Shown here in pieces: positions 1 through 64,000 of a DNA stretch of 64,000 bases. Numbering within the stretch: position 1 is the stretch's first letter; each line of letters begins with the position of its first letter. The notes under the pieces were generated by a model. The model was not told the DNA's origin, made no database searches, and saw nothing but the letters and a program-made list of their open reading frames with translations. Location of the stretch: positions 1 to 64,000 of IMG/VR virus record IMGVR_UViG_3300033070_001371. One strand, given 5' to 3'. Both the position numbers and the translations under genes were made by a program. The DNA is from a virus (taxonomy: Duplodnaviria; Caudoviricetes).

Positions 1-273
1 CGCGTCGAACGCTTTTGAGTTGGCCCGCGTGAAGAATTCGCCGAGCACGTGCATTGCCGCTGTCGTGGCGTTGCTCACGGCGTCGTCGTCGCGTTTGAAG
101 CTCGCCGGAAGCGTCACGAGCAGGTGGTACTGTCTGCCCTGGATTGCGACAGGTGTCTTGCCGCGACGCATCTTCGCGCGAAGTCGTTCCTCCACAGTTG
201 GCGGAGGAGTCTCTTCGCGCATGAGCTTCCAAGGGTTGAGAATGCCCTTCGGTGGCTCCTTCGGACCGGTCAC
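1..273 (-). CDS. Hypothetical protein, partial (runs off the window start)
   Basis: A GTG at 273-271 overlaps the TGA of the 270..776 gene (GTGA), with GGAGG upstream. The frame is open to position 1 (MTGPKEPPKGILNPWKLMREE...). It is absent from the ORF track because it has no stop. Confidence 0.6.
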   Translation of the reverse strand, partial: MTGPKEPPKGILNPWKLMREETPPPTVEERLRAKMRRGKTPVAIQGRQYHLLVTLPASFKRDDDAVSNATTAAMHVLGEFFTRANSKAFDA

Positions 274-776
274 GACGAGCCTCCGTCACTCAGGAGGATC
301 AGTGCGCCGCTGCCGATTAGTCCCTGCGGGTCGTTGCAGTCTTTGTGCGCGGTCTCGTAGCCGGCGCTGCATCGCATCGACGGAATCTTGTCGGAGTCCA
401 GGGCAGGGCCTTCGGTGCGCATGATCTCGATGATGCGGTCGCCGCGCGCGTAGACCTTGCCGCAGAACAGGCACTGGTAGTCAGGAGCTCGGGCTGGCAC
501 GAAGTCTGGGTCTCCGGTCTTTAGGTTGCGTCGCGGAACGTCCTTGTGCGCCCACCTCACGTCCGGCGTGCCGCAGCGCACGTGCGCCAGCTCGATCACG
601 CCGTTGACGTGGACTGTGCGGGCCAAATCCGCGCCCGGCCCCACGCCGGCAACCGTCAGGACCTTGAGCACGGCGTGCCCAGGCCCCAACGGTTGCCGGC
701 AGGTGACGCAGAGCGTGGTGGGTACGCGGTCGAGGACGTCGGGGAACACGTGATGAACGTACTCCAAGCCGGGCAC
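270..776 (-). CDS. Small protein with two tandem CxxC...HxxC zinc-binding repeats
   Basis: Repeats CVTCRQPL...LAHVRCGTP and CLFCGKVY...TAHKDCNDP; co-oriented with DinG. Confidence 0.65.
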   Translation of the reverse strand: MPGLEYVHHVFPDVLDRVPTTLCVTCRQPLGPGHAVLKVLTVAGVGPGADLARTVHVNGVIELAHVRCGTPDVRWAHKDVPRRNLKTGDPDFVPARAPDYQCLFCGKVYARGDRIIEIMRTEGPALDSDKIPSMRCSAGYETAHKDCNDPQGLIGSGALILLSDGGSS

Positions 777-806
777 GCCATCAACTTGTGCGGCGCTTTA
801 CGACGT

Positions 807-2879
807 TCAGAGCTCGCCGGAACGATCGAGCTTCGTCGCGACAGGCGCAGGCGGCGGCGCTGCGACCTCTGGCGTCACCTTGTCGGCGAGCACTGCGAGG
901 AATTGGAGCACCTTGGGCTTGTCGTAGGTCGCGGGCATTGGCAGGGCGTTGCGGACCTTGCCGGAGTAGCCCTTGAACGATCCCCACGCGCGCTTGTCGA
1001 GCAGAGCGACAACGCCCATGTCCGTCTCGGCGCGAATCAGGCGCCCGGCGCCTTGCTTGAGGTCCATGATCGCCTCTTGGAAGTCGAAGGCATCCCACGT
1101 CTGAACCTCGGCGCGCCGCTGCTCGTAGCCCTGGTTGGTCAGGCGTTCGACCACGAGGGCCTTGCGCGCGCGGAGCACAACGTCGCCTGCGTTGGGGAAC
1201 GGCAGGCGAGGGATGACGACGAGGCGCAGGCCCAAGCCCGGTACATCGACGCCTTCCCAGAACGTTTTGACCGCAAAGAGCGCTCCGCGCGGCGTCTTGC
1301 GGAACCAGTCGAGCGTCGCTTCGGGTGATCCCGCCTGCGTCGCGATGATGTACGGTGACGCGGCACCCTTTGGGCCTTGTCGCAGCAGGTCGCGGCATCC
1401 GTCGGCGAGATTGTTCATGTCGTCGTACGACGCACACAACACGAACGCGCCGCCGCGCGACGCGACGAGCAGTTCGTGTACCTCGGCGCTCATAGCGGCG
1501 TAGTAATCGTCGCCGCGCCCCGTAGGGTCTGGCGCCGTTGGCGAGACGTACGCCGTCGAACGCGCCTTGTAGTCGAACGGAGACGGCAGCACGGTCTTGA
1601 CGCCGATCTGTCCGCCACTCAGTCCGTACTCGCGCGCCATGTAGTCCATGCCGTTCGCCGTTGCGAGCGTCGCGCTCGTAACGATGACGCGCCCCACGCC
1701 GCGCAGTGCAGGCGCGATTAGGGGGCCTACTTCGATCGGCGTGACGACAATCTCGGGAACTTCGCCGCGCCCACGCTTCTCGACGTAGCAGAGATACTCA
1801 GTGTCGTCGCCGTCGATGATGTCGCCCTCTTCGTCGCGCACGACGTGCTTGCCGAGCACGATCTTCGCGAGCTTGCGGCTTTTGTCGATCAGGGTAGCGC
1901 CGGCCTTGAGCTTGGCGCGTGCTGCCGCCGCGACGCCGCCCGTCGTGTCGACCGGGTCGTCTTCGTCGAGCAGGCCTTTGGAGGCCAGCTTGCTGTAGAC
2001 GCGGTCGAGCTCGCCGTGCAGATCCTCGAAGACCTGCGCCAGCGCAGGCGTCAGGTCGAGCTTGTCGTTCTTCGCCGGTACCGTCGTGAAGATCTCGTTG
2101 TAGATCCCGTCGAGGATCTCGTGCGGCTCGAATTCGGTGCCATCGAACAAGCGCCGAATTGCCTCCGGGTGTTTGTGGTGCAGCTTCAACGAGAACGCTT
2201 CGCGGAAGTACTTTGGAGCCTGATGCGCTTCGTCGATCACCAACGCGTCGTACTTGCCGAGGATCTTGCCGCCGCCTACCGAGAGGTCATAGGCGAGCAA
2301 CGCGTGATTGACGACGACGATCTGCGCACCCATCGCCTTGTCGCGCGCCGCGACGTAGCCGCACGCGTGTTCGGCGTGCGGGCAGCTCTTGCGAACGCAC
2401 TCCGCGACCCGCACTTGACTTTCGAGCGTGAACGGCGGGACGAGCTCAGCAAGGTCGTTGACCTCGCTCTGCTCCATCCACTCTTCGACCGCATGCCGCT
2501 CGTACTGCGGCAGGTGCTTGTACGAGTCGGTCTCCGCGACCTCCTTGAAGCGCAGCATGCACGCGTAGTTGTTCTTGCCCTTGAGCAGGGCGTACGCCGC
2601 CGGCTTGATCTTGCCGCACAAAAACGGCAAGTCCTTCTCGACGAGTTGGTTCTGGAGCGCCTTCTTCGCGGTGGAGATGACGATGCGCTTACCGCTGAGC
2701 AGCGCAGGGATGAGGTACGCGAAGCTCTTGCCGGTGCCGGTGCCGGCCTCCAAGAACGCGATGCCTCCCGCTTCATTCGTGAGTGTTTCTTCGACGATAC
2801 GTGCCATCGTGACTTGTCCTGGGCGGACTGAGCGTGCGATGCCGGCCTGAGTGTTGTTCAACCAATCAACTGCTGCCAT
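807..2879 (-). CDS. dinG: DinG/YoaA-family SF2 DNA helicase (Fe-S)
   Basis: EAGTGTGKS (Walker A), ISTAKKALQNQL, KGKNNYAC plus further Cys, VVVNHALL, DEAH, SATL, FWEGVDVPG, QGAGRLIR; AAGGAG Shine-Dalgarno. Confidence 0.92.
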   Translation of the reverse strand: MAAVDWLNNTQAGIARSVRPGQVTMARIVEETLTNEAGGIAFLEAGTGTGKSFAYLIPALLSGKRIVISTAKKALQNQLVEKDLPFLCGKIKPAAYALLKGKNNYACMLRFKEVAETDSYKHLPQYERHAVEEWMEQSEVNDLAELVPPFTLESQVRVAECVRKSCPHAEHACGYVAARDKAMGAQIVVVNHALLAYDLSVGGGKILGKYDALVIDEAHQAPKYFREAFSLKLHHKHPEAIRRLFDGTEFEPHEILDGIYNEIFTTVPAKNDKLDLTPALAQVFEDLHGELDRVYSKLASKGLLDEDDPVDTTGGVAAAARAKLKAGATLIDKSRKLAKIVLGKHVVRDEEGDIIDGDDTEYLCYVEKRGRGEVPEIVVTPIEVGPLIAPALRGVGRVIVTSATLATANGMDYMAREYGLSGGQIGVKTVLPSPFDYKARSTAYVSPTAPDPTGRGDDYYAAMSAEVHELLVASRGGAFVLCASYDDMNNLADGCRDLLRQGPKGAASPYIIATQAGSPEATLDWFRKTPRGALFAVKTFWEGVDVPGLGLRLVVIPRLPFPNAGDVVLRARKALVVERLTNQGYEQRRAEVQTWDAFDFQEAIMDLKQGAGRLIRAETDMGVVALLDKRAWGSFKGYSGKVRNALPMPATYDKPKVLQFLAVLADKVTPEVAAPPPAPVATKLDRSGEL

Positions 2880-2912
2880 CTTGGGCTTCTCCTTGGGGCT
2901 TCTCCCCGGTTG

Positions 2913-2932
2913 CGAAAGCGGTTACGCTTTCG
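2913..2932. promoter_or_regulatory. Perfect 8-bp inverted repeat in the divergent DinG/tail intergenic region
   Basis: CGAAAGCG-gtta-CGCTTTCG. Confidence 0.45.
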
Positions 2933-2970
2933 AGTCCATATACCACCACTAGGTAAGGGAGTACGACAAG

Positions 2971-3693
2971 ATGACCGACGAACAGATCCGTCGCCCTGGC
3001 GAATACGGCGTAAAGTCCTCCAACACGGCAGCAACTGCACCTCAAGGCGCTCCGCCCGGTGTGCCGCCCGCGCCGCCGCTGCCGCCGTCTGCGCCGGTGT
3101 TCGATCCGCGTAGCCCCACCGACCAGCTCGCGCAGGAGTTCCTCAACGCGACGCCCCCGGCTACGACAGAAGCCGAGCGCGCCAAACAGATCGAAGAGGC
3201 GCGCGCCAAGGCTAAGGAGTACCTGAGCCTGACGCCTGCCGAGCGCTGGCAGCGCAACATCAAGAATGCGGGCATGTCCGAGGACCAAGCCAACGAGATC
3301 CTCGACAAAGTGCTCGACCAGGGCTTTTGGGAGAAGGAGTACGTGCTCTACAACGGACGCCTGAAGCTCACGCTGCGTTCGCGCGACGCTGCTGCCAATC
3401 AGCGCGTCGCCAACGCCCTCGATGAGGTGCGCACGTTCGATCAGCGTGTGCTCGATCAGGCTCGCTTGCGCGTGCAACTCGCGTGCTCCCTCGTGCGCTA
3501 CCGCGATAAGGTCTTGCCGCTGGCTGCTCCCGACGAAGAACCCGCCAAGCACGAGACGGCGTTCCGTGCGCGCTTGGCCTTCTGCGACCAATTCATTGCT
3601 GGACCGGTCGTGGAGTCGGTTTTCCGCGCGTTGATCGACTTCGACGCGAAGACCTACGCAGCGCTGAGCGAGGGTGCTTCCTCGGGTTTCTGA
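2971..3693 (+). CDS. Tail assembly chaperone (gpG-like)
   Basis: Lies directly upstream of the tape measure gene and ends in the slippery heptamer G GGT TTC just before TGA. Confidence 0.7.
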   Translation: MTDEQIRRPGEYGVKSSNTAATAPQGAPPGVPPAPPLPPSAPVFDPRSPTDQLAQEFLNATPPATTEAERAKQIEEARAKAKEYLSLTPAERWQRNIKNAGMSEDQANEILDKVLDQGFWEKEYVLYNGRLKLTLRSRDAAANQRVANALDEVRTFDQRVLDQARLRVQLACSLVRYRDKVLPLAAPDEEPAKHETAFRARLAFCDQFIAGPVVESVFRALIDFDAKTYAALSEGASSGF

Positions 3694-3755
3694 TTCGCCC
3701 GTCGGGGATCGTCCGCGCGAAGGCATCGGCAGCGGGCGTGGATCTTCCCCGGGCG
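3684..3755 (+). other. Programmed -1 ribosomal frameshift signal (slippery site plus downstream stem or pseudoknot)
   Basis: GGGTTTC at 3684-3690 is in X XXY YYZ phase. The -1 frame is open into the 3738..4115 ORF. CGCCCG/CGGGCG and GGGGATC/GATCTTCCCC pairings begin 5 nt downstream. Confidence 0.75.
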
Positions 3756-4115
3756 GGCTCGTTCCAAGACGCGGTGCTTCAAGAGATGCTCTTCCGCGAC
3801 CAGAACCTGAAGTACTCGGAGGTCACGCTGTTTACGCGATTAGCTGAACTGCTGATTGGGCAGCTCGTGGAGCTGACGACAGTTCCTGACCGAATCACGA
3901 TGCGTAAGGGTCTGATTCACGAAGACATCAACATCTGGCTTCGTCTCTACGAAGCGGAGCTGTACCAGGATCGCTACTTACCGACGTATCAACGTGCCGA
4001 GCGCGAACGGCAGCGGCGTGAAGCGCAAGATGAAGCCGAGCGCAAGATGCGCGAAGCAGCGGCGCTGAAGAAGGTTGCGGGATTCAGCGACGACGACCCG
4101 GCGCGTAAGCGATAG
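3690..4115 (+). CDS. Tail assembly chaperone gpT portion (C-terminal part of an about 381 aa G-T frameshift product)
   Basis: The -1 frame reads LIRPSGIVRAKASAAGVDLPRAGSFQD... with no stop to 4115; the GTG at 3738 lacks a good Shine-Dalgarno. Confidence 0.7.
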   Translation: MIRPSGIVRAKASAAGVDLPRAGSFQDAVLQEMLFRDQNLKYSEVTLFTRLAELLIGQLVELTTVPDRITMRKGLIHEDINIWLRLYEAELYQDRYLPTYQRAERERQRREAQDEAERKMREAAALKKVAGFSDDDPARKR

Positions 4116-4124
4116 ACTACTCGT
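4113..4124 (+). promoter_or_regulatory. Putative -10 box (TAGACT) for a leaderless tape-measure transcript
   Basis: TAGACT, then 6 nt, then ATG at 4125; no Shine-Dalgarno; the TAG is the upstream stop codon. Confidence 0.55.
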
Positions 4125-7100
4125 ATGCCACCGCCGAACGGGGACCCGCAGTCGCCCGACGTCCAGTACAACTCGATGCAACAGCAGGCCGGGCTCCTCC
4201 CTGCTATTGCCATCCCGCCGCCCGTGGTGTTTCCGGGGCAGATTAGCGCCATGCTCGCCACCGGCGGCCCTGGCGCGGCGATCGGCGCACTGCCGCAGAT
4301 GTTCCCCGGCAACACCTACCAGACGATGACGGGTGCGCCTCCGCTGTACCAGGGACCGACGGGCGTGATGCAGCCGCAGATGCCCAGCGCTCCGTACAAC
4401 CCGTACCCGGGGCCCAACCCTTATGCAGGCCTAGGCAACTCTGGACCGCCGTCGATCTTTGCGTCGCCGTACGCCGCGCCGCCACCCCTCTACGCGGGTC
4501 CGCAAGGTTCGCACGCGGTACCGTTTGGTCCGCCTGCACCGCCGGCGATGTTTGATACGCCGTATGGCGCGCAGCTCGCGCAGGCACAGGCGAGGGATGA
4601 TCGCGCGTTTGCAATGCACGCGTCGGGCGCCGGATTCGGTGCGCGTGTCGGCATCAACGCGCTGGCGGGGATGGCTGGCGCCTCGATGGGTTCACGTTTC
4701 GGGGGATGGGGCGCTGCGATTGGCGGCACACTCGGCTTTTTCGGCGCAGAGTTTGGCGGCCTCGGGCAGGCGGGGCAAAACGCCTTCATGACCAACGGCA
4801 TGGGACCATCTATCCAACAGCGCGCACTCGCGGGAGGTATCGAACATGCCTCGCAAGGGTTCGTGCCGTTTGGAGGGAGTCTGCACGCTTCAGGTGCAGG
4901 TTTCAGTCACCATGCTTCCATGGAAGCTGCTCAGGGTCTCACCGCTCTGGGTAACTCCGCAGCGTTTCGCCGCGAGACATTCGACCGCTTCAACACGCAA
5001 GACTTGTCAAAGATCACGCAGGCCAGCGCGCACGCCGGTCTTATGTCGGGCGTTTCGAACCCCGAGGACATGGTTGGCCGCGTGCGCGACATCGCGAAGA
5101 GCGTCAACGCGTTCATGGAGCTCGCCAAGGAGCCTGACATCCAGCGCGCGATCCAGACGATGGGCTCGCTGCGCGCCAGCGGTCTGAACCTCAGCGAAAC
5201 ACTCGGCGCCGTACAGAGCGGGCGCGCCTTTGCGCGTATGGCGGGTATGTCGTTCCAGGAGATGTCCGAGATCGGCGGAGGTATGGGCTCTTCGACATTT
5301 CAGTCGATGGGCTTGAGCCAAGGTCTCGGTTTCCGCGCCGGCATGGCCAACCTCGGAATCGCGACGGCGTCGCAGAACGCAGGCATTCTGAGCCCGCAGA
5401 TGATGTCGATGGTCGGAGGCGCACAAGGCCTTGCGAACCTAAACAACATGTTCAGCGCGGGCATGCTTCAGCTGCCGATGCTCGCGCCCGGCATGATGAC
5501 CGCCAACGGCGGTTTGAATCAAGGTGCGCTCGAAGGCTTGATGTCTGGTCGCGCTGATCTGTTCTCGATGACGGGTCGAGGATCGAATGTTCTTGGACAA
5601 ATGGCGGGGCGCCACGGGGTCGAAGGCTTGGGCATGGCTGTCGCAATGCAGCCAATGCTTCAAGATCAAGTAGGGCGCCTTATGGCGGCGCAAGGGCCGT
5701 TCGCTCAGCGCAATATTGAAGACACACAGATCACCAACCTCGCTCGGCAAATGAACATGCGAGGTTCCGCAGGCTTCATGACCGCAGCCCAGGCGATGGG
5801 TATGTCGCAGTCACAGGCGTTGGCGCGCGCACAAGAGATGGCGTCTCCAGGCTATTTCGAGGGACAACGCCAACAGATCAACGTGAATCGACGAGAAGCG
5901 CGTGCGGCTGAGCTGCGGCAGCGTGAAGCTGAAGCTCCGGGGATCTTGGATACGTTCGGGCGAGAGACCGGCATCGCTGAAGGTCTTTACGGCGTAAGAA
6001 ACGCGTATCAAGGCGCACGCCAGAGCGCTCTTCACGCCATCGGAGTAGACCACTTGTATGACGTGGCCCCTGCCACCGACGCAGGGCGGCGGCGCGCTCG
6101 GCGGAGGCGTGAAAGCGCGCAGTTCGATACGTTTATGCACAGCGTCGCAGAAGAAGGCACCACGCTGAATCGCAGTTCCAACGGGGGCATGAACGCTCTT
6201 CGCGACAGTTATGACCTTGCGGAGATGCGCGGCGGATCAAGTTTGGTGAATGTTTTTGCTGCCCCAGTCATCGCGGGAACCACATCGCGCGCAGAGCGAC
6301 GCGGGGAGCTTCGTGACTACGCTGAAGGGCGCAGGTTGTCGGGCCTTATCGCGAGCACGACGGATCGAGAGCGAGAACGTCTCGCAGGTTCGACATCCCG
6401 GCTCTTTGGTGAGGGTGAAGCTGGAATTCGCGCGCAGCAAGAGTTCGGGCAGAGTTTGGCGGGCTTGATGGGCGGCGCAGGGCGTACACCCACGGGCAGC
6501 CTCGGCATGAGCATTAACGGCGGTTTCCGCGCAGGTGTCATGAGTGTAACCGGGGGCCTTATCGACCCTGGAAACATTTTGGGTTCGGGAGCTACGTCGG
6601 GGGATCAAATTCGCAGAGCGTATGTCGACACTCTGCGTCGATCAGGTCAGACGCAAGCGCAGATCGAAGCTCGACTCGCCGCCGGAGGCTTGTCCCAAGC
6701 GGTCCAAGCAAGTTCTGGTGCAGCGTTGGACGTCATGACGCCCGAGCAACGGCAGCGTATGTACCAAGACTTGGAACGAACCAACACTGGAGGGCGAGGC
6801 GGAGGCTTCAACCAAGCTTTGCAAGCCCGTGAAAACACCGCACGTAGCCGCTTGTTGGGCAGCAACGCTTCTGCTGAAGATACTTCTCGCTTCCTGCATC
6901 AGTTCGAGAACATCGAAGGCATCGGACGCGAGGGTAGCGCGAAGCACGAATTCTCTCGTCGATACATGATGGCTCGCGCGCAACTTGTTGCTGCCGCAGA
7001 TCAAGGCGGTGAACGAGGGCAACGCGCTCGGCGTCAGCTTCAAGATTTGGCTGTGGAAGCTTCTCGCAACGGGGTTTCAGCCACGGAGCTGGAAGGCTTG

Positions 7101-7826
7101 AACAACCGTGCTCGCGGCATGGCCTCTTCGATGACCGATGCAGACCGAGACAACGCTCGGAGGTTCGTGGACTCCGCTGGACGAGGCTCAGCGCGAGACA
7201 TGCTGTCGCATCTAGAGCAAAGTGCAGGAACACTTCAAGATGCGCGCAGCGCCCGCAACATCCGCTTTGGAGCGCTTTCCATGGCCCAAGGCGGCGGCGC
7301 AATGGCGGACATTCTGCGCGGAGTCACTGGCGAAAACTTCTCTGAAGGTGAAGTACGAGCCAGGTTGATGGGCGCGTCTCGCGAAAACATCAACCAGTTG
7401 GCACAAAGCAATCCTGAGCTCGCGCGCGCACTGCGCAGATATCAACAAAGTGGAGGTACGGACGCTCGCGCGTTTGCGTCTATCCGCGAGCAGTTTGCCC
7501 GCCGAGGCGAACGCGGTGAGTCCGAGCGACGAAAGTACCGTGAGGAGCGAGGATGGTCTGGAGCTGTGATGGACTCGCTGTTCAGTGGACGTGAAGATGA
7601 ACAAGTCATCGCGCGTCTGCGACGCACAACAAGAGCGGACACCGCCGCCGACGCGCAAGAAACCCAAACCAACGCCACAGAAGACAGCGCGCGGCGCGCG
7701 GGCGTTGGTGCAAGCGGAGATGCGTTGCTCGAAGCCAGCCGTGAGCTACGCCAAGTTACGGCTAATCTTCGAGACGTTGTTCAAGGTGGAAGTTTGGACA
7801 CCCTTGTGCGGGACGGAGGTCGATGA
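4125..7826 (+). CDS. Tape measure protein (putative)
   Basis: 1233 aa, G/A/M/Q-rich and helical with a glycine-zipper segment; follows the G/G-T chaperone pair. Confidence 0.7.
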   Translation: MPPPNGDPQSPDVQYNSMQQQAGLLPAIAIPPPVVFPGQISAMLATGGPGAAIGALPQMFPGNTYQTMTGAPPLYQGPTGVMQPQMPSAPYNPYPGPNPYAGLGNSGPPSIFASPYAAPPPLYAGPQGSHAVPFGPPAPPAMFDTPYGAQLAQAQARDDRAFAMHASGAGFGARVGINALAGMAGASMGSRFGGWGAAIGGTLGFFGAEFGGLGQAGQNAFMTNGMGPSIQQRALAGGIEHASQGFVPFGGSLHASGAGFSHHASMEAAQGLTALGNSAAFRRETFDRFNTQDLSKITQASAHAGLMSGVSNPEDMVGRVRDIAKSVNAFMELAKEPDIQRAIQTMGSLRASGLNLSETLGAVQSGRAFARMAGMSFQEMSEIGGGMGSSTFQSMGLSQGLGFRAGMANLGIATASQNAGILSPQMMSMVGGAQGLANLNNMFSAGMLQLPMLAPGMMTANGGLNQGALEGLMSGRADLFSMTGRGSNVLGQMAGRHGVEGLGMAVAMQPMLQDQVGRLMAAQGPFAQRNIEDTQITNLARQMNMRGSAGFMTAAQAMGMSQSQALARAQEMASPGYFEGQRQQINVNRREARAAELRQREAEAPGILDTFGRETGIAEGLYGVRNAYQGARQSALHAIGVDHLYDVAPATDAGRRRARRRRESAQFDTFMHSVAEEGTTLNRSSNGGMNALRDSYDLAEMRGGSSLVNVFAAPVIAGTTSRAERRGELRDYAEGRRLSGLIASTTDRERERLAGSTSRLFGEGEAGIRAQQEFGQSLAGLMGGAGRTPTGSLGMSINGGFRAGVMSVTGGLIDPGNILGSGATSGDQIRRAYVDTLRRSGQTQAQIEARLAAGGLSQAVQASSGAALDVMTPEQRQRMYQDLERTNTGGRGGGFNQALQARENTARSRLLGSNASAEDTSRFLHQFENIEGIGREGSAKHEFSRRYMMARAQLVAAADQGGERGQRARRQLQDLAVEASRNGVSATELEGLNNRARGMASSMTDADRDNARRFVDSAGRGSARDMLSHLEQSAGTLQDARSARNIRFGALSMAQGGGAMADILRGVTGENFSEGEVRARLMGASRENINQLAQSNPELARALRRYQQSGGTDARAFASIREQFARRGERGESERRKYREERGWSGAVMDSLFSGREDEQVIARLRRTTRADTAADAQETQTNATEDSARRAGVGASGDALLEASRELRQVTANLRDVVQGGSLDTLVRDGGR

Positions 7827-8068
7827 TGGATGCCCCTAACTCAGCAGAACCGTCAATTGAAGAGCTACCACCGCTTCGGCCAGAGGTTATTCCCGGTACA
7901 GCGTTCGATGTGCTCAACGCGATGCACGAGAACATCATCGACAACTTTCGCAACGCCACGGCTCCCGATCTCGCGTTCCCGTCGCTGTGGCGCCTCGCCA
8001 AGCATGTGAGCGGTGAGCGCGGCCCGCTGATCGTCTACCGTTTCTTCGAGGAGCCTCCGACCACATGA
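7823..8068 (+). CDS. Hypothetical protein (81 aa)
   Basis: ATGA overlaps with the genes on both sides. Confidence 0.55.
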   Translation: MMDAPNSAEPSIEELPPLRPEVIPGTAFDVLNAMHENIIDNFRNATAPDLAFPSLWRLAKHVSGERGPLIVYRFFEEPPTT

Positions 8069-9237
8069 CCGCCGTCTACGCCCCTGGCCGTGATCGTCCC
8101 CCGTCTTCTGGCGTCGGAGGGGGCTCATCGTACTCGCCGTCGCGCGGCGCGGGCGGAGTATTTGCCGAGTACCTTCAGGGTTTCACGCCGAAGTACGCCG
8201 CCAACCGAGGGTACCGGAGTGACCTGTTCCGAAATACGCTCGCGCGTATGTTCGTGCGTGTCGACGCGTCGGAGATGAACCTCTTCTTGGCGTCGATCTC
8301 CGACGCGCACACGCAGAACCAGCTCGCGCCGCGCATCGCAGGCGACCCGACGCAGCGCCAGCGCAACCGTACGCGCGGCGGCGCCGGTTCGCAGGACGCC
8401 CAGGTGCGCGCCAACCAGACGTTCGCGACGAACGGCTACCTCGACTTCTTCATCTCGCAGGCGTCGATGCCGCTCCAGGAAAAGGTCGACGTCAAGGACA
8501 CGCTCGCCGACAACTACGTGGCGTTCTTCTTCGGTCAGCAGCCACCTGTCTGGTCGTTCACCGGATGGTTGATGAACACGGTGCAGGATGATCAGGCGAC
8601 AAACTTCCTGCGTCTGTACTTGGAGATCTTGCGCGGCACACAGCTCGCGCGTCGTCAAAAGATCATCAACTTGAAGATCGACTCATACGTGATCACGGGC
8701 GCAATGACGGGCATCAGCCCGACGCTCAACGCGAACAGCGAGATCTATGTTCCGTTCGCGTTTCAGCTGCTCGTCAAGCGGGTTGACTTCGTCAATTACA
8801 CGCGTGGATGGGTTCCGACGCGCGCCTTTACGCCGTTTGCTGCTGACCCGAACGCAATTCCGTATGACGGACGCGCCCGTAACTCCGGCGCACGTCTCGC
8901 GATTGCTGGACGCGTTCCGCCGAACACCGAGGAAGTCGCTCCGGTGCCCAATCGGTCGGAGGACTCGCGCGTAAATCAAGCGCCCATCTCTGCCGACCCG
9001 CTCGCTTCTGTACCGCCGTTGCTTCGGCGTACGGACCCGAATGCGCCGCAGCCTGCACAGTCGTTCGTCGACTCGTTGTCGAATGGCCTTCCTGGTCAGG
9101 CCCAAAGCAGCACGGTACGCGTGCCGTTGCGTGATCCTCAGACGCCCGAGGCTCCGGTCTACTCGTCGCAGCCAGAGACGCTCAACTACTCGACGCAGAC
9201 CAATCAGTCGCGCGCACAGCCCCTGGTGAGTCGCTGA
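8065..9237 (+). CDS. Putative tail tube initiator or baseplate-associated protein
   Basis: Position after the tape measure gene; beta-rich core (YVAFFFGQQPPVWSFTGWL) and a Pro-rich tail. Confidence 0.45.
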   Translation: MTAVYAPGRDRPPSSGVGGGSSYSPSRGAGGVFAEYLQGFTPKYAANRGYRSDLFRNTLARMFVRVDASEMNLFLASISDAHTQNQLAPRIAGDPTQRQRNRTRGGAGSQDAQVRANQTFATNGYLDFFISQASMPLQEKVDVKDTLADNYVAFFFGQQPPVWSFTGWLMNTVQDDQATNFLRLYLEILRGTQLARRQKIINLKIDSYVITGAMTGISPTLNANSEIYVPFAFQLLVKRVDFVNYTRGWVPTRAFTPFAADPNAIPYDGRARNSGARLAIAGRVPPNTEEVAPVPNRSEDSRVNQAPISADPLASVPPLLRRTDPNAPQPAQSFVDSLSNGLPGQAQSSTVRVPLRDPQTPEAPVYSSQPETLNYSTQTNQSRAQPLVSR

Positions 9238-10352
9238 TGCCTACGCTGTCGGTTTCACTCGAAAACGGTCAAACGTGGAGCACGCCGTGCCAGCTCGTGG
9301 TGCGCGTCGAAGGCATCAACTTCGCTGTCCCGAACAAGGTCCTTCAAGTTAGCGTTGACGGCCAGTTGACGCTCTATGCGTGGGTGGACTACACGATTTT
9401 TCCCCAACAGGGAATTACGCAAGACACAGTGATTGGCTCCGACTACTTGCTCGCGACAATCACCATGGATGTCGCACCTCCTGCCGGCACTGTATTGGAC
9501 TTGGCCGTTACGTATAGCGACGCCGCAACACCCGAGATCACAGCCACACCTCAAGTCTGCGTAGGGAACGTTGTGGTTCTAGCGCGTAGCCCATCACCGG
9601 ATCAGCTTGACGCGCCTGTGATTGCACCGCTCGTACTTGCTGCCCGCGCCGACGCCGGGCTGGAGTTCGCCGGAGGCGCCCTCTTTCTCAACGGTACGCC
9701 AGTCAACGATGCGCAGGGCGCGTTTCTGCGCCCGGACTTCAGCGGCACCGCGACCATTGCGAACGGGGTGCTCGCCGTGAAAGTGCGCCCGCGTCGCGCC
9801 TTCGACGAAGGCGCGCCCGTCACTGTGCGCTGGGACCTGCGCGTCACGCCCGACAATGAGCGCCGTTTCCTCGCGCGACAAGAGTGGGTGTTCAACACCG
9901 CGCGCCGCGTGACGAAGTTGCTCGACCCGACGCTTCAACGTACTGCCCTGGATCTCCCTTCACCGATCGGCGTTATCGAGATCTTTCGCCAGACGGCGCT
10001 TGACGCCCTCGTTCCACAGCGCTCGACAGCGTCGTCGTCCGTGGTGTTCTACTACGTCGTGCAGCAATCGAGCCTCGCGTCGCTCGCTCCGGGGCTCCCA
10101 GGCGCCGTTGTGCTCGCGCCCGAGACCTCTCGGTTGCTACCGAGTGACATCGCGTCGCCAACTGAAGCTGCCGCCAAGTTGGCCGCTGCCGGCATCTTCT
10201 GGACGAGTTTGCTTCAAGTCCTCGTGCGCGATGCGCACGTACCGCCGCCAGTAACCGAGCTGCTCGACCGTGCGTGGAACTCAGAGTATCCAGCAGACAA
10301 GGGAGGCGCCGTCGCCGCCGCTCTGCTGTACGCCGTACAGGGTTCACTCTAA
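9237..10352 (+). CDS. Putative virion structural protein (Ig-like beta-rich N-terminus)
   Basis: TGATG coupling; beta-strand pattern; located in the tail cluster. Confidence 0.45.
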   Translation: MPTLSVSLENGQTWSTPCQLVVRVEGINFAVPNKVLQVSVDGQLTLYAWVDYTIFPQQGITQDTVIGSDYLLATITMDVAPPAGTVLDLAVTYSDAATPEITATPQVCVGNVVVLARSPSPDQLDAPVIAPLVLAARADAGLEFAGGALFLNGTPVNDAQGAFLRPDFSGTATIANGVLAVKVRPRRAFDEGAPVTVRWDLRVTPDNERRFLARQEWVFNTARRVTKLLDPTLQRTALDLPSPIGVIEIFRQTALDALVPQRSTASSSVVFYYVVQQSSLASLAPGLPGAVVLAPETSRLLPSDIASPTEAAAKLAAAGIFWTSLLQVLVRDAHVPPPVTELLDRAWNSEYPADKGGAVAAALLYAVQGSL

Positions 10353-10364
10353 GCTCAAAGGGTC

Positions 10365-13300
10365 ATGCCCTTTGACCCTAGCGCGTCGCGCTCTGGCAGC
10401 ATCTTCTCTGACGTCCCGAACTACGCGGCGGCGTGGGTCTGCTACATCAATGGCCGCGAAGTTCCGATCCTCGGGTTCGAGGTCGAGTACGGCGTCTGGC
10501 AGATCCCGACGTTCCGCATCCACTGCATCCCGGACGTGACGATTCAGCGCCTCGGTCACGAGGACCGCGTGCCGGTGCAGCTGTTCTACCTGGATGAGTG
10601 GGCTAACGACACACCGACGTTTCGGTTGCTCGTCGACGGCGAGATCGCAGGCTGGAGCTTCTCGTCGTCGTCAGGCTCGCGCGCAATCGTGTTCAGCTGC
10701 ATCGCGAACATCCACGTGTTCCAGCAGCTGTACTTCTTCTACATGACGAACGTCGACGACATCGTCGCGTCACGTTCGCCGGAAGTGCTCGCGCAGGGCT
10801 TCACTACGCCGGGGCTGCTCTACCCCTATGCGATCTTCCACCAAGGTTTGCTTACAACTGCCGCCCAGGCCGAGGAAGTAACGCCGCGCGACCAGAACCA
10901 GCAGGCCGCCTCGAACAGACTGGCCGCCAGTGATGACGCCGCATCCGATACGCAGGAATCAACTGCGACAATTCAGGCGCCATACGAGCTCGTCACCAAC
11001 GTCATCAAGGGCTGCATCTCGTCGACGGTCCCGAACGAGCGTCGCGCCGTGCCGATGATGAACTTCTTCGCGCGCTACATCCGCAAGACGCGCTTCCACA
11101 ACCGCTGGGTGCGCCTGCCGATCTTCGAGGACGCCGCGACGCTCGCGAACCGGCAGGGCGTGTTTCCGATCTTCAACGCTGCGCGCAATGACCAAGCCCT
11201 GATCGCGATGCAGCGGCAGGTCGTGTCGCAGGTCGGCAGCTCGGGCCCCGTCTGGAACCTCTTCCAGCAGGTGCTCGGGCTCGTCTACATGGACATCGCG
11301 ATGATCCCGAACCCCGCGTGCGTGCAGGTGCAGCTCGCGGCGGCGGGACCGAACCAGCCCGAGGAGGGCAAGATCCTCCGGCTGCTCGCCGACAACGCCG
11401 CGACCGTGACGACGCGGCGAGGAGTGAACCCGCAGCAGCTGCGTGACCGCGCCGGGCAGATCGCCAACGACCTGCGACGCGGGCTCCAGTCGCAGGTCGA
11501 GACCGGACCGAACCTGCCGCTCGACCCCGCGCTGCTTCAGGAAGCGGGCCTTGCGTCGACGCCGGCCAACGCGGCGGCGATCGACGAGGAGCAGATCTTT
11601 CAGACACTGCTCCGACGCGCAAACGAAACTGCCGCACGCAACGGCGACACCGACCGCACGACGATCAACCCCCAAGAGCCGATCCGGCTGGCGCAATACG
11701 CCGTAAAGCCCCAGTTCCTGTTCGGTGAAGTTCCAGCCTGCAACGTCATCATGCCGTCGATGATCGACTCGTGGACCTACGACGAGTCGTACATCAATCA
11801 ACCGACGCGCATCTACATCAACGACAGTGTTATGACGCGGCTGCTGCGCGCGCAGGGCAACAACCGGGAGTTCATGCTCCACGCACTCACCGTCGGTTTC
11901 CCCGAGGAGGCTGACGCGCTGATGCACCACCGCGTCGCGTCGAGCGCCAACGAGGGCGCGGGCGGCGCGCCCGGCGCGACCGAGTCAGGCCGAAACTTGC
12001 TGCTCTGGCCAGAGGAGTACTACAAGGGGCCGGTCACCGCGCGCGCGGCGCTGCCTGCGTGGTTCCAGATGCTTCGGCAGTTTGCCAACAGCCAGGGCAC
12101 TGGAGACGATCCGACTCCGAATTCACCGATGAGTGGGCAAGCCGCGCAGACGCCAGCGAACAACGTGCCCATCACGACGCGCACGGTTGAGATCCCGCGC
12201 TCTACGACGTACGCCAACAACGCCAACGACAATACGACGCCGGCTGCACCGGTGATCGACCAGACGCAACCTACCTACGCGCGCCGCGTGCCGTTTGGGC
12301 GTACCGAGCGTGTTTCGCTCAACGGCGCACTCGCGCCGCGCTTCTGGCTACGCACCGGTGGCGGCCTGGACCCGGCGAACTATGTGCCCGCACAGCAGAC
12401 CGCTCTTTGGCCGTTGCCTCCGCCTCGCACGACCAACCGGCGCGGGCGACAGGCTCAAGTGCAAGCTCCAACGCAGCGTCGTTCAACAGTACAGAAGATG
12501 GCTCAAATGATGCGCCTCCTTCTGCCTCTCTGTCGGCAGGCGTTCAGCGGCCTCACCGAGGACCAGCTCATCGCCGTGACGTTCGCGGTGTACTGGGTGT
12601 CTTTCAACGAGCAAGGAGTCACAGGCTACGTCTCGTGGGCGCTCGGAAACCAAAAACAGTACGACTCCTCTCCTGTTGGACATTGGACCGTTAGTCCATG
12701 GGATCGACAACCCTACGTGGCCGCTACTACGCCCCAAGAAGGCGCACAGCGCCATGTGAACTGGCTCGTACTTAACCAGCAGATGGCCCTTCGCGCCTTG
12801 CTTACGGGGCGCGGCAGTGCAGAGTTCAACGCGTACGTGGCTTCACGCGGATACACGGCCAACGCGTTCTGGCAAAACTTCTCGCCTATCCGCCCGGACC
12901 TCTACTACATCGCGCTCGGCTATGGCGGTTATTACGGCACCGAGAACGTCAGCGACCCCGAGCGCCGAGGCGACATCGGCTTCGCGCGAACGCGCTCGCA
13001 GGCGTCGTTCTTCACGCGCATCCGTGCGCTCTTCCAGAACAACACGATCCCAGAGGACGTGGTATCGGTGCGCCCCTACGTAGGCGCGGTCTACCGCCCC
13101 TTGTTTCGCGAAGAGGATCGTCCGCTGCTCAACTGGGGGCGTCCACGCGCGCAGGAGACTGTGGTGTCTCGCCGTATCCCGCGTGTTGCGGCCAGCGGGC
13201 AGACGGCGCTGCCGGGTACGGCCAACGCAAGCGCGAACCAACCCAACCGCGATGCTTCGTCCGGCGCTACCGCGCAACAGACCGTGCAGGGCGCGCAGGA

Positions 13301-14504
13301 CCCGACGACTACGAACGCACAAGAGGCCACTGAAGGAGATCAGTTCGCACGGCTCTTCCGCCTCTACGCGCAGTACGAGTACCTCAAGCAGCGCTATTCA
13401 CAGCGAAACGCGGGTGCGAATCTACGCTTCAACCCGTACCTTGTGCCGGGCTTTCCGGCGATGCTCTTCGATTCTATGCGCACGCGCATGCACTGCGTGG
13501 GCTACCTCCAGAACCTCTCGCACGCAGGTTTCGCGTCGACGGGAGGTGTCTCGATGTCGACGACGGCGCGCTTGTCGTTTTGCCGCACGATCCACGAATT
13601 CATCAACGACGTGCGCAACGACGCCAACCGCTTCGCTGGCCGCGTGACTTCGGCTCCCGCTGAGATCATCGACGAGATCCGCGTCATCATCCAGGATGAA
13701 AACCGCGCCGAGGAGTTCTACCAGCGCTTCTTCTACGGCGGAGCGCGACCGAATCGCGTACCTGCCGTCTTCCGTTGGGACCGGGCGCTGGGCTACGCAC
13801 GGGGACTCGACGTCGAAGAGATCTCAATCATCGGGGAACCCGTCGAAACGACGGTCGCGCGCCAGCAGCGCGCCGATGCTGCCGTGCGCGCGCAGGTCAA
13901 CGAGGAGAGCACGGTCGGCGCAGAGAACACTCAGCCGAACCCTGCGTCGGCGAACACTTCGGCGCAGGCTGGCGGCGTCGCGTCCGAGGGACAACAGACC
14001 GTCCGACACAATCTCGACCCGAACGAGGAGCTCGCACCCAACCCGCGCACTGTTTACGCCGACGCCTTCGACAACTACCACGTCGCGATGCAGCTCGCGT
14101 CACGCCCGGTGTGCACGCTGGAGCAGTACATCCGCTTCTGGCACGGAGGCCGAACCATCAACGACCTGCTAGCCACGGGCGACGTAGAGACGCCGAACCT
14201 CGACTTCGCGTACTACACCGAGCAGGTCAACGACGTGGTGGCTTCAGGTCGCGCCGGCACGGAGGTTCGCGCTACGACGAGCCGCTCGACGGCCGTTTAC
14301 TACGAGCGCATCTTTCGCCTGCGTCCTGGTCCAGGGCCCGAAGCGACGGCTGAACAACGCGGCTACACGGACCCGCCGAATGTGCAACCGAGTTCGACAA
14401 CGGCGGGTGTACCGGCCAACTACCCCCAGACGCGCGCGGACTGGGACAGCGTGCTTGTCTTGTACGTGCAGAAGGTCCGGCGCCTGCTCAGCCCGGGGAC
14501 GTAA
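10365..14504 (+). CDS. Baseplate hub or tail-associated lysin with an internal GH73-like muramidase domain
   Basis: Hub-like N-terminus (WVCYINGREVP...LVDGEI) and C-terminus (LRFNPYLVPGFP...VGYLQNLSH); central NEQG...WALGNQK...TPQEGAQRHVNWL...GYGGYY segment. Confidence 0.6.
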   Translation: MPFDPSASRSGSIFSDVPNYAAAWVCYINGREVPILGFEVEYGVWQIPTFRIHCIPDVTIQRLGHEDRVPVQLFYLDEWANDTPTFRLLVDGEIAGWSFSSSSGSRAIVFSCIANIHVFQQLYFFYMTNVDDIVASRSPEVLAQGFTTPGLLYPYAIFHQGLLTTAAQAEEVTPRDQNQQAASNRLAASDDAASDTQESTATIQAPYELVTNVIKGCISSTVPNERRAVPMMNFFARYIRKTRFHNRWVRLPIFEDAATLANRQGVFPIFNAARNDQALIAMQRQVVSQVGSSGPVWNLFQQVLGLVYMDIAMIPNPACVQVQLAAAGPNQPEEGKILRLLADNAATVTTRRGVNPQQLRDRAGQIANDLRRGLQSQVETGPNLPLDPALLQEAGLASTPANAAAIDEEQIFQTLLRRANETAARNGDTDRTTINPQEPIRLAQYAVKPQFLFGEVPACNVIMPSMIDSWTYDESYINQPTRIYINDSVMTRLLRAQGNNREFMLHALTVGFPEEADALMHHRVASSANEGAGGAPGATESGRNLLLWPEEYYKGPVTARAALPAWFQMLRQFANSQGTGDDPTPNSPMSGQAAQTPANNVPITTRTVEIPRSTTYANNANDNTTPAAPVIDQTQPTYARRVPFGRTERVSLNGALAPRFWLRTGGGLDPANYVPAQQTALWPLPPPRTTNRRGRQAQVQAPTQRRSTVQKMAQMMRLLLPLCRQAFSGLTEDQLIAVTFAVYWVSFNEQGVTGYVSWALGNQKQYDSSPVGHWTVSPWDRQPYVAATTPQEGAQRHVNWLVLNQQMALRALLTGRGSAEFNAYVASRGYTANAFWQNFSPIRPDLYYIALGYGGYYGTENVSDPERRGDIGFARTRSQASFFTRIRALFQNNTIPEDVVSVRPYVGAVYRPLFREEDRPLLNWGRPRAQETVVSRRIPRVAASGQTALPGTANASANQPNRDASSGATAQQTVQGAQDPTTTNAQEATEGDQFARLFRLYAQYEYLKQRYSQRNAGANLRFNPYLVPGFPAMLFDSMRTRMHCVGYLQNLSHAGFASTGGVSMSTTARLSFCRTIHEFINDVRNDANRFAGRVTSAPAEIIDEIRVIIQDENRAEEFYQRFFYGGARPNRVPAVFRWDRALGYARGLDVEEISIIGEPVETTVARQQRADAAVRAQVNEESTVGAENTQPNPASANTSAQAGGVASEGQQTVRHNLDPNEELAPNPRTVYADAFDNYHVAMQLASRPVCTLEQYIRFWHGGRTINDLLATGDVETPNLDFAYYTEQVNDVVASGRAGTEVRATTSRSTAVYYERIFRLRPGPGPEATAEQRGYTDPPNVQPSSTTAGVPANYPQTRADWDSVLVLYVQKVRRLLSPGT

Positions 14505-14513
14505 GCTACTCCC
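14502..14513 (+). promoter_or_regulatory. Putative -10 box (TAAGCT), leaderless
   Basis: TAAGCT, then 6 nt, then ATG at 14514; the TAA is the upstream stop codon. Confidence 0.55.
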
Positions 14514-15212
14514 ATGGACGACACGAAGAGCCGCGACCTGGAGCTGTGGCGCCAGTGGAAGAACACGCAGTCGCAGGCTGATCTCGACGCGCTGATCAAG
14601 CAGATGTGGCCAGTGATTCGCCGCGAGACTGCGCGGTGGGCGGCGATCATGTCGCCGGCGATGCTCGACAACGAGGCAAAGCTCCTGGCGATCAAGGCGT
14701 TCCAGACCTACAACCCGACCGTCGGCGCTGCGCTCTCGACGCATCTAACCAATCAACTCCAGAAGCTCTCGCGCACGGCGTACGCACGGCAGTCTACGCT
14801 GGGCGTGCCCGAGCAGAAGCGGCTGCTCTTCAACAACTACAACCGCGCATTCCGCCAGCTCGAAGACCTCCACGGACGGCCGCCGACACTCGACGCTATC
14901 GCCGACCACATGCGGCTGCCTCCCGCGAAGCTGCGCGAGGTCGTCGACGTAGTCGGCAAGAAAGAGTTCATGGAGTCAGGTGACGGACCTGCGTTCGTTC
15001 AGTTCATGGACGACCCGGAAGTCGTGCACCTCGCCTACCACGACATGACGCCGGTCCAGAAGAAGATCTTCGAGATGCGAACGGGCTACGGAGGTAACGC
15101 CGTAAAGAGTGGCGCGGGAATCATGCACGCCACCGGCCTCACGCAGGGACAGCTCTCTTACCAGCTCAACCAGATCAAGGCGTTGCTGGAACGGGCGCAG
15201 CGGTTACGCTAA
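14514..15212 (+). CDS. Phage sigma-70-family factor (FliA/SigF-like, divergent)
   Basis: Region 2 (LIKQMWPVIRRETARW...AIKAFQTYNPTVGAALSTHL), region 3 HTH (GRPPTLDAIADHM) and a region 4-like C-terminus. Confidence 0.75.
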   Translation: MDDTKSRDLELWRQWKNTQSQADLDALIKQMWPVIRRETARWAAIMSPAMLDNEAKLLAIKAFQTYNPTVGAALSTHLTNQLQKLSRTAYARQSTLGVPEQKRLLFNNYNRAFRQLEDLHGRPPTLDAIADHMRLPPAKLREVVDVVGKKEFMESGDGPAFVQFMDDPEVVHLAYHDMTPVQKKIFEMRTGYGGNAVKSGAGIMHATGLTQGQLSYQLNQIKALLERAQRLR

Positions 15213-15215
15213 GGC

Positions 15216-16463
15216 ATGACCACGCCCGCCGAGGTGTTGAGCGGCGCCCTCACGCGTCTCGCCAACGACCGCCGTCGTCGCATTACTCAGTACGCCAATC
15301 TCGCTCCGCGCCCCGGCACCAGCGTTGTGCCGCAGCGCCTGCTTAGCGATGTAGGCTTTCTGGAAGCGATTCAGTTCAGCTACGTCAACGCAGACCCTGC
15401 GCACGTCACACCTCCCGACGACGACGAGCCGCGCGACGTGCGACAGATCGTACTGTGCGCATACGGCCTTCAACTCGACGCCGCGCGCTTCGCGTCGCGT
15501 GGCGCTGTCGTGCGCACTGCGCGCGGACCCGGCACGCCGGGCCTCGCGCCATTCCCTGAACTTCCTGATGTGCTCGTTTCGGCTGCGCTCACGGCGGAAA
15601 CGTACTCCGCGCAGAAGAACGACGTCGTCCGACGCAACATGACGCAGCGGCGGAACGGACCTGCGTACCACTTCTTGATCGACCGCAGCGGGGGCATCGC
15701 TGTCGGACCTGCGCTGGACTACCGGACGAGCGCTGTACCCGCGCGCAGCGAGCACGGCCTGTTCGTCGGCCTCGAAGGCGCGCTCGGGCTCACTCGGACG
15801 GACTTCACGGCGGGGCGCACGACGGCGTACTTCGAGCTGCCATACACGAGCCTCCAGTTGCTCACGCTGTCGATCCTGCTGGCGAAGCTCTTTACGGCGT
15901 ATCCGTCCGTGCCGCGCACGGTGAGCGAGCCAACCAACAGTACGACGCCGGCCCTGGTCTATACAGCGTCCACGCTTACCGGAGAGTTGACGCACCGCAA
16001 CTTCTCGAACCGCGCGTGGCGCAACGTCGAAGCCAATGGATTCGATTACGGCGGGACCGACGACGCGACGCTCTCCGCCGCCATCACGGCCGAAGGTAGT
16101 TTCGACCTCGCGACCGAGATCTTTCGTCCTGTGCAGGCTCCGCGCGCCGTCGCAGCTCGCGATGTGGCGCGCACCGCGATCGGGACCGTAGATACCGCTG
16201 GCGCACAATCTCTCTTCCTCGGCGCATACGCGTCGATCGCCGCACCTGAGCGTGCTAACGACATGGAGACGCAGACGCGCCGCCAGATCTTTGTCGAACG
16301 CCTACGCGTGACGCACACCGAAGCTGACGACTCCGGGTCGCAGGCTGCTGAAACAGCGGAAGGAGGAGCCACCCTCACGCCTGTGCAGCCGACGGTCACC
16401 AACGCCGATCCACACACGTACAATTACACCACTGGCCTGTGGGGCGACGGAGAGGTGTACTGA
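15216..16463 (+). CDS. Amidase_2/PGRP-fold protein, probably catalytically degenerate
   Basis: RQIVLC, AYHFLIDRSGGI, GLFVGLEG, YTSLQLLTLSILL and THRNF follow the amidase motif order. Confidence 0.6.
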   Translation: MTTPAEVLSGALTRLANDRRRRITQYANLAPRPGTSVVPQRLLSDVGFLEAIQFSYVNADPAHVTPPDDDEPRDVRQIVLCAYGLQLDAARFASRGAVVRTARGPGTPGLAPFPELPDVLVSAALTAETYSAQKNDVVRRNMTQRRNGPAYHFLIDRSGGIAVGPALDYRTSAVPARSEHGLFVGLEGALGLTRTDFTAGRTTAYFELPYTSLQLLTLSILLAKLFTAYPSVPRTVSEPTNSTTPALVYTASTLTGELTHRNFSNRAWRNVEANGFDYGGTDDATLSAAITAEGSFDLATEIFRPVQAPRAVAARDVARTAIGTVDTAGAQSLFLGAYASIAAPERANDMETQTRRQIFVERLRVTHTEADDSGSQAAETAEGGATLTPVQPTVTNADPHTYNYTTGLWGDGEVY

Positions 16464-16909
16464 TGGCGAAAGATCTGCACATCCAGCTGATTGACCCCGC
16501 CGAACAACGCTACGGCGCGAACTTCACCTTCGGCTTCAAAAATCCGATCCGCGTTGAGGGTCTTCAGAAGCTCGCCAACCAGTGGCTCAAGCTGTTCCTG
16601 ACACCCAAGGGTACACATCCGTGGCGGCGCCTTGAAGGTACGAACTTCGCGTACCTCGTCGGAGGCAACGTCGACGACGTGGACGCAATTCAGACTTCCG
16701 TGCTGGAGTACATCGAAGACGCTACGACGCAGCTCAAGGCGATGCAGGGTCGGCAGATTGCGCTGCCCGACAGTGAGCGCTTGTTGACGGTCAACTTGCT
16801 CCAGTTCACGCAGGTCGAGACGCTCTCGTTCGACATTTGGGTGCGCGTCGTCAACGTGGCGCGCAGCACCCTCCCAGTTCTCATCCCGTACGCCAAGACG
16901 GAAGGCTGA
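16463..16909 (+). CDS. Baseplate wedge subunit, gp25/W-like
   Basis: The ATG overlaps the upstream TGA; GLQKLANQWLKLFLTPKGTHP...EGT motif; precedes the J-like gene. Confidence 0.7.
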   Translation: MAKDLHIQLIDPAEQRYGANFTFGFKNPIRVEGLQKLANQWLKLFLTPKGTHPWRRLEGTNFAYLVGGNVDDVDAIQTSVLEYIEDATTQLKAMQGRQIALPDSERLLTVNLLQFTQVETLSFDIWVRVVNVARSTLPVLIPYAKTEG

Positions 16910-16910
16910 C

Positions 16911-18980
16911 ATGACGACGGACTTCGACATCAACGAACGGGACGTCGAGGAGAGCGCAACGCTACTCCGCGACGTGCTCACTACGCGCAGCCAACAACGC
17001 GGCACCGACAACGACTACAGCGAAGGCTCCGTGCTCGGCGGCACGCTGGTCGACGGCCACGCCACGGCGTTCGCGCTGCTGCGCAATCAGGCTCGCGCCA
17101 TCAAGAACCGCCTTTCGCTCCGCGACATCCATAAGCTCCCCGACGCAGAGAGCGTGCGCGACGCGGCCGATGCGATTCTGTCGAACTTCTACCGGACGCG
17201 CGACCCCGGGCGCTTCGCCAAGGGCGCCGCGACGCTGCACTTCACGCAGCGCGTCGACTCGCTGATTCCGCGTCGCACACGTTTCTTCAAGACGACGCAG
17301 CTCGTGTTCTACATCGACAGCGACGCCGACATCCTCGTCAGCGCCAACGACCTGCGCCCGAACATCGACGCCAACGGCCGCGTCATCGACTACGTGATCC
17401 AGGTGAACCTGACGGCGGCGCGCGTCGGTACGGCGTACAACCAGCCGGCTGGGCGCTTCATCGCCGTCGACCCGTTCAGTCCGTTCTTCAGTTTCGCGGA
17501 GAATGTCGCAGCGTTCGTTTTCGGCGACGACCTCCAATCAACTGCGACTTTCATCGCGACAAGCGAGAATGCGCTCTCTCTGCGTGCGATCGTTAACGCA
17601 CGCTCGAACGATTCACTCCTGCGCGGAGAGCTGTTCCTTGAGATCCAGACGCTGCTGACGGTGAACTACGGTGACCCGGAGATGCAGCGCGACATCGCGA
17701 GTGACCCTGCGACGGGCGTTGAGCTACACGTTGGAGGGCACGCAGACCTGTACGTACGGCTTCAGACTCAGGAGATTGTCGAACGCGTGGTCGTGCAAGA
17801 GCTCACGCCTCGGCCCGACGGGCTCGTCACGATCTTGCGCGATCCTGCGCCTCCATCTGGTTCGTTTCTGGCGGCGGGCGTCGTGCCGGGCGATGTCCTC
17901 GTACTGGTCTCTGGGACGCCCAATGCCCCGTTCCAGTACGTCGTGCGCGCTGTGCGCGCCAACGAGCTGGAGATCTCCGCGCGCGTGCCGTTCGAGATTG
18001 CAACCGACGAACAGACGCCGGTGCCGGCGATCGAGTACACCGTCGGCAACAACTACCCGGCGTTCGACAACAAGGGCACCAATGGCCCGCTCAACACGAT
18101 CACTACTTCGCGCAGCATCGCAGAGTTCAACCGGGCGATGTTGCCCGGTGCGCCGGTGTACCGCGTAAAGCAGATCGAAGTACTCAACGCTCCACCGCAG
18201 CTCGACCCGTACCGGGACCCTGTCACTGGGAACGTCACGTTCACCGACCGGCTCAATACGGCAGTCGTCGGTGTGCCTACCCCTGGTACGACGCTCGGCT
18301 ACCGCGTCGTCTGCAAGAATCCTGTGGAGGCTCAATCACAGCGCGCTGTGACGCTCGTTGAGGTCGGCTGGCCTGCGTTCAACTTCGTGGGCCTCACGCT
18401 GGAGGTCACGTACGAAACCGTCGTCGGATTCTCGCCGATCGCCGATTACGTCAAAGATGACTTCAATCGCACGCTCGGCGCCAACCCGCTTGTACGCGCG
18501 TTTCACCCGATCTACTTGTCGTTCTCTTTGCCCTATCGGGCGCGCATCATCCCACGCAACACGCTGGACGTGTTCAACGCAGCTGGCACGCTCATTGTTG
18601 ACACCGTCGCTGTCCAACAGGCGATCGTGAATTACATCCTTGCGACACCGTTCGGCACGCGCCCGGACGCGGGCGGCATCGGGCAGGCGGCGAAGGACGC
18701 GGACGGCAACATCGTGGCGACGTACCCGTTCACGATCAACTACGCGCTGCTGGCGCCCGACGGGCGCGTCTACCGGTTTGCGACCGACGACATCGTCTCG
18801 GTCGTGCCGGACGGCGTGACCAGCTCGGCGCGGTTGCTCAACCCCGAGGACTTCGGCCTGCCCGCGACGGGCTACTACGCCGCGCTGGCCCGCCAGCTCG
18901 CGCGGCAGGGCGTCAGCGACCGCACCGTGCGGTACCTCGCGGTCGCGGACGAGGTAGCGTTGGAGCAGCGAGGCGTCTGA
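16911..18980 (+). CDS. Baseplate wedge subunit, J/gp6-like
   Basis: DYSEGSVLG...RDPGRFAKGAATLHF...AARVGTAYN...GGHADLYV; position after the gp25-like gene. Confidence 0.7.
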   Translation: MTTDFDINERDVEESATLLRDVLTTRSQQRGTDNDYSEGSVLGGTLVDGHATAFALLRNQARAIKNRLSLRDIHKLPDAESVRDAADAILSNFYRTRDPGRFAKGAATLHFTQRVDSLIPRRTRFFKTTQLVFYIDSDADILVSANDLRPNIDANGRVIDYVIQVNLTAARVGTAYNQPAGRFIAVDPFSPFFSFAENVAAFVFGDDLQSTATFIATSENALSLRAIVNARSNDSLLRGELFLEIQTLLTVNYGDPEMQRDIASDPATGVELHVGGHADLYVRLQTQEIVERVVVQELTPRPDGLVTILRDPAPPSGSFLAAGVVPGDVLVLVSGTPNAPFQYVVRAVRANELEISARVPFEIATDEQTPVPAIEYTVGNNYPAFDNKGTNGPLNTITTSRSIAEFNRAMLPGAPVYRVKQIEVLNAPPQLDPYRDPVTGNVTFTDRLNTAVVGVPTPGTTLGYRVVCKNPVEAQSQRAVTLVEVGWPAFNFVGLTLEVTYETVVGFSPIADYVKDDFNRTLGANPLVRAFHPIYLSFSLPYRARIIPRNTLDVFNAAGTLIVDTVAVQQAIVNYILATPFGTRPDAGGIGQAAKDADGNIVATYPFTINYALLAPDGRVYRFATDDIVSVVPDGVTSSARLLNPEDFGLPATGYYAALARQLARQGVSDRTVRYLAVADEVALEQRGV

Positions 18981-18981
18981 C

Positions 18982-21900
18982 ATGTCTCTCATTCCCGACC
19001 CGTCCCGCAACTTCGTCAACGCGCTGTCCGGCTTCTGGACGGCCTTCTTCCGCGACGTCGAGGAGCTCCAGGCGTACTACGAGGGCGTGCAGCTCAACCT
19101 CGGGCAGATCTACCTGGAGATGCTCCAGGTGATTCTCGGCACGAGCCTCAAGGACATGCCGCTGTTCAGCCGGTACTACTACAAGTACCTGGAGCTGCGC
19201 CGCGACCGCCTGTTCTACGTCGAGGGGCCATCGCCCGCCGAGGACACGTACGCCTTCGCGCCCGACGAGCTCGCGCTCGCCGACGTGGCGAGCATCCTCA
19301 ACCGTGTCGTTGCGCCCACGGCGACGCTGGCCCGCACGCGCGACTATTACGTCGCCGAGGGTGAATTGCGATTCGCACGCGACTTGTTCAACGTCGACGG
19401 CAACGGCACGACTGAACCGCTGTTTCCGGTGCGCACCTTGCCCGTCGTTGAACCTGCGCGGTTCACTGATCCTGCGGGGCGCGACTGGGCGGCGGCCGGC
19501 GTCAAGATCGGGGATTGGTTTCGGTTGCGCGTGCTCGGCGGCGGCAGCCCGATCCTTGTGCGCGTCGTAGGCGTCGACGGTGCGTCGCTGTTGCTCGGCG
19601 ACACCGCCCCGGAATTCGAGCAGAACTTCGCGAGGCGCACCGCCCGCATCGGCGTCGTGCGTACGCCCTTCGATCGCGAAAAGATCGGCGTGCCACTGCC
19701 GGCAAATCCTCGGCGCACAGTGCGAGCCTCGACGAACACCACTGACGCGGGACTGGTCGCAGGGACTACGACCGTCGACTTCAGCGCCGAGCCGTACTTC
19801 AAGGGCGTCTGGACGCCAACCACGTCGTACGCAGCGGGTGACCTCGTCGTTAACGGCATCTGGCCGCTATACCGCGCCAAAGACGCGCACGTCTCTGGGT
19901 TGGCGTTCGATCCATCGAAGTGGGATCTGATCCTCAACTGCTACCTCTACGTTGACGACCCTGAGTCGGTCGAAAACAGCGGGCTGTACTACTGCTTCGG
20001 CGGTACGAACTTTGGTGTCGTCACGCTATCACGCCCCGGCAACTTCGTGTCTACGCTCAGCAACCGGGCCCGCATCACGTTCGTCTTCTACTCCGGGACA
20101 TTCACGGCGAACATGCAGCCTGAGTTGCTGCTGCCGCAGACGTACCTCGACGCCGGAAGCCTCGCCGTCATTGCTCGCCGTGCTCAGCCCGTGCGCGTGC
20201 AAAACCCTGACAGCTCCGTCACAACCTACACAGCTGGCGAAGCCGTGGTCGAGGGCGTCGATTACGTCGTCGACTATGAGACCGGAAAGATTACGGTGCG
20301 CTCCGCTTGGAGCGACGCGCTGCCTGCCCGTGCAAACTACACGTGGATGCGCGACGTTGCGATCTACGACTACGTCGACAAGGGCGCGTACACGGTCTTT
20401 ACGGCGTACAACGTCGGCGACATCGTGACCAACAGCGGATCGGTCTACGTCTGCTACGCCCCTGACCCGGGCAGCCCGGCTTTCAGCCTTGCCTTCTTCA
20501 AGCTCTACGTAGCGCCATTTGCGTTCAACGTCGCAGTGAGCGTGCCTGTTATGGCCTTGTGGGGCTCGAACACGCTGATCGACGAGGACGCACTCTACAA
20601 CAACTTCGGATACTTGCTCGACTACAAGAAGCCAACGAGCGAACAGTACCGCGCGTTTTTGCGTGGCGTTGCCCAGCTCTTCCTGCTGGGGCCGACGCTG
20701 GAACGCTTCGAGAGCGCCATGAACGTCATGGCCGGCTTCCCCGTCGTGCGTGACGACAACGAAGTGTTGCGGAGTTACGACAACGGCATCTTCACCTCTG
20801 GTGCGGACGGCCAGTTGATCGACTCCAGCGAGGGGCGCGATGGCACGCTTGACGCAACGTTGGAACAGTTTTCGTCACCCACGGCAGGGTTCTTTCCGTC
20901 AGATATCGGCGCCGTGATCCGCGTGCAAAACGGTACGTCGGTCGATGAATACACCGTCACGGCCGTGCTCTCTCCGACCACGGCGGCAGTGGTGCCTGCG
21001 CCACCCAACGCCACGGGTCTCGTCTGGAGTTACACGCACGTTGCGTTGACGACGCGCTTCCGCGTGACATCAGGCTCGTACCTTTTCGGGCAGGAAGACG
21101 TCAACGGTTCGATCATCATCCAAGGCTCCGGCTTTGCGCGCAACAACGGAGTGTTCCGTATCCTGGCCATCGAGAACATCACGACGGTCATCTTGGAGAC
21201 GCCCTACGGCTTCACGGACCAAAGCTCGATCGCGTGGCAACTTTCCCGCACCAACCAACAAACCGTGCGTACGTCGCGTGCGCAATACGACTTTCCGTTG
21301 CTCGTAACGATGCGCTCCGACGTAGTCGACCCCGCAAACGTGGACGTACTGACGTTCCGTGCGTTCGAAGCATTGACCGACGCATTCCGAGTCGTCGACT
21401 ATCTGCGAGATCCCACGTGGTGGCACAACGTTGTGATCCCTGGCGATGTACTCAAGCTCGACGTGGACGTCGCTGCGCGCCGCAAGGTTTCGCCGACACT
21501 GATCGAGCATGTTTACGGAGCCCTCGACTCGCCGGTCTACGGCGACTTTGGCCTCGCCTACGGTGTTGACGACGAGGGTGAACCGGGCACCGCGCGCGCA
21601 GGCAAGGCGTGGTGGTACGGTGCAAACAGTGTCGTGCTCGCATTCGACCCCGATGTGCCAACTGCTCGCCTGCGCGACGTAGGGCAACACCTCGTTGTGC
21701 GGACGCCCGGCTTCAAGGGCTTCTTTCCGATTGAGTCTGTGCAGCCAGACGGCGTCACACTCACGCTCGGGCGCTTCCCGCCTCCCGAGGCCGAGGGCAC
21801 GACCCCGCCCATGCAGATCGACGTGGAGCTGCCGCCGCTGCTCTACCGGCGCACTGTCGCGTTCGTCATGATGGACCGGTTCCTCAAGTACCACGCCATC

Positions 21901-22548
21901 TCAATCCGAATCGACAAGAACACTCCTCTGCCGAGCGAATTCATTGGCGACGTGACGCGCCTGATCAGCGAGGCCAAGCCGAGCCACACGTACATCTATC
22001 TCGACTCGCTCACGGACTTCGTCGACCGCGCGCGACTGCTCGAAGACTTCACGCTCGGCTACGGTCCGTTGATGACTGAGCCGGTGTGGAACGTGCCGAA
22101 CAACCTCGTCTACGGCCCGCCGGGGATCGTGCGCTACGGCGACGCGTTCCAATACACCGAGACCTCAACGGGTGTGACGGATGTGCCGGGCACGTACCTG
22201 TTGCCGTTCGTGCTGCCTCCGGGCGACACGCAAGTCACGTTGGTGAAGGCTCGTTTTGACCCTGCCGTGCTGATCGGCGGGGTGCGCCGGCCTGCCGAAG
22301 GCGTCGACTACCTGATCAACTACACCTCGATGCAGATCACGATCATCGGCGGGTTCCCTGCCGGGCCGAACACGCTGCACTACGTTTACTGTGTTCGCCG
22401 CTACCGTGACGTGCTCGATCCGCTCGACCCAGGCGAGACGCGCCTCGCGTATGGCGGTACGGACCCGACGATCTACCGTGCGAGTACCCAACCGGCCAAC
22501 GAGCTCGGCTTGGTCGATCGCGCGGTGCAGATTACTCTTGGTCCGTGA
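18982..22548 (+). CDS. Large baseplate wedge protein (gp7/I-like) with CBM5/12-like and beta-barrel repeats
   Basis: LYNNFGYLL...YRAFLRG and KPSHT wedge motifs; WTPTTSYAAGDLV and YTVFTAYNVGDIV repeats; two EGVDYxxxY repeats. Confidence 0.65.
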   Translation: MSLIPDPSRNFVNALSGFWTAFFRDVEELQAYYEGVQLNLGQIYLEMLQVILGTSLKDMPLFSRYYYKYLELRRDRLFYVEGPSPAEDTYAFAPDELALADVASILNRVVAPTATLARTRDYYVAEGELRFARDLFNVDGNGTTEPLFPVRTLPVVEPARFTDPAGRDWAAAGVKIGDWFRLRVLGGGSPILVRVVGVDGASLLLGDTAPEFEQNFARRTARIGVVRTPFDREKIGVPLPANPRRTVRASTNTTDAGLVAGTTTVDFSAEPYFKGVWTPTTSYAAGDLVVNGIWPLYRAKDAHVSGLAFDPSKWDLILNCYLYVDDPESVENSGLYYCFGGTNFGVVTLSRPGNFVSTLSNRARITFVFYSGTFTANMQPELLLPQTYLDAGSLAVIARRAQPVRVQNPDSSVTTYTAGEAVVEGVDYVVDYETGKITVRSAWSDALPARANYTWMRDVAIYDYVDKGAYTVFTAYNVGDIVTNSGSVYVCYAPDPGSPAFSLAFFKLYVAPFAFNVAVSVPVMALWGSNTLIDEDALYNNFGYLLDYKKPTSEQYRAFLRGVAQLFLLGPTLERFESAMNVMAGFPVVRDDNEVLRSYDNGIFTSGADGQLIDSSEGRDGTLDATLEQFSSPTAGFFPSDIGAVIRVQNGTSVDEYTVTAVLSPTTAAVVPAPPNATGLVWSYTHVALTTRFRVTSGSYLFGQEDVNGSIIIQGSGFARNNGVFRILAIENITTVILETPYGFTDQSSIAWQLSRTNQQTVRTSRAQYDFPLLVTMRSDVVDPANVDVLTFRAFEALTDAFRVVDYLRDPTWWHNVVIPGDVLKLDVDVAARRKVSPTLIEHVYGALDSPVYGDFGLAYGVDDEGEPGTARAGKAWWYGANSVVLAFDPDVPTARLRDVGQHLVVRTPGFKGFFPIESVQPDGVTLTLGRFPPPEAEGTTPPMQIDVELPPLLYRRTVAFVMMDRFLKYHAISIRIDKNTPLPSEFIGDVTRLISEAKPSHTYIYLDSLTDFVDRARLLEDFTLGYGPLMTEPVWNVPNNLVYGPPGIVRYGDAFQYTETSTGVTDVPGTYLLPFVLPPGDTQVTLVKARFDPAVLIGGVRRPAEGVDYLINYTSMQITIIGGFPAGPNTLHYVYCVRRYRDVLDPLDPGETRLAYGGTDPTIYRASTQPANELGLVDRAVQITLGP

Positions 22549-23054
22549 ACGCGCTCATCCAGCACCTCCAGGCGCCGACGCTCAAGCCGGAGTTCAAACT
22601 TCGAGGCGACATCCAGATCGAGACGTGGCGACCGGGGGACCGCCGACCTTTACGGCGTTATGCCCTCCGCAACCAAATTACGTACAACGGCTTCAATTCG
22701 CCGCTGTACCTCTGGACCCAGGATTCAGGCGTTCCGACCGACTGGCGGATGGTCAAACTGGTGCCCGGCACCAACGGCACGCCTCCGACGATTGGCGATC
22801 TCGCACTCGGTAGCCCGCTCGGTCCCGCCGACGAGATCAACCTCGTGGCGGCGAACCGAACAGTCGTGCCTGCGTCAGGCGAGTTGGTGATCACCGGAAC
22901 GCTGACGACGCTTCAGGCTAATGGGCAATCCCTGCGCGAAGTGGGACTCGTCCTCGGCAACGGCCAACTGTTCGCGCGACAAGTCTACCCTGTGATCTCG
23001 AAGACCGGTGCCATTACCGTCACGTACACGTGGCGCATCGCAGTCACCGCGTAA
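22545..23054 (+). CDS. Tail collar or fibre attachment protein
   Basis: LREVGLVLGNGQLFARQVYPVISKT...TYTWRI motif, typical of the N-terminal domain of tail fibres. Confidence 0.65.
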   Translation: MNALIQHLQAPTLKPEFKLRGDIQIETWRPGDRRPLRRYALRNQITYNGFNSPLYLWTQDSGVPTDWRMVKLVPGTNGTPPTIGDLALGSPLGPADEINLVAANRTVVPASGELVITGTLTTLQANGQSLREVGLVLGNGQLFARQVYPVISKTGAITVTYTWRIAVTA

Positions 23055-23067
23055 GGACCCGAGGACC

Positions 23068-25860
23068 ATGGCGAACTTCGACGAAAACGTAAACCTGAAG
23101 CAAGGTTCCGATACTGGACAGGCTGACGACGCGTCGATCCAGCCGATCGGCCCTGCCGAGGTGGTCTGGAGTGGCACCGACAACCGGCCACTGGAGAACC
23201 TGCGCGCGCGCACGGAGATCCTCCGGCGCTACATGCAGAACGTCCTGTACTACCTCGACTACGACCGATGCCTGATCATCCGCTCGAATGCGGCGTTCAC
23301 GCTGACCGAGCCGGTACCCGGGACGTTCGAGCTGTCGATGGTCGGCGACGATCTGTGGCTCTATCCCTCGCTCACGCCCGGCCCAAACAGCGGTGGGCGC
23401 GTACGCGGCGGGCGTGTCTTCGTCGGCGGCGTACCGTACTCTGGCACGCCTCTGGTCAACGACCTGATTCTGACGGCCAGCGCGCAGTACACGGGACAGC
23501 GCGGCTACTTCGACGCCGACGATTTCGCGACGGCCAACAGCCTCTCGCTCGGCGCCAACCGTATCGCAGTCGATCTGATCGCAGACCCTGCGCTCGCGAC
23601 GAACGTGTTTCAGTTCTTCGTCACTGAGTTGCCGAAGACGAAGATCACGATCCGTTACGGCACCAATGGCGGCACGACGACGCTGGCTGCGCTGATCGCT
23701 GCGATCAACGCCGACCTCACGTCGCAGGGTACGTACGGCGTGGCCAACTTCCTGCGCGCGACGACGACAGCTGCGGCTCCGGCGGCGGTGTTCCCCACGC
23801 CGTTCACCGGAGGCCTCGTGCAAGGTGCGTACGACGCGGAGACGCATCAGGTCACGGCTGCGCAGATGGTGGCGTTCTTCGCTGCCACCGAGGGCGGAGT
23901 ACAGGTCAACCGCTTGCGCCCCGGGGAGGGTCTCGCGATCGGGTACCCGAAGGGGCCCGTGGAGAGCGGTGTGCCGACCCCGCGCGGCGGCCGACGCCAG
24001 TCGATCTGGGATCTGCCCACGGACCGCATCGGAGGCAACACCTCGAACATCACGCCGCTCGTTGGTTGGTCGCTCTTCTCCACAGGCCGCGAGCCCGAGA
24101 AGATTCCGGGCGCCGTGCCCATCGGCAAGATGGTCAACAACGAGTTCGTCTTCATCGACGGCACGCGCATCGCAGTCGGTGAGACGATTCGTTTGGGCGA
24201 AAGCCGCGTGATGAAGGCCGCGCTCGCGAGCACGGTCTTCGGTTCTTCGGGCGCCGCGCTCGTGGGCTACGACGGTTCCGGTCTGTGGAACAGTGACGCT
24301 GCTGCGTCGCCCAACCCTAGCCTCCCGTCTGGCACCGTGGAGGCCGCGCTCGACGCCGTGGTGGCGCACCTCGCGCCCACCGCCGCCAACAATAGCGGTG
24401 CGCGCCGCATCGGTATTGAGAGCGTCGCAGGCAACGTCACGACCGGCAATCGGCCTTTGGCGCGCACGCTGGGCTCGGTGCGACAGGCTCTGGACGGTCT
24501 GCTCAACACCGCCCCGACTCCGACCACGGGCGGCGGTGTGAACTTCCGCGTCAACGAAGACGGCCACGAGCTCAAGGGCCAGAACCCGATCAACAAAGAC
24601 TTTACGGCGTTGTCCAACGGCGCGCGTCGTTTCTCGGCGTATCTGCGCAGCACCGGAGACATCTTCTCGAACCGCAGCGGCTCGATCGACTGGGCTGACA
24701 TTCAGTTCGCTCCGTTCTGGTTCGGCGCTGGATCAGCGCTCAATGCTACGGAGCCCGTGAGCGCGGGCACCAGCGCGTCGCGCTTGACGCTCAGTGACGC
24801 AGGCATCGCTGGGCGCTTCCCGAACATCTGGCCGTTCTTGCCGGCGTTCATCTCCTACAACATCGACGACCCCTTCGACGGGGCGCTGATCCCTCTCATC
24901 TTCATCAAGGTGGAGGGCTTGACATCCCCGACGGGGAACGAGAACGGCATCTACATCTTTGACCGCTTCACGAGCGACGCCGGCCCGACGCTCGGTGAAT
25001 TCATCCTGCGCAAGTTGGACAACACCAGCGCTGACTTCTCGGCGGTTACGAGCTACGTAGGCGCGACGGTCAGCTTCCTGACTGGGCAGTACACCGGCGG
25101 CACCAATTCGATCACGAAGTTCGGGTTCCACCAGCCGCCGTCGCAGTACGCAGGCATGGTTATCGGCTCGGCGTCGAACGACGTTCCATGGCTCGAAGTG
25201 CTGACGAATGACACGCCCGGCTTTTCGCCGGGTTTTGGACAGCCCGTCACCAAGGGCGCGGTCTTCTGCGGCAACCGCGCACGCTGGCGCGTCGGCGCAG
25301 TGAACGAACGCAACACCGAGAACATCCTCGTCACCGGCGACAAATCGTTGCTCGACGGCGTCGAAACGGGCGTGACGGTCGATGCGACCACGAACCACCA
25401 CCACGGCGGTACGTACACGCGCACGTACTTGTTCACGCAAGAGGTACAGCTTGTCGACCGCAGCGACCTCCACACCGTCGGCCTCGGTACGTCGCTCTTC
25501 TTGCCCACTCCCGTCTCGATTGACGGCGTCACGGCCGCTGTACCCTCCGGCTATTCGATTGTCGGTTGGCTCTGCCGCATCCGCATCCAGGCGTCGATCA
25601 ACAACGCCGCGTTGCTGACGACGACGTACACCTTGCCGTTTCGTTCTGACAGCACGGACCCAAATCCGATCCTCACGGTCGAAGGCCACGCGCAGTCATG
25701 GAACGCGGGTGGCGTCAACGACAGTTACGCCAACTACGCGCAGGTGCTACGCCCGAGCCCGACGTTCGGTGACGTCGAGTACCGCGTCGCGGCGCGCACC
25801 AACGCCACATTTGGACGCCTAATCGTGATGTGCTCAGGCTACATCTTGCGCCGCACTTGA
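23068..25860 (+). CDS. Tail fibre or receptor-binding protein
   Basis: ATG at 23068 after GAGGA; NRPLENLRARTEIL N-terminal motif, GAALVGY/TVEAALD fibre repeats and an HHHGG metal motif. Confidence 0.65.
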   Translation: MANFDENVNLKQGSDTGQADDASIQPIGPAEVVWSGTDNRPLENLRARTEILRRYMQNVLYYLDYDRCLIIRSNAAFTLTEPVPGTFELSMVGDDLWLYPSLTPGPNSGGRVRGGRVFVGGVPYSGTPLVNDLILTASAQYTGQRGYFDADDFATANSLSLGANRIAVDLIADPALATNVFQFFVTELPKTKITIRYGTNGGTTTLAALIAAINADLTSQGTYGVANFLRATTTAAAPAAVFPTPFTGGLVQGAYDAETHQVTAAQMVAFFAATEGGVQVNRLRPGEGLAIGYPKGPVESGVPTPRGGRRQSIWDLPTDRIGGNTSNITPLVGWSLFSTGREPEKIPGAVPIGKMVNNEFVFIDGTRIAVGETIRLGESRVMKAALASTVFGSSGAALVGYDGSGLWNSDAAASPNPSLPSGTVEAALDAVVAHLAPTAANNSGARRIGIESVAGNVTTGNRPLARTLGSVRQALDGLLNTAPTPTTGGGVNFRVNEDGHELKGQNPINKDFTALSNGARRFSAYLRSTGDIFSNRSGSIDWADIQFAPFWFGAGSALNATEPVSAGTSASRLTLSDAGIAGRFPNIWPFLPAFISYNIDDPFDGALIPLIFIKVEGLTSPTGNENGIYIFDRFTSDAGPTLGEFILRKLDNTSADFSAVTSYVGATVSFLTGQYTGGTNSITKFGFHQPPSQYAGMVIGSASNDVPWLEVLTNDTPGFSPGFGQPVTKGAVFCGNRARWRVGAVNERNTENILVTGDKSLLDGVETGVTVDATTNHHHGGTYTRTYLFTQEVQLVDRSDLHTVGLGTSLFLPTPVSIDGVTAAVPSGYSIVGWLCRIRIQASINNAALLTTTYTLPFRSDSTDPNPILTVEGHAQSWNAGGVNDSYANYAQVLRPSPTFGDVEYRVAARTNATFGRLIVMCSGYILRRT

Positions 25861-25879
25861 TTCAGGCTCTCACTCCAAC

Positions 25880-25919
25880 GCAAATGGCCCCGGAGGCGTC
25901 AACCTCCGGGGCCATTTGC
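25880..25919. terminator. Bidirectional intrinsic terminator
   Basis: Perfect 17-bp inverted repeat GCAAATGGCCCCGGAGG-cgtcaa-CCTCCGGGGCCATTTGC between the convergent fibre and RNR genes. Confidence 0.8.
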
Positions 25920-25940
25920 TTTACGCCGTTCGGACGCGGT

Positions 25941-28346
25941 TTACTTCGCAGGCAGCTCGCAGATGCCTCCCGAGCACCACTTGTCGTCGGTGTCGTGCTC
26001 GACCGTCAGCTCCGGCAGCGCGGAGAGCTTGGCGTTCGCCTCTTCGTACTGTTCCTTGGTGCACGGGATGTACGGCGCTTGGAGGAAGCCATGGTTGGAG
26101 AGCGGGAGGAACGAAACGCACTTCCACTGTCCCTCGTAGCACTTCAGCAGGCGCGCCAACGTGTCCGCCTCGTGCGGCTGAAACGTCAGCGTCGCGGACA
26201 CCATGTTGTCGCTCCAGTAACGCTGAAGCGCAGTGAAGATCTGCGCCTGCTCCCACAGACCCAGTTCTTCCGACGTGAGCACGCCGGGCTTGGTCTCGCA
26301 CGGGAAGTACACGACCATCGTGCGCGGCGTCGTACGATCCTTCTCGACGCGGTAGCCAGCCTCTGCGAGTTGCTTGACCAACGGAGAGCGGTAGTCGAAG
26401 CGGATCGTGCGCATGTAGTAGCGCGCAGTCGGCGCCTTCATTCCGCCCTCGACGCCCGCGAGCAACGGCGTCGTGCCGCCCGGCTTGATCGACGTGCTCT
26501 TGATCGACTCATTGACCCCGAGCCAACCCGAGTACTCGACGTCCCACTTGCGGATCTCGCGGTACCCCGTATCCCACCAGCGGATGCACTCTTGGAGGCC
26601 GAGCTTCGAGTACTGTTCGATCACGCCGGCCATTGACGTGCCGATGCGGCGGTTGCGCACCATGACCGCGTTGGTGCGCTTGTTGTGCGTGGGCACCAAC
26701 GTGACCGCCTTGGCGTAGCGGTACGCGTACTTCAGTGTCATCAGGTAGTCGTCGAGGTCCTCGTGCTTCGTCGGGTACGTCTCGACGAGGCAGCACAACT
26801 CCATGTCGTGCAGCGTCTGCTCTCCGCACGGATTGAACCCCTTGGCGTTGCGGTCTTTCCAGTTCGGCGGGTCGATCAGGCGGCCGTATGCGCGGATCAC
26901 GTCGAGCCACGCATAGCCCGGCTCACCGTTGAGTACGGTGCTCTCGGCGAGCTTGCCGTAGTCGTAACCTTGCGGGCACAACGCGGTGTTGTTCGAGGCC
27001 CAGAGGTACGACATGAGCGGGTGCGCGTCGATCTCGGCGTTGAGCGCCGTCCACGCAGCATCACTCTCCAACAACGCCTTCTGCTTCTTCTCCAGCTTGT
27101 CGATCTTGGCCTGGATGACGCCGAACTCTTCGTCGAGAACGCTGAGTCCCTTCTCCTTGCGCTTCTTGCGATGCTTGTTGATCTTCGCTTGAATCGTGAG
27201 CCAAGCCGGATTGCTCTTTTCGATCTCGCTCAAACGAGCGCGCATTGCGTTGAGCTCGGTGGGGTCCTTGAGCGTGATGAAGTCGGTGTCCTCCGGGTCT
27301 CCGAGCGCGATCTCCGAGCTGCGGCGCACGTTGCCCGCGACGACGCACTTGCCAATCACATTCATGATCGACGTGATGGTCTTGCCGCTGATCGGCTGAT
27401 CGACAACGGCGTAAAGCATTGCCGTTAGCGTCGTGAGCAGTTGTTCCAAAGGCTTTGGACCGCTCGCGGTCCCTCCAAAGGTCTTGAGAGGCGCGCCCTC
27501 CTTGCGAACCTTCGAGAAGTCCCACGCGCGAGGCAAAGCACCTTTGCCGGTGAACGCATCGAGCACGATGCGAACGCACTTGATCCAGCCTTCACGATCG
27601 TCGCTCACCACGTGCGTTGCGAGAGACGTGACAGGAGTGACAAGCGTCACCAGCCCCGCTCCGCGCAGATCGAACCCCATGCCAACGCCCAGCATAGAGT
27701 AATCCATGAGCACGCAGAACGGCTCGGCCAAGTCGTGCTCGATGTTCTCTGTCGAAACGAAGCCGCAGTTGTTGAGTGCGGCCGAGCCCTTGAGCTCCAT
27801 GGCTTCGGTGCCCATGAACCACAACCCGCGACCGGGCGGCGTGAACTTGAACAACCACATGCGCGTGAACATCTCCTGCGCATGGTGCTGCTCCTCCTCG
27901 TCGCTCCACGCCTGCCCCGTGTCGCGCACCTGCTGCTTGAGGATCGAGCTGACGCCTTCGACGACGCGCAGCACGGTTTGCCAGTACTGTTCGTGCGTCT
28001 GCTTGTTCTTTTTGGCGAACTCGTGCGCCGCGACTTCGTCCATGCCTCGGAACAACATGGCCTGCTCCTTGAGCAGCGCTTTGGACACGGGCCGCGCGTA
28101 GGTGCGCTCGTAGGTGATCCGGCTCAGGATGCCGAAACCCCACGCAGGCTGCTTGTCGACGTAGCGGGCGACGAACGCGGGATCGAGACGGAAACGATTC
28201 TCCTCGCGAAGAACGAAAACCTTGTCCTCCTTGTCGCGACGACGACGTGCGGTCGCACGGCGCAGCTGCTTCGTCTCAGGACGGACGAGGGCAGCGGAGG
28301 CGGAGGTTGAAACAAAAGACGACGGTGCAGGAAACCCTTCGATCAT
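25941..28346 (-). CDS. nrdJ: Class II (adenosylcobalamin-dependent) ribonucleotide reductase, monomeric type
   Basis: PPGRGLW, NNCGF, GGTASGP, GNVRRSSEI, NPCGEQ, CCLVE, RRIG, IKPGGT and the C-terminal CSGGIC. Confidence 0.9.
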   Translation of the reverse strand: MIEGFPAPSSFVSTSASAALVRPETKQLRRATARRRRDKEDKVFVLREENRFRLDPAFVARYVDKQPAWGFGILSRITYERTYARPVSKALLKEQAMLFRGMDEVAAHEFAKKNKQTHEQYWQTVLRVVEGVSSILKQQVRDTGQAWSDEEEQHHAQEMFTRMWLFKFTPPGRGLWFMGTEAMELKGSAALNNCGFVSTENIEHDLAEPFCVLMDYSMLGVGMGFDLRGAGLVTLVTPVTSLATHVVSDDREGWIKCVRIVLDAFTGKGALPRAWDFSKVRKEGAPLKTFGGTASGPKPLEQLLTTLTAMLYAVVDQPISGKTITSIMNVIGKCVVAGNVRRSSEIALGDPEDTDFITLKDPTELNAMRARLSEIEKSNPAWLTIQAKINKHRKKRKEKGLSVLDEEFGVIQAKIDKLEKKQKALLESDAAWTALNAEIDAHPLMSYLWASNNTALCPQGYDYGKLAESTVLNGEPGYAWLDVIRAYGRLIDPPNWKDRNAKGFNPCGEQTLHDMELCCLVETYPTKHEDLDDYLMTLKYAYRYAKAVTLVPTHNKRTNAVMVRNRRIGTSMAGVIEQYSKLGLQECIRWWDTGYREIRKWDVEYSGWLGVNESIKSTSIKPGGTTPLLAGVEGGMKAPTARYYMRTIRFDYRSPLVKQLAEAGYRVEKDRTTPRTMVVYFPCETKPGVLTSEELGLWEQAQIFTALQRYWSDNMVSATLTFQPHEADTLARLLKCYEGQWKCVSFLPLSNHGFLQAPYIPCTKEQYEEANAKLSALPELTVEHDTDDKWCSGGICELPAK

Positions 28347-28355
28347 GAAATCCTC

Positions 28356-28928
28356 TCAAATGTTCGTGGTGGACTTGCGCCGCATCCGCCGCGTGCGCGG
28401 CGTGGACGACGGCGTGAGCAACGCGTGCACAACTTCGGCTTGCTTCCGAGTTGAGCAGCGAGTGCGCTGGTGTGCAGCTCGGGCGATCTGCGCGAGGACG
28501 ACGGCATCAGCTTCGTTGTCGTCGGTGAGCGCGGTGCCCCACTGCTGGTTTACGGCGTTCAGTACTTCGTCTTTGTCGGCGTCGCCCCTGCCAGCGGCGA
28601 AGAGCTTGAGTTGGGACGGCGCGACGACGAGAGGCTCCACGGCTTTTAGATGGTAGAGCGCGAGTCGAACGACTCCACTGGCTTCTCCGAGGTCAAACTC
28701 CCGGTGGACGCTGTCTAGGCTCGGCCCTTCTAGTGCTGCATGCAAAACGATCGCATTGCGCGCAGTGAGCGCGTCGACAACGAAACGATAGATTGCAGTC
28801 AGCCGCTTAGCGCCGCGCACCTTCTCGCCTACCCTAGTGGTAGCCGTGTGCACCACGGTTCCGTCGGGCGCGACGAGTGCGAGGCCCGGCCGCTGAAGCG
28901 ATTGATCGACGCCGAGGTAGAGTTGCAT
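28356..28928 (-). CDS. ruvC: RuvC-like Holliday junction resolvase
   Basis: YLGVDQSL, ALEG, LGEASGVVRL, PSQLKLFAAGRGDADKDEV, DDNEADAVVLA. The start is probably MQLYL at 28928 (alternative 28946). Confidence 0.85.
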   Translation of the reverse strand: MQLYLGVDQSLQRPGLALVAPDGTVVHTATTRVGEKVRGAKRLTAIYRFVVDALTARNAIVLHAALEGPSLDSVHREFDLGEASGVVRLALYHLKAVEPLVVAPSQLKLFAAGRGDADKDEVLNAVNQQWGTALTDDNEADAVVLAQIARAAHQRTRCSTRKQAEVVHALLTPSSTPRTRRMRRKSTTNI

Positions 28929-29838
28929 GTCCGTACCGGTGACCATCCGTATCCGCCAGCAGGGTTACGTCCGCTCCGCCGGGTACCAAGCGACGGAGTG
29001 GGCCGTCACGGTGCCCGTGAGTGATCCGCCGTCGGACCCTCCGATCGGCACGGACCCTCTCTCGTACGCGCCGCTCTTTGTGGTGCGCAACGTCGGGGGA
29101 TTCGATAGCCTCGAACGCATCGCAACGTTGCGGGACTTCGCCACACTGCCGCAGAGCGAGCTGAAGTACTTCGACGTACGCGGCGCGAACGGCGACGCCT
29201 TCTTTCTGGGATTGTTGCTCGGAGACACGCTGCGCATCACGACCTCGCTTCCGTACTGGCTTCAGGCTGAAACACCGTACACGGACCAGGACTTTATTGT
29301 CGCGCAAGTACCGAATCGTGTCCAAGGAACTTCTGCAAGTTGCTTCACAGGTTCACTGCTCCAGCTCCCGGGATACACGTTCACCAACGACGACGTCGGA
29401 CGGTGGGTGCTGTTGAACGGCTTTAGCGATCCCGCCAACAATGGCTTCGCGCAGATTCTGGGCTATGCAGGATTGACCGCGCACGTCAACAAAACGTTCA
29501 CCAACGACACCGGTGGTGCGTGGGCCTTTCCATGGGTGCGCGTGCAAGACAATTTCCCAGGCCTGGAGCCGCGCTACTTCCCGACGCGCGAACGCGCGCT
29601 AGCGTGGGAGTTGCGGCGCGGCGGATCACTCGTCGCAAGCGGCGACGGCGGCGCGACGATGCGCGAGATCGAGCAGCCACTTGTACGCAGTGTGCGCAAC
29701 ACAATAGTCGCGCCGACGCTCGACGCTGCGCTCGACTTGTTCGACGTTGTGCGCCACGAGGTCGCCGATCTTCAACGTGCCGCGTCGCGCACCAACACCA
29801 CGTTCACCATCCTCATCACCACCACCGTAGGCCCCTGA
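28927..29838 (+). CDS. Putative virion protein, paralogue 1 of a three-gene family
   Basis: PLFVV...RIATLRD and VRS...TLDAA...V motifs are shared with the next two genes; central beta-barrel repeat. Confidence 0.55.
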   Translation: MSVPVTIRIRQQGYVRSAGYQATEWAVTVPVSDPPSDPPIGTDPLSYAPLFVVRNVGGFDSLERIATLRDFATLPQSELKYFDVRGANGDAFFLGLLLGDTLRITTSLPYWLQAETPYTDQDFIVAQVPNRVQGTSASCFTGSLLQLPGYTFTNDDVGRWVLLNGFSDPANNGFAQILGYAGLTAHVNKTFTNDTGGAWAFPWVRVQDNFPGLEPRYFPTRERALAWELRRGGSLVASGDGGATMREIEQPLVRSVRNTIVAPTLDAALDLFDVVRHEVADLQRAASRTNTTFTILITTTVGP

Positions 29839-29839
29839 G

Positions 29840-30232
29840 ATGTCCTGGATCGTTGTCACTCAACGCGAGAACATCACGCAGCGCACACCGCCTGAAGACA
29901 CGACTTACGAGGTCGTGACGTCGGTCGATCAGGCTGGCTCGATCCCGCGCGAGTTGTTCGTCTTCGCCACGGACAACGACGAGTTCAGCAGCGTAGCGCT
30001 GGTGCGCGACATCGAGAGCTGGCCCGCCTCGAAGGAAGAAGCTGTTGCACGCAACCTGGACTTCTATCGAACCGCCGAGGTGACGCGCGCGTTCACGGTC
30101 AAAGAAAAGGCCGCCGGCTTCGCGGCCGACGTGCGTCGCCGGCTCGATGCCGTCAATCGGGACTGGGCTGGCGCGGCAGGGGTGACGTTCGGCGGGCAAC
30201 AGACCTTCGTGTACTCTTCGGAGAGTCCATGA
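29840..30232 (+). CDS. Putative virion protein, paralogue 2
   Basis: YEVVTSV...PRELFV...SVALVRD...YRT...RRRLDAVNRDW. Confidence 0.55.
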   Translation: MSWIVVTQRENITQRTPPEDTTYEVVTSVDQAGSIPRELFVFATDNDEFSSVALVRDIESWPASKEEAVARNLDFYRTAEVTRAFTVKEKAAGFAADVRRRLDAVNRDWAGAAGVTFGGQQTFVYSSESP

Positions 30233-31236
30233 GCACCATTCCGCAGGCCGAGCAGCAGCGCCGCCCGATCACCTTGGTCGACGGCACACAGAAGTTCGAG
30301 ATCACGACGAGCATCGTCGACAAAGGCGACCTGCCATTCAAAGACCTCTTCGTGCTGTCAATCTCCGACACGGGCGACCCGAAGGATGACGTGCTTGCGC
30401 GTGTCGCAACGCCGTACGACATCCGCCAAACCGACCCCGCGTCACCCAAGTACGTCAAAGTCTCGTCGAGTGACTTGATCGTGATTCCGCCCGATACGTT
30501 CGCGCGCATCGCGAACATCGACGAGCTCACAGGGCTGTATCGTGATCGCACCGCTGCTGTACGCAACGGGCGCACCGAGTATCTGTCGTCGGTCATGACC
30601 GTCGTCTACGACACGCTCACAACGGCTGATGCTGCGTACAAGCAGATCCTCGCACGGCTCTCCACGTTGGTAGATGACTGGCGCGCAGTCTTTACGCCGT
30701 TTGCCACTAACCCTACACAGCTCTACGACCTGCCAACGCCGGGCGTTTCCGTTGAAGATGAACGCAAGAAGGCGTACGTCGCCGCGCGCGACGCGCGCAT
30801 TCAGGCCGAAGCCAACCGTGATGCAGCGCAAGCCGCCGCCGATGCTTGCGCCACGGGCTGCCAGATGGACAAGGCGATCTACAATTTCCTCGTCGCTGAC
30901 GTCGCCTTCCTTGATGCCGCGCGCACAATCGTCGTGAACCTCCAGGACACGAGCATTCCTCCCGGCACGCCGCTCACTACCAACGTGCGCGACTTCGTGC
31001 TTCAGCAAGGTGTGTTTGCGAGCGATACGCGCACATACCAAGCGTTGCTCGTCGAGAAGACACGCTTGCGCAACGAGTACGCCGCGAAGGTCGCAGCATG
31101 CGACGCTAACTGCGCCGCCCTCGCAGCAGCCGTACTCGATGCGCAGCGCGTCGTCGATAACGCGCGCACCGCTGAACGGGACGCGCTCTCTGGAGTCTAC
31201 GAAGTCTGTCCGACGTTCGACCCCAGCACCGTATGA
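30229..31236 (+). CDS. Putative virion protein, paralogue 3, with a C-terminal coiled coil and CxxxC motifs
   Basis: FEITTSI...DLFV...RVATPYD...YLS...LARLSTLVDDW. Confidence 0.55.
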   Translation: MSTIPQAEQQRRPITLVDGTQKFEITTSIVDKGDLPFKDLFVLSISDTGDPKDDVLARVATPYDIRQTDPASPKYVKVSSSDLIVIPPDTFARIANIDELTGLYRDRTAAVRNGRTEYLSSVMTVVYDTLTTADAAYKQILARLSTLVDDWRAVFTPFATNPTQLYDLPTPGVSVEDERKKAYVAARDARIQAEANRDAAQAAADACATGCQMDKAIYNFLVADVAFLDAARTIVVNLQDTSIPPGTPLTTNVRDFVLQQGVFASDTRTYQALLVEKTRLRNEYAAKVAACDANCAALAAAVLDAQRVVDNARTAERDALSGVYEVCPTFDPSTV

Positions 31237-31247
31237 TTGAGGACGCC

Positions 31248-32294
31248 ATGAACGACCTGTACAACGACCCTGGGCACGCGCTGCTCTCCTACCTTTTCGA
31301 CCGGCACCCCGGCGCGCCCGAGCTGGTGAAGGGCGCAGAGTTCGAGGACCGCCGCGACCAGATTCCGCAAACAGCGTTCGCGTGGCCGGAGCGCGAGCTG
31401 TTCCCTGTGCACACTCCGGCGCACGCCGTCGTCTCGTACCTCTACGCCAAGCACGGAGCGGCGCAGACCAAGGTCGCAGCAGCAGGGCGCGTGGTGCCGC
31501 TCGTGCCGACGCCCGTCGTCGCCGCGATCGAGGAAGCGCTCGACGCGTACGGCGTCGACCGCGCCAAGCTCGCCGCCGTCGAGGAAAAGGTCGCTGACCT
31601 GCGCGAAGAGGACTGCTTGTTCTCCGAGACCAAGGCGTACCCCGTCCGCAACGCAGGCGAGATCAAGACCGCTGAAGCGAGGCTGCTGGAGCAGGTCCGC
31701 AAACTTCGTCCCGAAACGCGCGCCGAGGCGTTCAGCAAGCTCGCAGCGGCAGCCGATGTGCATGGCGTGGAGCTGCGTCCCGAGTCGTATCGCTGGGCCG
31801 GGCGCGCTGCGACTGACCCGCACGCGCTGGCCTCGACGCTGGAGGTGCGCGCGATGCTCACCAGCGATGAAGAAGCGAAAGCCGGCTACAGCAAGCTGGC
31901 GGCTGCGGTGCTCGAAGACCGGCGAGGGCTGCGCGACCACGCGATGCGCGTGAAGATCGCAGCAGCCATCAACGATCTCGACGCGCGCGCAGGGCTCTCC
32001 AGGCACTACGACCGCAAGATCCCGGACCCGGTGGCGAGCGTGTTCAACGCAGAGAAAGTCGCCGAAGACGCCATCGACCTGGGGGGTACGTTTGTACGTC
32101 CGACGCACCTGGAGCGCCTGCCGACGACGTTCTACTCGGACGCTCTCGGCTTCGACGTGCTTCGCGAGATCGCACCCGGCGGGCGTCTCGACGCGCAGAA
32201 GGTGGCCGAGGTCGTCAACACCCTTCCCGCCGACCTGAAGGCCGACTTCGCGCGGCAGCTGCGCGCGGCAGGCGTGCCGGTCTCGCGAGGCTGA
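31248..32294 (+). CDS. K-x-A-rich putative head protein
   Basis: ATG at 31248 after GAGGA (alternative 31233); at least eight K-x-A motifs; two genes upstream of the terminase. Confidence 0.55.
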   Translation: MNDLYNDPGHALLSYLFDRHPGAPELVKGAEFEDRRDQIPQTAFAWPERELFPVHTPAHAVVSYLYAKHGAAQTKVAAAGRVVPLVPTPVVAAIEEALDAYGVDRAKLAAVEEKVADLREEDCLFSETKAYPVRNAGEIKTAEARLLEQVRKLRPETRAEAFSKLAAAADVHGVELRPESYRWAGRAATDPHALASTLEVRAMLTSDEEAKAGYSKLAAAVLEDRRGLRDHAMRVKIAAAINDLDARAGLSRHYDRKIPDPVASVFNAEKVAEDAIDLGGTFVRPTHLERLPTTFYSDALGFDVLREIAPGGRLDAQKVAEVVNTLPADLKADFARQLRAAGVPVSRG

Positions 32295-32295
32295 G

Positions 32296-32979
32296 ATGTC
32301 GCACGCCACGGAATTGCTCCAAGACCCCGAGGTCGAGCTCAGCGTGGCGTGGAACGCCGCGATGCAGGCTCTGGGCGCCACAATTGGCGCCTGGGAACCG
32401 GAGACGATCCGCATCGAGCTGGAGCGTCGAAAGGTTCCGGCTACTGACGCTTTGATGGCCAAGCTGTTGGCCGCGCAGACTGTCGTCACGGGTCCCGTCT
32501 GGACCTACGACCACGACGCATTCTTCGCCATTGCATTGGCTTGTGACGGCATACCGGCCGCCGCTGACGCAATCCACCACCCGACTCCTGAGCAGCTCTG
32601 CTGGGCCGTCCTGGAGATCGAGCGGCTGACCGGTGACCGCATCACGGACGATCACGGCTTCGACCCTGACGCCATTGATCCCGCCGTCGCCGCTGTGCTG
32701 CATGATGAGGGAATGGTGCTGGCGCCGGACCCGCTGCACTTCGCCCAAGACGTACTCGATCAGTACACGAAGCTGGAACAGGACTTCGTCAATCGCGTCG
32801 AGCGCACGTGGCTCGCTAAGAAGACACTGGCTCACGAGGCTTTACGGCGTATGCTTCGCGAGGAGCCGTCTTCGGCGCTCGACGTCCAGGTCCACCGACT
32901 GGCGGCGTGTCGCATCTACTGCGACGAGCGCACTGAGCGGCGTGCGCGCCAAGATGCAGTCCTACAACACTCCGTATAG
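32296..32979 (+). CDS. Hypothetical protein immediately upstream of the terminase large subunit
   Basis: 227 aa ORF, tightly coupled to both neighbours. Confidence 0.6.
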   Translation: MSHATELLQDPEVELSVAWNAAMQALGATIGAWEPETIRIELERRKVPATDALMAKLLAAQTVVTGPVWTYDHDAFFAIALACDGIPAAADAIHHPTPEQLCWAVLEIERLTGDRITDDHGFDPDAIDPAVAAVLHDEGMVLAPDPLHFAQDVLDQYTKLEQDFVNRVERTWLAKKTLAHEALRRMLREEPSSALDVQVHRLAACRIYCDERTERRARQDAVLQHSV

Positions 32980-34687
32980 CCGCCCGAAGCGTCGCATCGA
33001 GGGGACGCGGTCGCACTTCGCGGAAAACCTCCTGATGTGGGAGGGGAACCCGTTCAGCCTGAACGACTACCCCATGTTCCGGGCGATCTACGATGATTCG
33101 CCGCAGAAGATGCTTTTGAAGACCTGCCGACAGGTCGGCAAGAGCATGACGTTGTCGACGTTCGCGATTGGCGAGTGCGTGGCGATTCCGCACTTCAAGA
33201 CGTTCTTCATTGCGCCGACCAAAGAGCAGACGCAGACGTTTTCGGTCTCGCGCGTCGGCAAATTCATTCTCTTCTCGCCGTTGATCCGCGACATCTTCGT
33301 CGACGAAGGTACGACCAACCGCGTGCTCGCCCGCTACTTCGCGCACGGCTCACAGATCGAGTTCAGCTACGCCTCCGACGACGCAGACCGTTGTCGTGGG
33401 CGTTCCTGCGACCGTCTCATGCTGGACGAAGTGCAGGACATGCTCCTCGAAGCTGTCCGCCCCGTCATCAAGGAGTGCCTCTCGGCGTCAAAGAAAGGCG
33501 GGTACCTTACGTTGTGCGGTACTCCCAAGACGATGGAGAACGGCATCGAAACGCTGTTCCAGGAGTCCACGCAGACTGAGTGGGCAATCAAGTGCGACGG
33601 CTGCGGCAAGTACTCGATTCTGCTGAGCGAGACTCAGTGCGGCAAGCGCGGTCCAGTCTGCATGAAGTGCCAGGGCTACCTCAACCCGCGCAATGGCGTC
33701 TGGGTCGACATGAACCCGAAGCCCCCTGACGAGGACGGGCGAATCAACCAAACGAAGGGCTATCACATCTCGCGTCCGATGATGCCGCAGTTCGTGCCGG
33801 CGGCGTGGCCAATCGGCCCGCTGCGCGACGCGGCGCTCGACAAGTGGAAGACCGACGTCCTGTACAACCTCGAAGGACCCGAAGCGTACCCGATCTCCGT
33901 GTTCCGCAACGAGGTCATGGGCGTCAGCGACTCGCAAGGCCGGCGCCTCGTCACCAAGGAGATGCTCCAGGTTGCGTGCGACGGGCCTTTGATTAGCCGT
34001 TCGCCGACACGCGACAACCTCACAGGCGTGACCAAAATCGCCGCCGGCATCGACTGGTCCGGCGGTGGCACTGCGACTAAGTCGGGCCCCGAGGGCTCGA
34101 TCGCGATCAAGTCGCGCACCGTACTGACGATCATCGGCAAGCTGGGTCTCGGTCGCACGCGTTTGCTCTACTACAAGATCTTCCCAGGTACGTCGCCGCT
34201 TCAAGAGTTCGACGAGATCTTTACGACGTTGATGCTCTACGACAAGGTTACGCAGTACCGCATGTTTATTGGCGGCGACGCAGGCGAAGGCAACATGTCG
34301 ATGGATATGCTCCGTAACAAGATCCAGAACGCGCAGCGCGTGCTGAAGTTCCGCTACTCCGGCACGGCGGCGGCGTACCTTGCTTGGAACAACAAGGGCA
34401 AGTTTGTCACGGTGAACCGAACGGTCTCGCTCGACTCGATCATGACGTCGTTCATCCGCAAGGAGTTTCAGTTTCCGAGCCAGCCTGAGACGATCATGGA
34501 CTTGCCGTTCAAGGACATCCTCGCGGAGTACGAGGAGGTCATCGGGCAGACGGGGGCGACTCGCAAGGTCTGGCGCCACGCCCCGAACCAGCCCGACGAC
34601 TTCCTGCACTCGCTGAACTTCGCACGGATGGCGCTCCAGATCGGCAACCAAGAGGTGAACCTCACCTCGGCCGCTGACGACGACTGA
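32954..34687 (+). CDS. terL: Terminase large subunit (lambda gpA-like, with Zn-finger)
   Basis: CRQVGKS (Walker A), RGRSCDRLMLDE (Walker B), GTPK, CxxC...CxxC, nuclease motifs GIDW and PDDFLHS. The start is ATG 32954, not 32633. Confidence 0.85.
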   Translation: MQSYNTPYSRPKRRIEGTRSHFAENLLMWEGNPFSLNDYPMFRAIYDDSPQKMLLKTCRQVGKSMTLSTFAIGECVAIPHFKTFFIAPTKEQTQTFSVSRVGKFILFSPLIRDIFVDEGTTNRVLARYFAHGSQIEFSYASDDADRCRGRSCDRLMLDEVQDMLLEAVRPVIKECLSASKKGGYLTLCGTPKTMENGIETLFQESTQTEWAIKCDGCGKYSILLSETQCGKRGPVCMKCQGYLNPRNGVWVDMNPKPPDEDGRINQTKGYHISRPMMPQFVPAAWPIGPLRDAALDKWKTDVLYNLEGPEAYPISVFRNEVMGVSDSQGRRLVTKEMLQVACDGPLISRSPTRDNLTGVTKIAAGIDWSGGGTATKSGPEGSIAIKSRTVLTIIGKLGLGRTRLLYYKIFPGTSPLQEFDEIFTTLMLYDKVTQYRMFIGGDAGEGNMSMDMLRNKIQNAQRVLKFRYSGTAAAYLAWNNKGKFVTVNRTVSLDSIMTSFIRKEFQFPSQPETIMDLPFKDILAEYEEVIGQTGATRKVWRHAPNQPDDFLHSLNFARMALQIGNQEVNLTSAADDD

Positions 34688-34703
34688 AGGCCAAAGAAAA
34701 GGA

Positions 34704-35342
34704 TCAGTACGGGGCGCGGCCGGCGAGAAAACGCGTGTACACATGGCGCATGACGGCCATGCCGCGCTTCACGTCGGCCTCGGCGCGGTGCTCGATCAGC
34801 GCGGGGCCGCCGATGCCTTCGTAGGCGAAGTGCAGTCCGAACTGCCCGAGGCCCTTCTCGTGCGCGATCAGCCACGAGAAGCTCTGGAGCTCGACGAAGC
34901 GGCGCTCCCAGGGGGGCAGCAGGCCGAACTTCTCGTGATTGAAGAGCAGCCCACGACGCTTGAGCTCCTCCCACATGAAGCCTCGGTCGAACGGGACGTT
35001 CTGGCTCACGAGACTGGCCTTGCGGGTGATCTTGGCGACTTGATTCCAGCACAACGCTGCTTCGGCGCTGTCGATGGCGGGAGCACCCACCCAATCAGGG
35101 TGGGCGAGGTGAAAACCGTTGGTCTTGAACGCCTGTTCTTCCGCGCGCGCCATGTCTTCGGTTGACGGCGTAAAGCGAAAGCAGGCGTGGTCCAGAGGTG
35201 CGTCCCAGGTGGCAGGGTCGGGACGCACGCGAGTGACGGCGATCTCGATGACGCGATGTACTGCGTCGCTGAGGCCGGTGGTCTCGACGTCGACGAAGGC
35301 GAGGTCGGAGAGAGAAGTCTGGGCGGGTCGGTAGTTACTCAT
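34704..35342 (-). CDS. DEDDh 3'-5' exonuclease (DnaQ/oligoribonuclease-like)
   Basis: FVDVETTGL, QNVPFD, HRAEAD; the likely start is MSNYRP at 35342. Confidence 0.85.
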   Translation of the reverse strand: MSNYRPAQTSLSDLAFVDVETTGLSDAVHRVIEIAVTRVRPDPATWDAPLDHACFRFTPSTEDMARAEEQAFKTNGFHLAHPDWVGAPAIDSAEAALCWNQVAKITRKASLVSQNVPFDRGFMWEELKRRGLLFNHEKFGLLPPWERRFVELQSFSWLIAHEKGLGQFGLHFAYEGIGGPALIEHRAEADVKRGMAVMRHVYTRFLAGRAPY

Positions 35343-35349
35343 GCCGAGC

Positions 35350-35377
35350 ATCATACCGACCCGCCTAGTGAGGTCAA
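35350..35377 (-). promoter_or_regulatory. Sigma-70-consensus promoter, leaderless
   Basis: TTGACC-N16-TATGAT, then 7 nt to ATG 35342. Confidence 0.65.
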
Positions 35378-35389
35378 TCTTCCAGTAGT

Positions 35390-38300
35390 TTACGCAACCC
35401 TCGGCGCCGGACGCTTGGGCTTCGTCGACGGCGCGAGTTCATGCTCGTCTGGGTCGCGCAGATCCTCGAAGATCTCCTCTTCGGTGTAGCCGTCGAGTTC
35501 GGCCATCGGCAGCGGCGCCGGGAGCTTGGCAAGGTACTTCTCCGCCCCCATCACTTCGCCGTAGCTCGGGCCGAGCTCGACGTCCCAACGGTACGGCACC
35601 GGGAGCCACGGGCACTCACGCGCCACGCGGTCGGTGCCGTACTTCTTGAAGATCTCCGGCACCTGATGCGCGTACTTCTTCGGCACCTGAAAGCCGATGG
35701 AGTCGTGCACCGTGAGCAAGAGACGGCCCTTGAGGTCGCGCTCGATGACGTCCGCAACCCAGCAAAGCACCGACATGACGATGTCGCTGTTGGTGCCTTG
35801 GATCTTGAAGTTGACGGCCTGCCGTTCCGCCTTGGCGCGGAGGGCATTGGGAGCGTACTTGCCAAGCGAAAAGCGGCGACGACGCCCATGGTAGGTCTCG
35901 ACAATGCCGAAAGTGCGCATCTCCCAGATGGTCTGGTTGATGAACGCCTCCAGCGTCGGGAACTTCGTGAACAGCAGCTTCTTGATCTGCTGCGCGAGTT
36001 CGAGATTGATGCCGGCGATCTCGGCGATCTTCTTGACGCCGGCACCGAAGAGCAGCCCGAAGACAAGACGCTTGATGTTGTCGCGCAGCGCCTTGAGGCG
36101 CTTGCCGTACGCCTTGTCTTCTAGCAGGTCGTCCTTCCCCTTGAGGAAGTCCTCGTACGACCACGCGTGGTCGTCGTCGATCGCGGCGTTGGCCAGCGCA
36201 ATGCGTCGATCTTCGCCGTGTAGACCAGCAGCGACGAGCGCAGGGTTGAGGCACTGCGACGCGAAAAAGCAGTGCGCGTCCATGCCTTCGAGCAGCGCGT
36301 TGATCAGCGCGGAGTCTTTGGCATAGCCGGCGAAGATTGAGACCTCGGCACCCTTAGCGTCAGCGTTGCCGAAGCAGTAGCTGTCGTCATCTGGGATGAA
36401 GAGCTTCTTGCACTTCACACCCTCGAAGACGGGCTTGCCGTCGGGCCCAATCACGAGGTTGCCCCGCATGTCGCGCAGCGCCCCGATCAAGCCCTTGATG
36501 ATGTTCTGGTTGTTGAAGCCGACACCGTCGACACCCGAAGACGACGACAGACGGCCAGTGGACGTGCCTGTGATGTTGTAGCCGGGGTGGATGCGCCCGT
36601 CCTCGAACATGTTCGACAAGATGCCGATGTTCTTGAAGAAGCTGTTCTTTGCCTTGTCGGCTTTCTTCAGGGTCATCAGCAGGTTGGCGAGCGGGCACTT
36701 GTACCGCGTGACGAGGCTCTTGAGCACGGCCTCGCCGGTCTGCATCTGCCCCTTTACGGTGTAGTGCTGCGAGCGGTACATGATCCGACCGCCGACGTAG
36801 CGCACGTGCTCGGGGTGCTCGCGTGCCATCTGTTCGGCGAGCTCCGGGTCGGGGTGCTTGTATCCGACGCCGCCGGTGAACAAGTACCCCGCGAGCTTCT
36901 TCGGGCTGTTCAGCGGGAACTTCTCACCGCACAGCTCAAAGATCTTGTCGGTCGTCGACGTGATCGTGTTGTCCAAGGCTCGATCACCCCACTCGCGGTA
37001 GGACTGGTCGATGTTGATGCCCTGGTACTCGATCTTGGCGAGCTGCGTCTGGCGCGGGAGATAGTCTTCTTTCACCAGCCGGTGCAGCGGCGTCGGGTGC
37101 TGACACAACACGTCAACGCGGAACTTCGCGAGCTCGCTGGTCGGCGGGCCCGAGACGATCTCTTCGTGAACTTGCTGTCGCCAGCGCTCGAACTTGTCGT
37201 CTTCGTTGTACATGCGCTCGCTCTGCTTGACGGCAAGACGGCGCGTCGCATCGGAGTCGACGGCGGCGTAGAAGTAGAGCTCGTCGAGCGAGACGTTCTC
37301 GAAGCCACCTTTGCGCTTGCGCTCTTTGGCAGCCTCTCGCTCAGCCTTGCCCGTGAACTCGCCGTTGGCCTTGGCGGTCAGCAGGAGGTTCAGGTCGGCG
37401 AGCTGACTCTGAAGCCGCGCTAGCCCCGCCTCGTCGCCGAGAGGGAGCTGCTTGAGCTTCTCCTGAGTTTTCCTGACGGTCTCAGGACGGAACTGCGCGT
37501 TCTTGATGTGCCCTGCCGCGACGGCGCGTTCGAGCGCCGTCGCAATTGTGGCCGGCAGCTTCACCGCACGCTTCGCCGAGACTTGGACCTCGGTGAAGTT
37601 CGCGGCGTCCGCCTTGAGCAGCTCGTCGTGCAATCGGTCTTCGTACCCGGAGAGAAAGGGCAAGTCCTGCTTCGTCAAGAACTTGAGGTTGTACTGCCCT
37701 TTTTTGTCCTCTTCGAGCACGTGCTCGGCGCAGAAAACGTCCCACGCAATCTTGCCCACGTCCCCAAGCGGCCAGCCTAGACGCCAGAAGACCTTGAAGT
37801 CGTACTTGGCGTTGAACCAGATCAGCGGCTTACCGCTTCGCATGAGCCAGACGATGTGCTCGTACGCGGCGGCCGGGTCATACGGCGTGTCCTTGTGCCA
37901 GAGCGGCACCGTCGCGGCTTTGCCGTCATCCCACGCGAATGAGACGGCGACCAGCTTGGTGCCAGACCAGTGTGGATGCAGCGTGTTGGTTTCGGTGTCG
38001 AACGAGATCTTCCAATCGAGGTGTTCGACACCGGGCCGCGTGTACTCGAAGACGTGACGCACAAGGTCTTTCACCTCGGCGACAGACTTCGGGTAGATGT
38101 ACTCCTTCTCGATCTCAGCCCGCGTGAGTGTGCGCACCTCAGCGTGTGTCGCGATGCGCATGGCACGCTCGACGTCGGCAAGCACGGAGCTGTACTTGCC
38201 GACCGCGACGGCGAGAGCCTTGAGCGAGCGCGTGAAGATCACCGTGAGGTAGGCATCGCCGAACTTCACGTTGTCGTAGACGCGGCCGGCAGCCTCCTTC

Positions 38301-38827
38301 TCGGATCGCACAGGAATGCCGAGCGCGTGGAGCGCCGGCACGCCGCACGCGATGACCGTAAGCGAACGTTCCGGGGCGTCCGCCTGACGCACAGCAGCGA
38401 GCCGCGCGACTTCGGTCTTGAGTGGCGTGCGGCACGCAGTGATCACGGCCTTGCTAGGTGCGTCGACCGCGCACTTTACGGCGTACACGTACCGGAAGTT
38501 CAATGCGGCGAACTCTGGGTGTTGCTTCTGCACTTCCTTGATCGCGTTCTTCAAAACGCGCGCGCCGTCGTCGCGGAACGGCTGGTGGAAGAGCGAGTTG
38601 TCCGGGATCGCCTTCCCGCCGACGACGGCGAGGCGCGGCGCGATCGGCGCGTCACCGACGACCAAGATGTCAGCGTAGTCAGAGCCGTCGGGTTGAGGGA
38701 AGTAGTGCGCGCCCTTGAAGGCGGGGCACGACGCACACCCCGGGCCTGCCTTGGTGGCGAACTCGGGGCGCGCGCAGATGTCGCAGTGGAATGGCGGTGG
38801 CGCCTCCGGGAGCGAGATCGACGCCAT
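35390..38827 (-). CDS. polA: Family A DNA polymerase with an N-terminal uracil-DNA-glycosylase-like domain and a 3'-5' exonuclease domain
   Basis: UDG4-like VVGDAP/YAVKC; Exo motifs DTET, FNAKYD, YAAVD; TGRLSS; motif A ADAKGAE; motif B RDNIKRLVFGLLFG; motif C VHDS. Confidence 0.9.
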   Translation of the reverse strand: MASISLPEAPPPFHCDICARPEFATKAGPGCASCPAFKGAHYFPQPDGSDYADILVVGDAPIAPRLAVVGGKAIPDNSLFHQPFRDDGARVLKNAIKEVQKQHPEFAALNFRYVYAVKCAVDAPSKAVITACRTPLKTEVARLAAVRQADAPERSLTVIACGVPALHALGIPVRSEKEAAGRVYDNVKFGDAYLTVIFTRSLKALAVAVGKYSSVLADVERAMRIATHAEVRTLTRAEIEKEYIYPKSVAEVKDLVRHVFEYTRPGVEHLDWKISFDTETNTLHPHWSGTKLVAVSFAWDDGKAATVPLWHKDTPYDPAAAYEHIVWLMRSGKPLIWFNAKYDFKVFWRLGWPLGDVGKIAWDVFCAEHVLEEDKKGQYNLKFLTKQDLPFLSGYEDRLHDELLKADAANFTEVQVSAKRAVKLPATIATALERAVAAGHIKNAQFRPETVRKTQEKLKQLPLGDEAGLARLQSQLADLNLLLTAKANGEFTGKAEREAAKERKRKGGFENVSLDELYFYAAVDSDATRRLAVKQSERMYNEDDKFERWRQQVHEEIVSGPPTSELAKFRVDVLCQHPTPLHRLVKEDYLPRQTQLAKIEYQGINIDQSYREWGDRALDNTITSTTDKIFELCGEKFPLNSPKKLAGYLFTGGVGYKHPDPELAEQMAREHPEHVRYVGGRIMYRSQHYTVKGQMQTGEAVLKSLVTRYKCPLANLLMTLKKADKAKNSFFKNIGILSNMFEDGRIHPGYNITGTSTGRLSSSSGVDGVGFNNQNIIKGLIGALRDMRGNLVIGPDGKPVFEGVKCKKLFIPDDDSYCFGNADAKGAEVSIFAGYAKDSALINALLEGMDAHCFFASQCLNPALVAAGLHGEDRRIALANAAIDDDHAWSYEDFLKGKDDLLEDKAYGKRLKALRDNIKRLVFGLLFGAGVKKIAEIAGINLELAQQIKKLLFTKFPTLEAFINQTIWEMRTFGIVETYHGRRRRFSLGKYAPNALRAKAERQAVNFKIQGTNSDIVMSVLCWVADVIERDLKGRLLLTVHDSIGFQVPKKYAHQVPEIFKKYGTDRVARECPWLPVPYRWDVELGPSYGEVMGAEKYLAKLPAPLPMAELDGYTEEEIFEDLRDPDEHELAPSTKPKRPAPRVA

Positions 38828-38883
38828 TCAGCGTCCTCCTCGGTCTCGGCAGCGGTACATGATGGAGCCCTTCATGGTGTCCC

Positions 38884-41800
38884 CTACAGGTTGTTGTTGT
38901 GGTTACGTGGGCGTTTCGGCAAGCCCGGCGGCCCATCATCGACCGCACCCCCCGGGCGGTCGCGATCGGCGCTGGGCAACCGCTCGACGAAGGCGTCGCG
39001 CAGATCGGTGACGACCTTCGATACGTCGACGACGGTGATCTCATCGGTGCGCATAACTCCGCCAAAGGTGCGCAGGGCGGCCAGGACCTTCGGCGGGTCA
39101 TACTGATGCTCGCGCTGTGCGAGCGCGTGCTGATCTAGCTGGTGCTTGAGCAGGTTCGGTGGTGTACGGCAGTACGGCTCTACGCGATGAAGCAGCCCGC
39201 CCGGCGCTACGACCGAGATCCAGTCGACGATGAGGTACTTGAGGTCCTCGAAGTAGTAGACACCTGCCTGCGCGTGGTTGAGCGCAAGCCAACGCGTCGG
39301 GTCCTTCGAGCCAAGCATCACAGCGACCGACGTGATCGCGCCCGATTGCCCGACACGCAGGTTGTTGGTGCGGAAGAGGGTGTCGAAGAGCTGCGTCGTG
39401 ACGTTGCTTCGCGCGTTGGCAGTGAGCCGTCCGCGCCGCGCTTCGGTCGCCTTGATGACGAAGTCCTTCCAATCCTCGCCGAGCAACGCCATGAGCGGCG
39501 CAATTGGATAGAAGTTGCGCAAGAAACGCGTGTCGACGGCGAACGACGTGACCACCTTCCCCGTGCCCAGCTCGCGCTCGATCTTCTCGTAGTGCTCGCG
39601 ATAGGGTCGGTAGAACTTGATCAAGCCGAGGCCGAGCACGCGCCGCATGCGTGCGAGCTCTTCGGGCGGGAAGAGCTCAGTGAATTCCATCTGCGGGTCC
39701 TTGAGCCCTTCAACCTTCACGGTCTCAATCGTCAGGCGGCGGCTCGCGTCTTGCGGGTCGTGCGCCGGGTGGATCGAAGCCGTGACGACGTTGGTGCGCA
39801 CCACCATCTGGCGTGAGCCGCCGCTCGGCAGCGCGCGCGAGATCACGGCGCCGCCGGGGAAGATTACTTGCCGGAGCAGCTCGTTGATCGACTGCACCTG
39901 CGCGGTCTTCGCCGTGGCGATCGTCAGGTCGCGTGTGAACTCCTCCAGGCCCATGGTCACCGAGGCGCGGTTGAAGCCTTGGTAGATCGAGGCCGGCGAG
40001 TAGTTGACGAGTCCTTTGGCCCACGGGCAGATCTGAAGGTGCGGAAATTGCCCGCCGCAGAACGTGCTGAGCGCCGTGGACTTGCCAGAGGAGTGCTGGC
40101 CGACGAGCTCCAAGTGGACTTTCGACGGCGAGAGATGCGGCGCAGAGAACGCCGCTTGGTAGTACGCGAGGAAGGTCGCGTCGAGATCGGTATTGAGCGT
40201 GCGCCAACCTGTGCGGTACAGCTGCACGAGCTTGCCGATATAGACGCGTACGTCGTCGATCGTGAAGTGGTTGGCTTCTTCGAGGTCACCAACACTGCGC
40301 AGCTCGGGGAAGAGAGGCACGGCGTCGGTCAGAAAGAGCGCCCTTCCGCGCGACGGACCGTCGAGCTTGCGCCATGCGAGCGAGAGCGAGCCGTCCGGCA
40401 CGTATGTGCCTTCGTAGACACACATGCCGTTGACGACCATGAGCACAAGCCCGAATGGCGCGTGCGGGTCCTCGATCACGTGGACGCCCTGCCCGTACTG
40501 CACGCATTCTTCACGCGTCGGCACGTCGTGGAAGAGCGATTGGATCGCGATCTTGAGGTAGTCGGCGAAGATGCGCTGGAGCTCACGCACCGGCTGCATC
40601 GCGCCCGGCCCCTGCTGAGGCATGACCCAGGCAGGAATGCCAACCTGCTCGGCGAAGAACGTGTGCACGTCGCCGACGACGTTGGCTAGAGCCGAGAGCG
40701 CCCCCGCGCCGTCGTCGGTACCGAAGCGGATCGTGCGATCCTTCGTGCGATGGTGCAGGTACAACACCGCGCCGCGCGTCGTGTCCTCCTTATAGAGCGG
40801 GTGGAACAGTCGCGTGAGCACGTCGATGATGCGGGCGATCAACCCCGCCTCGTCGTCTTTGCTCCGCACGATCTGACCCCTAACGATCGCAGGAGTCAGA
40901 CCGAGCTTCACGCAGACGCGTTCGACGTACTGCGCGAGCTGCGCAGCGTTGCGCACCGTCTCGCCGTACGTAACCGCGACAGACGTCCGTTCTCGAACGT
41001 CGTCAGGTCCGAGCGTTGCGGCGTCTTCGAGAGCGCGGTCCAGGGCCCAGACGTCGACAGGAACGAACCACTTGTCCGCTTCGTCAACGACCGTGCGTTT
41101 GAACACGTCGAAGCCGCCAAGTTGGACCGCGTCATCGGGGTCCTTTGGCATGCCTGGGATCTTGTCGAGAGCTGACCAGCCTCGAAAGACCTTGACGCCG
41201 ATCTCTGAAGCCGTCAGCAAACGCCCACGCAGCCACGTCTCCCCTTTACCGCGTACAGGGTGATCAGAGATCACGTAGATCGTGTCGAGCCCCGCTGCTC
41301 CGAGAGCGTCGAGGTCATTGAACGCGCCGTTGGAGGCCAGAAAGACGTAGCCGGTGTGCCCTGCCGACAGGAAGTGCTCCTGTGCGGTGATCGCGTCGTT
41401 CTCGCCCTCGACGAGGAAGAACCGCAGCGCCTTGGCTTCGGACGGGTCGAGCCCTCCGAGATGCGGCGCATACAGCCCGAAGTAGCCGATCGGTTCATCC
41501 TCAGTGAAGCCGGGCAATGTCAGGTAGTTGCCGTCCTTTTCGTCGTCCAAGTGAGGGCGGCGCAATCGGATCTTGCCCGGTGTGCGCAGGCCGTGGCCGT
41601 TGAAGAAGGCAACAGAGTTGGTCCACTCCGTCGCAGCAGGTTCGACGATGGCCTTGATGCGGTCGAGCACCTTCTCACGGCGATCAGGAGTGAGGTAGGT
41701 GTTCTGGAAGCGCGCGTACTGCGCGCTCGCTTGGGATTCCAGACGCTCAGCAGCGTACGCGAAGATCACGTGCTGCGGCGGCCAGACGCCGTAGGGCAGC

Positions 41801-42369
41801 GCGCCGAGCTGCTCGGGCTTGTGCTTGCGGTGCTGGAAGAGCCACTCCAGAACCGGCGCGGCGGCGTGCAGCGCGATCTCGTCGTAGTTCTTTCGGTCCT
41901 CGGGATCGAGCGGCGGCGCGAGCAGTCGCTGCGCGTACGTGGTGCAAACGTAGAGCAACGTCGCAATGGCGATGTTGTGTACGTCGTACGCCTCGACGTC
42001 ACCTTCGATCTTCTCCGAGACGAGGCGGCGGCCGGTGTACGTGAGCACCTGCGAGAGGGTCTCTCGGTACGACCAGCCGCGCGCGTCCTGGAAGAGCTGC
42101 AACAAGTTGCGGCTGAAGTAACCGCATGCCTTGCACTTGATCGTGCCGCGCGCCACGTCCAGGTACATCGACGGGTTCTTGTCGATGTGCCCTGTGACGT
42201 TGCCTGCGAGGCAGTTCGTCTTGACGGCCGTTGCCCCGATCTGCGTGATGCGGTTTTCGGGGAACGTATGTTCGAGCAGCGTCTTGAGTTGCGTGACGTC
42301 CAACAAGTTCAGGAGCTTGTGGCCGTCGTTGTGTGAGAACTTGGTTGCGGTACCGGTCTTTCGTGCCAT
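38884..42369 (-). CDS. Primase-helicase fusion (Zn-finger, TOPRIM and C-terminal P-loop ATPase)
   Basis: C...HIDKNPS...CKAC; VEGENDA...ISD; GQHSSGKS (Walker A) and GLEE (Walker B). Confidence 0.8.
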   Translation of the reverse strand: MARKTGTATKFSHNDGHKLLNLLDVTQLKTLLEHTFPENRITQIGATAVKTNCLAGNVTGHIDKNPSMYLDVARGTIKCKACGYFSRNLLQLFQDARGWSYRETLSQVLTYTGRRLVSEKIEGDVEAYDVHNIAIATLLYVCTTYAQRLLAPPLDPEDRKNYDEIALHAAAPVLEWLFQHRKHKPEQLGALPYGVWPPQHVIFAYAAERLESQASAQYARFQNTYLTPDRREKVLDRIKAIVEPAATEWTNSVAFFNGHGLRTPGKIRLRRPHLDDEKDGNYLTLPGFTEDEPIGYFGLYAPHLGGLDPSEAKALRFFLVEGENDAITAQEHFLSAGHTGYVFLASNGAFNDLDALGAAGLDTIYVISDHPVRGKGETWLRGRLLTASEIGVKVFRGWSALDKIPGMPKDPDDAVQLGGFDVFKRTVVDEADKWFVPVDVWALDRALEDAATLGPDDVRERTSVAVTYGETVRNAAQLAQYVERVCVKLGLTPAIVRGQIVRSKDDEAGLIARIIDVLTRLFHPLYKEDTTRGAVLYLHHRTKDRTIRFGTDDGAGALSALANVVGDVHTFFAEQVGIPAWVMPQQGPGAMQPVRELQRIFADYLKIAIQSLFHDVPTREECVQYGQGVHVIEDPHAPFGLVLMVVNGMCVYEGTYVPDGSLSLAWRKLDGPSRGRALFLTDAVPLFPELRSVGDLEEANHFTIDDVRVYIGKLVQLYRTGWRTLNTDLDATFLAYYQAAFSAPHLSPSKVHLELVGQHSSGKSTALSTFCGGQFPHLQICPWAKGLVNYSPASIYQGFNRASVTMGLEEFTRDLTIATAKTAQVQSINELLRQVIFPGGAVISRALPSGGSRQMVVRTNVVTASIHPAHDPQDASRRLTIETVKVEGLKDPQMEFTELFPPEELARMRRVLGLGLIKFYRPYREHYEKIERELGTGKVVTSFAVDTRFLRNFYPIAPLMALLGEDWKDFVIKATEARRGRLTANARSNVTTQLFDTLFRTNNLRVGQSGAITSVAVMLGSKDPTRWLALNHAQAGVYYFEDLKYLIVDWISVVAPGGLLHRVEPYCRTPPNLLKHQLDQHALAQREHQYDPPKVLAALRTFGGVMRTDEITVVDVSKVVTDLRDAFVERLPSADRDRPGGAVDDGPPGLPKRPRNHNNNL

Positions 42370-42392
42370 GGGCGGCCCTTCACCCTGCGGGT

Positions 42393-43526
42393 CTAAACGT
42401 TCGTCTCGCCCTTTCGTCGGGCACGCTTCTCGATCTCAGCCCGACCTTGCTCGCAGTGCGCGGAGAACCCGCAGAAGCTGCACTGCCAGCCCGTCTCGGC
42501 CTTGGGCGCGCCAGTGTCGACGAGCCCGAGCTTGAGCGCGGTGCGGTTCAGAAACTGCCGCAGCCACGGGAACATCGTGCGAACGATCTCGTCGCGAGTC
42601 CATGCGCCCGGCTTGCCGTCGAAGCGCGGGAACCAGTCGACCTTCGGTTCGCCGATGTAGTGGATGCCGGACTGCACGCCCTGCACCCACGGGAAGTTCA
42701 CCAGTGCGAGCGCCATGTACGCGTAGAACTGCGTCGAGTGCTCGCCGATCGGCTTCTTCTTGCCCGACTTGTGGTCGAGCACGATCAGGAAGTCATCGCC
42801 AGTGCGCATCGCGTGATCGACAACACCGCGCAGTAACGGCTTCATCGCGATGCCGCCTTCGATCACGTCGTTCGGCGTGGCAGGCGAAACGGGTCCCGGC
42901 GCCTTGGGATCGGCGACCGGCGGAAACGCCGCGAGGCGCAGCGTCGAAGCGCCCACTTCGACAACCTCGAACGCGCCCTTGAGTGCGCCTTTCGGCACGA
43001 CGACGTAGGCGGCGCGAGCGGTGAGCCCGACGATGTCTTCGGGTGTCTGGTCGACCAACTCGACGAGGTCATCACCGAGCCAGCGCAGCTCTCCGTGCCA
43101 GATGTCTGGCGGAGTGTCCGCCGTGACCTTGAAGGGCACGGCTTCGTGCGTCGGCGAGATCGCGAGTTGGTGCTCGATGAACTCGTGGGTGACGCCGTTG
43201 TTCTCCTTGAAGACGGTGATCCGATCGAGGAAGTCCTGGATCGCCGACATCTTCGCAGAGCAGGTAATCAGCTCTTCACGAGCCAGTTCGTGGACTTCAC
43301 CCTGCTCACGCATCACAGCGTGCAGGTCAATGCCGGGCGTACGCAGCCCTGCCTCGATGACGGCGTGCGCGACGACGCCGACGCGAGAGGAGTCACTCTT
43401 CTTCCCCTCGATGAGCTTCTCCACGTACTTGTGAAGGTACTGCTTGCCGCAGAGGTTCAGCACGCCGACCTTGGAGACCGACCAAGGCGCGTGCTTCAAC
43501 ACGATCTCGTTGTACTCGTTCGCCAT
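42393..43526 (-). CDS. PD-(D/E)XK nuclease (RecB/Cas4-like) with an inserted beta domain
   Basis: WSVSK...C, GVVAH, RGVVD...LDHKSG, QFYAY, CSFCGFSAHC. Confidence 0.8.
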   Translation of the reverse strand: MANEYNEIVLKHAPWSVSKVGVLNLCGKQYLHKYVEKLIEGKKSDSSRVGVVAHAVIEAGLRTPGIDLHAVMREQGEVHELAREELITCSAKMSAIQDFLDRITVFKENNGVTHEFIEHQLAISPTHEAVPFKVTADTPPDIWHGELRWLGDDLVELVDQTPEDIVGLTARAAYVVVPKGALKGAFEVVEVGASTLRLAAFPPVADPKAPGPVSPATPNDVIEGGIAMKPLLRGVVDHAMRTGDDFLIVLDHKSGKKKPIGEHSTQFYAYMALALVNFPWVQGVQSGIHYIGEPKVDWFPRFDGKPGAWTRDEIVRTMFPWLRQFLNRTALKLGLVDTGAPKAETGWQCSFCGFSAHCEQGRAEIEKRARRKGETNV

Positions 43527-43557
43527 GGAACACTCCGTCAGGCCAAAGAAACGGTAG

Positions 43558-43611
43558 GAAGAGAACGGCCCACGCCCCCGCCGCCTTTACGCGGTACAGG
43601 AGCGCGGGCCG
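43558..43611 (-). terminator. Intrinsic terminator after the SSB-like gene
   Basis: On the minus strand CGGCCCGCGCTCCTG...CGGGGGCGTGGGCCG forms a stem with G-U pairs, followed by TTCTCTT. A TTTACGCGGT site lies in the apex. Confidence 0.5.
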
Positions 43612-43623
43612 TGCAGCAGCGAA

Positions 43624-44802
43624 CTACAGGTTGTTCTTGCTGACGTCCTTCGTACCGCTCGGGCCCGTCGGAGCGGCAGCCGAAGCGCCCGCGTTCTTCA
43701 GCAGCGCGTCCATGTCAGACGCGCTCCCGGCGTTCGCGGAAACCTTGGGCTCCGTGGTGTAGATCGCGTACATTTGCGGCAGGTAGACCTCGTAGTCGAC
43801 CTGACGCACGAGCGCGTCCAGCAGCGCCTGTTCTTCCGCTGAAGGGTCGGCCACGTCCGTCGCGATCGACGCCGTGAGCTCGAACCAGCGGTCGGTGCCC
43901 AGCTTGGCCTCCTTGGCCTCCAGCTCGAAGGCGTGCTCGTAGTACGCCGTCCACGGGCGGGTCTTCTTCTTGATCGCAGCGGAGCCGGGTTTGATCGACT
44001 TGCCGTGAATCACGAAGCGGTACACGCCCGAGAAGTCCGAGAGAACGAAGTAGACGTGGTCCTCGTTGCGGCACGCGTCCTTGGTGTTCGGCTTGCCGTC
44101 CTTGAACGGACGGTGCGCGCACGCCTCGCACGAACCGAAGTAGTCGCCGCGCTTGCGATCGAGCGAGCGGCAGATCGGCATGTTCGAGCGCATCTCGACG
44201 CCCGCCGGGAGGTTGCCCGAGCGCGGCGGCCAGAACGTGTGCGCCTCGTGCACGCCGATCACGAAGCCCGTCACCGTGGTGCCGAGCTTGGCGTGCTTCG
44301 GGTTGTGCTTGAGGTTCGCGAGCGCGTCCTTCGGCGCCGCGAGGATACGGCCGTCGGTGGTGTAGATGCCGCCCTGCGGGCAGTCGCTGGGGCGAAGCTC
44401 ATCGGTGCCCGTGCCGTGGAACATGCGCATCTCAGGCAGGCGGAACTCCTGCCGCGTGGTGTGCTGTCCGGCCTTGACCGGATTCATCCGCGCGAGAGCG
44501 GCGGCGAACGCCGCGCGCTTCGCCTCGGACAAGTTGGCGAGCGCCGCCTGGATCTCGCCGGACTTGGGCGGCGCGACCTGCTCCACGTAGGCGGCCAACT
44601 GCGGCAGCGCCTCGCTGTAGCGCTTGGTCAGCGCGTGCGTCGGCACGTCGACGACGACCTCCGAAGAAGTGGTCGTCGCGAGCTCCGTCGAGGGGGCGGT
44701 CGGAGCCTCCGGCGTAGGAGCCGAAGCGGAAGCCGGCGTCGCAGGTGCGACGGCGGCGGGGTTCTGCGTGTTCTGCTTGTTCTGCTTGTTGTTGTTGGAC
44801 AC
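43624..44802 (-). CDS. Putative ssDNA-binding or annealing protein with a Cys4 motif
   Basis: GTG start with AAGGAG; CRSLD...SCEAC...AC motif; disordered termini; adjacent to the nuclease and primase. Confidence 0.55.
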   Translation of the reverse strand: MSNNNKQNKQNTQNPAAVAPATPASASAPTPEAPTAPSTELATTTSSEVVVDVPTHALTKRYSEALPQLAAYVEQVAPPKSGEIQAALANLSEAKRAAFAAALARMNPVKAGQHTTRQEFRLPEMRMFHGTGTDELRPSDCPQGGIYTTDGRILAAPKDALANLKHNPKHAKLGTTVTGFVIGVHEAHTFWPPRSGNLPAGVEMRSNMPICRSLDRKRGDYFGSCEACAHRPFKDGKPNTKDACRNEDHVYFVLSDFSGVYRFVIHGKSIKPGSAAIKKKTRPWTAYYEHAFELEAKEAKLGTDRWFELTASIATDVADPSAEEQALLDALVRQVDYEVYLPQMYAIYTTEPKVSANAGSASDMDALLKNAGASAAAPTGPSGTKDVSKNNL

Positions 44803-44817
44803 GGTGTTCTCCTTGTC

Positions 44818-44871
44818 GATGTGACCGAAACGCTAGTCACATCGGGCTATTGGTTTACCCTGTGACTAGCG
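44818..44871. promoter_or_regulatory. Operator-like array in the divergent SSB/sigma intergenic region
   Basis: GATGTGAC (44818), CGCTAGTCACATC (44831) and TGTGACTAGCG (44861) form overlapping inverted repeats, with TTTACCCTGT at 44854. Confidence 0.55.
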
Positions 44872-44892
44872 TCATGTAAAGGTTTCAGAAGG

Positions 44893-45717
44893 ATGGCTAA
44901 GACGAACAACCCGCTGCTAGACCTGCACTTCCGTGATGTCGGAACGCACCCGATTCGGTCGTCGAAAGAGGAGTACGATCTCTTTACGGCGTACCAAGAG
45001 GCGCGTACTCGCGCAGAGTTGTCGGCGAGTCCGAGCGAGCGGGAAAGGTTTCAAGCGAAGTGCGACAAGCTGCGCAACGAGATCGCGAGCGGCTACTACC
45101 GCTTCGTGATCAAACGCGCAAAACACAGGTCGCACGACGAAACGCTGTTCGCTGAGTTGATCTCCGCCGGCTACGAAGGGCTGCTCCATGCGATCACGCT
45201 GTTCGATCCCAAGCGCGGCAACCGCTTCCTGACGTACGCAGCGAGCTGGATCAACGTGAAGATGCAGGAAGCTACGTATCGCGTGCGTACGGTGCATGTG
45301 CCGAACCACACACGCAAAGAGATGCGACGCACGCGCGTTGAGAACGAGCGCAAACAAGCGCTCGGCGAGCACGTCGAACACTTCGAGGAACCGTCAATCG
45401 CGTCGATCGACAACGTAGTTATCGTCGACGAAAACATCGACGTCGAAGCCGATGTACAGCGCCAACGCGTTGACCCGCTGGCGCTGCTGGCGCAGGCGCA
45501 GCTGACGCGGGTCGAACGGTTGGTGCTGATCTACGCGTTTGGGCTGCGCGGTGGCGAACCTAAAGACGCGCGGACGATCGGGCAAATCCTGTACGAGATC
45601 GACGGCTCGCAGATGACGGAGCCGCGCGTAGAAGAAGTTCAGATCCGCGCCCTAGCACGCCTGCGAGCTCACCTCTCCGAAGAGGAGATCATGAGCTTCG
45701 CAGACGTGCTGGGGTGA
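44893..45717 (+). CDS. Phage sigma-70-family factor (RpoD/RpoH-like region 2)
   Basis: ELISAGYEGLLHAITLFDPKRGNRFLTYAASWI; region 4 LTRVERLVLIYAFGL...RALARLR. Confidence 0.88.
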   Translation: MAKTNNPLLDLHFRDVGTHPIRSSKEEYDLFTAYQEARTRAELSASPSERERFQAKCDKLRNEIASGYYRFVIKRAKHRSHDETLFAELISAGYEGLLHAITLFDPKRGNRFLTYAASWINVKMQEATYRVRTVHVPNHTRKEMRRTRVENERKQALGEHVEHFEEPSIASIDNVVIVDENIDVEADVQRQRVDPLALLAQAQLTRVERLVLIYAFGLRGGEPKDARTIGQILYEIDGSQMTEPRVEEVQIRALARLRAHLSEEEIMSFADVLG

Positions 45718-45722
45718 GTGGG

Positions 45723-46775
45723 CTACTCCTCGCCCTCGGGCAGCGCCGGCAGGTCGGCGAGCCCGGCGGCTTGGGCGAGGCCGTCGCGACGACCCTTCTC
45801 GTACGCCACGGTCTCCGGCTTGGCCTTGTCACTGGCCTTGAGCTTCGCGAAGCGCGCGTTCGAGAAGTTGTAAAAGGCCACGAGATCGGTCTTGCTGATG
45901 GGCTTGAGGTCCTTCGCCACGACCTCGTCGGGCAGCTTGACGGAGCGCCCGCCGGTCTTGGCGCTGCCCTTGCCCTTGTCGTCCGTGGCCTTCTGCTTGT
46001 TGAGCCACTTCTCGATCACGAACTTCAGGTACTTCGGCTCCATCTCTTCGTCGGTCGCCTGCTGCGCGAACGCGACCTGCATCTCCATGTCGGTCACGCG
46101 TCGAAGCTCGCGCACCACCGACGGTGCATAGCTCTTGAACGGCTCCTTGGCTCCCTCGCGGACCATCTTCTGGACGCGCTCGTCGAGCTTGCCGATCGCG
46201 AGCACCTGCGAGACGTTGCCCTCGGAGACCGAGAGCACTTCCTTGAGCTCAGACTGCTTGAGCCCGTTGGCCATCAAGTTCTGGAAGTAGGTGAACTTGT
46301 CCCAGAACGTCATCTGGTCGCGCTTGAGGTTCTCTTGGCCCGCGAGGACGAGGTACTCCTTGAGGTCCTTGATCTCCTTCGCCTTGCAAGTGATCTCCTT
46401 GAGCCCGGCCTGGATCGAGCCCTCGCGGCGGCGGCGCCCAGCAGCGATGAGCCAGACTTCTTTGCCGGTCTTCTTGTTGCGCGCGTAGGTCACGCACGGG
46501 TCCTGGATCAGGCCGTCCTTCTTGATCGACGCGACGAACTCCTCGTCGACCAAGGCCGGCGCCGAGCGTGCGTCGACCTTGCTCACCGCGATCTCCTTGG
46601 GGCTGATCTTGATGGAGCCAGTCGCCGCGACCTCGGCAGGCAGCGGCAGGAACTCGTACTCGAAACCGAGCGGGTTGGTCGCCCTCTCAGCGGCGGCGGC
46701 CGACCCGGACGGGTCGGACGACTTGGACTTGGCTTTCGCCTTGGGGGTGGTGTTCTCCGTGGTCTCCGTAGTCAT
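45723..46775 (-). CDS. parB: ParB/KorB-family CTPase DNA-binding protein
   Basis: SIKKDGLIQDP, IAAGRRRREG arginine patch, ENLKRDQMT, HTH (LKQSELKEVLSVSEGNVSQVL); ATG 46775 after AAGGAG. Confidence 0.85.
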   Translation of the reverse strand: MTTETTENTTPKAKAKSKSSDPSGSAAAAERATNPLGFEYEFLPLPAEVAATGSIKISPKEIAVSKVDARSAPALVDEEFVASIKKDGLIQDPCVTYARNKKTGKEVWLIAAGRRRREGSIQAGLKEITCKAKEIKDLKEYLVLAGQENLKRDQMTFWDKFTYFQNLMANGLKQSELKEVLSVSEGNVSQVLAIGKLDERVQKMVREGAKEPFKSYAPSVVRELRRVTDMEMQVAFAQQATDEEMEPKYLKFVIEKWLNKQKATDDKGKGSAKTGGRSVKLPDEVVAKDLKPISKTDLVAFYNFSNARFAKLKASDKAKPETVAYEKGRRDGLAQAAGLADLPALPEGEE

Positions 46776-47050
46776 CTTGGTCTCCTTGGTCTGTGGTCTC
46801 AGGGTCCTCGAATAGGACCAGCTCGCCGCGCAGGATCTTTCGGATCGCTGTGACGGCGACGCGCTTGTTGATGAGGGTGATCGGCAGCTCGCCGACCGCG
46901 CCACCTTCGAGAAGATGGCGGTAACACGCCCACAGCTCAACTGCAACAGCTACCTCAGCATGAGGCGACGTGAAGTAGGCTGTGAACAGGTAGTTGACGA
47001 CGCGCTGGTGATACCGGGCGTCGTAAAGGATGTGCGACTCAGTCGTCAGC
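46687..47050 (-). CDS. Possible small hypothetical protein; start unresolved
   Basis: A protein-like frame (SHILYDARYHQRVVNYLF...) fills the gap, but it overlaps the ParB start and has no clear ATG. Confidence 0.3.
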
Positions 47051-47237
47051 GCTCGAACGGCAACGTGCCGCAGTTCGGACACCGACGAGAGCGCGTCGCG
47101 GTTTCGAGAATTGGAACGTCGCACGTGGGACACCGTTCGAGGTTTGCCACGTCAGCCGTACGCCGTAAAGGCTTGGCTTCGATCTCTTCTACCGCGTCCG
47201 CGTCTAGATTCGTGACAACGCCGTACTTCTCACCCAT
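47046..47237 (-). CDS. Small Zn-ribbon protein (63 aa)
   Basis: MGEKYGV...CPTC...CPNCGTLPFE; GGAG Shine-Dalgarno. Confidence 0.65.
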   Translation of the reverse strand: MGEKYGVVTNLDADAVEEIEAKPLRRTADVANLERCPTCDVPILETATRSRRCPNCGTLPFER

Positions 47238-47416
47238 GGATACTTCTCCGTCAGGCAACCCGGACACGCGAGAAAGACGCGGCCGGTTGACGAAAAGCAC
47301 ACTAACCCCCAACCGCGCGCATCGCCAGGAGCTCGCGCGCCGCAGTCGGCGCACGTCAACTCAGGGTCAGGCAAGGAAGGAACGTTCGACAGTGGCGCGG
47401 CCGTCCGGTACGGCAC
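47204..47416 (-). CDS. Small Zn-finger protein (70 aa)
   Basis: CADC...CPGC; starts right after the nuclease stop. Confidence 0.45.
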   Translation of the reverse strand: MPYRTAAPLSNVPSLPDPELTCADCGARAPGDARGWGLVCFSSTGRVFLACPGCLTEKYPWVRSTALSRI

Positions 47417-47417
47417 G

Positions 47418-48233
47418 TCAGTCGCGCCCCCGGCATTGACCGTAGTAATTGCACCACTTGGGTGTGCACTTCCACGAGTCGAACGACGCCATCAAAAAGA
47501 AGCCCTTCTTAATGGCGTCGACCGTTTGCTCATAGTCTTCGATCAAGTTGCGGTGCTCGCGCGCGCCGCGCGTAGTAGACAGCCGGTGCAACGCAGGAGT
47601 CTTGGTGTTGACGAGGTTGTCGATGCGCCCGTGAGGCAGGCGCTTGACGGCAGTGTAGAGCGAGAGCTGCGGATCGTTCTTGACGTCACCCTCAGACCAC
47701 TTCGCTGCCGAAGTCTTCAGATCAGCGACGACGAGGCGCCCCGGGTCTGCCGGTTCGCTCTTCTCCAGGTCGACGAGGTCGATCACACCGCGCACGGTGA
47801 CAGTGCCGACCTTCACGACGAACGGCTCTTCGATCTCGATAGGTGTGACTTTCGATAGCCCCTCCGCGTGGTAGACGCGGTAAAGCCGGAGAGCTACGTC
47901 CTTGACCTTGCCAGGTTCTTCGTCACCCCACGTCTCGACCGCCTCCTTAGCTTTGTCGAAGGCGTCGGCGGCGACGGCAAGCTGGACGTCGAGGGCGGGC
48001 GCTGCACCGTGCTGTTGTTTGTGGCGGAGCGCAGTCTCGACGGCCGCGTGGATCGCGGTGCCGCGCGCCATCTGGGGGCCCGGCGGCGTCCGCTGTTCCT
48101 TGATGTACTTGTACTCGTACGCCCGCCCGCAGCTCTTGTACGTCTCGTACTGCGAATGCGAGAACGCGCCGCCCGGCAGCCCGGAATCGACAAGCTCTGG
48201 CGGGATGACAGGTAGATAGCGTTTCTCGCTCAT
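47418..48233 (-). CDS. Second PD-(D/E)XK nuclease (RecB/Cas4-like)
   Basis: FSHSQ...C, GTAIH, RGVIDL...ADLKTS, QLSLY, CTPKWCNYYGQC. Confidence 0.82.
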   Translation of the reverse strand: MSEKRYLPVIPPELVDSGLPGGAFSHSQYETYKSCGRAYEYKYIKEQRTPPGPQMARGTAIHAAVETALRHKQQHGAAPALDVQLAVAADAFDKAKEAVETWGDEEPGKVKDVALRLYRVYHAEGLSKVTPIEIEEPFVVKVGTVTVRGVIDLVDLEKSEPADPGRLVVADLKTSAAKWSEGDVKNDPQLSLYTAVKRLPHGRIDNLVNTKTPALHRLSTTRGAREHRNLIEDYEQTVDAIKKGFFLMASFDSWKCTPKWCNYYGQCRGRD

Positions 48234-48931
48234 TCGTCCTCCACGTGGCCTTCCGGCCGAATAGGATCGTCTGCGGAATCAGTGGCGTAGTGCGGACCCT
48301 CCTCTGCCCGCGCCTGAGATCGAGCCAAGATGTCGTCGAAGACGGCACGGTCTTCGGGCGCCATCTCGTTTGGGTCAACGATCAACGAGCTGTCCGTCTG
48401 CACGACGGGCGGACGACGCACAGGTGGCGAGACATAGTCATCTACCAGCTCCTCCGCACCCTTTTCGGAGCCGCCGTACGCCGGTACGACAGCTGCCGCC
48501 ATCGGCATGTGAGGGTGTTGCCCCGCGATCATGAGCGCAGGCGAAGACGCAGCCTGCTTATCGAGGACTCGATGCTTAGGGGCGGGCGGAATCAGTTGCG
48601 GCGGAGCCACCGGCCGAAACATGTCGTTCTTCTTCGGCGGAGTCGGCGATGGGGCCGGACGGGGCGCGGGACGAGACACAGGCGCCGCCTGCGCCTGACC
48701 CGTAGCGCGCTGCGTGGGAGCCGCTGGGCGCTGGACAGGCGGAGGCGCCGCAGGTTCTGGCGGCGCCGTGTCCATGTTCTTGACGAGCACGAGCAGCTCG
48801 ATCTTGCCAGGCTCAGTGCTCTCGTTCTTGAACACGAAGTTCTCGTATTCCGGCGCGACAACGAAACCCTTGGTCTGCATGTAAACGGCCAGCGCCTTGA
48901 TGACGTCGCCGTGTTCGAGTTCCATACGCAT
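48230..48931 (-). CDS. Hypothetical protein with a Pro-rich disordered region
   Basis: Coupled to the SNF2 gene (TAATG) and to the nuclease gene (ATGA). Confidence 0.6.
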   Translation of the reverse strand: MRMELEHGDVIKALAVYMQTKGFVVAPEYENFVFKNESTEPGKIELLVLVKNMDTAPPEPAAPPPVQRPAAPTQRATGQAQAAPVSRPAPRPAPSPTPPKKNDMFRPVAPPQLIPPAPKHRVLDKQAASSPALMIAGQHPHMPMAAAVVPAYGGSEKGAEELVDDYVSPPVRRPPVVQTDSSLIVDPNEMAPEDRAVFDDILARSQARAEEGPHYATDSADDPIRPEGHVEDE

Positions 48932-50976
48932 TACTCAATGACCTCCACGTCGGCGACGGGGCGCGCGACGTTCGCAGCGTACTTGCACTTCGCCCGAAAG
49001 GGGAGGATCTCGTCGCGCGCGCAGGTCGTTTGCCGGTCGCACCCCGCGCACGCAATCAGGTCAGTCAGGGTCAGCGTGATGCTCTCCTTGAAGAGCAGGA
49101 CCTGCGCGACGTAGCGATCGAGACCCCACGACGCGTCTGAGGTGAGCAGGCGGTAGACCGTCATCGCCCGGTGCTGGCCTGGGCGGTTGTTGCGGTCCTG
49201 TGCCTGCCGGTATTGGAGCGGGTCCCACGGCAGCGAGTAGAAGATCGTGTAATTCGCAGCTGTGAGCGTGATGCCGATGCCGGTGCTGACCTGCCCGATG
49301 TAGACACGGCACTTCGGGTTGTCCTGAAAACGGTCGATGCGCTTCTGGCGCGCGAGCGTCTGGCCATCGACGCGCACGTAGTCGATGCCGAGGGCCTTGG
49401 TCGCGGCTTCGAGGTCGTCGAGCTCCTCGGTCAGGTTCGCCCAGACGATGATCTTGTTGGTCTCGTCCGTCTCCAGGATCAGCGCGAGCTGCTCCTTGAA
49501 GAGGTCGAGCTTGGGGTTCTCGATGTCGCGCAGCACGCGGCGCTCAGGCGTCGACTGCACGACCTCACACTTCTTGGTGTACGGGCGGATCTTCGCCGCA
49601 ACGCACGCATCCATGCGCGGGCACGCGTCGCAGATCGAGTAGTCGGCGCCCTGGATCACGAAGCCAGAGAGGACCTGGAGCATCTTGTTGACGCGCGTCG
49701 CGCCGTGCGGGAGGCGCACAGACTGACGCTGCGCCGCGAACTCCTCGGTGACGCGCGACGGCTCGGCGTAGAGCAGCTCCGGCGTCACAGACATCGCCAT
49801 CTCCATAACGAGCTCGTTGTAGCGGGCACGCTGCGCGACGCCGAGGTCGAAGTGCAGGTCGACGGTCGTGACCGGTGGCAAGTCGAGGCAGTCGGCCTTC
49901 TTCATGCGGAGCGCAACGCTGCGGAAGCGCTCGTTGAGCTCGTTGAGGAAACGGAAGCCAACGACAACGTGCTTGTTCTTCGGCGAGTAGACGACGTGGT
50001 GCTCCTCGAACTTGTGGTACGGGAGCGGCACGAGCGCCGGGGAGAGGAAGTAGAGCTGGCCGTAGAGCTTGCGCGGGTCGTCGCCGGGCGTGCCGCTCAG
50101 GCAGTAGCGGCGCACGGCCTTGGCTGACAGCTCGATCGCGGCCTGGGTCTGCCCCGAGGCCCAGTTGCCGAGGTAGTGACTCTCGTCCGCGACGATCGTG
50201 TCGTAGTCGAGGTTATAGAGCGGGTGGGACGCCGCGCGACGTAGCCGCGCTTCGGCCTCAGCGGTGAGAGGCGCGAGCTTGTAGCGCTCGCGCTGCGCGG
50301 GGGTGATCGCGAGCTCGCGCTCGGCGTCTGTCGCAGCCTCGCGCTCCATGCGCACGCGGGTGTATGACGCAAGCACGACGTCGGCGGTCTGCGCCGCCGC
50401 CTCGGCCTCGGGCGTGCCATCCCAGATGACGGCATTCCACGCGCCGCGCGAACAACGTACGACCTCGCGGGCCCAGGACTCCAGCACGACGGGCGGCCCA
50501 AGGATGAGCGCCCGACGGAACGCGCCCTGCGCGCGAAGCACGCGAAAAGCGTCGATCGCAGTGCGCGTTTTCCCGGTGCCCATGTCCCAGTCGAGGAACG
50601 AGCGCCACCAGTGGACCAGTCTCGCAATTCCCAGACGCTGGTGGATGTACGGCGTAAAGCCAGGGGTGAAGAAGTCATCACCAACAGGAAGAGGTGCCGG
50701 CGCGCGGGCCGTCCACGCAGCTTCGGCGGCAGCCCAGGCTTTGTCGGCAGCACGGACAGCAGCCAGATGATCGCGCGCAGCGTCATCCCAAGGTGCCTGG
50801 GGCATGAGCTTGCGCAAGTCCTCGAAGACCCACTTCGCAAACGGGAAGTAGGCTGGAAACAGCCACGCGCTGTCAGCGTGCACGCCGCCCCACGCGCGTG
50901 CGAGGAACGACTGCTCGGAGGCGGCGACGCGAAACACAGGGATAGCCTTTCTGAGAAGGGTGCCCGTTACGAGCAT
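48931..50976 (-). CDS. SNF2-family helicase/translocase with two Cys4 motifs
   Basis: DMGTGKT, DESH, LSGTP, GIGITLT, QAQDRNNRPGQ; AAGGAG Shine-Dalgarno. Confidence 0.88.
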   Translation of the reverse strand: MLVTGTLLRKAIPVFRVAASEQSFLARAWGGVHADSAWLFPAYFPFAKWVFEDLRKLMPQAPWDDAARDHLAAVRAADKAWAAAEAAWTARAPAPLPVGDDFFTPGFTPYIHQRLGIARLVHWWRSFLDWDMGTGKTRTAIDAFRVLRAQGAFRRALILGPPVVLESWAREVVRCSRGAWNAVIWDGTPEAEAAAQTADVVLASYTRVRMEREAATDAERELAITPAQRERYKLAPLTAEAEARLRRAASHPLYNLDYDTIVADESHYLGNWASGQTQAAIELSAKAVRRYCLSGTPGDDPRKLYGQLYFLSPALVPLPYHKFEEHHVVYSPKNKHVVVGFRFLNELNERFRSVALRMKKADCLDLPPVTTVDLHFDLGVAQRARYNELVMEMAMSVTPELLYAEPSRVTEEFAAQRQSVRLPHGATRVNKMLQVLSGFVIQGADYSICDACPRMDACVAAKIRPYTKKCEVVQSTPERRVLRDIENPKLDLFKEQLALILETDETNKIIVWANLTEELDDLEAATKALGIDYVRVDGQTLARQKRIDRFQDNPKCRVYIGQVSTGIGITLTAANYTIFYSLPWDPLQYRQAQDRNNRPGQHRAMTVYRLLTSDASWGLDRYVAQVLLFKESITLTLTDLIACAGCDRQTTCARDEILPFRAKCKYAANVARPVADVEVIE

Positions 50977-51003
50977 GTGTTACTCCTTTCGGTTGGAGAC
51001 GAG

Positions 51004-52731
51004 ATGACCATCGACGGCGGAATCGGAATGGGCTTCGACGACACGCTGCTGGGCTTCGGCGGACGGCACGCGGCGTCGCATCCGAACCCGATGTTTGACT
51101 ACCTGACCGGGTTTGTGCCCCGAAAGCTGAAGGACCTGTTCAAGTGGGCAGAGTACCTCGGGTTCCACTCAGCGCACGTCTACGGCGTCGTTCGCAAATT
51201 CGGCGAGTACCCGATCACGCGCTTCATCTACGAGTCGAACTCGGAAGAGGAAAAGTCGCGCCACAAGAAGCTCTTCGAGGAAGACCTTCGGCTGAAGGGC
51301 TTCCTGACGCTGGTGAGCTACGACGTGTGGCTCTATGGCAACGCGTTCGTCTCGGTCTACGAGCCGATCAAGCGCGAATTGGTATGCCCGCACTGCGGAA
51401 CGAAGGAAGACGTCGCGGCTGCGACGTACAAGTTCAACCTCTCGAAACTCCAGTTCACGCACGACTGCAAGCAGTGCAAGCGCAAGGCAGTGGAATCGGC
51501 AGTCGAAGACTACAAGTTGAAGGATTCGACGAAGATCACGCTGATTCGGTGGGACCCGAAACTGATCGACATCGAGCACAATCGCGTCACGGGTGAAAGC
51601 GTCTACTACTACCAGATCCCGCGCGATGACGTGTCGAAGGTGCGGGCGGGCAACAAGACGTTCATCAACCACATGCCGATGGAGATCCTGCGCGCGATGC
51701 AGGAGCGCAAGACGTTCCGCTTCGGCGATGGGTCACTCTACCACCTCAAGATGCCTGGGCCAGCCGGGGTGCAGGCACAATGGGGCTTTCCGCCGATCAC
51801 GAGCGCGATCAAGAACTTCCTCTTCACCGCGGTGCTTCGTCGCGCAAACGAAGCCATCGCGTTGGAACACATTACGCCGTTCAGGATCATCCACCCGCTC
51901 GCGGCGAGCGGTCAGGGAGACCCGATCACGACCATCCCGCTCGATCGTTGGAAGACGGAGATGGAGCGAAACTGGCGGCTCTTCCGACGGGACCCGCTGC
52001 GCATCCAGTTCTCGCCGGTTCCTGTCGGTGTACAGAACGTCGGAGGCGAAGGTCGCGCGCTTCTCACGCTCGGCGAGCTTCAAGAAGCCGAGAAGTCAAT
52101 CGTGCTTTCGCTTGGCGTGCCGATGGAGTTCCTTGCGGGCGGCCTCGGACAGACGCGCGGCGAGATCACGCTCCGCATGATCGAGAACCAGCTCCAAACG
52201 CACATCGAGAACTTGAACTCACTCGTGCAGTGGGTCGAGCGCAAGGTCGCGCTGTTCATGGGGTGGCAGTCGATCAAGATGCGACTCGCGGACTTCAAGA
52301 TGATCGACGACGTCGAGAACAAACAGCTCAAGATTCAGCTGTGGCAGAGCCAACTGCTCTCGAACACGACGATGGCCGAGATGCTCGACATCGACCTCGA
52401 CCACGAGCGTAAGCAACGACGCGAGGACGCGCTCGCCGACGCGCGCGCCGAGCAGGAAACGCAGGTCGCACTCAAGAAGCTCCAGCAGTCGCTGTCAACG
52501 CAGGCGCAGAATCAGGCACTCCAGTCCCAGGGGGGCCTCGCGTACGACCAACAAGCAATCATCGCCAAGGCGCAGCCGATCGCCGAGGAGATGGCGCAGT
52601 ACGACGCAGGCACCAAGCGCTCGCGGCTTGACTCACTCAAGGGTGAAGACTTCATTATGTACTGCGTTACCAAGGAGCTGCTGGAGCAGATGCAGCAAGA
52701 CCAGATGGCATCAATGAAGGCGCAGGGCTGA
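51004..52731 (+). CDS. Portal protein with a Zn-ribbon insertion
   Basis: YGNAFV, IRWDPKLI, HLK...WGFPP, IVLSLGVPMEFL pattern; CPHC...CKQC insertion; start at 51004 or 51028. Confidence 0.72.
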   Translation: MTIDGGIGMGFDDTLLGFGGRHAASHPNPMFDYLTGFVPRKLKDLFKWAEYLGFHSAHVYGVVRKFGEYPITRFIYESNSEEEKSRHKKLFEEDLRLKGFLTLVSYDVWLYGNAFVSVYEPIKRELVCPHCGTKEDVAAATYKFNLSKLQFTHDCKQCKRKAVESAVEDYKLKDSTKITLIRWDPKLIDIEHNRVTGESVYYYQIPRDDVSKVRAGNKTFINHMPMEILRAMQERKTFRFGDGSLYHLKMPGPAGVQAQWGFPPITSAIKNFLFTAVLRRANEAIALEHITPFRIIHPLAASGQGDPITTIPLDRWKTEMERNWRLFRRDPLRIQFSPVPVGVQNVGGEGRALLTLGELQEAEKSIVLSLGVPMEFLAGGLGQTRGEITLRMIENQLQTHIENLNSLVQWVERKVALFMGWQSIKMRLADFKMIDDVENKQLKIQLWQSQLLSNTTMAEMLDIDLDHERKQRREDALADARAEQETQVALKKLQQSLSTQAQNQALQSQGGLAYDQQAIIAKAQPIAEEMAQYDAGTKRSRLDSLKGEDFIMYCVTKELLEQMQQDQMASMKAQG

Positions 52732-52732
52732 G

Positions 52733-53143
52733 ATGGAAGATTGGATGGAACGACAACGGGCCGCCCGCGAAGAAGCGCAGCGCGGACCGCGCTCGGGCTT
52801 CGCAGAGCCCGCCGAGGAGCGTCCCCGCCGAATGAAGGTCTTCCATGAGACCTACTCAATCTTCCGCCCATGGCAGGGCTGCCAGCGTTGCAAAAAGGCG
52901 ATCGAAGAGAACGACACGCTAGTGCCCGAAGAGGGTGACTACGTCTGCCCTCACACCCGTCACGCCGAGTACATCACGCTGATGAACCGATTGCGCAACG
53001 CGGACAACGCTGGGCCGTGGAAGCTCCAAGCGCGCGAGTTCTCGAACGACCGAGGCGAGATCTTCGTTACGATCGCGTGGGAAGAACCCGAAGAAGCGCA
53101 AAACGAAGCGCGAGCGCGCCCCCGAGGCGTGCCGCGTCTGTAG
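52733..53143 (+). CDS. Hypothetical protein (CxxC...CxH)
   Basis: Follows the portal gene by 1 nt. Confidence 0.6.
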   Translation: MEDWMERQRAAREEAQRGPRSGFAEPAEERPRRMKVFHETYSIFRPWQGCQRCKKAIEENDTLVPEEGDYVCPHTRHAEYITLMNRLRNADNAGPWKLQAREFSNDRGEIFVTIAWEEPEEAQNEARARPRGVPRL

Positions 53144-53167
53144 CGCGGCACGCCCCGAGGCGAGCGG

Positions 53168-53530
53168 TCATCTCTCCGGGACGAGCGTCAGACCAAGGGC
53201 CTTGAGCGCGGGTTCCGCCTCGGCGGTGTAGAGCGCGTACTTACCGTCGTAGTTGTACACGAAAATGGCGCAGCCGTGCCGCACGTTCACAAGGGCGTAG
53301 CCTTTGTTGAGTAGCGTACCCTGCGAATGCTCGCCCGGCGGCTCGGGCGCGCGCTGCGCGTACGGCGAGTAGTCCAAGAGCTGGATCACATCTTCTTCGG
53401 CGATCGTACTGAGGTACTGGGCGGGTGGCTTGAGGTCGTTGATGTATGTGCCGTGGCACTTGAACGTGAACATCAACGATGTCCTACAACGAAGATGACG
53501 AACCGGAAGACCGAACGGATCAACATGCAA
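53168..53530 (-). CDS. Hypothetical protein (start uncertain; possibly MFTFKC near 53473)
   Basis: The only plausible ORF in the gap; protein-like composition. Confidence 0.45.
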   Translation of the reverse strand: MHVDPFGLPVRHLRCRTSLMFTFKCHGTYINDLKPPAQYLSTIAEEDVIQLLDYSPYAQRAPEPPGEHSQGTLLNKGYALVNVRHGCAIFVYNYDGKYALYTAEAEPALKALGLTLVPER

Positions 53531-53584
53531 CTCTCCTTTGGCGAGCAGAAGGGCTCACCACGGGCTTTTACCGCGTACAGACGC

Positions 53585-53596
53585 TAGACTTCGCAT
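53585..53596 (+). promoter_or_regulatory. Putative -10 box (TAGACT) of the RNAP gene, with an adjacent TTTACCGCGT site
   Basis: TAGACT, then 6 nt, then GTG at 53597; the motif site is at 53567-53576. Confidence 0.55.
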
Positions 53597-56500
53597 GTGA
53601 TGAACGAGCTCACGCCTGTGCTCACCAGCGCGACCACGCTGCGCGAGAAGCTGCACAACAAGACGACCCAGGCCCTGACGGCCGCGTTCCCGCTCGACCT
53701 GAAGGGACGAACATTGGAAGTCAAGGACGTGCGTGTGCACGGGCAAGACTACGGACCAGCTGAAGAGTACGCGGCGATCACCAAGGGCTCATCGCTGTAC
53801 GAGCCGGTCAAGGGTACGCTCATCCTCAAGGATGCGCACGGCAAAGTCGTCGATGAAGCAAAGAACTTCACCCTCGTGCATGTACCGTTTCTGACGGCAC
53901 GCCACACCATCATCGCCGACGGCAACGAATATCAAGTCGCCAACCAGCTGCGACGCAAGCCGGGTGTATACACACAGCGCGCGGACAACGGCGAACTGAA
54001 GACCGTGTTCAACCTCGGACGAGGCAAGAACTTCGATCTTGCCTTCAACCCGGACAAGGGCACGTTCCACCTCCAGTACGGCACATCAAATCTGCCCCTT
54101 TACGCCGTATTGCGCGGCCTCGGTGTCGAGCACAACCAGATCGCCAAACACCTCGGAGAGGGTGTCGCCAAGGCCAACGAAGAAGAGCACGGACATCAGG
54201 TCGCGACCACCATCAGCAAACTCTATGCGAAGCTGGAACACCCTGCCGTCATGGACGCCAACGCGCCGCACGAAGCAAAGATCGAAGCCGTGCGCAAGCG
54301 CTACGACCAATCGACGCTGGACCCCGAAGTCACAACCGTGACGCTCGGGGCCCCTCACGCCAAGGTCACGCCCGACGCGCTGCTCGTGGCCGCCAAGAAG
54401 ATGCTCGACGTGCACGCAGGCAGGACGCCAGTCGACGACACCGACTCGCTGAAGTTCAAGACGTTCCACGCGCTAGACGACTTCGTCGCGGAGCGCATCC
54501 GTCTAACGGCGCGCCAGTGGGCACCCAAGGCCAAGATGGCGCTGACGGGCAAGACTGTGATCCGCGACGCGCTCAAGCCGGCGCCGTTCTCGGACTCGAT
54601 CCGAAAGTTCCTGACAACGTCCTCGCTCTCCAGCGTGCCCACCGGCATCAACCCGATGGAGATCATCGACCACGCCGTGAAGGTGACGAGCCTCGGCGAG
54701 GGTGGCATCCCATCGGACCGCGCGATCCCGATGGACGCACGCATGATCCACAACACGCACTTCGGCGCGCTCGACCCCATCCGCACGCCGGAGTCGAATC
54801 ACTCCGGCGTCGACATCCGCGCAACGATCGCCGCGCACCGCGACGACAAGGGCAACCTGTACACCGTTTTGCGCAACGTAAAGACCGGCAAAGACGAGTT
54901 TGTGCGCGCGGGCGATCTACACAAGTACGTCGTCGCGTTCCCGCACCTGGAGCTGAAGGGCACGGTCGACGCGTTCGTCGACGGCCACCAGACGCGCGTA
55001 CCGGCGTCGCGCGTGACGCACCAGCTCGGGCACGTCAAGCACCTCTACTCCCCGGCGACGTCGCTGATCCCGATGATCCACTCGATCCAGGGCAACCGCG
55101 CCATCATGGGGTCGAAGATGGGTACGCAGGCTCTGCCGCTTGTCGAGCGCGAGGCTCCGCTCGTCCAAGTCATGTCGCACCACCCTGACGGCCACTCGTT
55201 CGAGGCGATCTACGGGCACATGATCGTGCCGACCGCGCCGGTCGCAGGCACGGTGGCGAAGGTCGACGACCAGTTTGTGTACATCAAGCCGCACGCCGAG
55301 AAGCGGAGCGCAGCGGGCGACGCAGCCCTGGTCAAAGTGCCCTACTACGAAAAGTTCCCGTTTCCGTCGAAAACGTTTCTTGATCACGCCGTTGACGTGA
55401 AGGTCGGCGACAAGGTCGAAGAGGGTCAGCGCCTCGCGGAATCGAACTACACGCGCGACGGCGTGCTCGCGCTCGGCAAGAACCTGCGCGTCGGCTACCT
55501 GCCGTACTACGGGTACAACTCCAACGACGCGGTCGTGATCTCCGACGCGGCGTCGAAGAAGCTGACCAGCGAACACATGTACCGCGAGGTCTTCCCGCTC
55601 GGCACGGGCATCGAGCTGAACCGCGCGAAGCACCATCTCTACTACGGCGCGAAGTACCCCGCGCAGATGTACAGCAAGCTCGACGAGGGGGGCGTCATCA
55701 AGAAGGGCGCGAAGGTCGACCCGAAGGACCTGCTTGTCGCGGGCCTGATGAAGCAGGCCGTGACCGGCACCGACGCGATGCTCGGACGCCTCGGCAAGTC
55801 ACTCGTCAAGCCGTTCAAGGACATCGCGCTCGTGTGGGACCACGGCGTGCCAGGCGAAGTCGTGGACGTGGTGCGCGCGAGCGGCCAGATCACGATCCTC
55901 GTGAAGACGCGCGAGGCCATGCAGGTCGGCGACAAGCTCGCGGGCCGCTACGGCAACAAGGGCGTCGTCGCAAAGATCGTCCCGGACCACGAGATGCTGC
56001 GCGACGAGCAGGGGCACCCGCTCGACCTGCTGCTCACCTCGGCCGGCGTCGTCTCACGCATCAACCCGGCGCAGGTCATCGAGACGGCCGTGGCGAAAGT
56101 CGCGGACAAGACCGGCAAGCCGATCGTTTACGACAACGCAGCGGGGCATAACGCCGTAAAGTGGGCGCGCAATCTGATGCGCGAGCACGGCGTCAAGGAC
56201 AAGGAGGAGCTCTACGACCCGGTGCTCCAGCGCAAGGTCGTGGGCGCGGACGGCAAGGGCGTGCTCGTCGGCAAGCAGTACATCTACAAGCTGTTCAAGA
56301 GCACCGACACCAACTTCGCCGGGCACGGCGTCGGGCCGTACGACCTCAACGAGCAGCCACTCAAGACCGGCGGCGACGAGAGCGCCAAGGGCCTCGGCAA
56401 AATGGAGTTCGACGCGCTGCTCGCGCACAACGCACGCAACTTCCTGCGCGAGGCCGCGACGGTGCGCGGCCAGAAGAACGACGAGTACTGGAAGGCCGTG

Positions 56501-58144
56501 CAGACGGGGCTACCGCTGCCGGCGCCAAAGCCGTCGTTCGCGTTCAACAAGTTCCTCGGGCTGCTCGAAGGCTCAGGCGTCAAGGTCGACAAGCGCGGCT
56601 CAAAGTTCGCGCTCCTGCCGATGACCGACAAGGACGTGCTCGCGCGCAGCGCGGGCGCGATCGAGCACGGCGCGACGGTGCGCGCGAAAGACCTCAAGCC
56701 CGAGACCGGCGGCCTGTTCGACCCGCGCAAGACCGGCGGCACGCAGGGCACACTCTTCGCGCACATCGACCTGCACGAGCCGGTGCCGAACCCAGTGTTC
56801 GAGGAGCCGGTGCGGCGCCTGCTCGGCATGACCGAGACGAAGTTCAAGGAAGCGCTCCGCGAGCACGGCGGCACTTGGTTTCGTTCGGAGCTCGCGAAGA
56901 TCGACGTGCCGCGAAAGCTGCGCGAGCTGCGCGAGCAGCTCAAGAACGCCAAGGGCCCCGCGCTCAACGACGTGGTCAAGCAGATCAAGTACCTCGAAGC
57001 GCTTCAGGCCCACAAGCTCGGACCCGCCGAGGCGTACGTGATCAGCAAAGTGCCGGTCATCCCTCCGGTGTTCCGTCCAATTCAGCCCGGTGTGCGCGAC
57101 CCTTCGCAGCTGATGGTCGCCGACGCGAACAAGCTCTACGGCCAATTGTTCGACTCGAACAAAACGCTGAAGACGACGGCCGTCGCATCCGACTTGGGCA
57201 AGCACCGCCAGGACCTCTACGAAAAGATGGAGGAGCTGTACGGCACGACGCTGCCGCACGATCCCAAACTCCAGCAACAGAAGGTCAAGGGGCTGCTTGC
57301 ATCGGTAGCCGGTGTTGGCTCGCCGAAGGGTGGCTTCTTTCAGCGCAAGCTGATGCGCCGCACGCAGGACGTCTCGGGACGTGGCACCGCTGTGCCTGAC
57401 TCAAACCTTGGGATGGACGAGGTCGGCATCCCCGAGCCGATGTTGTGGCAATCGCTCGACAAGTTGATCGTCGCGCGCCTGATCCGCACCGGTTACCCCG
57501 CGCTTCAAGCGCGCGAGATGGTGAACGCGAAGGCGCCAGCCGCGCGCGACGCAATGCTCGCCGAGGTGCGAGACCGCCCAGCGATCATCAACCGGGCGCC
57601 GACGCTGCATCGAGGCTCGATCGTCGCCGCGTACGCCAAGCCCGTACCCGGCAAGACGATCCGCGTCTCGTCGTTCACCGAGAAGGGCATGAACCTGGAC
57701 TACGACGGGGACACCTTGCAAGTGCACTTCCCGATCGGCGCTGAGGCTGTCGAGGACGCCAAGAAGATGACGCTGAGTAACATGTTGCTCAGCGACCAGC
57801 AGCGGGACAAGCTGATGGTGTTCCCGCAGCACGAGGCGATCATCGCGTTCACGCTGGCAGCGAAGCACACGACGCCGACGGGTCCTGTACGGAAGTTCAA
57901 GACCCGTGAAGACGCGCTCGCAGCGTATCGGCGCGGAGAACTGAAACTCTCCGACGCCATCGAGATCGAGAACGAAAAGCGCGCCGAAGCCGAAGCGCTT
58001 GCAGACGGCTTCGGAATGGGCGCGGAGCTCGATGTACCGTTCTATCCCGTCGAGCCCGACGAAGCGCTATCCTACTTCCCGCCAGAGCTGCTCACGGGCG
58101 AAGGCGACGAGGACGAGGACCCCGATGTTCGACTTCTTGAATGA
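53597..58144 (+). CDS. Multisubunit RNA polymerase, beta fused to the N-terminal half of beta'
   Basis: Beta motifs QLRRKPGVY, DPIRTPE, NRAIMGSKMGTQA, GYNSNDA, GDKLAGRYGNKG, GKMEFDAL; beta' motifs KPETGGLFD, HIDL, PVIPPVFRP, SGRG, NRAPTLHR and the catalytic NLDYDGD. Confidence 0.93.
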   Translation: MMNELTPVLTSATTLREKLHNKTTQALTAAFPLDLKGRTLEVKDVRVHGQDYGPAEEYAAITKGSSLYEPVKGTLILKDAHGKVVDEAKNFTLVHVPFLTARHTIIADGNEYQVANQLRRKPGVYTQRADNGELKTVFNLGRGKNFDLAFNPDKGTFHLQYGTSNLPLYAVLRGLGVEHNQIAKHLGEGVAKANEEEHGHQVATTISKLYAKLEHPAVMDANAPHEAKIEAVRKRYDQSTLDPEVTTVTLGAPHAKVTPDALLVAAKKMLDVHAGRTPVDDTDSLKFKTFHALDDFVAERIRLTARQWAPKAKMALTGKTVIRDALKPAPFSDSIRKFLTTSSLSSVPTGINPMEIIDHAVKVTSLGEGGIPSDRAIPMDARMIHNTHFGALDPIRTPESNHSGVDIRATIAAHRDDKGNLYTVLRNVKTGKDEFVRAGDLHKYVVAFPHLELKGTVDAFVDGHQTRVPASRVTHQLGHVKHLYSPATSLIPMIHSIQGNRAIMGSKMGTQALPLVEREAPLVQVMSHHPDGHSFEAIYGHMIVPTAPVAGTVAKVDDQFVYIKPHAEKRSAAGDAALVKVPYYEKFPFPSKTFLDHAVDVKVGDKVEEGQRLAESNYTRDGVLALGKNLRVGYLPYYGYNSNDAVVISDAASKKLTSEHMYREVFPLGTGIELNRAKHHLYYGAKYPAQMYSKLDEGGVIKKGAKVDPKDLLVAGLMKQAVTGTDAMLGRLGKSLVKPFKDIALVWDHGVPGEVVDVVRASGQITILVKTREAMQVGDKLAGRYGNKGVVAKIVPDHEMLRDEQGHPLDLLLTSAGVVSRINPAQVIETAVAKVADKTGKPIVYDNAAGHNAVKWARNLMREHGVKDKEELYDPVLQRKVVGADGKGVLVGKQYIYKLFKSTDTNFAGHGVGPYDLNEQPLKTGGDESAKGLGKMEFDALLAHNARNFLREAATVRGQKNDEYWKAVQTGLPLPAPKPSFAFNKFLGLLEGSGVKVDKRGSKFALLPMTDKDVLARSAGAIEHGATVRAKDLKPETGGLFDPRKTGGTQGTLFAHIDLHEPVPNPVFEEPVRRLLGMTETKFKEALREHGGTWFRSELAKIDVPRKLRELREQLKNAKGPALNDVVKQIKYLEALQAHKLGPAEAYVISKVPVIPPVFRPIQPGVRDPSQLMVADANKLYGQLFDSNKTLKTTAVASDLGKHRQDLYEKMEELYGTTLPHDPKLQQQKVKGLLASVAGVGSPKGGFFQRKLMRRTQDVSGRGTAVPDSNLGMDEVGIPEPMLWQSLDKLIVARLIRTGYPALQAREMVNAKAPAARDAMLAEVRDRPAIINRAPTLHRGSIVAAYAKPVPGKTIRVSSFTEKGMNLDYDGDTLQVHFPIGAEAVEDAKKMTLSNMLLSDQQRDKLMVFPQHEAIIAFTLAAKHTTPTGPVRKFKTREDALAAYRRGELKLSDAIEIENEKRAEAEALADGFGMGAELDVPFYPVEPDEALSYFPPELLTGEGDEDEDPDVRLLE

Positions 58145-58610
58145 GTTGTTGGGCGCGCACGCTTCTGGCGCGCCCCCGAAAAGTGCGCCGTCCGGCAGCG
58201 AGCACGTAGCGTGTCTCCAGGCGATCCTCGCTAAGAAGTACGCGCTGCTGCTCGCCTACGTTTCGTACGGCGATCAGCTCCGGTCGATCTGCCGGGACGG
58301 CGTGTTCGAGCACTTTCAAGAGCACATCAAGGAAGAACGCGACGCCATCTACCAACTCAACAAGAAGATCACGGCGCTCGGCGGTGATGCTGTCGTATCT
58401 CCAGGCCATGTGCCTTCCGTGCCGCTCGACCAACCTCGCGCCGTGTTCGAGGCAGTGCTGAACTTGGAGCAGGCCGTCGTCGCGCTGTGGTCCGATTTGT
58501 TCCACAAGACCCCCGACGACGTGCCGCTCAACGCGATGGCGCAAGATGGTGCCCTCGTCGACCAGCAACACGCCGACGACATGCGGCGCTACCTTCGGAG
58601 TGAGTGCTGA
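58125..58610 (+). CDS. Ferritin-like four-helix protein (bacterioferritin/Dps fold, degenerate ferroxidase site)
   Basis: EHFQEHIKEE...KKITALGG, LNLEQ, DQQH; ATG 58125 after GAGGA. Confidence 0.65.
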   Translation: MFDFLNELLGAHASGAPPKSAPSGSEHVACLQAILAKKYALLLAYVSYGDQLRSICRDGVFEHFQEHIKEERDAIYQLNKKITALGGDAVVSPGHVPSVPLDQPRAVFEAVLNLEQAVVALWSDLFHKTPDDVPLNAMAQDGALVDQQHADDMRRYLRSEC

Positions 58611-58987
58611 TGCCGGACCTCAAGGACATCGCGCGCGGCGTAACGACCCGCCTCAAGAAGCGTCAGCGAGGTTTTCACTTCGACAAGGAGCCGGGTTTTT
58701 ACGGCGTAACAAAGAGCTTCGGCGACGCCGCCAAGCAGAAACTCGCCAGCGAAGCGCGCGCTCGTGCGATCCGCAAGGTCGCGGCGAAGTACGCGCTGCT
58801 TGACGAGTCGGGCGAACCTGTGGAAGCGCTCGCGAAGCTCTTTGCACAGAGTAACTTCGGTTACGGCGACGCGCCCGTCGCCCCGAAGCGTACCGGCGAC
58901 CCCCTCTGGGGCGCGTCGATGGGTATGCCGGCGGAGCCCGGCGACCGCAATGGGCTGAGCCGCAATCTCACGTACGGAGGAGTTTGA
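58610..58987 (+). CDS. Small putative head protein
   Basis: TGATG coupling; KLASEARARAIRKVAAKYAL. Confidence 0.55.
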   Translation: MPDLKDIARGVTTRLKKRQRGFHFDKEPGFYGVTKSFGDAAKQKLASEARARAIRKVAAKYALLDESGEPVEALAKLFAQSNFGYGDAPVAPKRTGDPLWGASMGMPAEPGDRNGLSRNLTYGGV

Positions 58988-59325
58988 TGATCACGAAGGA
59001 AGCGCTCGACGCCGCGCGGTCGCGCGGTGCACAGAAGATCTTGGCTCGCTACGGCCTCGACAAGGTCAGCGGAATCATGTCGACCCTCGGCAGCGCGGCT
59101 ACGCGCGCGCTCGGCGCCGGGACCAAGGCGTACCAGCACGGCGGCGGCAGCATGATGCAGAACGTCGGCAAGGGCATCGCGGCCGGAGCCAAGGGCTTCC
59201 AGCGTGCGGGCGGCGTGCCGGCGGCGGGCAAGGCGCTCGGCGTGGCCGCAGCGGGAGGGGCGGCAGCGTACGGCGCGGGACGCGCGTTCGGCGCCGGGCA
59301 GGCCGCGTCGCAGCAGCAGCAGTGA
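58987..59325 (+). CDS. Small Gly/Ala-rich putative internal head protein
   Basis: TKEALDAARSRGAQKILARYGLDKVS plus a glycine zipper. Confidence 0.6.
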   Translation: MITKEALDAARSRGAQKILARYGLDKVSGIMSTLGSAATRALGAGTKAYQHGGGSMMQNVGKGIAAGAKGFQRAGGVPAAGKALGVAAAGGAAAYGAGRAFGAGQAASQQQQ

Positions 59326-59345
59326 CACACGGGCGCGAGGCAGCG

Positions 59346-59357
59346 TAACCTTTCGCC
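59346..59357 (+). promoter_or_regulatory. Putative -10 box (TAACCT), leaderless
   Basis: TAACCT, then 6 nt, then ATG at 59358; no Shine-Dalgarno. Confidence 0.55.
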
Positions 59358-61157
59358 ATGCCCACGACGGTCGGCCAGTTCCTGATCAATGACGTGATGC
59401 CCGAGGGTTACAAGATCTCGGGTCCGCTCACGAACAAGGCGCTACACGACCACGTCGTCGGTCTCGCCAAAGCGGACCCTCAGAAATACGTCTCGACGGT
59501 GCTCGCGCTCAAGCGGCGCGGCGACGAAATCGCGACGCTCGAAGGCATCTCGGTCGGGCTCGATGACATTGAGCCCGACTACGAGGCGCGCGACGCGATC
59601 GTGCGCCCGGCGCTCGCGAAGCTCGACAAGCTCAAGGACCCGGGAGCCCGCGAGCGCGTGATCGTCGAGACGCAGGCGCAACTGCTCGCGCACACCAAGC
59701 AGCACCCTGGTTCGATGACCCACATGGCGCTCTCAGGAGCGCGCGGCAATCCGGCGCAGCTCATGAAGATCGTCGCCACGCCGCTCGCGACAGTGAATCC
59801 AAAGCACGGCGTGGTTCATCAGCTGATCGACCGCTCGTACTCCGAAGGCCTGACTCCAGCCCAGTACTGGTTGACAGGACCAGAGATCCGCGAGAACGAG
59901 GTCAAAGCGCGCATCTCCGTCTCGGAGCCGGGAGAGATGGCCAAGGTTCTCGTCGCCAACATGATCTCTAAGGTCGTCACGACGACCGACTGCGGGACCA
60001 TGAACGGCGTAAAGATGTCGATCGACGACGGACACGTGCTCGATCGCTTCACGCAGGCTGACCACGGCTTGCCGCGAAACACCCTCGTCACGCCGCAGCT
60101 CGTCCAGCAACTCAAAGCGCGCCACGTGGACCGTGTACTTGTGCGCTCGCCGATGACATGCGTCGCGCAACACGGGGTCTGTCAGATGTGCCAGGGTCAC
60201 AACGAGAAGGGACAACCGCACCCGATCGGCATGACTGTAGGCGTGCGTGCCGCGCAAGCGATGGCTGAACCGTTGACGCAGATGGCGCTTTCGTCGCGCC
60301 ACGGCACGCTCACGGTGAAGGCCACGGACAAAGCGCCGACCGGCTTGAAGGGTGTGCGCCAGCTGTTGGAAGTTCCTGCCGCTTTCCGCCACGAAGCGGT
60401 GCTGGCGCCAGAGCACGGCACCGTGACGAAAGTCGAGAAGGCGCCGCAAGGTGGCCACTATATCTACCTCGGCGCCAAGAAGGTCTACGCCGGGCCTGAC
60501 CTGACGCTGCGCGCGAAGGCGGGAGACGTGGTCGAGCGCGGCGATGCGCTGACCGACGGCGTGCCTCACCCTGCGAAGGTCGTCGGCTACAAAGGACTTG
60601 GTGCCGGTCGTGCGTACTTCGTAGACGCACTGCACAACTTATACAAGAATGAAGGGATCAACCTTGATCGCCGCCACTTGGAACTTCTCGCCAAGAGTGA
60701 GATCAATCACGTACGGCTACTCGACGCTGATCCCGACCACCCAGAGCTGCTCAAGGGCGACATCGTCAACTACAACGCCTTCCGCGAGGCGTACCAGAAG
60801 GGCTCCGCTCGCGTGCAGGTAGATGACGCTGTAGGGAAGCGGCTGGGGCAAGAGGTGTTGCATCACACTGTCGGTACACCCGTGACGCCTGCGCTCGCCC
60901 GCGATCTCAAAGCGCACGGGGTTGCTGAGGTCTATGTCAACCGGTCTATGCCTCCGGTGGAATTCGTCATGAAGCCGTTCACAATGAATCCTCTGCTGGA
61001 GAAGGACTGGATGGCCCGCCTCGCGCACCGCTATCTCAAGAGCACGATTCAGGAGGCGGCACACTTCGGCGAGACCGCCGACATCCACGGAACCCACCCC
61101 GTACCGGCGTATGCTTTCGGCGCGGAACTTCACCATGGAGCCGGCGGTGCATTCTGA
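59358..61157 (+). CDS. RNA polymerase beta' C-terminal half
   Basis: TTVG, SGARGN, SYSEGL, DCGT, VRSPMTC...CQMCQG, AAQAMAEPLTQM (trigger loop), GLKGVRQLLE, RRHLELL. Confidence 0.92.
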   Translation: MPTTVGQFLINDVMPEGYKISGPLTNKALHDHVVGLAKADPQKYVSTVLALKRRGDEIATLEGISVGLDDIEPDYEARDAIVRPALAKLDKLKDPGARERVIVETQAQLLAHTKQHPGSMTHMALSGARGNPAQLMKIVATPLATVNPKHGVVHQLIDRSYSEGLTPAQYWLTGPEIRENEVKARISVSEPGEMAKVLVANMISKVVTTTDCGTMNGVKMSIDDGHVLDRFTQADHGLPRNTLVTPQLVQQLKARHVDRVLVRSPMTCVAQHGVCQMCQGHNEKGQPHPIGMTVGVRAAQAMAEPLTQMALSSRHGTLTVKATDKAPTGLKGVRQLLEVPAAFRHEAVLAPEHGTVTKVEKAPQGGHYIYLGAKKVYAGPDLTLRAKAGDVVERGDALTDGVPHPAKVVGYKGLGAGRAYFVDALHNLYKNEGINLDRRHLELLAKSEINHVRLLDADPDHPELLKGDIVNYNAFREAYQKGSARVQVDDAVGKRLGQEVLHHTVGTPVTPALARDLKAHGVAEVYVNRSMPPVEFVMKPFTMNPLLEKDWMARLAHRYLKSTIQEAAHFGETADIHGTHPVPAYAFGAELHHGAGGAF

Positions 61158-61779
61158 CTTCGCGGATCGACTGAACGCCGTAAAGACAGCGGCCCGGGCG
61201 CGCGTGCTCGGACGGTACGGGCTTAAGGACCTGTTCCGCGAGCACACCATCGCCCCGGCTGCGCCCGGTGTCACCAACAAGGCCAAAGCATTCGGCAAAC
61301 ACGTCGCAGAATTCGGACGCGAGGCTGTCTTCGGTAGTCCGATCACCGTCGCAAAGCAGCTCGCTGACCGCTACAAGCAAACCGGTAGCGTCGCCCGAGC
61401 GATGGGCGGCCACGCCAAAGACTTCTACCTCTCACCCGGATCGCCGACATGGCTGAAGGCCCTATCCCTCGGTATGCCCGCGATGGAGCTCGGTAACATC
61501 GCGCTGCGCGGCGACCCAGAGACTCGCAAGGGCGACATCGCACACGCGATCTCGGGCATGGCGGCTGCGCCGTTCACGGCGCGACTCGGCCTGCTCGGCA
61601 TCCCAGTCCAGGGCGCGGTACAGGGTGCCGCGCGCTACTTGGGGTCGAAGTTCGACCCGAAGCCTGCCCCAACACCCACGCCCGAAAATATCGAGCTGGA
61701 CGTACCGAAACACCTGATGCGCGCGTGGAAGAGCAACTCTCCGCTCGCGCTGAGCGACGACAACCCCGCTGCGACCTAG
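61147..61779 (+). CDS. Putative internal head protein
   Basis: GTG 61147 after GGAG (alternative 61111); VKTAARARVLGRYGLK; amphipathic Gly-rich C-terminus. Confidence 0.55.
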   Translation: MHSDFADRLNAVKTAARARVLGRYGLKDLFREHTIAPAAPGVTNKAKAFGKHVAEFGREAVFGSPITVAKQLADRYKQTGSVARAMGGHAKDFYLSPGSPTWLKALSLGMPAMELGNIALRGDPETRKGDIAHAISGMAAAPFTARLGLLGIPVQGAVQGAARYLGSKFDPKPAPTPTPENIELDVPKHLMRAWKSNSPLALSDDNPAAT

Positions 61780-61810
61780 ACTACGCACTGGAGCCAAGGA
61801 GCACCCCCCA

Positions 61811-63418
61811 ATGACGACGACTCTGTTCACCCGCACGCTTCTCAAGGGCATGGCCGACGGCATGTCCGACGCCGGGCGCATGGCGCCCTTCGCGAACGAC
61901 GACCTCGCCATCGGGGTCTTCGACAAGATCGCGACCGACCTCGGTCTGCCGCAGGTCCTCGAAGAGCCGCTGCCGAACGACACCTACGTGAAGATGGGCC
62001 AGTGGCTCATCGACGCTTCGGAGACGGCCGTGGCGAGCGGTCACGCTCCCTCGGCGTCGCTCCAGGCGATGGCGAAGCAGGCGTCGCACATGCCGCTGGA
62101 AGAGCGCGCGATGAAGATCGCCGCGTTCATGATGCACAAGACGGCGGAAGAGGCGTCGCTGAACGGCACCGGGTCGAACACCCCGGAGAGCGCGACGCAG
62201 ACCAGCGCGGTCGCCGCGCTCGACCAGAAGAACCGGTCGTCCCTCCAGTACCTCGTCGGCATGGGCAAGACCGACATGCCCGAGGGTGGCGTGCTCGGCA
62301 AGCAGATGCCGCACCCGATGGCGCCCCAGGGTCCGGCGATCAACAACAGCCTCACCCACCTCGACAAGCAGGCCAGCGAGAAGATCGCGCGCGCCGCGAC
62401 GTTCGTGCAGGGCCTCGCCAAGCGCGGCGCGGCGGTGACGCCGAAGACCGTGCTCGCGTCAGCAGCCCTCGCCGAGGGTGGAGCGGCGGGTCTCGAAGTG
62501 ATGGCGCACATCGTGTCGACCGTGAAGACCGCCGAGGAACTCGACGGCATGCTCGACCACGTGATGGGCGCGCAGCAGGCGCACGGCGCCGAACCCGATC
62601 CGGCGCTCGTCGCCGCGATCGAACAGGTGCTGATGGAGCATGGCCTGCTCGGCGACGACGACGGCGACGAAGGTGCGCCGCCGAACGGCGACGACCAGGA
62701 GCCGCCCAACGCGGGCGAAGGCGACGGAGATCCCAAGGTCGCGGCCATGAAGGACGTGATGAAGGGACTCAAGAGCAAGGCGCGCGGCGCGGGCAAGTCC
62801 GTGAGCGGCGCTGCGGCGAAGGCCAAGGGCGCGGTGGGCGCGGCAGCCTCGAAGGCGAAGGAGAAGGCGAGCGACGTCGGAGCCTCGATCGCGGACGCAG
62901 CCAAGAAGCACGGACCGGGGGCCGCCGTGGGCGCGGCTGTAGGCGCGGCCGGCGGCACGGCGGCGATGCACGCCGCCAAGAAGGACAAGGGCGAAGACAA
63001 GGAAGCCGCACTGCTCGCCGTGCTGAAGGCGGCAGCAGACGGCTCGCTCAACGAAGTCGGCGAGAACACCCCGGAGAGCGCGGCGAAGGACAACGCCAAC
63101 GCCAAGCTCGACGAGGAGAACCGCGCGAAGAACGAGTACCTCAAGGGCAACGGCAAGACCGACATGCCGAACGTCGGACACGTCGGCGCCTCCATGGATG
63201 CGCCGAAGGGCCCGGAGAAGGTCAACCCCGACACGACGCCTGCACGCGAGACCAAGAGTGCGAGCTTCGACGAAGCGGTGAAGGCAGCGGCGGCTCAGTG
63301 GGGCGGCAAGCTCCCTGCGACGATGGGTCAGAACGAGAAGCGCGCCCACGTGATCGCGCTCGCCGGCATGCCGGAAGAGCTGCGCGAGGGCTACGTCGAC
63401 CAGTTGCGACGGAGCTGA
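61811..63418 (+). CDS. K-x-A-rich putative scaffold or head core protein with an internal duplication
   Basis: AAGGAG Shine-Dalgarno; upstream TAGACT at 61777; two SLN...NTPESA...LD..NR...YL.G.GKTDMP repeats. Confidence 0.6.
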   Translation: MTTTLFTRTLLKGMADGMSDAGRMAPFANDDLAIGVFDKIATDLGLPQVLEEPLPNDTYVKMGQWLIDASETAVASGHAPSASLQAMAKQASHMPLEERAMKIAAFMMHKTAEEASLNGTGSNTPESATQTSAVAALDQKNRSSLQYLVGMGKTDMPEGGVLGKQMPHPMAPQGPAINNSLTHLDKQASEKIARAATFVQGLAKRGAAVTPKTVLASAALAEGGAAGLEVMAHIVSTVKTAEELDGMLDHVMGAQQAHGAEPDPALVAAIEQVLMEHGLLGDDDGDEGAPPNGDDQEPPNAGEGDGDPKVAAMKDVMKGLKSKARGAGKSVSGAAAKAKGAVGAAASKAKEKASDVGASIADAAKKHGPGAAVGAAVGAAGGTAAMHAAKKDKGEDKEAALLAVLKAAADGSLNEVGENTPESAAKDNANAKLDEENRAKNEYLKGNGKTDMPNVGHVGASMDAPKGPEKVNPDTTPARETKSASFDEAVKAAAAQWGGKLPATMGQNEKRAHVIALAGMPEELREGYVDQLRRS

Positions 63419-63451
63419 TCGCCTCCGACTTGATAGTCTTGCGCTAGGTCA

Positions 63452-63495
63452 GAACGCCTGCTGCCGTATACTTCGGTAGCAGGCGTTCGCCTTTT
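63452..63495 (+). terminator. Hairpin with T-tract (intrinsic terminator or 5' UTR stem)
   Basis: GAACGCCTGCTGCCG-TATACTT-CGGTAGCAGGCGTTC followed by GCCTTTT. Confidence 0.6.
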
Positions 63496-63511
63496 GAGGA
63501 GACCCACCCCG

Positions 63512-64000
63512 ATGACCATGAACGGCTTCCCCCTCTCGCAGTCGCCCCGCACGCAGGGCTTCGCGCAGCCCACGAGCCCCGACGACGAGGAGGAGCTCTT
63601 CTCCAAGGGCTTCTCGGACCTCGCGTACCGAGCGTTCCAGAAGACACACCCCGAGCTCTACGGTGACCTCGTCTCGTTCCGTGTGTTGGCAACCGACGCG
63701 CCGAACGGCGAAGGCGTCGGCGCGTTCATTCTCAAGCGTGGTCCCGAAGTGTTGTTCGTCCCGTCGGTGATTGCGGATAACGCCGTAAAGCCGCTCGACA
63801 TGATGTACGTCCGGTCCAAGGACCGCTTCTATCCGCTGACGTCCGAGTGGATCGAGAAGGCCACCTCGGGCGGCGTGAGTTCGCTCGGACAGGGCATCGA
63901 GCCTCCGAAGGACCTCAACACCGACGTGGACATCCGCAACGTCGTGGTGCCGCCGACGACGGGCCGCTACAGCTACGCCGACGAGTTCGATCCTGCGTCA
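63512..64000 (+). CDS. Putative large head or virion protein, partial
   Basis: GAGGAG Shine-Dalgarno; the frame is open to the window end (MTMNGFPLSQ...FSDLAYRAF...GVGAF...KPLDMMY...). Confidence 0.65.
   Translation, partial: MTMNGFPLSQSPRTQGFAQPTSPDDEEELFSKGFSDLAYRAFQKTHPELYGDLVSFRVLATDAPNGEGVGAFILKRGPEVLFVPSVIADNAVKPLDMMYVRSKDRFYPLTSEWIEKATSGGVSSLGQGIEPPKDLNTDVDIRNVVVPPTTGRYSYADEFDPAS

Follow-up and report, generated by a model that had tools for sequence, protein, structure and literature searches.

An uncultured large river/wastewater phage carries a single short DNA word in an evenly spaced array along its genome, and this array is a DNA-level signal under selection. The word, (C)TTTAC-GSC-GT-W, is probably where the phage's own ParB-family protein binds specifically and is loaded onto DNA. 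The window analysed here, a stretch of 64 kb, lies within a 119-kb record of about 110 genes; the whole chromosome is ~170 kb, and 31% of the genome is absent from the record. No cultured members of this phage group are known, and the majority of the record's genes have no assigned family.

The word and its enrichment

The loose pattern TTTACNNNGT has 35 matches in the window, compared with 1.65 ± 1.2 in dinucleotide shuffles (maximum 5), and 65 in the 119-kb record, where about 3 would be expected. A control search with the reversed pattern gave no matches across the whole record, and the motif is the record's most over-represented 9-mer and 10-mer. An initial annotation of this DNA had counted 34 copies of TTTAC-N3-GT, and all were recovered with the breakdown it gave (centre triplets: 16 GGC, 9 GCC, 3 CGC, 2 GCG, 2 GAC, 1 GGT and 1 CCT); the 35th match, TTTACTGTGT, is probably due to chance. 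The strong enrichment it had reported for the two main 10-mers was reproduced (25 in the window versus 0.18 expected), as was its near-copy TTTACGCCGA (Table 1).

The full word in this phage has 12 letters and is asymmetric, consisting of one full half-site followed by GT-W, with a weak second half. The leading C, rightly described as usual, is present at 47 of the 65 sites, and position 11 is A in 35 and T in 23 of them. The ideal palindrome that had been proposed does not describe this asymmetric word, although its two 12/13 matches (Table 1) are real and TTTAC-NNN-GTAAA is the motif of two lower-GC relatives.

About 29 copies had been placed inside genes, and our count is 29-30 of the 35 window sites. 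Sites are found in genes and spacers, on both DNA strands and in five reading frames, and the genic ones lie on the same strand as the gene in 26 cases and antisense in 21, indicating that they reflect neither a peptide motif nor promoters. The enrichment survived a codon-preserving synonymous shuffle, a check proposed earlier, in which proteins and per-gene codon usage are kept: loose matches fell to 27.3 ± 2.8 against 65 observed, and strict matches to 11.2 ± 1.4 against 43. Because the 18 intergenic sites are unaffected by this shuffle, the genic comparison is 47 observed versus ~9 (z ~13). An artefact of composition, codon usage or a repeated peptide could supply part of the raw excess, since the shuffle yields ~9 genic matches versus ~3 from base composition, but as an explanation of the array it is scarcely credible; it is ruled out by the codon-preserving null, by the use of five frames and both orientations together with the 18 intergenic sites, by conservation of the sites above their flanks and by non-Poisson spacing in ten genomes.

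Table 1. Motif sites of the window and genes of the ORF-A/ORF-B/parB module
Feature	Position	Strand	Context
Site TTTACGACGT	797..806	+	intergenic
Site TTTACGCCGT	3005..3014	-	genic
Site TTTACGGCGT, then AAG, 12/13 of full palindrome	5986..5995	+	
Site TTTACGCCGT	8827..8836	+	genic
Site TTTACGGCGT	11698..11707	-	genic
One-mismatch copy TTTACGCCGA	14053..14062	+	within window's largest gap
Site TTTACGGCGT	15097..15106	-	genic
Site TTTACGGCGT	15891..15900	+	genic
Site TTTACGCGGT	18160..18169	-	genic
Site TTTACGGCGT	20398..20407	+	genic
Loose match TTTACTGTGT, atypical centre, possibly chance	22385..22394	+	lost in G007
Site TTTACGGCGT	22649..22658	+	genic, TTA codon used
Site TTTACGGCGT	24601..24610	+	genic
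Site TTTACGCCGT	25920..25929	+	between convergent genes
Site TTTACGCCGT	27406..27415	-	ribonucleotide reductase gene
Site TTTACGGCGT	28549..28558	+	genic
Site TTTACGCCGT	30691..30700	+	genic
Site TTTACGGCGT	32841..32850	+	genic, TTA codon used
Site TTTACGACGT	34220..34229	+	genic
Site TTTACGCCGT	35165..35174	-	genic
Site TTTACGGTGT	36753..36762	+	DNA polymerase A gene
Site TTTACGGCGT	38475..38484	+	DNA polymerase A gene
Site TTTACCGCGT	41245..41254	+	genic
Site TTTACGCGGT	43586..43595	+	intergenic
TTTACCCTGT, weak centre	44854..44863	+	intergenic, upstream of sigma-like gene
Site TTTACGGCGT	44983..44992	+	sigma-like gene
Orphan ParB-like protein, 350 aa	45726..46775	-	ParB_N nucleotide-binding domain, HTH, helical C-terminal dimerisation region
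ORF-B, small helical protein (~90-110 aa)	46750..47082	-	directly upstream of parB
ORF-A, 63-aa zinc-ribbon protein (CPTC...CPNC)	47049..47237	-	first gene of module
Anchor site TTTACGGCGT	47160..47169	-	within ORF-A, 387 bp upstream of parB start
Site TTTACCGCGT	47875..47884	-	PD-(D/E)XK exonuclease gene
Site TTTACGCCGT	50649..50658	-	SNF2 helicase gene
Site TTTACCGCGT	53567..53576	+	intergenic, upstream of RNA polymerase gene
Site TTTACGCCGT	54099..54108	+	RNA polymerase beta-beta'N gene
Site TTTACGGCGT	56151..56160	-	RNA polymerase beta-beta'N gene
Site TTTACGGCGT, then AAC, 12/13 of full palindrome	58698..58707	+	
Site TTTACGCCGT	60004..60013	-	genic
Site TTTACGGCGT	61175..61184	-	genic
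Site TTTACGGCGT	63780..63789	-	genic

Spacing and conservation of the sites

Gaps between sites in the window average 1852 bp and reach 3399 bp at most, in line with the earlier statement that none exceeds about 3.4 kb; their CV is 0.455 against 0.975 under the null, and none of 20,000 simulations was as low. The whole record gave similar values (CV 0.434 versus 0.99 for the null; largest gap 3653 bp versus 8768 bp expected; P<5e-5), and the evenness is a property of the pooled orientations and of neither strand alone. The grid of the initial annotation is even but is not a fixed-phase lattice, since successive gaps are uncorrelated, as in a renewal process whose gap lengths are narrowly distributed (gamma shape ~4). 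The site pitch is ~1.8 kb, no base lies more than 1.83 kb from the nearest site, and 98.8% of bases are within 1.5 kb of one, compared with 80.6% under random placement (89.6% in the best of 300 simulations). We infer that the target of selection is coverage, rather than particular places.

A common 5+3+5 plan underlies the motifs of related phages, which differ in spelling (TTCAC-NNN-GTGAA, GTAC-GNC-GTAC, TTAAC-CNG-GTTAA and TTTAC-NNN-GTAAA), and in the sister lineages these are true palindromes. Relatives with other spellings are equally even (gap CV 0.36-0.65), and the suggested comparison of gap lengths with a Poisson process rejected it in this phage and in at least ten relatives. A further proposed check, on the fate of sites in relatives, bore out their conservation, although local compensatory turnover was not demonstrated: in five relatives the fixed motif positions have an identity of 0.91-1.00 versus 0.72-0.83 in the flanks, and G007, at 72-73% DNA identity, keeps 34 of 44 sites versus ~4 expected. 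Site positions are kept among close relatives and laid out afresh between motif classes, which share 1-2 of ~25.

A ParB homologue is present in all 15 relatives whose record includes the locus. Arrays are sparse in G015, G008 and G018 (one site per 3.8-6 kb), and a search for an array in G014, which has a divergent ParB homologue, found none. Phage Arash, whose genome is complete, has neither a ParB_N match nor an evenly spaced over-represented word, and this single genome is the negative control for co-occurrence of ParB and array.

The parB module and the probable reader of the array

The ParB-like protein matches PHROG 4715 (E 5e-16) and, in Pfam, ParB_N (21.3 bits) and HTH_ParB (18.6 bits), both under the curated cut-off. 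By sequence, its matches among solved structures include Spo0J (1vz0, E 7.5e-7), Noc (7.7e-5) and, weakly, KorB (E 0.37). Foldseek matched its AF2 model (pLDDT 83.7) to ParB 7bnk (E 1.5e-10), and the best superposition was on KorB 8qa9_B (TMt 0.75). The likeness to KorB pointed out in the initial annotation extends to an encoded protein of the ParB/Noc/KorB fold, but membership of the KorB family proper is rejected, as there is no match to the KorB domain PF08535.

Across 10 orthologues (21-78% identity), the GxRR/ENxxR motifs of the nucleotide pocket are intact, with G113/R114/R116 and N149/R152 invariant and E148 nearly so. A homodimer model scored 0.58 versus 0.00 for the best control; among proteins with solved structures, 20 of the 30 that are pairs of one chain reach this score, as does 1 of the 23 that are single chains. 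Runs agreed in at least 65% of contacts, partner pLDDT was at least 72 and the interface comprised residues 281-340. Since ParB dimers are already among solved structures, resemblance to them may account for this pass. At its N-terminus the protein has a disordered tail rich in K, T and E, and a conserved aromatic-acidic peptide comes next. The LG(R/K)GL ParA-binding peptide is absent from the protein, and no ParA, SMC, DNA methyltransferase or Tet/JBP dioxygenase was detected among the ~110 genes of the record, which lacks 31% of the genome. Identity among relatives is 24-75% for ParB versus 63-88% for RNA polymerase, the much faster evolution of ParB being as expected if specificity shifts. 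The HTH residues do not follow motif class one-to-one (SAS in G020 and PGK in G009 and G021, with the same motif in all three), and all covariation between HTH and motif is confounded by phylogeny.

Two conserved small genes, ORF-A and ORF-B, adjoin parB in all lineages. ORF-A is conserved in 11 records. ORF-B, which probably starts at a GTG overlapping the end of ORF-A, has homologues upstream of parB in every lineage examined, and within its frame the differences between G000 and G007 are almost all synonymous; it has no family in Pfam or PHROG, its model (four helices, pLDDT 75) gave no fold match, and it is possibly a partner of ParB. Only the anchor site holds its position from one motif class to another, with an offset of -375 to -388 from parB in G000, G007, G004, G009, G021 and G020 (two classes). 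Its codons in ORF-A are CCT TTA CGG CGT ACG (P-L-R-R-T), TTA being the rarest Leu codon (0.44 per 1000). Anchor spelling tracks the lineage motif (...CGTAC; ...CGTGAA in G003; TTTACCCGGTTCA in G011), and this respelling alters the encoded peptide (LRRT, LRRE, LPGS).

On the model of ParB, Noc and KorB, the phage ParB would dimerise via its C-terminal helices and recognise the site with two HTH domains, and the true 5+3+5 palindromes of sister lineages would fit such a reader; the asymmetric site with its weak second half is unusual for a symmetric dimer and counts against ParB. A nucleotide, probably CTP, would be bound in the GxRR/ENxxR pocket, and ParB would close as a clamp around DNA and slide off the site over at least roughly 1 kb. 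Given a site every ~1.8 kb and no base beyond 1.83 kb, clamps from neighbouring sites would overlap, and ParB would cover or mark the whole ~170-kb chromosome. The earlier proposal, in which selection on the sequence and spacing of loading sites ensures coverage of the entire chromosome, is supported, with binding as its inferred component. Our best guess is that the coat serves, during infection, to gather or compact replicating phage DNA or to mark it as 'self'; alternatively, it may exert KorB-like global transcription control, possibly with the co-transcribed ORF-A and ORF-B as partners.

Co-occurrence with the array is as faithful for ORF-A and ORF-B as for ParB, and either of these two could therefore be the reader. 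Their conservation beside parB in all lineages without an assigned function, the anchor site within ORF-A itself, the imperfect HTH-to-motif mapping and the lack of a family for most genes of the record all favour another phage protein (ORF-A, ORF-B or an unannotated DNA-binding protein), with ParB a mere neighbour or downstream partner. We consider this unlikely, because the half-sites equal parS half-sites (PMC7022226), 5+3+5 dyads suit an HTH protein acting as a dimer, parB is the record's only gene with a recognised sequence-specific DNA-binding fold of a type known for dispersed 13-16-bp palindromes, and a 63-aa zinc ribbon would hardly specify 12 bp by itself. That the sites are targets of a covalent event (base modification or nicking), with ParB perhaps recruiting the enzyme, is distinctly unlikely. 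Although 5mYOX thymine dioxygenases are activated by phage ParB homologues (PMC13229309), those ParBs have no DNA-binding domain whereas this one has an HTH, and the enzymes prefer 2-3-nt contexts rather than a 12-bp word (PMC13229309). One arm of the motif is indeed T-rich, the 98-119-kb part of the record encodes an HNH endonuclease and 31% of the genome is unseen, but no Tet_JBP or DNA methyltransferase was detected in the record, and a modification target by itself leaves selection for even spacing unexplained.

It is very improbable that the sites serve a host protein (host ParB, a nucleoid protein or an uptake/recombination machine) and differ because hosts differ. Uptake sequences of competent bacteria are likewise over-represented, present in both orientations and evenly spaced. 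Binding at hundreds of half-parS sites also occurs for some chromosomal ParBs (PMC7022226); however, motif spelling changes with the phage's fast-evolving ParB and with the anchor in the parB module, Arash has neither ParB nor array, and the 3-bp spacer between half-sites is unlike canonical parS.

Parallels in known systems

In the literature searched we found no description of a partner-less phage ParB used for a genome-wide even array. The closest published parallels are KorB-OB on RK2 and the 17-bp dyads of Cluster O mycobacteriophages. RK2 (IncP) has KorB with 12 OB operators (PMC11790492, PMC13584720, PMC13768133), and KorB slides to promoters 1.5 kb distant (PMC11790492), a clamp slide of ~1.5 kb that matches the half-pitch of the phage array. 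Both systems have a ParB-CTPase-fold HTH protein and sites spread over the whole replicon with no single centromere; OB (TTTAGCGGCTAAA) is a 13-bp palindrome with a central S, comparable to the TTTAC-GSC-GTAAA-type words here, and the small partners KorA and TrbA might have counterparts in ORF-A and ORF-B. Unlike RK2, with 12 sites at promoters, the phage has at least 65 sites, mostly genic and even, and no IncC/ParA partner; its replicon is lytic-type rather than a plasmid, and the site is asymmetric in this lineage.

Noc, among the best sequence and fold matches of the phage ParB, is likewise a ParB paralogue without a ParA partner, with many dispersed palindromic chromosomal sites and CTP-dependent spreading from each; its N-terminal amphipathic helix tethers DNA to the membrane, blocking division, whereas the phage N-terminus is a disordered tail. 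To our knowledge, the NBS sites of Noc have not been reported as evenly spaced.

Canonical parS is TGTTNCACGTGAAACA (PMC7022226), and TTTCAC/GTGAAA of G012, G019 and G003 are parS half-sites, although set 3 bp further apart. The GxRR and ENxxR motifs of chromosomal ParB are kept in the phage protein, and the binding of Pseudomonas aeruginosa ParB to hundreds of half-sites (PMC7022226) indicates that a single arm can be enough, which the asymmetric phage word would require. In contrast to chromosomal ParB-parS, the phage has no origin-proximal cluster and no ParA, and its sites tile the genome.

Cluster O mycobacteriophages (Corndog) are lytic-type, carry >30 copies of one dyad word (7+3+7) genome-wide, about one third of them inside genes, not promoter-tied and of unexplained function, and encode a ParB-like domain protein, gp90 (PMC4351075). 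They differ in phage family and word, and their dyads are denser towards one genome end, are not described as even and have not been proposed to be linked to the ParB-like protein (PMC4351075). Cluster A stoperators, as far as they are cited in PMC4351075, are similar in that dozens of copies of one 13-bp word across a phage genome are bound by one phage protein, but they are asymmetric and transcription-oriented, and the immunity repressor of a temperate phage stops transcription there. In this phage, by comparison, the sites are oriented at random with respect to genes, and a ParB is the candidate reader.

A dispersed DNA word at even spacing

The window contains 35 matches to TTTACNNNGT, compared with 1.65 +/- 1.2 expected from dinucleotide shuffles, and the two main 10-mers occur 25 times where 0.18 copies are expected. 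All 34 copies reported in the initial annotation were found, and it was also right on the number of each variant, on the near-copy at 14053 with one mismatch and on the palindromes matching at 12/13 positions at 5986 and 58698; it had overlooked TTTACTGTGT at 22385, probably a chance match, which brings the total to 35. Across the whole IMG/VR virus record (119,215 bp, linear, 63.5% GC, ~69% complete by CheckV estimate), whose first 64 kb form the window, there are 65 loose copies (TTTAC-N3-GT), 43 strict copies and 0 copies of a reversed control pattern, and the array word tops the over-represented 9-mers and 10-mers. A logo of the 65 sites spans 12 bp, C (47) TTTAC G (54) S C (57) GT W (A 35, T 23), and no information beyond this word was detected out to +/-20 bp. 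Set against the layout of a 13-bp palindromic operator centred on G/C, the sites in the window conserve a single arm and GT-W.

The array is a DNA-level signal. Our own annotation of the record (114 genes, 91% of its length) places 47 sites within genes and 18 between them, the spacers being threefold enriched. The genic sites lie on the coding strand (26) or the template strand (21) and occupy five of the six frames, the remaining frame being one that would create a TAA stop. The use of five frames excludes a peptide motif as the source of the word, while a promoter or terminator reading is excluded by the mixture of 26 same-strand and 21 antisense sites, by intergenic sites pointing in both directions and by the lack of a second conserved element within +/-20 bp. 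Enrichment also survived a codon-preserving shuffle (65 loose copies observed versus 27.3 +/- 2.8); because this shuffle leaves the 18 intergenic sites unaffected, the contrast for genic sites is 47 versus ~9. Shuffling synonymous codons within each gene gave 11.2 copies of the strict word, versus 43 observed.

The sites are spaced far more evenly than chance allows. Over the whole record the coefficient of variation (CV) of the gaps is 0.43, whereas uniform placement gives 0.99 +/- 0.12 and none of 20,000 simulations fell as low, such that random placement is rejected; the largest gap is 3,653 bp versus 8,768 bp expected, and the gap distribution has a gamma shape of ~3.9. The evenness of the "grid" proposed in the initial annotation was therefore borne out, but not a fixed lattice, as the lag-1 correlation between gaps is ~0; the array is a renewal process whose gaps are narrowly distributed. 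Single-strand gap CVs (0.85 and 0.77) approximate random thinning and the pooled set alone is even, indicating that orientation is irrelevant to evenness. Per-strand values of 0.77-0.85 do not favour strand-specific roles such as lagging-strand priming, Chi-like sites or one-strand nicks. In terms of coverage, a site lies no more than 1.5 kb from 98.8% of bases and the farthest base is 1,826 bp away, whereas random placement brings 80.6% of bases within 1.5 kb and the best of 300 simulations 89.6%.

Arrays in related phages

The record encodes a family-A DNA polymerase, a B12-type ribonucleotide reductase, sigma-like factors, helicases, a gpA-type terminase and T4 gp5-like baseplate parts, together with many proteins lacking any family assignment. 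Its multisubunit RNA polymerase joins beta and the N-terminal half of beta' in a single chain. Among named phages, Salmonella phage Arash (181 kb) and Vibrio phages D69, D148 and D181 (187 kb) come closest, at an RNA-polymerase identity of only ~35%; the fused form, an unusual subunit split, also occurs in Arash, D69 and D181. Searching with the RNA polymerase returned 21 IMG/VR loci at 33-96% identity, and 18 whole records were fetched.

In the closest relatives the word is unchanged and recurs at an equal pitch (one site per 1.7-1.9 kb), and G007 carries it despite a genome GC of only 49%. Same-word relatives keep the sites of the present record (G000) in place, with identity at the fixed motif positions above that of the flanks. 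No clear signal of local compensatory turnover was found between G000 and G007 or G004, in a comparison that is weak because the lower GC of G007 raises the background.

Same-word relatives and their retention of G000 sites
Relative	Sites	Length	G000 sites kept	Fixed-position identity	Flank identity
G001	44	78 kb	30/32	0.987	0.834
G005	19	32 kb	16/16	1.000	0.804
G002	9	16 kb	8/8	1.000	0.812
G004	24	46 kb	17/23	0.907	0.747
G007			34/44	0.955	0.720

As a separate observation, G007 (L040-L046) and G000 lie 14 points apart in GC (49.1% versus 63.5%) with an 83% identical RNA polymerase and 73% DNA identity, a striking shift for close relatives that perhaps follows a host change.

More distant lineages use other words on the same 5+3+5 plan: tTTCAC-GNC-GTGAAa (G019, G003), tTTCAC-NNN-GTGAAa (G012, G013), gTAC-GNC-GTAc (G020, G021, G009), TTAAC-CNG-GTTAa (G011) and, in two genomes of low GC, the full palindrome TTTAC-NNN-GTAAA (G015, G008). 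Written out, the word of the present phage is TTTACGGCGTAC and the sister words are GTACGGCGTAC, TTCACGGCGTGAA and TTAACCGGGTTAA. The G012/G013 array has a degenerate centre and was missed by an exact k-mer search but recovered by a gapped-dyad search; arrays are sparse in G015, G008 and G018. These other-word arrays are also even (CV 0.36-0.65 versus ~0.97; P <0.0002 to 0.002). Between motif classes only 1-2 of ~25 mapped genic sites coincide with a site of the other lineage, which indicates that arrays have been rebuilt at new places with their spacing statistics kept.

None of the searches detected an array in G014 (L081-L087, 83% complete), and the complete genome of Arash contains no evenly spaced over-represented word. 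In the distant G017 (L100-L102, 38% GC), TGCTGGTG occurs 10 times versus 0.84 expected, with a gap CV of 0.50; this word overlaps E. coli Chi, GCTGGTGG, and may hint at an enterobacterial host and Chi use for that phage.

A ParB-like protein and its neighbourhood

ParB proteins are known as centromere binders (parS), guards of the division site (Noc) and plasmid regulators (KorB). The record encodes an orphan ParB-like protein, which matches PHROG ParB-like families (E 5e-16) and, under the cut-off in both cases, Pfam ParB_N (21.3 bits, cut-off 26.3) and HTH_ParB (18.6 bits). A phmmer search of solved structures recovered Spo0J 1vz0 (E 7.5e-7) as well as Noc and ParB, with KorB 8qa8 weak (E 0.37); a ten-orthologue profile reached chromosomal ParBs at E ~1e-26. 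Alignment to Spo0J and Noc runs through the central helix-turn-helix (HTH). Of the two CTP-binding motifs of the ParB_N fold, the arginine patch GxRRxRA (box II) is represented by AAGRRRREG, aligned on GERRYRA of Spo0J 1vz0, and box III (ENLxR) by QENLKR, aligned on VENLQR. Across 10 orthologues (21-78% identity) G113, R114, R116, N149, R152 and the recognition-helix VSQ triplet are invariant, and E148 is nearly so. The AlphaFold model (pLDDT 83.7) matched KorB 8qa9_B (TMt 0.75), Noc, the Noc and ParB DNA-binding domains 6y93 and 6s6h, and, by Foldseek, CDP/CTPgS-bound ParB 7bnk/7bnr (E 1.5e-10). Sequence and model place the protein in the ParB/Spo0J/Noc/KorB superfamily, with a predicted CTP-pocket fold and HTH. 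The subfamily is rare, with only ~21 close clusters among 5.8 billion proteins.

The Pfam CTD (PF23552) found no match in this protein. A modelled homodimer, with its interface formed by C-terminal helices (residues 281-340), scored 0.58 versus 0.00 for the best control (contact agreement >=65%, partner pLDDT >=72); of proteins with solved structures, 20 of 30 same-chain pairs and 1 of 23 single chains attained this mark. Because ParB dimers are already known, the score may partly reflect likeness to them. Separately, an aromatic-acidic peptide, (F/W)-x-(Y/W)-E-(F/L)-(L/V)-P, trails a disordered Lys-rich N-terminal tail at residues ~36-46, is kept in nearly all orthologues and is modelled with high confidence. 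It occupies the place of the ParA-binding peptide in canonical ParBs and so may dock another partner.

Features of the window (strand in brackets where given)
Feature	Position	Remark
parB	45726-46775 (-)	350 aa from conserved start MTTET
ParB_N match	46329-46544 (-)
Aromatic-acidic peptide of ParB	~46640-46670 (-)
ORF-B	~46750-47082 (-)	four-helix protein; overlaps ORF-A end; probably GTG start
ORF-A	47049-47237 (-)	63-aa zinc-ribbon protein
Anchor site	47160	within ORF-A; 387 bp upstream of parB start
Possible second CxxC...CxxC mini-ORF	47207-47416 (-)
PD-(D/E)XK (RecB/Cas4-like) exonuclease	42393-43526 (-)	flanks sigma/ParB module
PD-(D/E)XK (RecB/Cas4-like) exonuclease	47418-48233 (-)	flanks sigma/ParB module
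SNF2 helicase	48931-50976
RNA polymerase fused chain	53597-58144 (+)	1515 aa; Rpb2 (beta) domains, then Rpb1 domains 1-2
Rpb1 domain 5 match	probably 59358-61157	separate gene, downstream of fused chain
tRNA-Lys(CTT), by ARAGORN	11333-11403 (-)	antisense within 1379-aa gene 10365-14504; probably a false positive

Using a profile HMM, ParB was found at the syntenic locus in 15 of 15 relatives whose record includes it, the proteins of G014, G015, G008 and G018 having been missed by single-sequence tblastn. The same search found no ParB in the complete genome of Arash, a negative control of one genome. Among relatives ParB identity is 24-75% versus 63-88% for the polymerase, indicating far faster evolution. 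Within the TTTAC-GSC-GT clade the recognition-helix residues are conserved, whereas they vary from one motif class to another; a simple recognition-helix code was not found, and covariation of helix and motif is confounded by phylogeny. The syntenic homologue of G014 (~5.3-6.6 kb) is strongly divergent, with GHSR for GRRR, no VSQ and large insertions, and the system may be decaying or repurposed in that lineage.

The 640 bp upstream of parB, seemingly non-coding, carry two conserved same-strand small genes, ORF-A and ORF-B; nearly all ORF-B differences between G000 and G007 are synonymous. For ORF-B, Pfam and PHROG gave no family and Foldseek no match at E <=0.001. Both genes track the array phyletically as well as ParB does, and by position only they are candidate clamp-locking partners, in the role of KorA/TrbA, which stall the clamp at promoters; neither gene has a family or fold match. 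Standard ORF lists missed or misframed them in this GC-rich DNA (46690-47416, -). The neighbourhood of parB comprises a sigma-like gene, ORF-B, ORF-A and an exonuclease, and the wider surroundings contain genes for replication and recombination (polymerase A, two PD-(D/E)XK exonucleases, SNF2 helicase). The flanking exonucleases and the helicase are possible players if a ParB coat tells phage from host DNA.

One array site, the anchor site, lies inside ORF-A. Relative to the parB start, a site is present at -375 to -388 in G000, G007, G004, G009, G021 and G020, which comprise two motif classes. Its codons are CCT TTA CGG CGT ACG, of which TTA is the rarest leucine codon (0.44 per 1000), and its outer arm reads ...CGTAC where the lineage motif is TTTAC..GT or GTAC..GTAC. 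In G003 the anchor reads ...CGTGAA and the ORF-A peptide changes from LRRT to LRRE, and in G011 it reads TTTAC-CCG-GTTCA and the peptide becomes LPGS. At no place other than the anchor was a site seen to stay while the motif changed. Judged from these sequences, the anchor's tracking of the lineage motif and the identity of half-sites with those of parS lend support, of an indirect kind only, to ParB as the reader of the word.

Relation to known clamps, proposed role and occurrence

Three lineages share their half-sites, TTTCAC/GTGAAA, with canonical parS, TGTTNCACGTGAAACA (PMC7022226), but place them 3 bp apart. The KorB operator, TTTAGCGGCTAAA, has the same 13-bp layout with a central S (PMC11790492); central-S 13-bp palindromes, TTCACG-S-CGTGAA, occur in G019 and G003, and full TTTAC-NNN-GTAAA in G015 and G008. 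The likeness to the KorB operator noted in the initial annotation is thus complete in sister lineages and limited to one arm plus GT-W in the window. The record encodes a ParB-fold protein with an HTH but gave no match at E <=1 to PF08535, the KorB-specific DNA-binding domain of KorB-OB in IncP plasmids. Unlike ParABS, no ParA was found (no CbiA/AAA_31-type match among ~110 genes) and the ParA-binding peptide LG(R/K)GL is absent from the N-terminus of this ParB; SMC and DNA methyltransferase genes were likewise not detected among the ~110 genes of this 69%-complete record. The 5mYOX-associated phage ParBs, which activate thymine dioxygenases, lack a DNA-binding domain (PMC13229309), whereas this ParB has an HTH, and the Tet/JBP-type dioxygenase PF12851 gave no match in the record (69% complete). 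Some ParB folds bind ATP or GTP instead of CTP (PMC12704722), and some chromosomal ParBs bind half-parS sites (PMC7022226). By analogy, KorB-OB, Noc-NBS and half-parS binding may be regarded as mechanistic relatives of the phage array. The nearest published observation is in Cluster O mycobacteriophages, which have unexplained 17-bp dyad repeats and encode a ParB-like protein (PMC4351075). The literature searched contained neither a description of a genome-tiling ParB site array in a phage nor a mechanism assigned to such arrays.

The observation of a genome-wide array is confirmed, and its initial interpretation as protein-loading sites covering the whole chromosome is largely supported, with ParB as the predicted reader; the array is probably a ParB/parS-type system used chromosome-wide. 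We consider it reasonably likely that the sites are read by ParB and that selection acts on coverage. Selection for coverage would account for the evenness, for the indifference to strand, frame and gene, for the tolerance of rare codons and for the long-term conservation of spacing rather than place. In the proposed mechanism each site would load a dimeric ParB clamp, which would then diffuse along DNA. The second half-site is weak in this clade, such that a symmetric dimer would find one arm well matched and the other poorly. The reach of the KorB clamp is 1.5 kb (PMC11790492); with a half-pitch of ~0.9 kb and no base more than 1.8 kb from a site, the zones of adjacent sites would overlap if the phage clamp had a similar reach, and overlapping loading zones would coat the whole chromosome. 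Such a coat might gather, compact or mark phage DNA; alternatively, it might serve to control transcription across the genome, with the clamp partnered by ORF-A and ORF-B. Candidate purposes comprise compaction, protection from nucleases or defences, transcription control and packaging.

We tentatively extend the coverage reading to a scenario for the large-phage family that we think somewhat improbable as a whole: a partner-less ParB clamp and a self-written array pitched to its sliding range would coat the viral chromosome, and as specificity drifted the array would be re-laid and the anchor site respelled in place. If so, the ParB coat would be a protein-based means of gathering, shielding or self-marking phage DNA during infection.

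Beyond that scenario, a virus covering its chromosome with ParB sites spaced to the reach of the clamp would represent a fourth use of the CTP-switch clamp, and spacing itself, beyond site sequence, would be visibly under selection, which is rare. The family offers a natural experiment in which a DNA-binding protein and dozens of sites shift specificity together, with at least five spellings, positions conserved within a spelling and reshuffled between spellings, and an anchor respelled in place at the cost of its encoded protein. ParB arrays may also explain dispersed dyad repeats elsewhere, such as those of the Cluster O mycobacteriophages, and lineage-specific ParB/site pairs could serve as orthogonal DNA-labelling tools.

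Near-identical DNA is present in river and wastewater metagenomes. All sampled words of window 44000-50000 were present in a small 2025 run, X1 (no organism label, 282 million letters), and 15% of them in two small runs labelled as single organisms; these runs may point to an enrichment, an isolate or a virome in which this phage or a relative is present.

Follow-up and report, generated by a model that had tools for sequence, protein, structure and literature searches.

An orphan ParB-family protein as the candidate reader of an evenly spaced palindrome lattice in a family of large uncultured phages

The window, that is, the whole 64,000-nucleotide stretch of DNA that was analysed, covers positions 1 to 64,000 of an IMG/VR record 119,215 bp long (G000; ~69% complete; GC content, 63.5%) and carries an orphan ParB-family gene at 45723–46775 on the minus strand, which encodes 350 amino acids plus a stop codon and gives the single ParB_N match across the record. 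The MTTE start of this open reading frame (ORF) is kept in homologues (18-member clade alignment), and a longer TTG-initiated frame (to 46946) was rejected given that every homologue begins at MTTE. Pfam places ParB_N at residues 78–149 with 21.8 bits and also matches HTH_ParB with 18.9 bits, both below the curated cut-offs (26.3 and 22.6 bits, respectively); homologues carry precomputed PF02195/PF17762 matches, PHROG ParB-like families match the ORF at 4.5e-16 and Thermus Spo0J (1vz0) aligns with an E value of 7.5e-7, compared with only 0.37 for KorB (8qa8). In the Spo0J alignment, Box II (GRRRREG; GxxRxxA motif; 46419–46439, minus strand) lies over GERRYRA and Box III (ENLKR; 46320–46334, minus strand) lies over ENLQR. 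The CTP-pocket residues Q91, G113, R114, R116, E148, N149 and R152 are invariant in the 18-member clade; in the wider family, G113 and R116 remain invariant and R114 is invariant solely within the closer clade.

The AlphaFold2 (AF2) model of the protein (pLDDT, 78) comprises a disordered, Lys/Thr-rich N terminus, an N-terminal domain, a helix–turn–helix (HTH) domain, a disordered linker and two C-terminal helices. The N-terminal domain with the CTPase fold (approximately residues 40–150; 46326–46658, minus strand) is delimited by the Pfam ParB_N match, the strands and helices of the model and Foldseek matches to ParB–CDP/CTPgS structures; the HTH (46197–46256, minus strand; recognition helix ...SEGNVSQVLA) is supported by Pfam, the Spo0J alignment and family alignments. 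Foldseek ranks ParB–CDP/CTPgS, Noc and KorB at the top (E values of 1.8e-10 to 7e-8; TM to target up to 0.72), and its matches to the DNA-binding domains 6y93, 6s6h and 1r71 indicate that the central HTH domain is present. The helical C-terminal domain (residues 283–350; 45726–45929, minus strand; model helices 295–314 and 320–336) is predicted to homodimerize: its 68 residues score 0.63 compared with 0.08 for the best control, a mark reached by 20 of 30 solved one-chain pairs and 1 of 23 solved single chains, with at least 83% contact agreement between runs and a partner pLDDT of at least 74. This predicted homodimer lends some support to a putative clamp architecture, and the fold, a helical hairpin, differs from the known C-terminal domains of ParB and KorB. 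The N-domain with its GRRRR and ENLKR patches, the HTH and the helical C-terminal domain that the initial annotation had read from the letters are thus borne out by alignment, Pfam, AF2 and Foldseek, and the ORF is a genuine ParB of the Spo0J/Noc/KorB type. Only one of the 78 ORFs has a higher third-position GC content than this one (GC3, 0.923), which places it beside probable structural genes and suggests an abundant protein.

A sigma-70-family gene identified by Pfam and in relatives' loci (44893–45717, plus strand) is convergent with ParB, and the pair is syntenic throughout the phage family. The family locus order is RNA polymerase (RNAP), SNF2, PD-(D/E)XK nuclease, ParB, convergent sigma, putative single-stranded DNA-binding protein (SSB), PD-(D/E)XK nuclease, primase and PolA. 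The two nucleases (42393–43526 and 47418–48233, both minus strand) are Cas4/AddB-like with C-terminal Cys residues, and their bracketing of the ParB–sigma pair is syntenic over the whole family. Upstream of ParB lie two small ORFs conserved in the relative G003 (46687–47354, minus strand), of which one (148 amino acids; 46687–47133) overlaps the ParB start by 89 nt and the other (102 amino acids; 47046–47354) is a CxxC...CxxC Zn-ribbon ORF; neither matches a Pfam family, and it is possible that they are KorA-like partners of ParB. Between the first nuclease and the sigma gene, a conserved 392-residue protein (43624–44802, minus strand; GC3, 0.91) shows an invariant Cys cluster in alignment, and its AF2 model weakly matches RB69 gp32, RPA OB folds and the PhiC31 recombination directionality factor (RDF; E values of 1e-3 or weaker). 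This model makes it a probable SSB of the phage that pairs with the nuclease at 42393–43526; given its weak resemblance to ssDNA-binding OB/Zn proteins, it was set aside as a rival site-specific reader. A second sigma-like protein is encoded at 14514–15212 (plus strand; Pfam Sigma70_r3, 4.6e-7), so the phage encodes at least two sigma-family factors beside its own RNAP.

No ParA partner accompanies the gene. The absence of parA beside ParB noted in the initial annotation extends to the rest of the 119-kb record and to a complete relative of 172,374 bp with direct terminal repeats (G008): searches for PF13614/AAA_31 and PF01656/CbiA-type ParA found none in these two or in the relatives G002, G006 and G007, and a PF13614 search alone found none in G003. 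The LG[KR]GL ParA-binding motif (as defined in PMC12704722) is likewise absent from the protein, the N terminus of which reads ...PLGFEYEF.... At the position canonical for that motif lies a conserved peptide, LGFEYEFLPLP (46640–46670; ParB residues ~36–46), which may be a docking peptide for a partner other than ParA. A genome search found no tyrosine integrase, and the gene content (multisubunit RNAP, PolA, ribonucleotide reductase (RNR), thymidine kinase and terminase) is, as judged from annotation, that of a virulent large phage. A megablast search of 12 kb against GenBank phages returned no match. On synteny and gene content, then, ParB is a core gene of the replication and transcription module in a ~170-kb uncultured phage family that has its own multisubunit RNAP.

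The same genome carries a dispersed short motif. An unbiased k-mer count is headed by TTTACGGCGT (29 copies) and TTTACGCCGT (14 copies), and from these top words the consensus is a degenerate palindrome, TTTACG-S-CGTAAA, usually with one poor arm. TTTACGGCGTAAA, the word that the initial annotation had taken for the exact site, does not occur as such in the window or in the 119-kb genome. With a lattice site defined as at most two mismatches to TTTACG-S-CGTAAA, the 119 kb contain 0, 13 and 38 sites at 0, 1 and 2 mismatches (51 in total), compared with 0/0/0 for the reversed word, a control applied to fixed words only and invalid for palindrome counts since a reversed palindrome is still a palindrome. 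Most sites have a single good arm (TTTACGGCGTACA is a natural example) and none is a perfect palindrome, which is atypical for a parS-type loading site. The window holds 25 of the 51. One of them lies inside the sigma gene (44983–44995; TTTACGGCGTACC; two mismatches) and is kept at the orthologous place in G008; another (47157–47169; CGTACGCCGTAAA; two mismatches) lies ~380 bp upstream of the ParB start, within the Zn-ribbon ORF. By word search, 15 further sites with at most two mismatches span 3002–43598 (starts at 3002, 5986, 10327, 11695, 15094, 15891, 18157, 20398, 22649, 28549, 32841, 35162, 38475, 41245 and 43586) and 8 more span 50646–63789 (starts at 50646, 53567, 54099, 56148, 58698, 60001, 61172 and 63777), the one at 50646 being kept in G002, G008 and G003. 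Four sites near ParB had been proposed previously: those at 44983 and 47157 (given as 47160) stand, whereas the one at 44854 (TTTACCCTGTGAC) has four mismatches and the one at 47018 is only a half-site with five mismatches to the 13-mer. With sites 2.3 kb apart on average, any gene would be expected to have some on its flanks. Within sites there is a mild asymmetry, as the better arm tends to accompany a central G (TTTACGG), and the orientation of the better arm comes in regional runs that switch near 45–47 kb (15891–44983 compared with 47157–79549); in G008 the centre bias is present and a clear bipartite orientation pattern is absent.

The sites are spaced more evenly than chance would produce. 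Gaps in G000 average 2,316 bp (range, 532–5,900 bp), with a coefficient of variation (CV) of 0.46 compared with 0.97 for random placement, and none of 5,000 simulations was as even; spacing is similarly even in G007 (CV, 0.52) and G008 (86 sites; CV, 0.57). Every base pair is within approximately 3 kb of a lattice site, and typically within approximately 0.6 kb. Sites occur in all frames and in both orientations relative to genes, and ~70% of them are intragenic, with a 2–3-fold enrichment in the small non-coding fraction. Between G000 and G002, 12 of 26 site 13-mers are identical, whereas the background 13-mers of the same aligned codons are identical in 1.3% of cases (that is, conservation ~36-fold over the coding background); between G000 and G008, the figures are 5 of 26 and 2.6%. 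Positions are conserved for 12 of 29 sites with G008 and for 2 of 10 with G003, and density persists. Such conservation, together with positional turnover at a kept density, indicates that the sites are selected and turn over under a spacing constraint. The grid seen by the initial annotation is therefore real, evenly spaced and under selection at the DNA level (51 sites compared with 0 in the control), and the maintenance of density and evenness through turnover over 44–68% GC would make it an unusually clear case of selection on spacing. The suggestion that the lattice has no function and simply arises from base composition, codon usage or protein motifs, for which high genome GC content speaks and nothing further, is practically refuted by sites in different frames and both orientations, the zero count of the reversed control, the retention of sites in the 49% GC relative and spacing far more even than chance. 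Two further readings were rejected: a sigma promoter with a −35-like TTTACG (there is no conserved downstream element, sites are mostly intragenic and in both orientations, and relatives carry palindromes) and an oriented Chi- or primase-like signal (the sites are palindromic).

Relatives connect the gene and the lattice. Querying IMG/VR with a conserved protein from the neighbourhood gave ~230 relatives, among which 55 fetched loci cover the ParB slot; a ParB homologue occupies it in all 55, with the same synteny, in keeping with the co-occurrence that a reader of the grid would show. No relative was found with the lattice and without ParB. Relatives ranging in GC content from 44 to 68% retain the motif, and this persistence indicates that its reader is probably phage-encoded. 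Motif variants go with ParB subfamilies: TTTACG-S-CGTAAA accompanies the helix S-E/D-G-x-V-S-Q; TTCACG-N-CGTGAA accompanies S-N/D-A/S, as in locus L088, which has nine near-perfect copies 1.2–2.9 kb apart; and RRTACG-N-CGTAYY accompanies a third subfamily. The clade with a QSWVSYH helix has zero perfect TTYAC-N3-GTRAA sites in 137 kb. Tabulated raw and with classes defined post hoc, helix class and motif are concordant in 45 cases and discordant in 10; under phylogenetic control, the sign test is not significant, with just four to five independent contrasts. Covariation and co-occurrence are both confounded by shared descent. Two ParB-bearing relatives stand apart: L089 has no ACGNCGT-core sites in ~20 kb, although the looser word TTYAC-N3-GT is modestly over-represented there (16 compared with ~6 expected), and G009, in which Box III is lost, shows no clear lattice in ~20 kb. 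De novo searches for an alternative lattice word in G009, L089 and the ‘YGFRRY’ clade, all of which have ParB but not the motif, gave low-density candidates (CCAT-S-ATGG and TACGCGTA), none of them convincing, and also surfaced coding Gly-rich repeats. An IMG/VR search for CGAAATCGATTTCG, a word connected with an unrelated phage, returned only scattered single matches. Words are also strongly over-represented in G007 (GGCTACGGC; L055–L059) and L089 (GGCGAGGGC; 184–1436); the latter was rejected as a binding-site lattice, being a Gly-rich tandem coding repeat, and the former is assumed to be repeat-derived as well.

Taken together, these observations make ParB the best-supported candidate for the reader of the lattice, on circumstantial grounds of sequence and analogy, and we put the probability of this reading at roughly 60%. 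The architecture of the motif matches the KorB operator, and the KorB analogy drawn in the initial annotation holds. The TTCAC/GTGAA arms of the relatives’ motif equal half-sites of the established parS consensus. Each relative that covers the slot has a ParB, and motif variants follow the ParB subfamilies. Among the 37 other conserved proteins that were scanned, Pfam identified no other site-specific binder of the HTH type apart from the second sigma-like factor.

A reader of some unrecognized family is nevertheless conceivable, because approximately half of the conserved proteins have no recognizable family. Under this alternative, another phage protein reads the lattice and ParB has a narrower role, such as that of an NTP-dependent accessory factor or of a transcription regulator that works at a few sites together with the neighbouring sigma factor. 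It would accommodate the ParB-bearing relatives without an ACGNCGT-core lattice and the loss of significance of the covariation under phylogenetic control, and phage ParB-fold proteins with non-segregation roles do exist (PMC13229309, PMC12704722). We consider it unlikely, if still the rival to be taken most seriously, given that the motif has the layout of a ParB-family operator (PMC13768133), that palindromy implies a dimeric reader of double-stranded DNA and ParB is the sole one recognized in the genome, and that ParB is found wherever its slot is covered. The palindromes might instead be signals unrelated to ParB-type binding, for instance for site-specific modification or nicking of DNA, for replication priming, for packaging or as recombination hotspots. 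Two PD-(D/E)XK nucleases, an SNF2 helicase and a primase–polymerase module do surround the locus, and the mild arm and centre asymmetry (TTTACGG) with its regional orientation runs would suit such a signal. However, the near-perfect palindromes of G003 and L088 are unfit for strand-specific Chi or primase sites, a PF12851 search of G000 found no Tet/JBP dioxygenase, one 13-bp site per 2 kb is too sparse for anti-restriction modification and a 6-bp stem with a 1-nt loop is unable to form a hairpin; we regard this explanation as improbable. That ParB is the conventional centromere binder of a plasmid-prophage, similar to SopB of N15 and working with a host motor, appears more doubtful still, to the point of being very improbable. 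Phage-plasmids with Sop/Par systems and several centromere sites are indeed known (N15; PMC7205306), but the complete relative G008 has no ParA, the protein lacks the ParA-binding motif, no integrase was found, the genes carried (own RNAP, PolA, RNR and thymidine kinase) are those of a large virulent phage and the 51–86 sites are spread evenly rather than clustered. More generally, a role for ParB in segregation is unlikely, because ParA, the ParA-binding motif and lysogeny genes are missing and the sites are evenly distributed along the genome.

ParB–CTP clamps are known as centromere binders (ParABS), as a guard of the division site (Noc) and as long-range regulators (KorB on a plasmid and BisD on an integrative and conjugative element (ICE)), and the phage ParB as candidate lattice reader can be compared with each. 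KorB of the IncP-1 plasmid RK2 offers the closest operator: its OB site, TTTAGC(G/C)GCTAAA, occurs 12 times on the 60-kb plasmid (PMC13768133), and KorB–CTP clamps load there and act on promoters up to 1.5 kb away (PMC11790492). Both motifs are 13-bp palindromes with a central G/C and TTTA...TAAA arms (TTTAGC-S-GCTAAA compared with TTTACG-S-CGTAAA), and in both cases a ParB-family protein, in the phage a predicted CTP clamp, goes with many such palindromes dispersed over its own replicon (here 51 per 119 kb). However, KorB works with the ParA protein IncC and is locked as a clamp by KorA and TrbA, whereas here there is no ParA; KorB sites are near promoters and unevenly spaced, whereas those of the phage are ~2.2-fold denser, ~70% intragenic and regular; the element here is a phage of the virulent type; and the phage protein is nearer in sequence to Spo0J/Noc (E 7.5e-7) than to KorB (E 0.37). 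Noc of Bacillus, with its NBS sites, is likewise an orphan ParB paralogue with many scattered palindromic sites; it spreads in a CTP-dependent manner and matches the phage model structurally (TM 0.69–0.70); unlike the phage protein, with its disordered, Lys/Thr-rich N terminus, Noc tethers DNA to the membrane by an N-terminal amphipathic helix, and it has ~70 sites per 4 Mb rather than one per 2.3 kb. BisD of ICEclc, which loads at bisS, is a ParB-like CTP clamp on a mobile element with no segregation role, and slides over ~50 kb of the ICE to activate promoters (PMC12409273), but it loads at two sites and lacks a lattice, and it has an additional activator domain and BisC as a partner.

Other systems are more distant. 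SopB of the phage-plasmid N15 is a phage-encoded ParB-family protein with several palindromic genome sites (IR1–4; PMC7205306), but N15 also encodes SopA, has just four such sites and lives as a plasmid-prophage. ParB of Pseudomonas aeruginosa binds many half-parS sites with one good arm in the manner of a nucleoid-associated protein (PMC5961200, PMC10419367), but it is a chromosomal ParABS protein and its half-sites are neither evenly spaced nor maintained as a lattice. Phage ParB activators associated with 5mYOX lack a DNA-binding domain and need a neighbouring Tet/JBP dioxygenase (PMC13229309); assignment of the phage ParB to this type was rejected given its HTH and the lack of a PF12851 match in G000. 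Mobile elements and phages commonly encode orphan ParBs (PMC12704722). By analogy, we would file the phage ParB and its lattice with the KorB/Noc/BisD kind. The view that such a system had not been described for a phage fits our full-text literature searches, which returned no account of a phage with a lattice of this kind or with an orphan ParB that acts on its whole genome.

If ParB reads the lattice, we envision that its dimers, joined by the C-terminal helical domain, would recognize the 13-bp TTTACG-S-CGTAAA through the HTH, bind CTP, close into a clamp and slide ~1 kb to either side. With sites every ~2.3 kb, even within genes, clamps could then reach all of the phage chromosome and no other DNA. 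That clamps would cover the entire chromosome can reasonably be inferred, because every base pair lies near a lattice site, and a coating of the genome matched to the sliding distance, as the initial annotation suggested, would follow by analogy with KorB and its reach of up to 1.5 kb. The purpose would be control or marking on a genome-wide scale, similar to that of KorB or BisD, in the form of transcription by the phage RNAP and sigma factor, condensation or self-recognition; of these, transcription control or the marking of phage DNA is the most likely, given that a sigma-family gene and the phage RNAP always accompany ParB. We tentatively propose, as a possible scenario to which we give somewhat less than even odds, that a virulent ~170-kb phage family keeps an even lattice of loading sites, even in essential genes, by which an orphan ParB–CTP clamp covers and marks the chromosome as ‘self-chromatin’. 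Such a state, if true, could direct the phage RNAP and sigma factor, shield the DNA from nucleases or condense it, and the lattice word, in its variants TTTACG, TTCACG and RRTACG, would evolve in step with the specificity of the clamp. It would also be a new use of the clamp, in which a phage family of the lytic type tiles its genome with loading sites at intervals near the known sliding range. The natural motif variants are ready-made material for specificity swaps, and the system can be tested with one protein and short oligonucleotides.

Several minor observations concern the genomes themselves. G000 and G002 are close relatives (ParB, 77% identical; TerL, 82–86% identical), yet their GC contents (63.5% and 49%) differ by 14 points, and across the members of the family GC content ranges from 44 to 69%, an unusually fast compositional divergence. 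A ferritin-like protein is encoded between the RNAP genes (57999–58610, plus strand), and elsewhere in G000 lie a thymidine kinase and an InPase-like protein (90911–91486 and 92783–93565, respectively). In two relatives, L084 (1–2571) and L087 (1–4731), the RNAP beta/beta′ genes match LAGLIDADG_3 and have enlarged products of 2,015 and 2,290 amino acids, respectively, which suggests that the RNAP of these relatives contains inteins.

Follow-up and report, generated by a model that had tools for sequence, protein, structure and literature searches.

Positions 53,597 to 61,157 raise the question of what kind of RNA polymerase (RNAP) an uncultured high-GC phage would make from a β subunit fused to half of β′, and with which partners and at what stage it would work. 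The window is the whole analysed stretch of 64,000 nucleotides. A first-pass annotation had described a 1515 aa fusion of β with the N-terminal part of β′, joined seamlessly, and a 599 aa gene 1.2 kb downstream carrying the bridge helix, a Zn site and the trigger loop. Both descriptions held, the first by ORF, Pfam and E. coli alignments, the second by Pfam and E. coli alignment. The features of the two chains are:

53597..58144, plus strand: RNAP chain 1 gene, 1515 aa, a complete compact β fused to the β′ N-terminal module (ORF, translation)
53597..56587, plus strand: β module of chain 1, residues 1 to ~997 (alignment with E. coli β)
56576..56617, plus strand: β/β′ junction, residues 994-1007, no linker (E. 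coli β and β′ alignments)
56711..56773, plus strand: site of the missing β′ N-terminal Zn ribbon, compared with E. coli 68-99 (mafft alignment)
56972..57022, plus strand: putative clamp-helix region of β′ (motif look-up)
57692..57712, plus strand: catalytic loop NLDYDGD, residues 1366-1372
57977..57985, plus strand: K-R-A, candidate processing site at the body/tail boundary, residues 1461-1463
57986..58141, plus strand: acidic C-terminal tail of chain 1, residues 1464-1515 (52 residues)
59358..61157, plus strand: RNAP chain 2 gene, β′ C-terminal module, 599 aa

We observed that Pfam placed Rpb2 domains 2, 3 and 6 (residues 121-923; domain 6 at 134 bits) and then Rpb1 domains 1 and 2 (1009-1392) in chain 1, with Rpb1 domains 4 and 5 in chain 2. 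Against the PDB, chain 1 matched β chains (E 8e-69) and β′ chains (E 6e-32), and chain 2 matched β′ (E 1e-34). The β end of chain 1 aligned to the C-terminus of E. coli β and was followed directly by the β′ N-terminus. On the rpoC profile TIGR02386, residues 1091-1460 of chain 1 covered positions 163-536 and residues 2-481 of chain 2 covered positions 549-1070, a clean cut of β′ between the two chains. The β module was without the E. coli lineage-specific inserts and had the flap tip (723-736). The DPBB-B lysine motif GNKGV was retained within residues 783-790 and NLDYDGD, just past which the β′ portion ends, was also found in chain 1; both catalytic barrels are in one polypeptide, as had been claimed. 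Alignment of chain 2 with E. coli located TTVG at residues 3-6, the bridge helix at 170-202, the Zn2 cysteines at 212/268/275/278 and the trigger loop at 295-316. An AF2 model of chain 1 residues 941-1515 (pLDDT 80.9) had as its top Foldseek matches only bacterial β′, cyanobacterial γ or plastid RpoC1 (E 1e-28). The reported deletion of the β′ N-terminal Zn ribbon was borne out by mafft, which left a 32-residue gap and none of the ribbon cysteines (E. coli C70/72/85/88) in chain 1; the ribbon was not found in any aligned clade member, split or one-chain. The segment 56972..57022 we take, from our own reading and from what is known of bacterial RNAPs, to be the clamp helices, the expected docking site of sigma region 2, and the VLPPxxRP/lid-rudder segment beside it aligned with E. 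coli β′ 240-345.

Judged from these alignments, all catalytic signatures of a two-barrel RNAP are intact in the two chains, and we consider it likely, taking the explanation as a whole, that the phage makes its own two-barrel enzyme of bacterial type, whose catalytic core these genes encode. Chain 1 would supply all of β, both catalytic barrels and the clamp helices, and chain 2 the bridge helix, second Zn site, trigger loop and jaw region; the two would reassemble non-covalently, as cyanobacterial γ and β′ do. The enzyme is predicted to be insensitive to rifampicin, because chain 1 has other residues at the pocket positions Q513, D516 and R529 (alignment with E. coli β).

The interval between the two genes holds three ORFs:

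58125..58610, plus strand: Dps/ferritin-like gene, 161 aa, its first codons within the end of the chain 1 gene (Pfam PF00210)
58610..58987, plus strand: 125-aa gene, its start overlapping the preceding stop (TGATG), coding-type GC3 0.77
58987..59325, plus strand: Gly/Ala-rich 112-aa gene, its start overlapping the preceding stop, GC3 0.89

These had been called three unrelated genes. The number was right; "unrelated" is not quite apt, given the start-to-stop overlaps, which suggest translational coupling, and the presence of the Dps/ferritin-like gene in the RNAP gap of 18 of the 24 IMG/VR relatives. This gene matched PF00210 over 134 of 142 profile positions (E 3.6e-12), and its ATG at 58125 is preceded by GAGGA. 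Homologues of the 125-aa gene occur in the gap of ~10 relatives; neither 58610..58987 nor 58987..59325 had a family match. The RNAP genes and the three small genes make up one tightly packed plus-strand run.

Two ORFs could also arise from one gene if an intron or intein interrupted it, if it contained a programmed frameshift or if the assembly was wrong. In the Vibrio phages D181 and D148, related genes do contain a group I intron that carries a homing endonuclease, and many homologues have inteins, in many cases directly after NLDYDGD. In the window, however, the 1.2-kb gap contains coding-type ORFs and no Rfam intron, chain 2 starts from an ATG of its own at the homologous residue and has no C-intein, and chain 1 ends in a conserved tail rather than an N-intein. 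Arash, D69 and 23 independent IMG/VR contigs show the same split, and their gaps range over 0.64-3.8 kb and differ in what they contain. The gap ORFs, the separate ATG and the recurrence in cultured phages refute a broken gene as far as sequences can do so, and we give this reading hardly any probability. Nor is the β/β′ junction an assembly artefact, since it is present in the cultured phages and is spanned by all 261 collected homologues, as by every one of the top 120 and top 150 database matches.

We located the split between E. coli β′ ~554 and 572 (TTVG), in a surface loop just before TTVG in which E. coli has a 17-residue insertion. The cyanobacterial rpoC2 profile starts at E. coli ~590, and the phage cut is thus ~20 residues upstream, in agreement with the first-pass placing of it slightly upstream of the rpoC1/rpoC2 split. 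The two-gene layout was also found in the cultured Salmonella phage Arash, in the Vibrio phages D69, D148 and D181, and at 24 IMG/VR loci. The collected homologues (n=261) comprised 206 split and 50 one-chain β::β′ forms, the latter ~2040 aa long (about 2000-2090); at one metagenomic locus, L037, the one-chain form is a single 2040-aa ORF at the DNA level. On these sequences, the layout is common to hundreds of phages in a very large clade. Phylogeny with bacterial RNAPs, rooted with one or three of them as outgroup, gave the same topology, with one-chain forms as a basal grade and split forms as one clade of 205 (support 1.0); support was low at basal nodes, the bacterial outgroup branch was long, and the one-chain protein P0158 was placed inside the split clade. 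Because one-chain forms make the basal grade of this rooted tree, the split is, on this phylogeny, derived: an ancestral one-chain β::β′ protein was cut before TTVG, as the term "re-cut" had implied.

How far is this arrangement known? Arash (gp206 1525 aa, gp216 606 aa; OQ632216.1; PMC10585845) and Vibrio phages D69/D148/D181 share with the window the two-chain layout, the junction, the cut before TTVG, the missing Zn ribbon, an RNAP gene placed after the portal gene and a small gene, the lack of α and ω, and the presence of sigma genes. Their chains, however, are only 29-35% identical to the window's (29% for chain 2 against gp216, over the full length and with the same N-terminus), and the Arash and D69 gaps contain other genes (nine in Arash, mostly on the opposite strand) and no Dps/ferritin-like gene. 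The first-pass annotation had allowed that the architecture might already be characterised; it is indeed present in published Arash, where the enzyme itself is not characterised and gp206 is labelled simply "beta", with no mention of the fusion (PMC10585845). The one-chain metagenome phage proteins (e.g. P0225 and the L037 ORF) share the clade, the junction and the missing Zn ribbon, but are continuous where the window's enzyme is cut. Our literature search found no published description of the fused-and-split layout and no paper on the one-chain phage proteins.

Among cellular enzymes, the Helicobacter and Wolbachia fusions still have the Zn ribbon, contain a linker and function together with α and ω. 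Their NCBIfam models (NF007172, NF011417), in which the β C-terminus is joined to the β′ N-terminus as in the window, were among the best profile matches (312 bits against a cut-off of 5372), but they describe cellular orthologues of ~2840-2890 positions, whereas the window has a separate β′ C-terminal chain. In cyanobacteria and plastids (γ/RpoC1 + RpoC2), the cut in β′ separates the catalytic barrel from the bridge helix that follows it, as here, and the AF2 model of β′-N matched γ and plastid RpoC1 over nearly the whole target length (TM 0.52-0.55 normalised to target). Their cut, however, falls after TTVG, β is a separate subunit, and α and ω are present. The phiKZ/AR9 jumbo-phage enzymes are likewise phage two-barrel RNAPs with no α or ω and with β′ split after the catalytic barrel; they differ in having β in two or three chains with no fusion, two enzyme sets and no sigma-family factor, where the window has β whole and fused, one set and sigma-like genes (PMC7598289). 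PHROG families of the phiKZ/AR9 type matched the window weakly. The mReC phages (Weinheimer and Aylward 2020, PMC7481178) are also uncultured tailed phages with a bacterial-type RNAP that branches separately from the cellular ones, but their table gives separate β (~900-1560 aa) and β′ (~900-1050 aa) with T4-like structural genes, and the paper mentions no fusion for its own enzymes; six metagenome ids from relatives of the window were all absent from its supplements. What is new here is the one-chain basal grade, the position of the split relative to the cyanobacterial one, the Dps/ferritin-like gene in the gap, and the K-x-A before the tail.

We also looked for partner subunits. The absence of α and ω noted for the window extended to the whole 119-kb record (~69% complete), in which neither α (PF01000, PF01193) nor ω (PF01192) was found, and to the complete Arash and D69 genomes; the same models gave matches in 14/14 control genomes. 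The phage chains might then assemble on the host α dimer, perhaps with ω, into a hybrid enzyme. Helicobacter RNAP retains α despite its β::β′ fusion, to our knowledge cellular enzymes all use α, and no phage substitute for α was identified in the searched genomes. However, identity between the phage chains and bacterial ones is only ~27%, a virion-packed enzyme would need to bring host α along, and the phiKZ/AR9 polymerases have neither α nor ω and form no stable association with host subunits (PMC7598289; PMC13282480). We consider such a hybrid improbable. The fusion is in any case not required for α-free function, because the phiKZ/AR9 enzymes are active without α though split into four or five chains (PMC7598289). 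The first-pass observation was confirmed in every detail tested, and its interpretation was supported in part, for the anatomy and for the re-cutting of the enzyme; its further idea, that fusion may remove the need for α-mediated assembly, is speculative.

Two sigma-like genes were present:

44893..45717, plus strand: sigma-70-family factor, 274 aa (PF04542 36-39 bits, phrog_351)
14514..15212, plus strand: second sigma-like protein, 232 aa (matching Arash gp10 at 30% identity, E 6e-24)

The first is 36% identical to the Arash sigma at 121 kb and is syntenic with the Arash and D69 sigma genes ~9-10 kb upstream of RNAP; the second matched Pfam Sigma70_r3 at 30.3 bits, above the cut-off. We propose that the phage core would use these factors through its retained clamp helices and flap tip. 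They might instead redirect host RNAP (cf. T4 gp55, SPO1 gp28), with the core using another, unrecognised initiation factor; sigma factors are found in many phages that have no RNAP of their own (PMC7824862), and phiKZ-type enzymes have non-sigma specificity subunits (PMC7598289). The retention of the putative sigma-binding parts, the presence of sigma gp10 together with the core in Arash particles, and the synteny of one sigma gene with the RNAP region in all three genomes make redirection a distinctly weak candidate.

Upstream of the RNAP lie:

48931..50976, minus strand: SNF2-family helicase, divergent neighbour of the portal gene (PF00176 + PF00271, phrog_62)
51030..52731, plus strand: portal gene (31% identity to Arash gp204 portal, E 8e-102)
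52733..53143, plus strand: small conserved gene in the portal-RNAP interval, at the same position in 20/24 relatives

The portal ORF opens at 50611 and the gp204 match begins at ORF residue 158; the true start is probably near 51030. In Arash and D69 a small gene likewise lies between portal and RNAP, and the opposite strand carries a helicase gene, a few genes upstream of the portal gene. The portal, gp218-220-like, protease-like and capsid genes are syntenic with Arash, the RNAP genes being inside this conserved portal-to-capsid block. In L037, an ORF with weak matches to portal families (PHROG) precedes the one-chain gene by two genes.

In sucrose-gradient-purified Arash particles, gp206 gave the most spectra (3516) of all proteins, and MS also picked up gp216, sigma gp10 and neighbouring proteins (PMC10585845). 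Of its two enzymes, phiKZ packs one in the virion (PMC7598289). Because of the Arash proteomics and the head-module position, packaging of the RNAP in the virion is plausible. We lean slightly towards an enzyme that is packed into the capsid, injected, and transcribes the early genes, which would make the phage independent of host RNAP. The polymerase could also be made after infection for middle and late genes, with host RNAP reading the early ones and the Arash detection being carry-over. The Arash proteome does include enzymes that are clearly not structural (ribonucleotide reductases, RNA ligases, a kinase), the particles were purified by sucrose gradient only, and the authors themselves allow carry-over of abundant proteins (PMC10585845). 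On the other side stand the top spectral count of gp206 and the location of the RNAP genes, which all relatives examined, the one-chain form included, have embedded between their portal and capsid genes. The K-x-A at the body/tail boundary of chain 1 also matches a motif that is conserved where the capsid protein begins, at its N-terminus, and that is over-represented among head-block genes. The genome has a single RNAP set, which if injected would need to serve all stages, and this is possible. Synthesis after infection seems to us rather unlikely, though a serious contender.

The virion reading touches on the acidic tail. Of the 81 homologues with a tail, 80 have K-x-A at the boundary, where 6.6% would be expected; these counts come from related sequences and not from independent events. 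The tail after K1461-R-A1463 might be a disordered targeting or propeptide segment that is removed by the prohead protease in this subclade, a suggestion we make tentatively and regard as doubtful. The tail is kept in close relatives, whereas the Arash and D69 chains stop at the split with neither tail nor K-x-A boundary. AF2 confidence was < 50 from the K-R-A onward, and the tail was mostly disordered in the model, with two weak short helices over the conserved motif ALSYFPPE..TG (1489-1501).

We observed that the multisubunit RNA polymerase (RNAP) of this phage is encoded by two open reading frames. The first-pass annotation had described them as a fused beta plus beta-prime N-terminal module and a separate beta-prime C-terminal module, and its anatomy proved correct; the coordinates, the Pfam domains and the structure matches all agreed with this description. 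The window, with a G+C content of ~63%, makes up the first 64 kb of a 119-kb IMG/VR virus record that is estimated to be ~69% complete.

RNAP reading frames
53597-58144, plus strand: chain 1 (1515 aa), beta followed by the beta-prime N-terminal module
59358-61157, plus strand: chain 2 (599 aa), beta-prime C-terminal module, 1.2 kb downstream of the chain 1 gene

Chain 1 contained Rpb2 domains 2, 3 and 6 (residues 121-923) followed by Rpb1 domains 1 and 2 (1009-1392), and chain 2 contained Rpb1 domains 4 and 5. Rpb2_6 and Rpb1_2 scored 134 and 65 bits in chain 1, against cut-offs of 23.4 and 25.3. When solved structures were searched, residues 82-985 of chain 1 matched bacterial beta (E 8e-69) and its residues 1091-1455 matched beta-prime (E 6e-32). 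Chain 2 matched the C-terminal half of beta-prime (E 1e-34). The rpoC profile TIGR02386 was covered at positions 163-536 by chain 1 and 549-1070 by chain 2. Since these ranges adjoin, the cut is clean, with no part duplicated or lost. Residues 941-1515 were modelled with AlphaFold2 using 42 homologues (mean pLDDT 80.9), and the best Foldseek matches of the model were without exception chains of bacterial beta-prime, cyanobacterial gamma or plastid RpoC1.

The two chains were further aligned with the E. coli rpoB and rpoC of a RefSeq record. The beta module is compact, without the large inserts specific to E. coli, and retains the flap tip (residues 723-736). The lysine motif of the beta-type barrel, GNKGV, lies within 783-790 (aligned to E. 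coli 1065-1073), and the Mg-binding loop (DxDGD) of the beta-prime-type barrel is present as NLDYDGD at 1366-1372, again in alignment with E. coli. The junction had been called seamless, and this was upheld: at residues 994-1007 the part aligning with the E. coli beta C-terminus directly enters the beta-prime N-terminus. Also as annotated, the beta-prime Zn ribbon (32 residues equivalent to E. coli 68-99, with four Cys) is missing from chain 1. The lid/rudder segment is present and aligns with E. coli, and the clamp-helix region was placed by motif look-up. Chain 2 begins M-P-TTVG and carries the bridge helix (170-202), the trigger loop (295-316, without the E. coli SI3 insert) and the second-Zn-site cysteines (212, 268, 275 and 278), all aligned with E. 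coli. The enzyme is predicted to work like a bacterial core. The rifampicin pocket differs from that of E. coli at Q513, F514, D516 and R529, and because of these differences the phage enzyme is predicted to be insensitive to rifampicin.

We considered whether these genes could be a misbinned bacterial rpoBC. This was ruled out, as the chains are only ~27% identical to the bacterial enzymes and their genes lie between the phage portal and capsid genes. An assembly artefact, or a single interrupted gene, was likewise ruled out. No Rfam intron was found in 53000-61500, neither end showed intein features, the gap between the two genes holds three coding ORFs, and 23 IMG/VR contigs as well as cultured phages show the same split. 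The cultured phages are the Salmonella phage Arash (gp206, 1525 aa, and gp216, 606 aa) and the Vibrio phages D69, D148 and D181, whose two genes are 29-35% identical to those of the window and whose chain 2 begins at the homologous residue. A beta plus beta-prime-N chain of ~1500 aa with a beta-prime-C chain of ~600 aa starting from TTVG is a feature of the Arash-like group, and the window shows it. In IMG/VR, 24 contigs, the longest of 191 kb, carry the chain pair. When residues 850-1250, which straddle the junction, were used as query in a word-index search, 712 matches were obtained, and the best 120 of these covered the full junction at >=60% identity and carried both Rpb2_6 and Rpb1_2. 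Residues 700-1515 were also compared exhaustively with representatives of 50%-identity clusters, and all 150 listed proteins spanned the junction. Judged from these sequences, the fused-and-split RNAP is a real, widespread and intact feature.

The homologues were sorted by a local phmmer of both chains against 261 collected proteins. We observed that 206 of the 261 end where chain 1 ends, and that 50 run on into a chain-2-like part. These 50 proteins (~2000-2090 aa, longer where they contain inteins) hold the complete beta and beta-prime in one polypeptide, which the window does not. One of these genes, on contig L037, is one uninterrupted ORF of 2040 aa. Phylogenies were built with FastTree (LG+gamma) from 1385-1425 HMM-aligned columns, and rooted either on E. 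coli alone or on E. coli, Acinetobacter and Staphylococcus. In these trees, whose deep nodes are weakly supported, whose outgroup branch is long and whose sampling is biased to the best matches, the one-chain forms were a basal grade under both rootings, and the split forms were nested among them as one clade of 205 (support 1.0) that includes the window, Arash and D69. This topology indicates that the enzyme was probably fused first and cut later. A metagenomic one-chain protein of 2565 aa, P0158, branched within the split clade; it may have been fused again, its sister group may have been split a second time and independently, or the gene call may be a read-through.

The sequence of the one-chain relatives is uninterrupted through the cut point. 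In the split forms, chain 1 ends and chain 2 starts within the loop that precedes TTVG, which in E. coli is 17 residues longer (554/555-571). The cut had been placed slightly upstream of the cyanobacterial rpoC1/rpoC2 split, and profile mapping bore this out. E. coli beta-prime 17-574 corresponded to positions 2-578 of the 619 of the cyanobacterial gamma profile, and E. coli beta-prime from 592 on to the rpoC2_cyan profile from position 3. The phage cut, between E. coli 554 and 572, therefore lies ~20 residues upstream of the cyanobacterial one, whose gamma/beta-prime boundary is near E. coli 575-590. The cyanobacterial cut coincides with that of the phages phiKZ and AR9 (PMC7598289). By this mapping, the phage cut and the cyanobacterial/phiKZ cut lie in the same inter-domain region, at a different bond.

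No alpha or omega gene had been seen in the window. With the models PF01000, PF01193 and PF01192, which matched 14 of 14 control genomes, none was found in the 119-kb record, nor in the genomes of Arash and D69, both complete. The first-pass annotation also proposed that the fusion may make alpha-mediated assembly unnecessary. Two sigma-family genes were present.

Sigma-family genes
44893-45717: sigma-70-family gene with Sigma70_r2, syntenic with the sigma genes that precede the RNAP of Arash and of D69
14514-15212: second sigma-like gene with Sigma70_r3, homologue of Arash gp10

The gene adjoining the first of these (45723-46946, minus strand) had a weak Sigma70_r4-like helix-turn-helix match (E 0.02).

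Known phage multisubunit RNAPs, such as those of phiKZ and AR9, are fragmented enzymes that work without sigma, and cellular RNAPs require alpha and omega. The clade of the window appears to be a third solution, in which the two large subunits are joined (ancestrally in one chain, in the window in two) and in which there is no alpha or omega gene, yet sigma-family factors are present. It differs from the cellular bacterial core (alpha2-beta-beta-prime-omega) in lacking the alpha and omega genes and the Zn ribbon. It also fell below the equivalog cut-offs, with 314 bits for rpoB PRK00405 (cut-off 896) and 158 and 170 bits for rpoC_TIGR (cut-off 963.5). The Helicobacter/Wolbachia fusion resembles it only in the join, since the beta-prime-C of the window is separate, and the cyanobacterial/plastid gamma/beta-prime arrangement only in the region of the cut. 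With the phiKZ/AR9 enzymes it has only the lack of alpha and omega in common. Those have the beta homologue in at least two chains, whereas the beta of the window is whole and fused. They come as two sets (virion and non-virion), whereas one match was found in the 69%-complete record, and Arash and the Vibrio phages each have the RNAP at one place in their record. They also have no sigma-70-family factor, whereas the window has the Sigma70_r2 and Sigma70_r3 genes. The mReC phages (PMC7481178) carry beta and beta-prime as separate proteins and are a different group; membership of that published clade was not supported. In the openly accessible full-text literature covered, which includes PMC10585845, PMC7481178 and reviews, no description of a fused or fused-and-split phage RNAP was found, and the Arash-like enzyme has no name there.

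The clade is frequent in metagenomes, and its members Arash (on Salmonella) and D69 (on Vibrio) are in culture, which makes a bench study possible. How a bacterial-type core assembles without alpha, what the beta-prime Zn ribbon contributes, and why beta-prime has been cut repeatedly in the same inter-domain region are questions that could be tested with it. A sigma-dependent RNAP of one or two genes would also be a useful tool.

When we examined the neighbourhood, the gene order was an SNF2 helicase (minus strand), the portal, a small gene, chain 1, three small genes and chain 2. Downstream of chain 2 were homologues of Arash gp218-220, then a protease-like homologue of gp222, and then the gene for the capsid protein. 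The gene that follows chain 2 (535 aa) was compared with the Arash gp217 helicase and showed no similarity to it. The position after the portal gene inside the head-gene block is a further feature of the Arash-like group that the window shares, and an ORF with weak matches to portal families precedes the one-chain gene of L037 by two genes. The three gap genes have start-to-stop overlaps with their neighbours, and the plus strand has no terminator-like site in the interval that separates the RNAP genes. In a scan of 52600-61900 for sigma-70 promoters and terminators, matches were no more numerous than in shuffled sequence. The portal ORF itself opens at a GTG at 50611, which would give it a 365-nt overlap with the divergent SNF2 helicase gene. 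Because its similarity to the Arash portal begins only at residue 158, the true start is probably near 51030.

In sucrose-gradient-purified Arash particles, gp206 had the most spectra of any protein (3516), and gp216, the sigma factor gp10 and many head-block proteins were also detected (PMC10585845). Arash is the only phage for which both chains have been reported in virions, by mass spectrometry (PMC10585845). Its authors proposed either early transcription by a packed enzyme or a carry-over of abundant proteins (PMC10585845). The conserved head-block position, which extends to the one-chain gene of L037, favours packaging; the occurrence of non-structural enzymes in the Arash proteome calls for caution. 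On balance, we lean slightly towards an RNAP that is packed in the virion. If so, it would join those of N4 and phiKZ as an injected polymerase of a new kind.

Chain 1 of the window extends past the end of Arash's chain by 52 acidic residues (1464-1515). The tails of close relatives keep an ALSYFPPE..TG motif within variable acidic sequence. A K-x-A is found exactly at the boundary of body and tail (K1461-R-A1463 in the window) in 80 of the 81 tail-bearing homologues, compared with 9 of the 88 tail-less ones and 6.6% expected by background, these counts being drawn from related sequences. From K-R-A onward the AlphaFold2 confidence collapses, with two weak short helices over the tail motif. 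A K-x-A is also conserved near the N-terminus of the capsid protein (residues ~27-29) in the window phage and in Arash, and the motif is enriched 3-6 times in several genes of the portal-to-capsid block (genome mean 0.49 per 100 aa).

K-x-A-rich genes
window 61811-63418: 14 in 535 aa
record 66849-67700: 9 in 283 aa
record 70012-71919: 9 in 635 aa (protease-like gene)

These observations fit a candidate targeting or propeptide segment that would be removed by a protease.

The first of the three gap genes encodes a Dps/ferritin-like protein.

Gap gene
58125-58610: Dps/ferritin-like gene (E 3.6e-12), overlapping the end of the chain 1 gene

This gene is kept in the gap in 18 of the 24 IMG/VR relatives, down to 33% identity, and no counterpart of it turned up in the sequenced regions of Arash and D69. 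By eye, the ferroxidase residues look only partly conserved. The protein could be a partner of the RNAP, a packaged DNA-binding protein, or something unrelated.

Taken jointly, these elements suggest a scheme that we offer tentatively, and that as a whole we regard as rather doubtful. A self-sufficient, bacterial-type, sigma-dependent RNAP, reduced to two chains (one of ~2040 aa in basal members) and with no need for alpha or omega, would be loaded with a sigma factor into the capsid and injected to start infection. In the subclade of the window, loading or silencing would go through the disordered acidic C-terminal tail, the prohead protease would cut this tail off at the conserved K-x-A site, and the Dps/ferritin-like product would be a co-packaged partner.

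We also evaluated a repeated motif, TTTAC-S-N-S-GT (mostly CTTTACGGCGT or CTTTACGCCGT), that has 62 copies in the 119-kb record at ~2-kb spacing. Copies in the window include those at 53567, 54099, 56151, 58698 and 60004, and one lies 30 nt upstream of the RNAP gene start. This TTTACGGCGT-like motif was ruled out as a promoter of the phage RNAP, as its 62 copies are mostly intragenic, in both orientations and unrelated to gene starts.

Many of the chain 1 homologues among P0021-P0263 (e.g. P0035, P0037 and P0063) reach 1800-2900 aa through inteins (Pfam PF14528, PF05204), with a recurrent insertion point directly after the catalytic DYDGD. Some of the intein-bearing homologues also have PF13238 (AAA_18) or PF18823 segments; the chain 1 gene of the window has none of these insertions. 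In D181 (L012, 5518-6429), a group I intron (Rfam RF00028, 100.7 bits) interrupts the fused RNAP gene after ~514 codons and carries a homing endonuclease gene; in the record the RNAP exons are annotated as separate hypothetical proteins. The same interruption is present in D148. The introns and inteins show only that mobile elements frequently target these genes. In D69, the sister phage of D181 and D148, the RNAP gene is uninterrupted.
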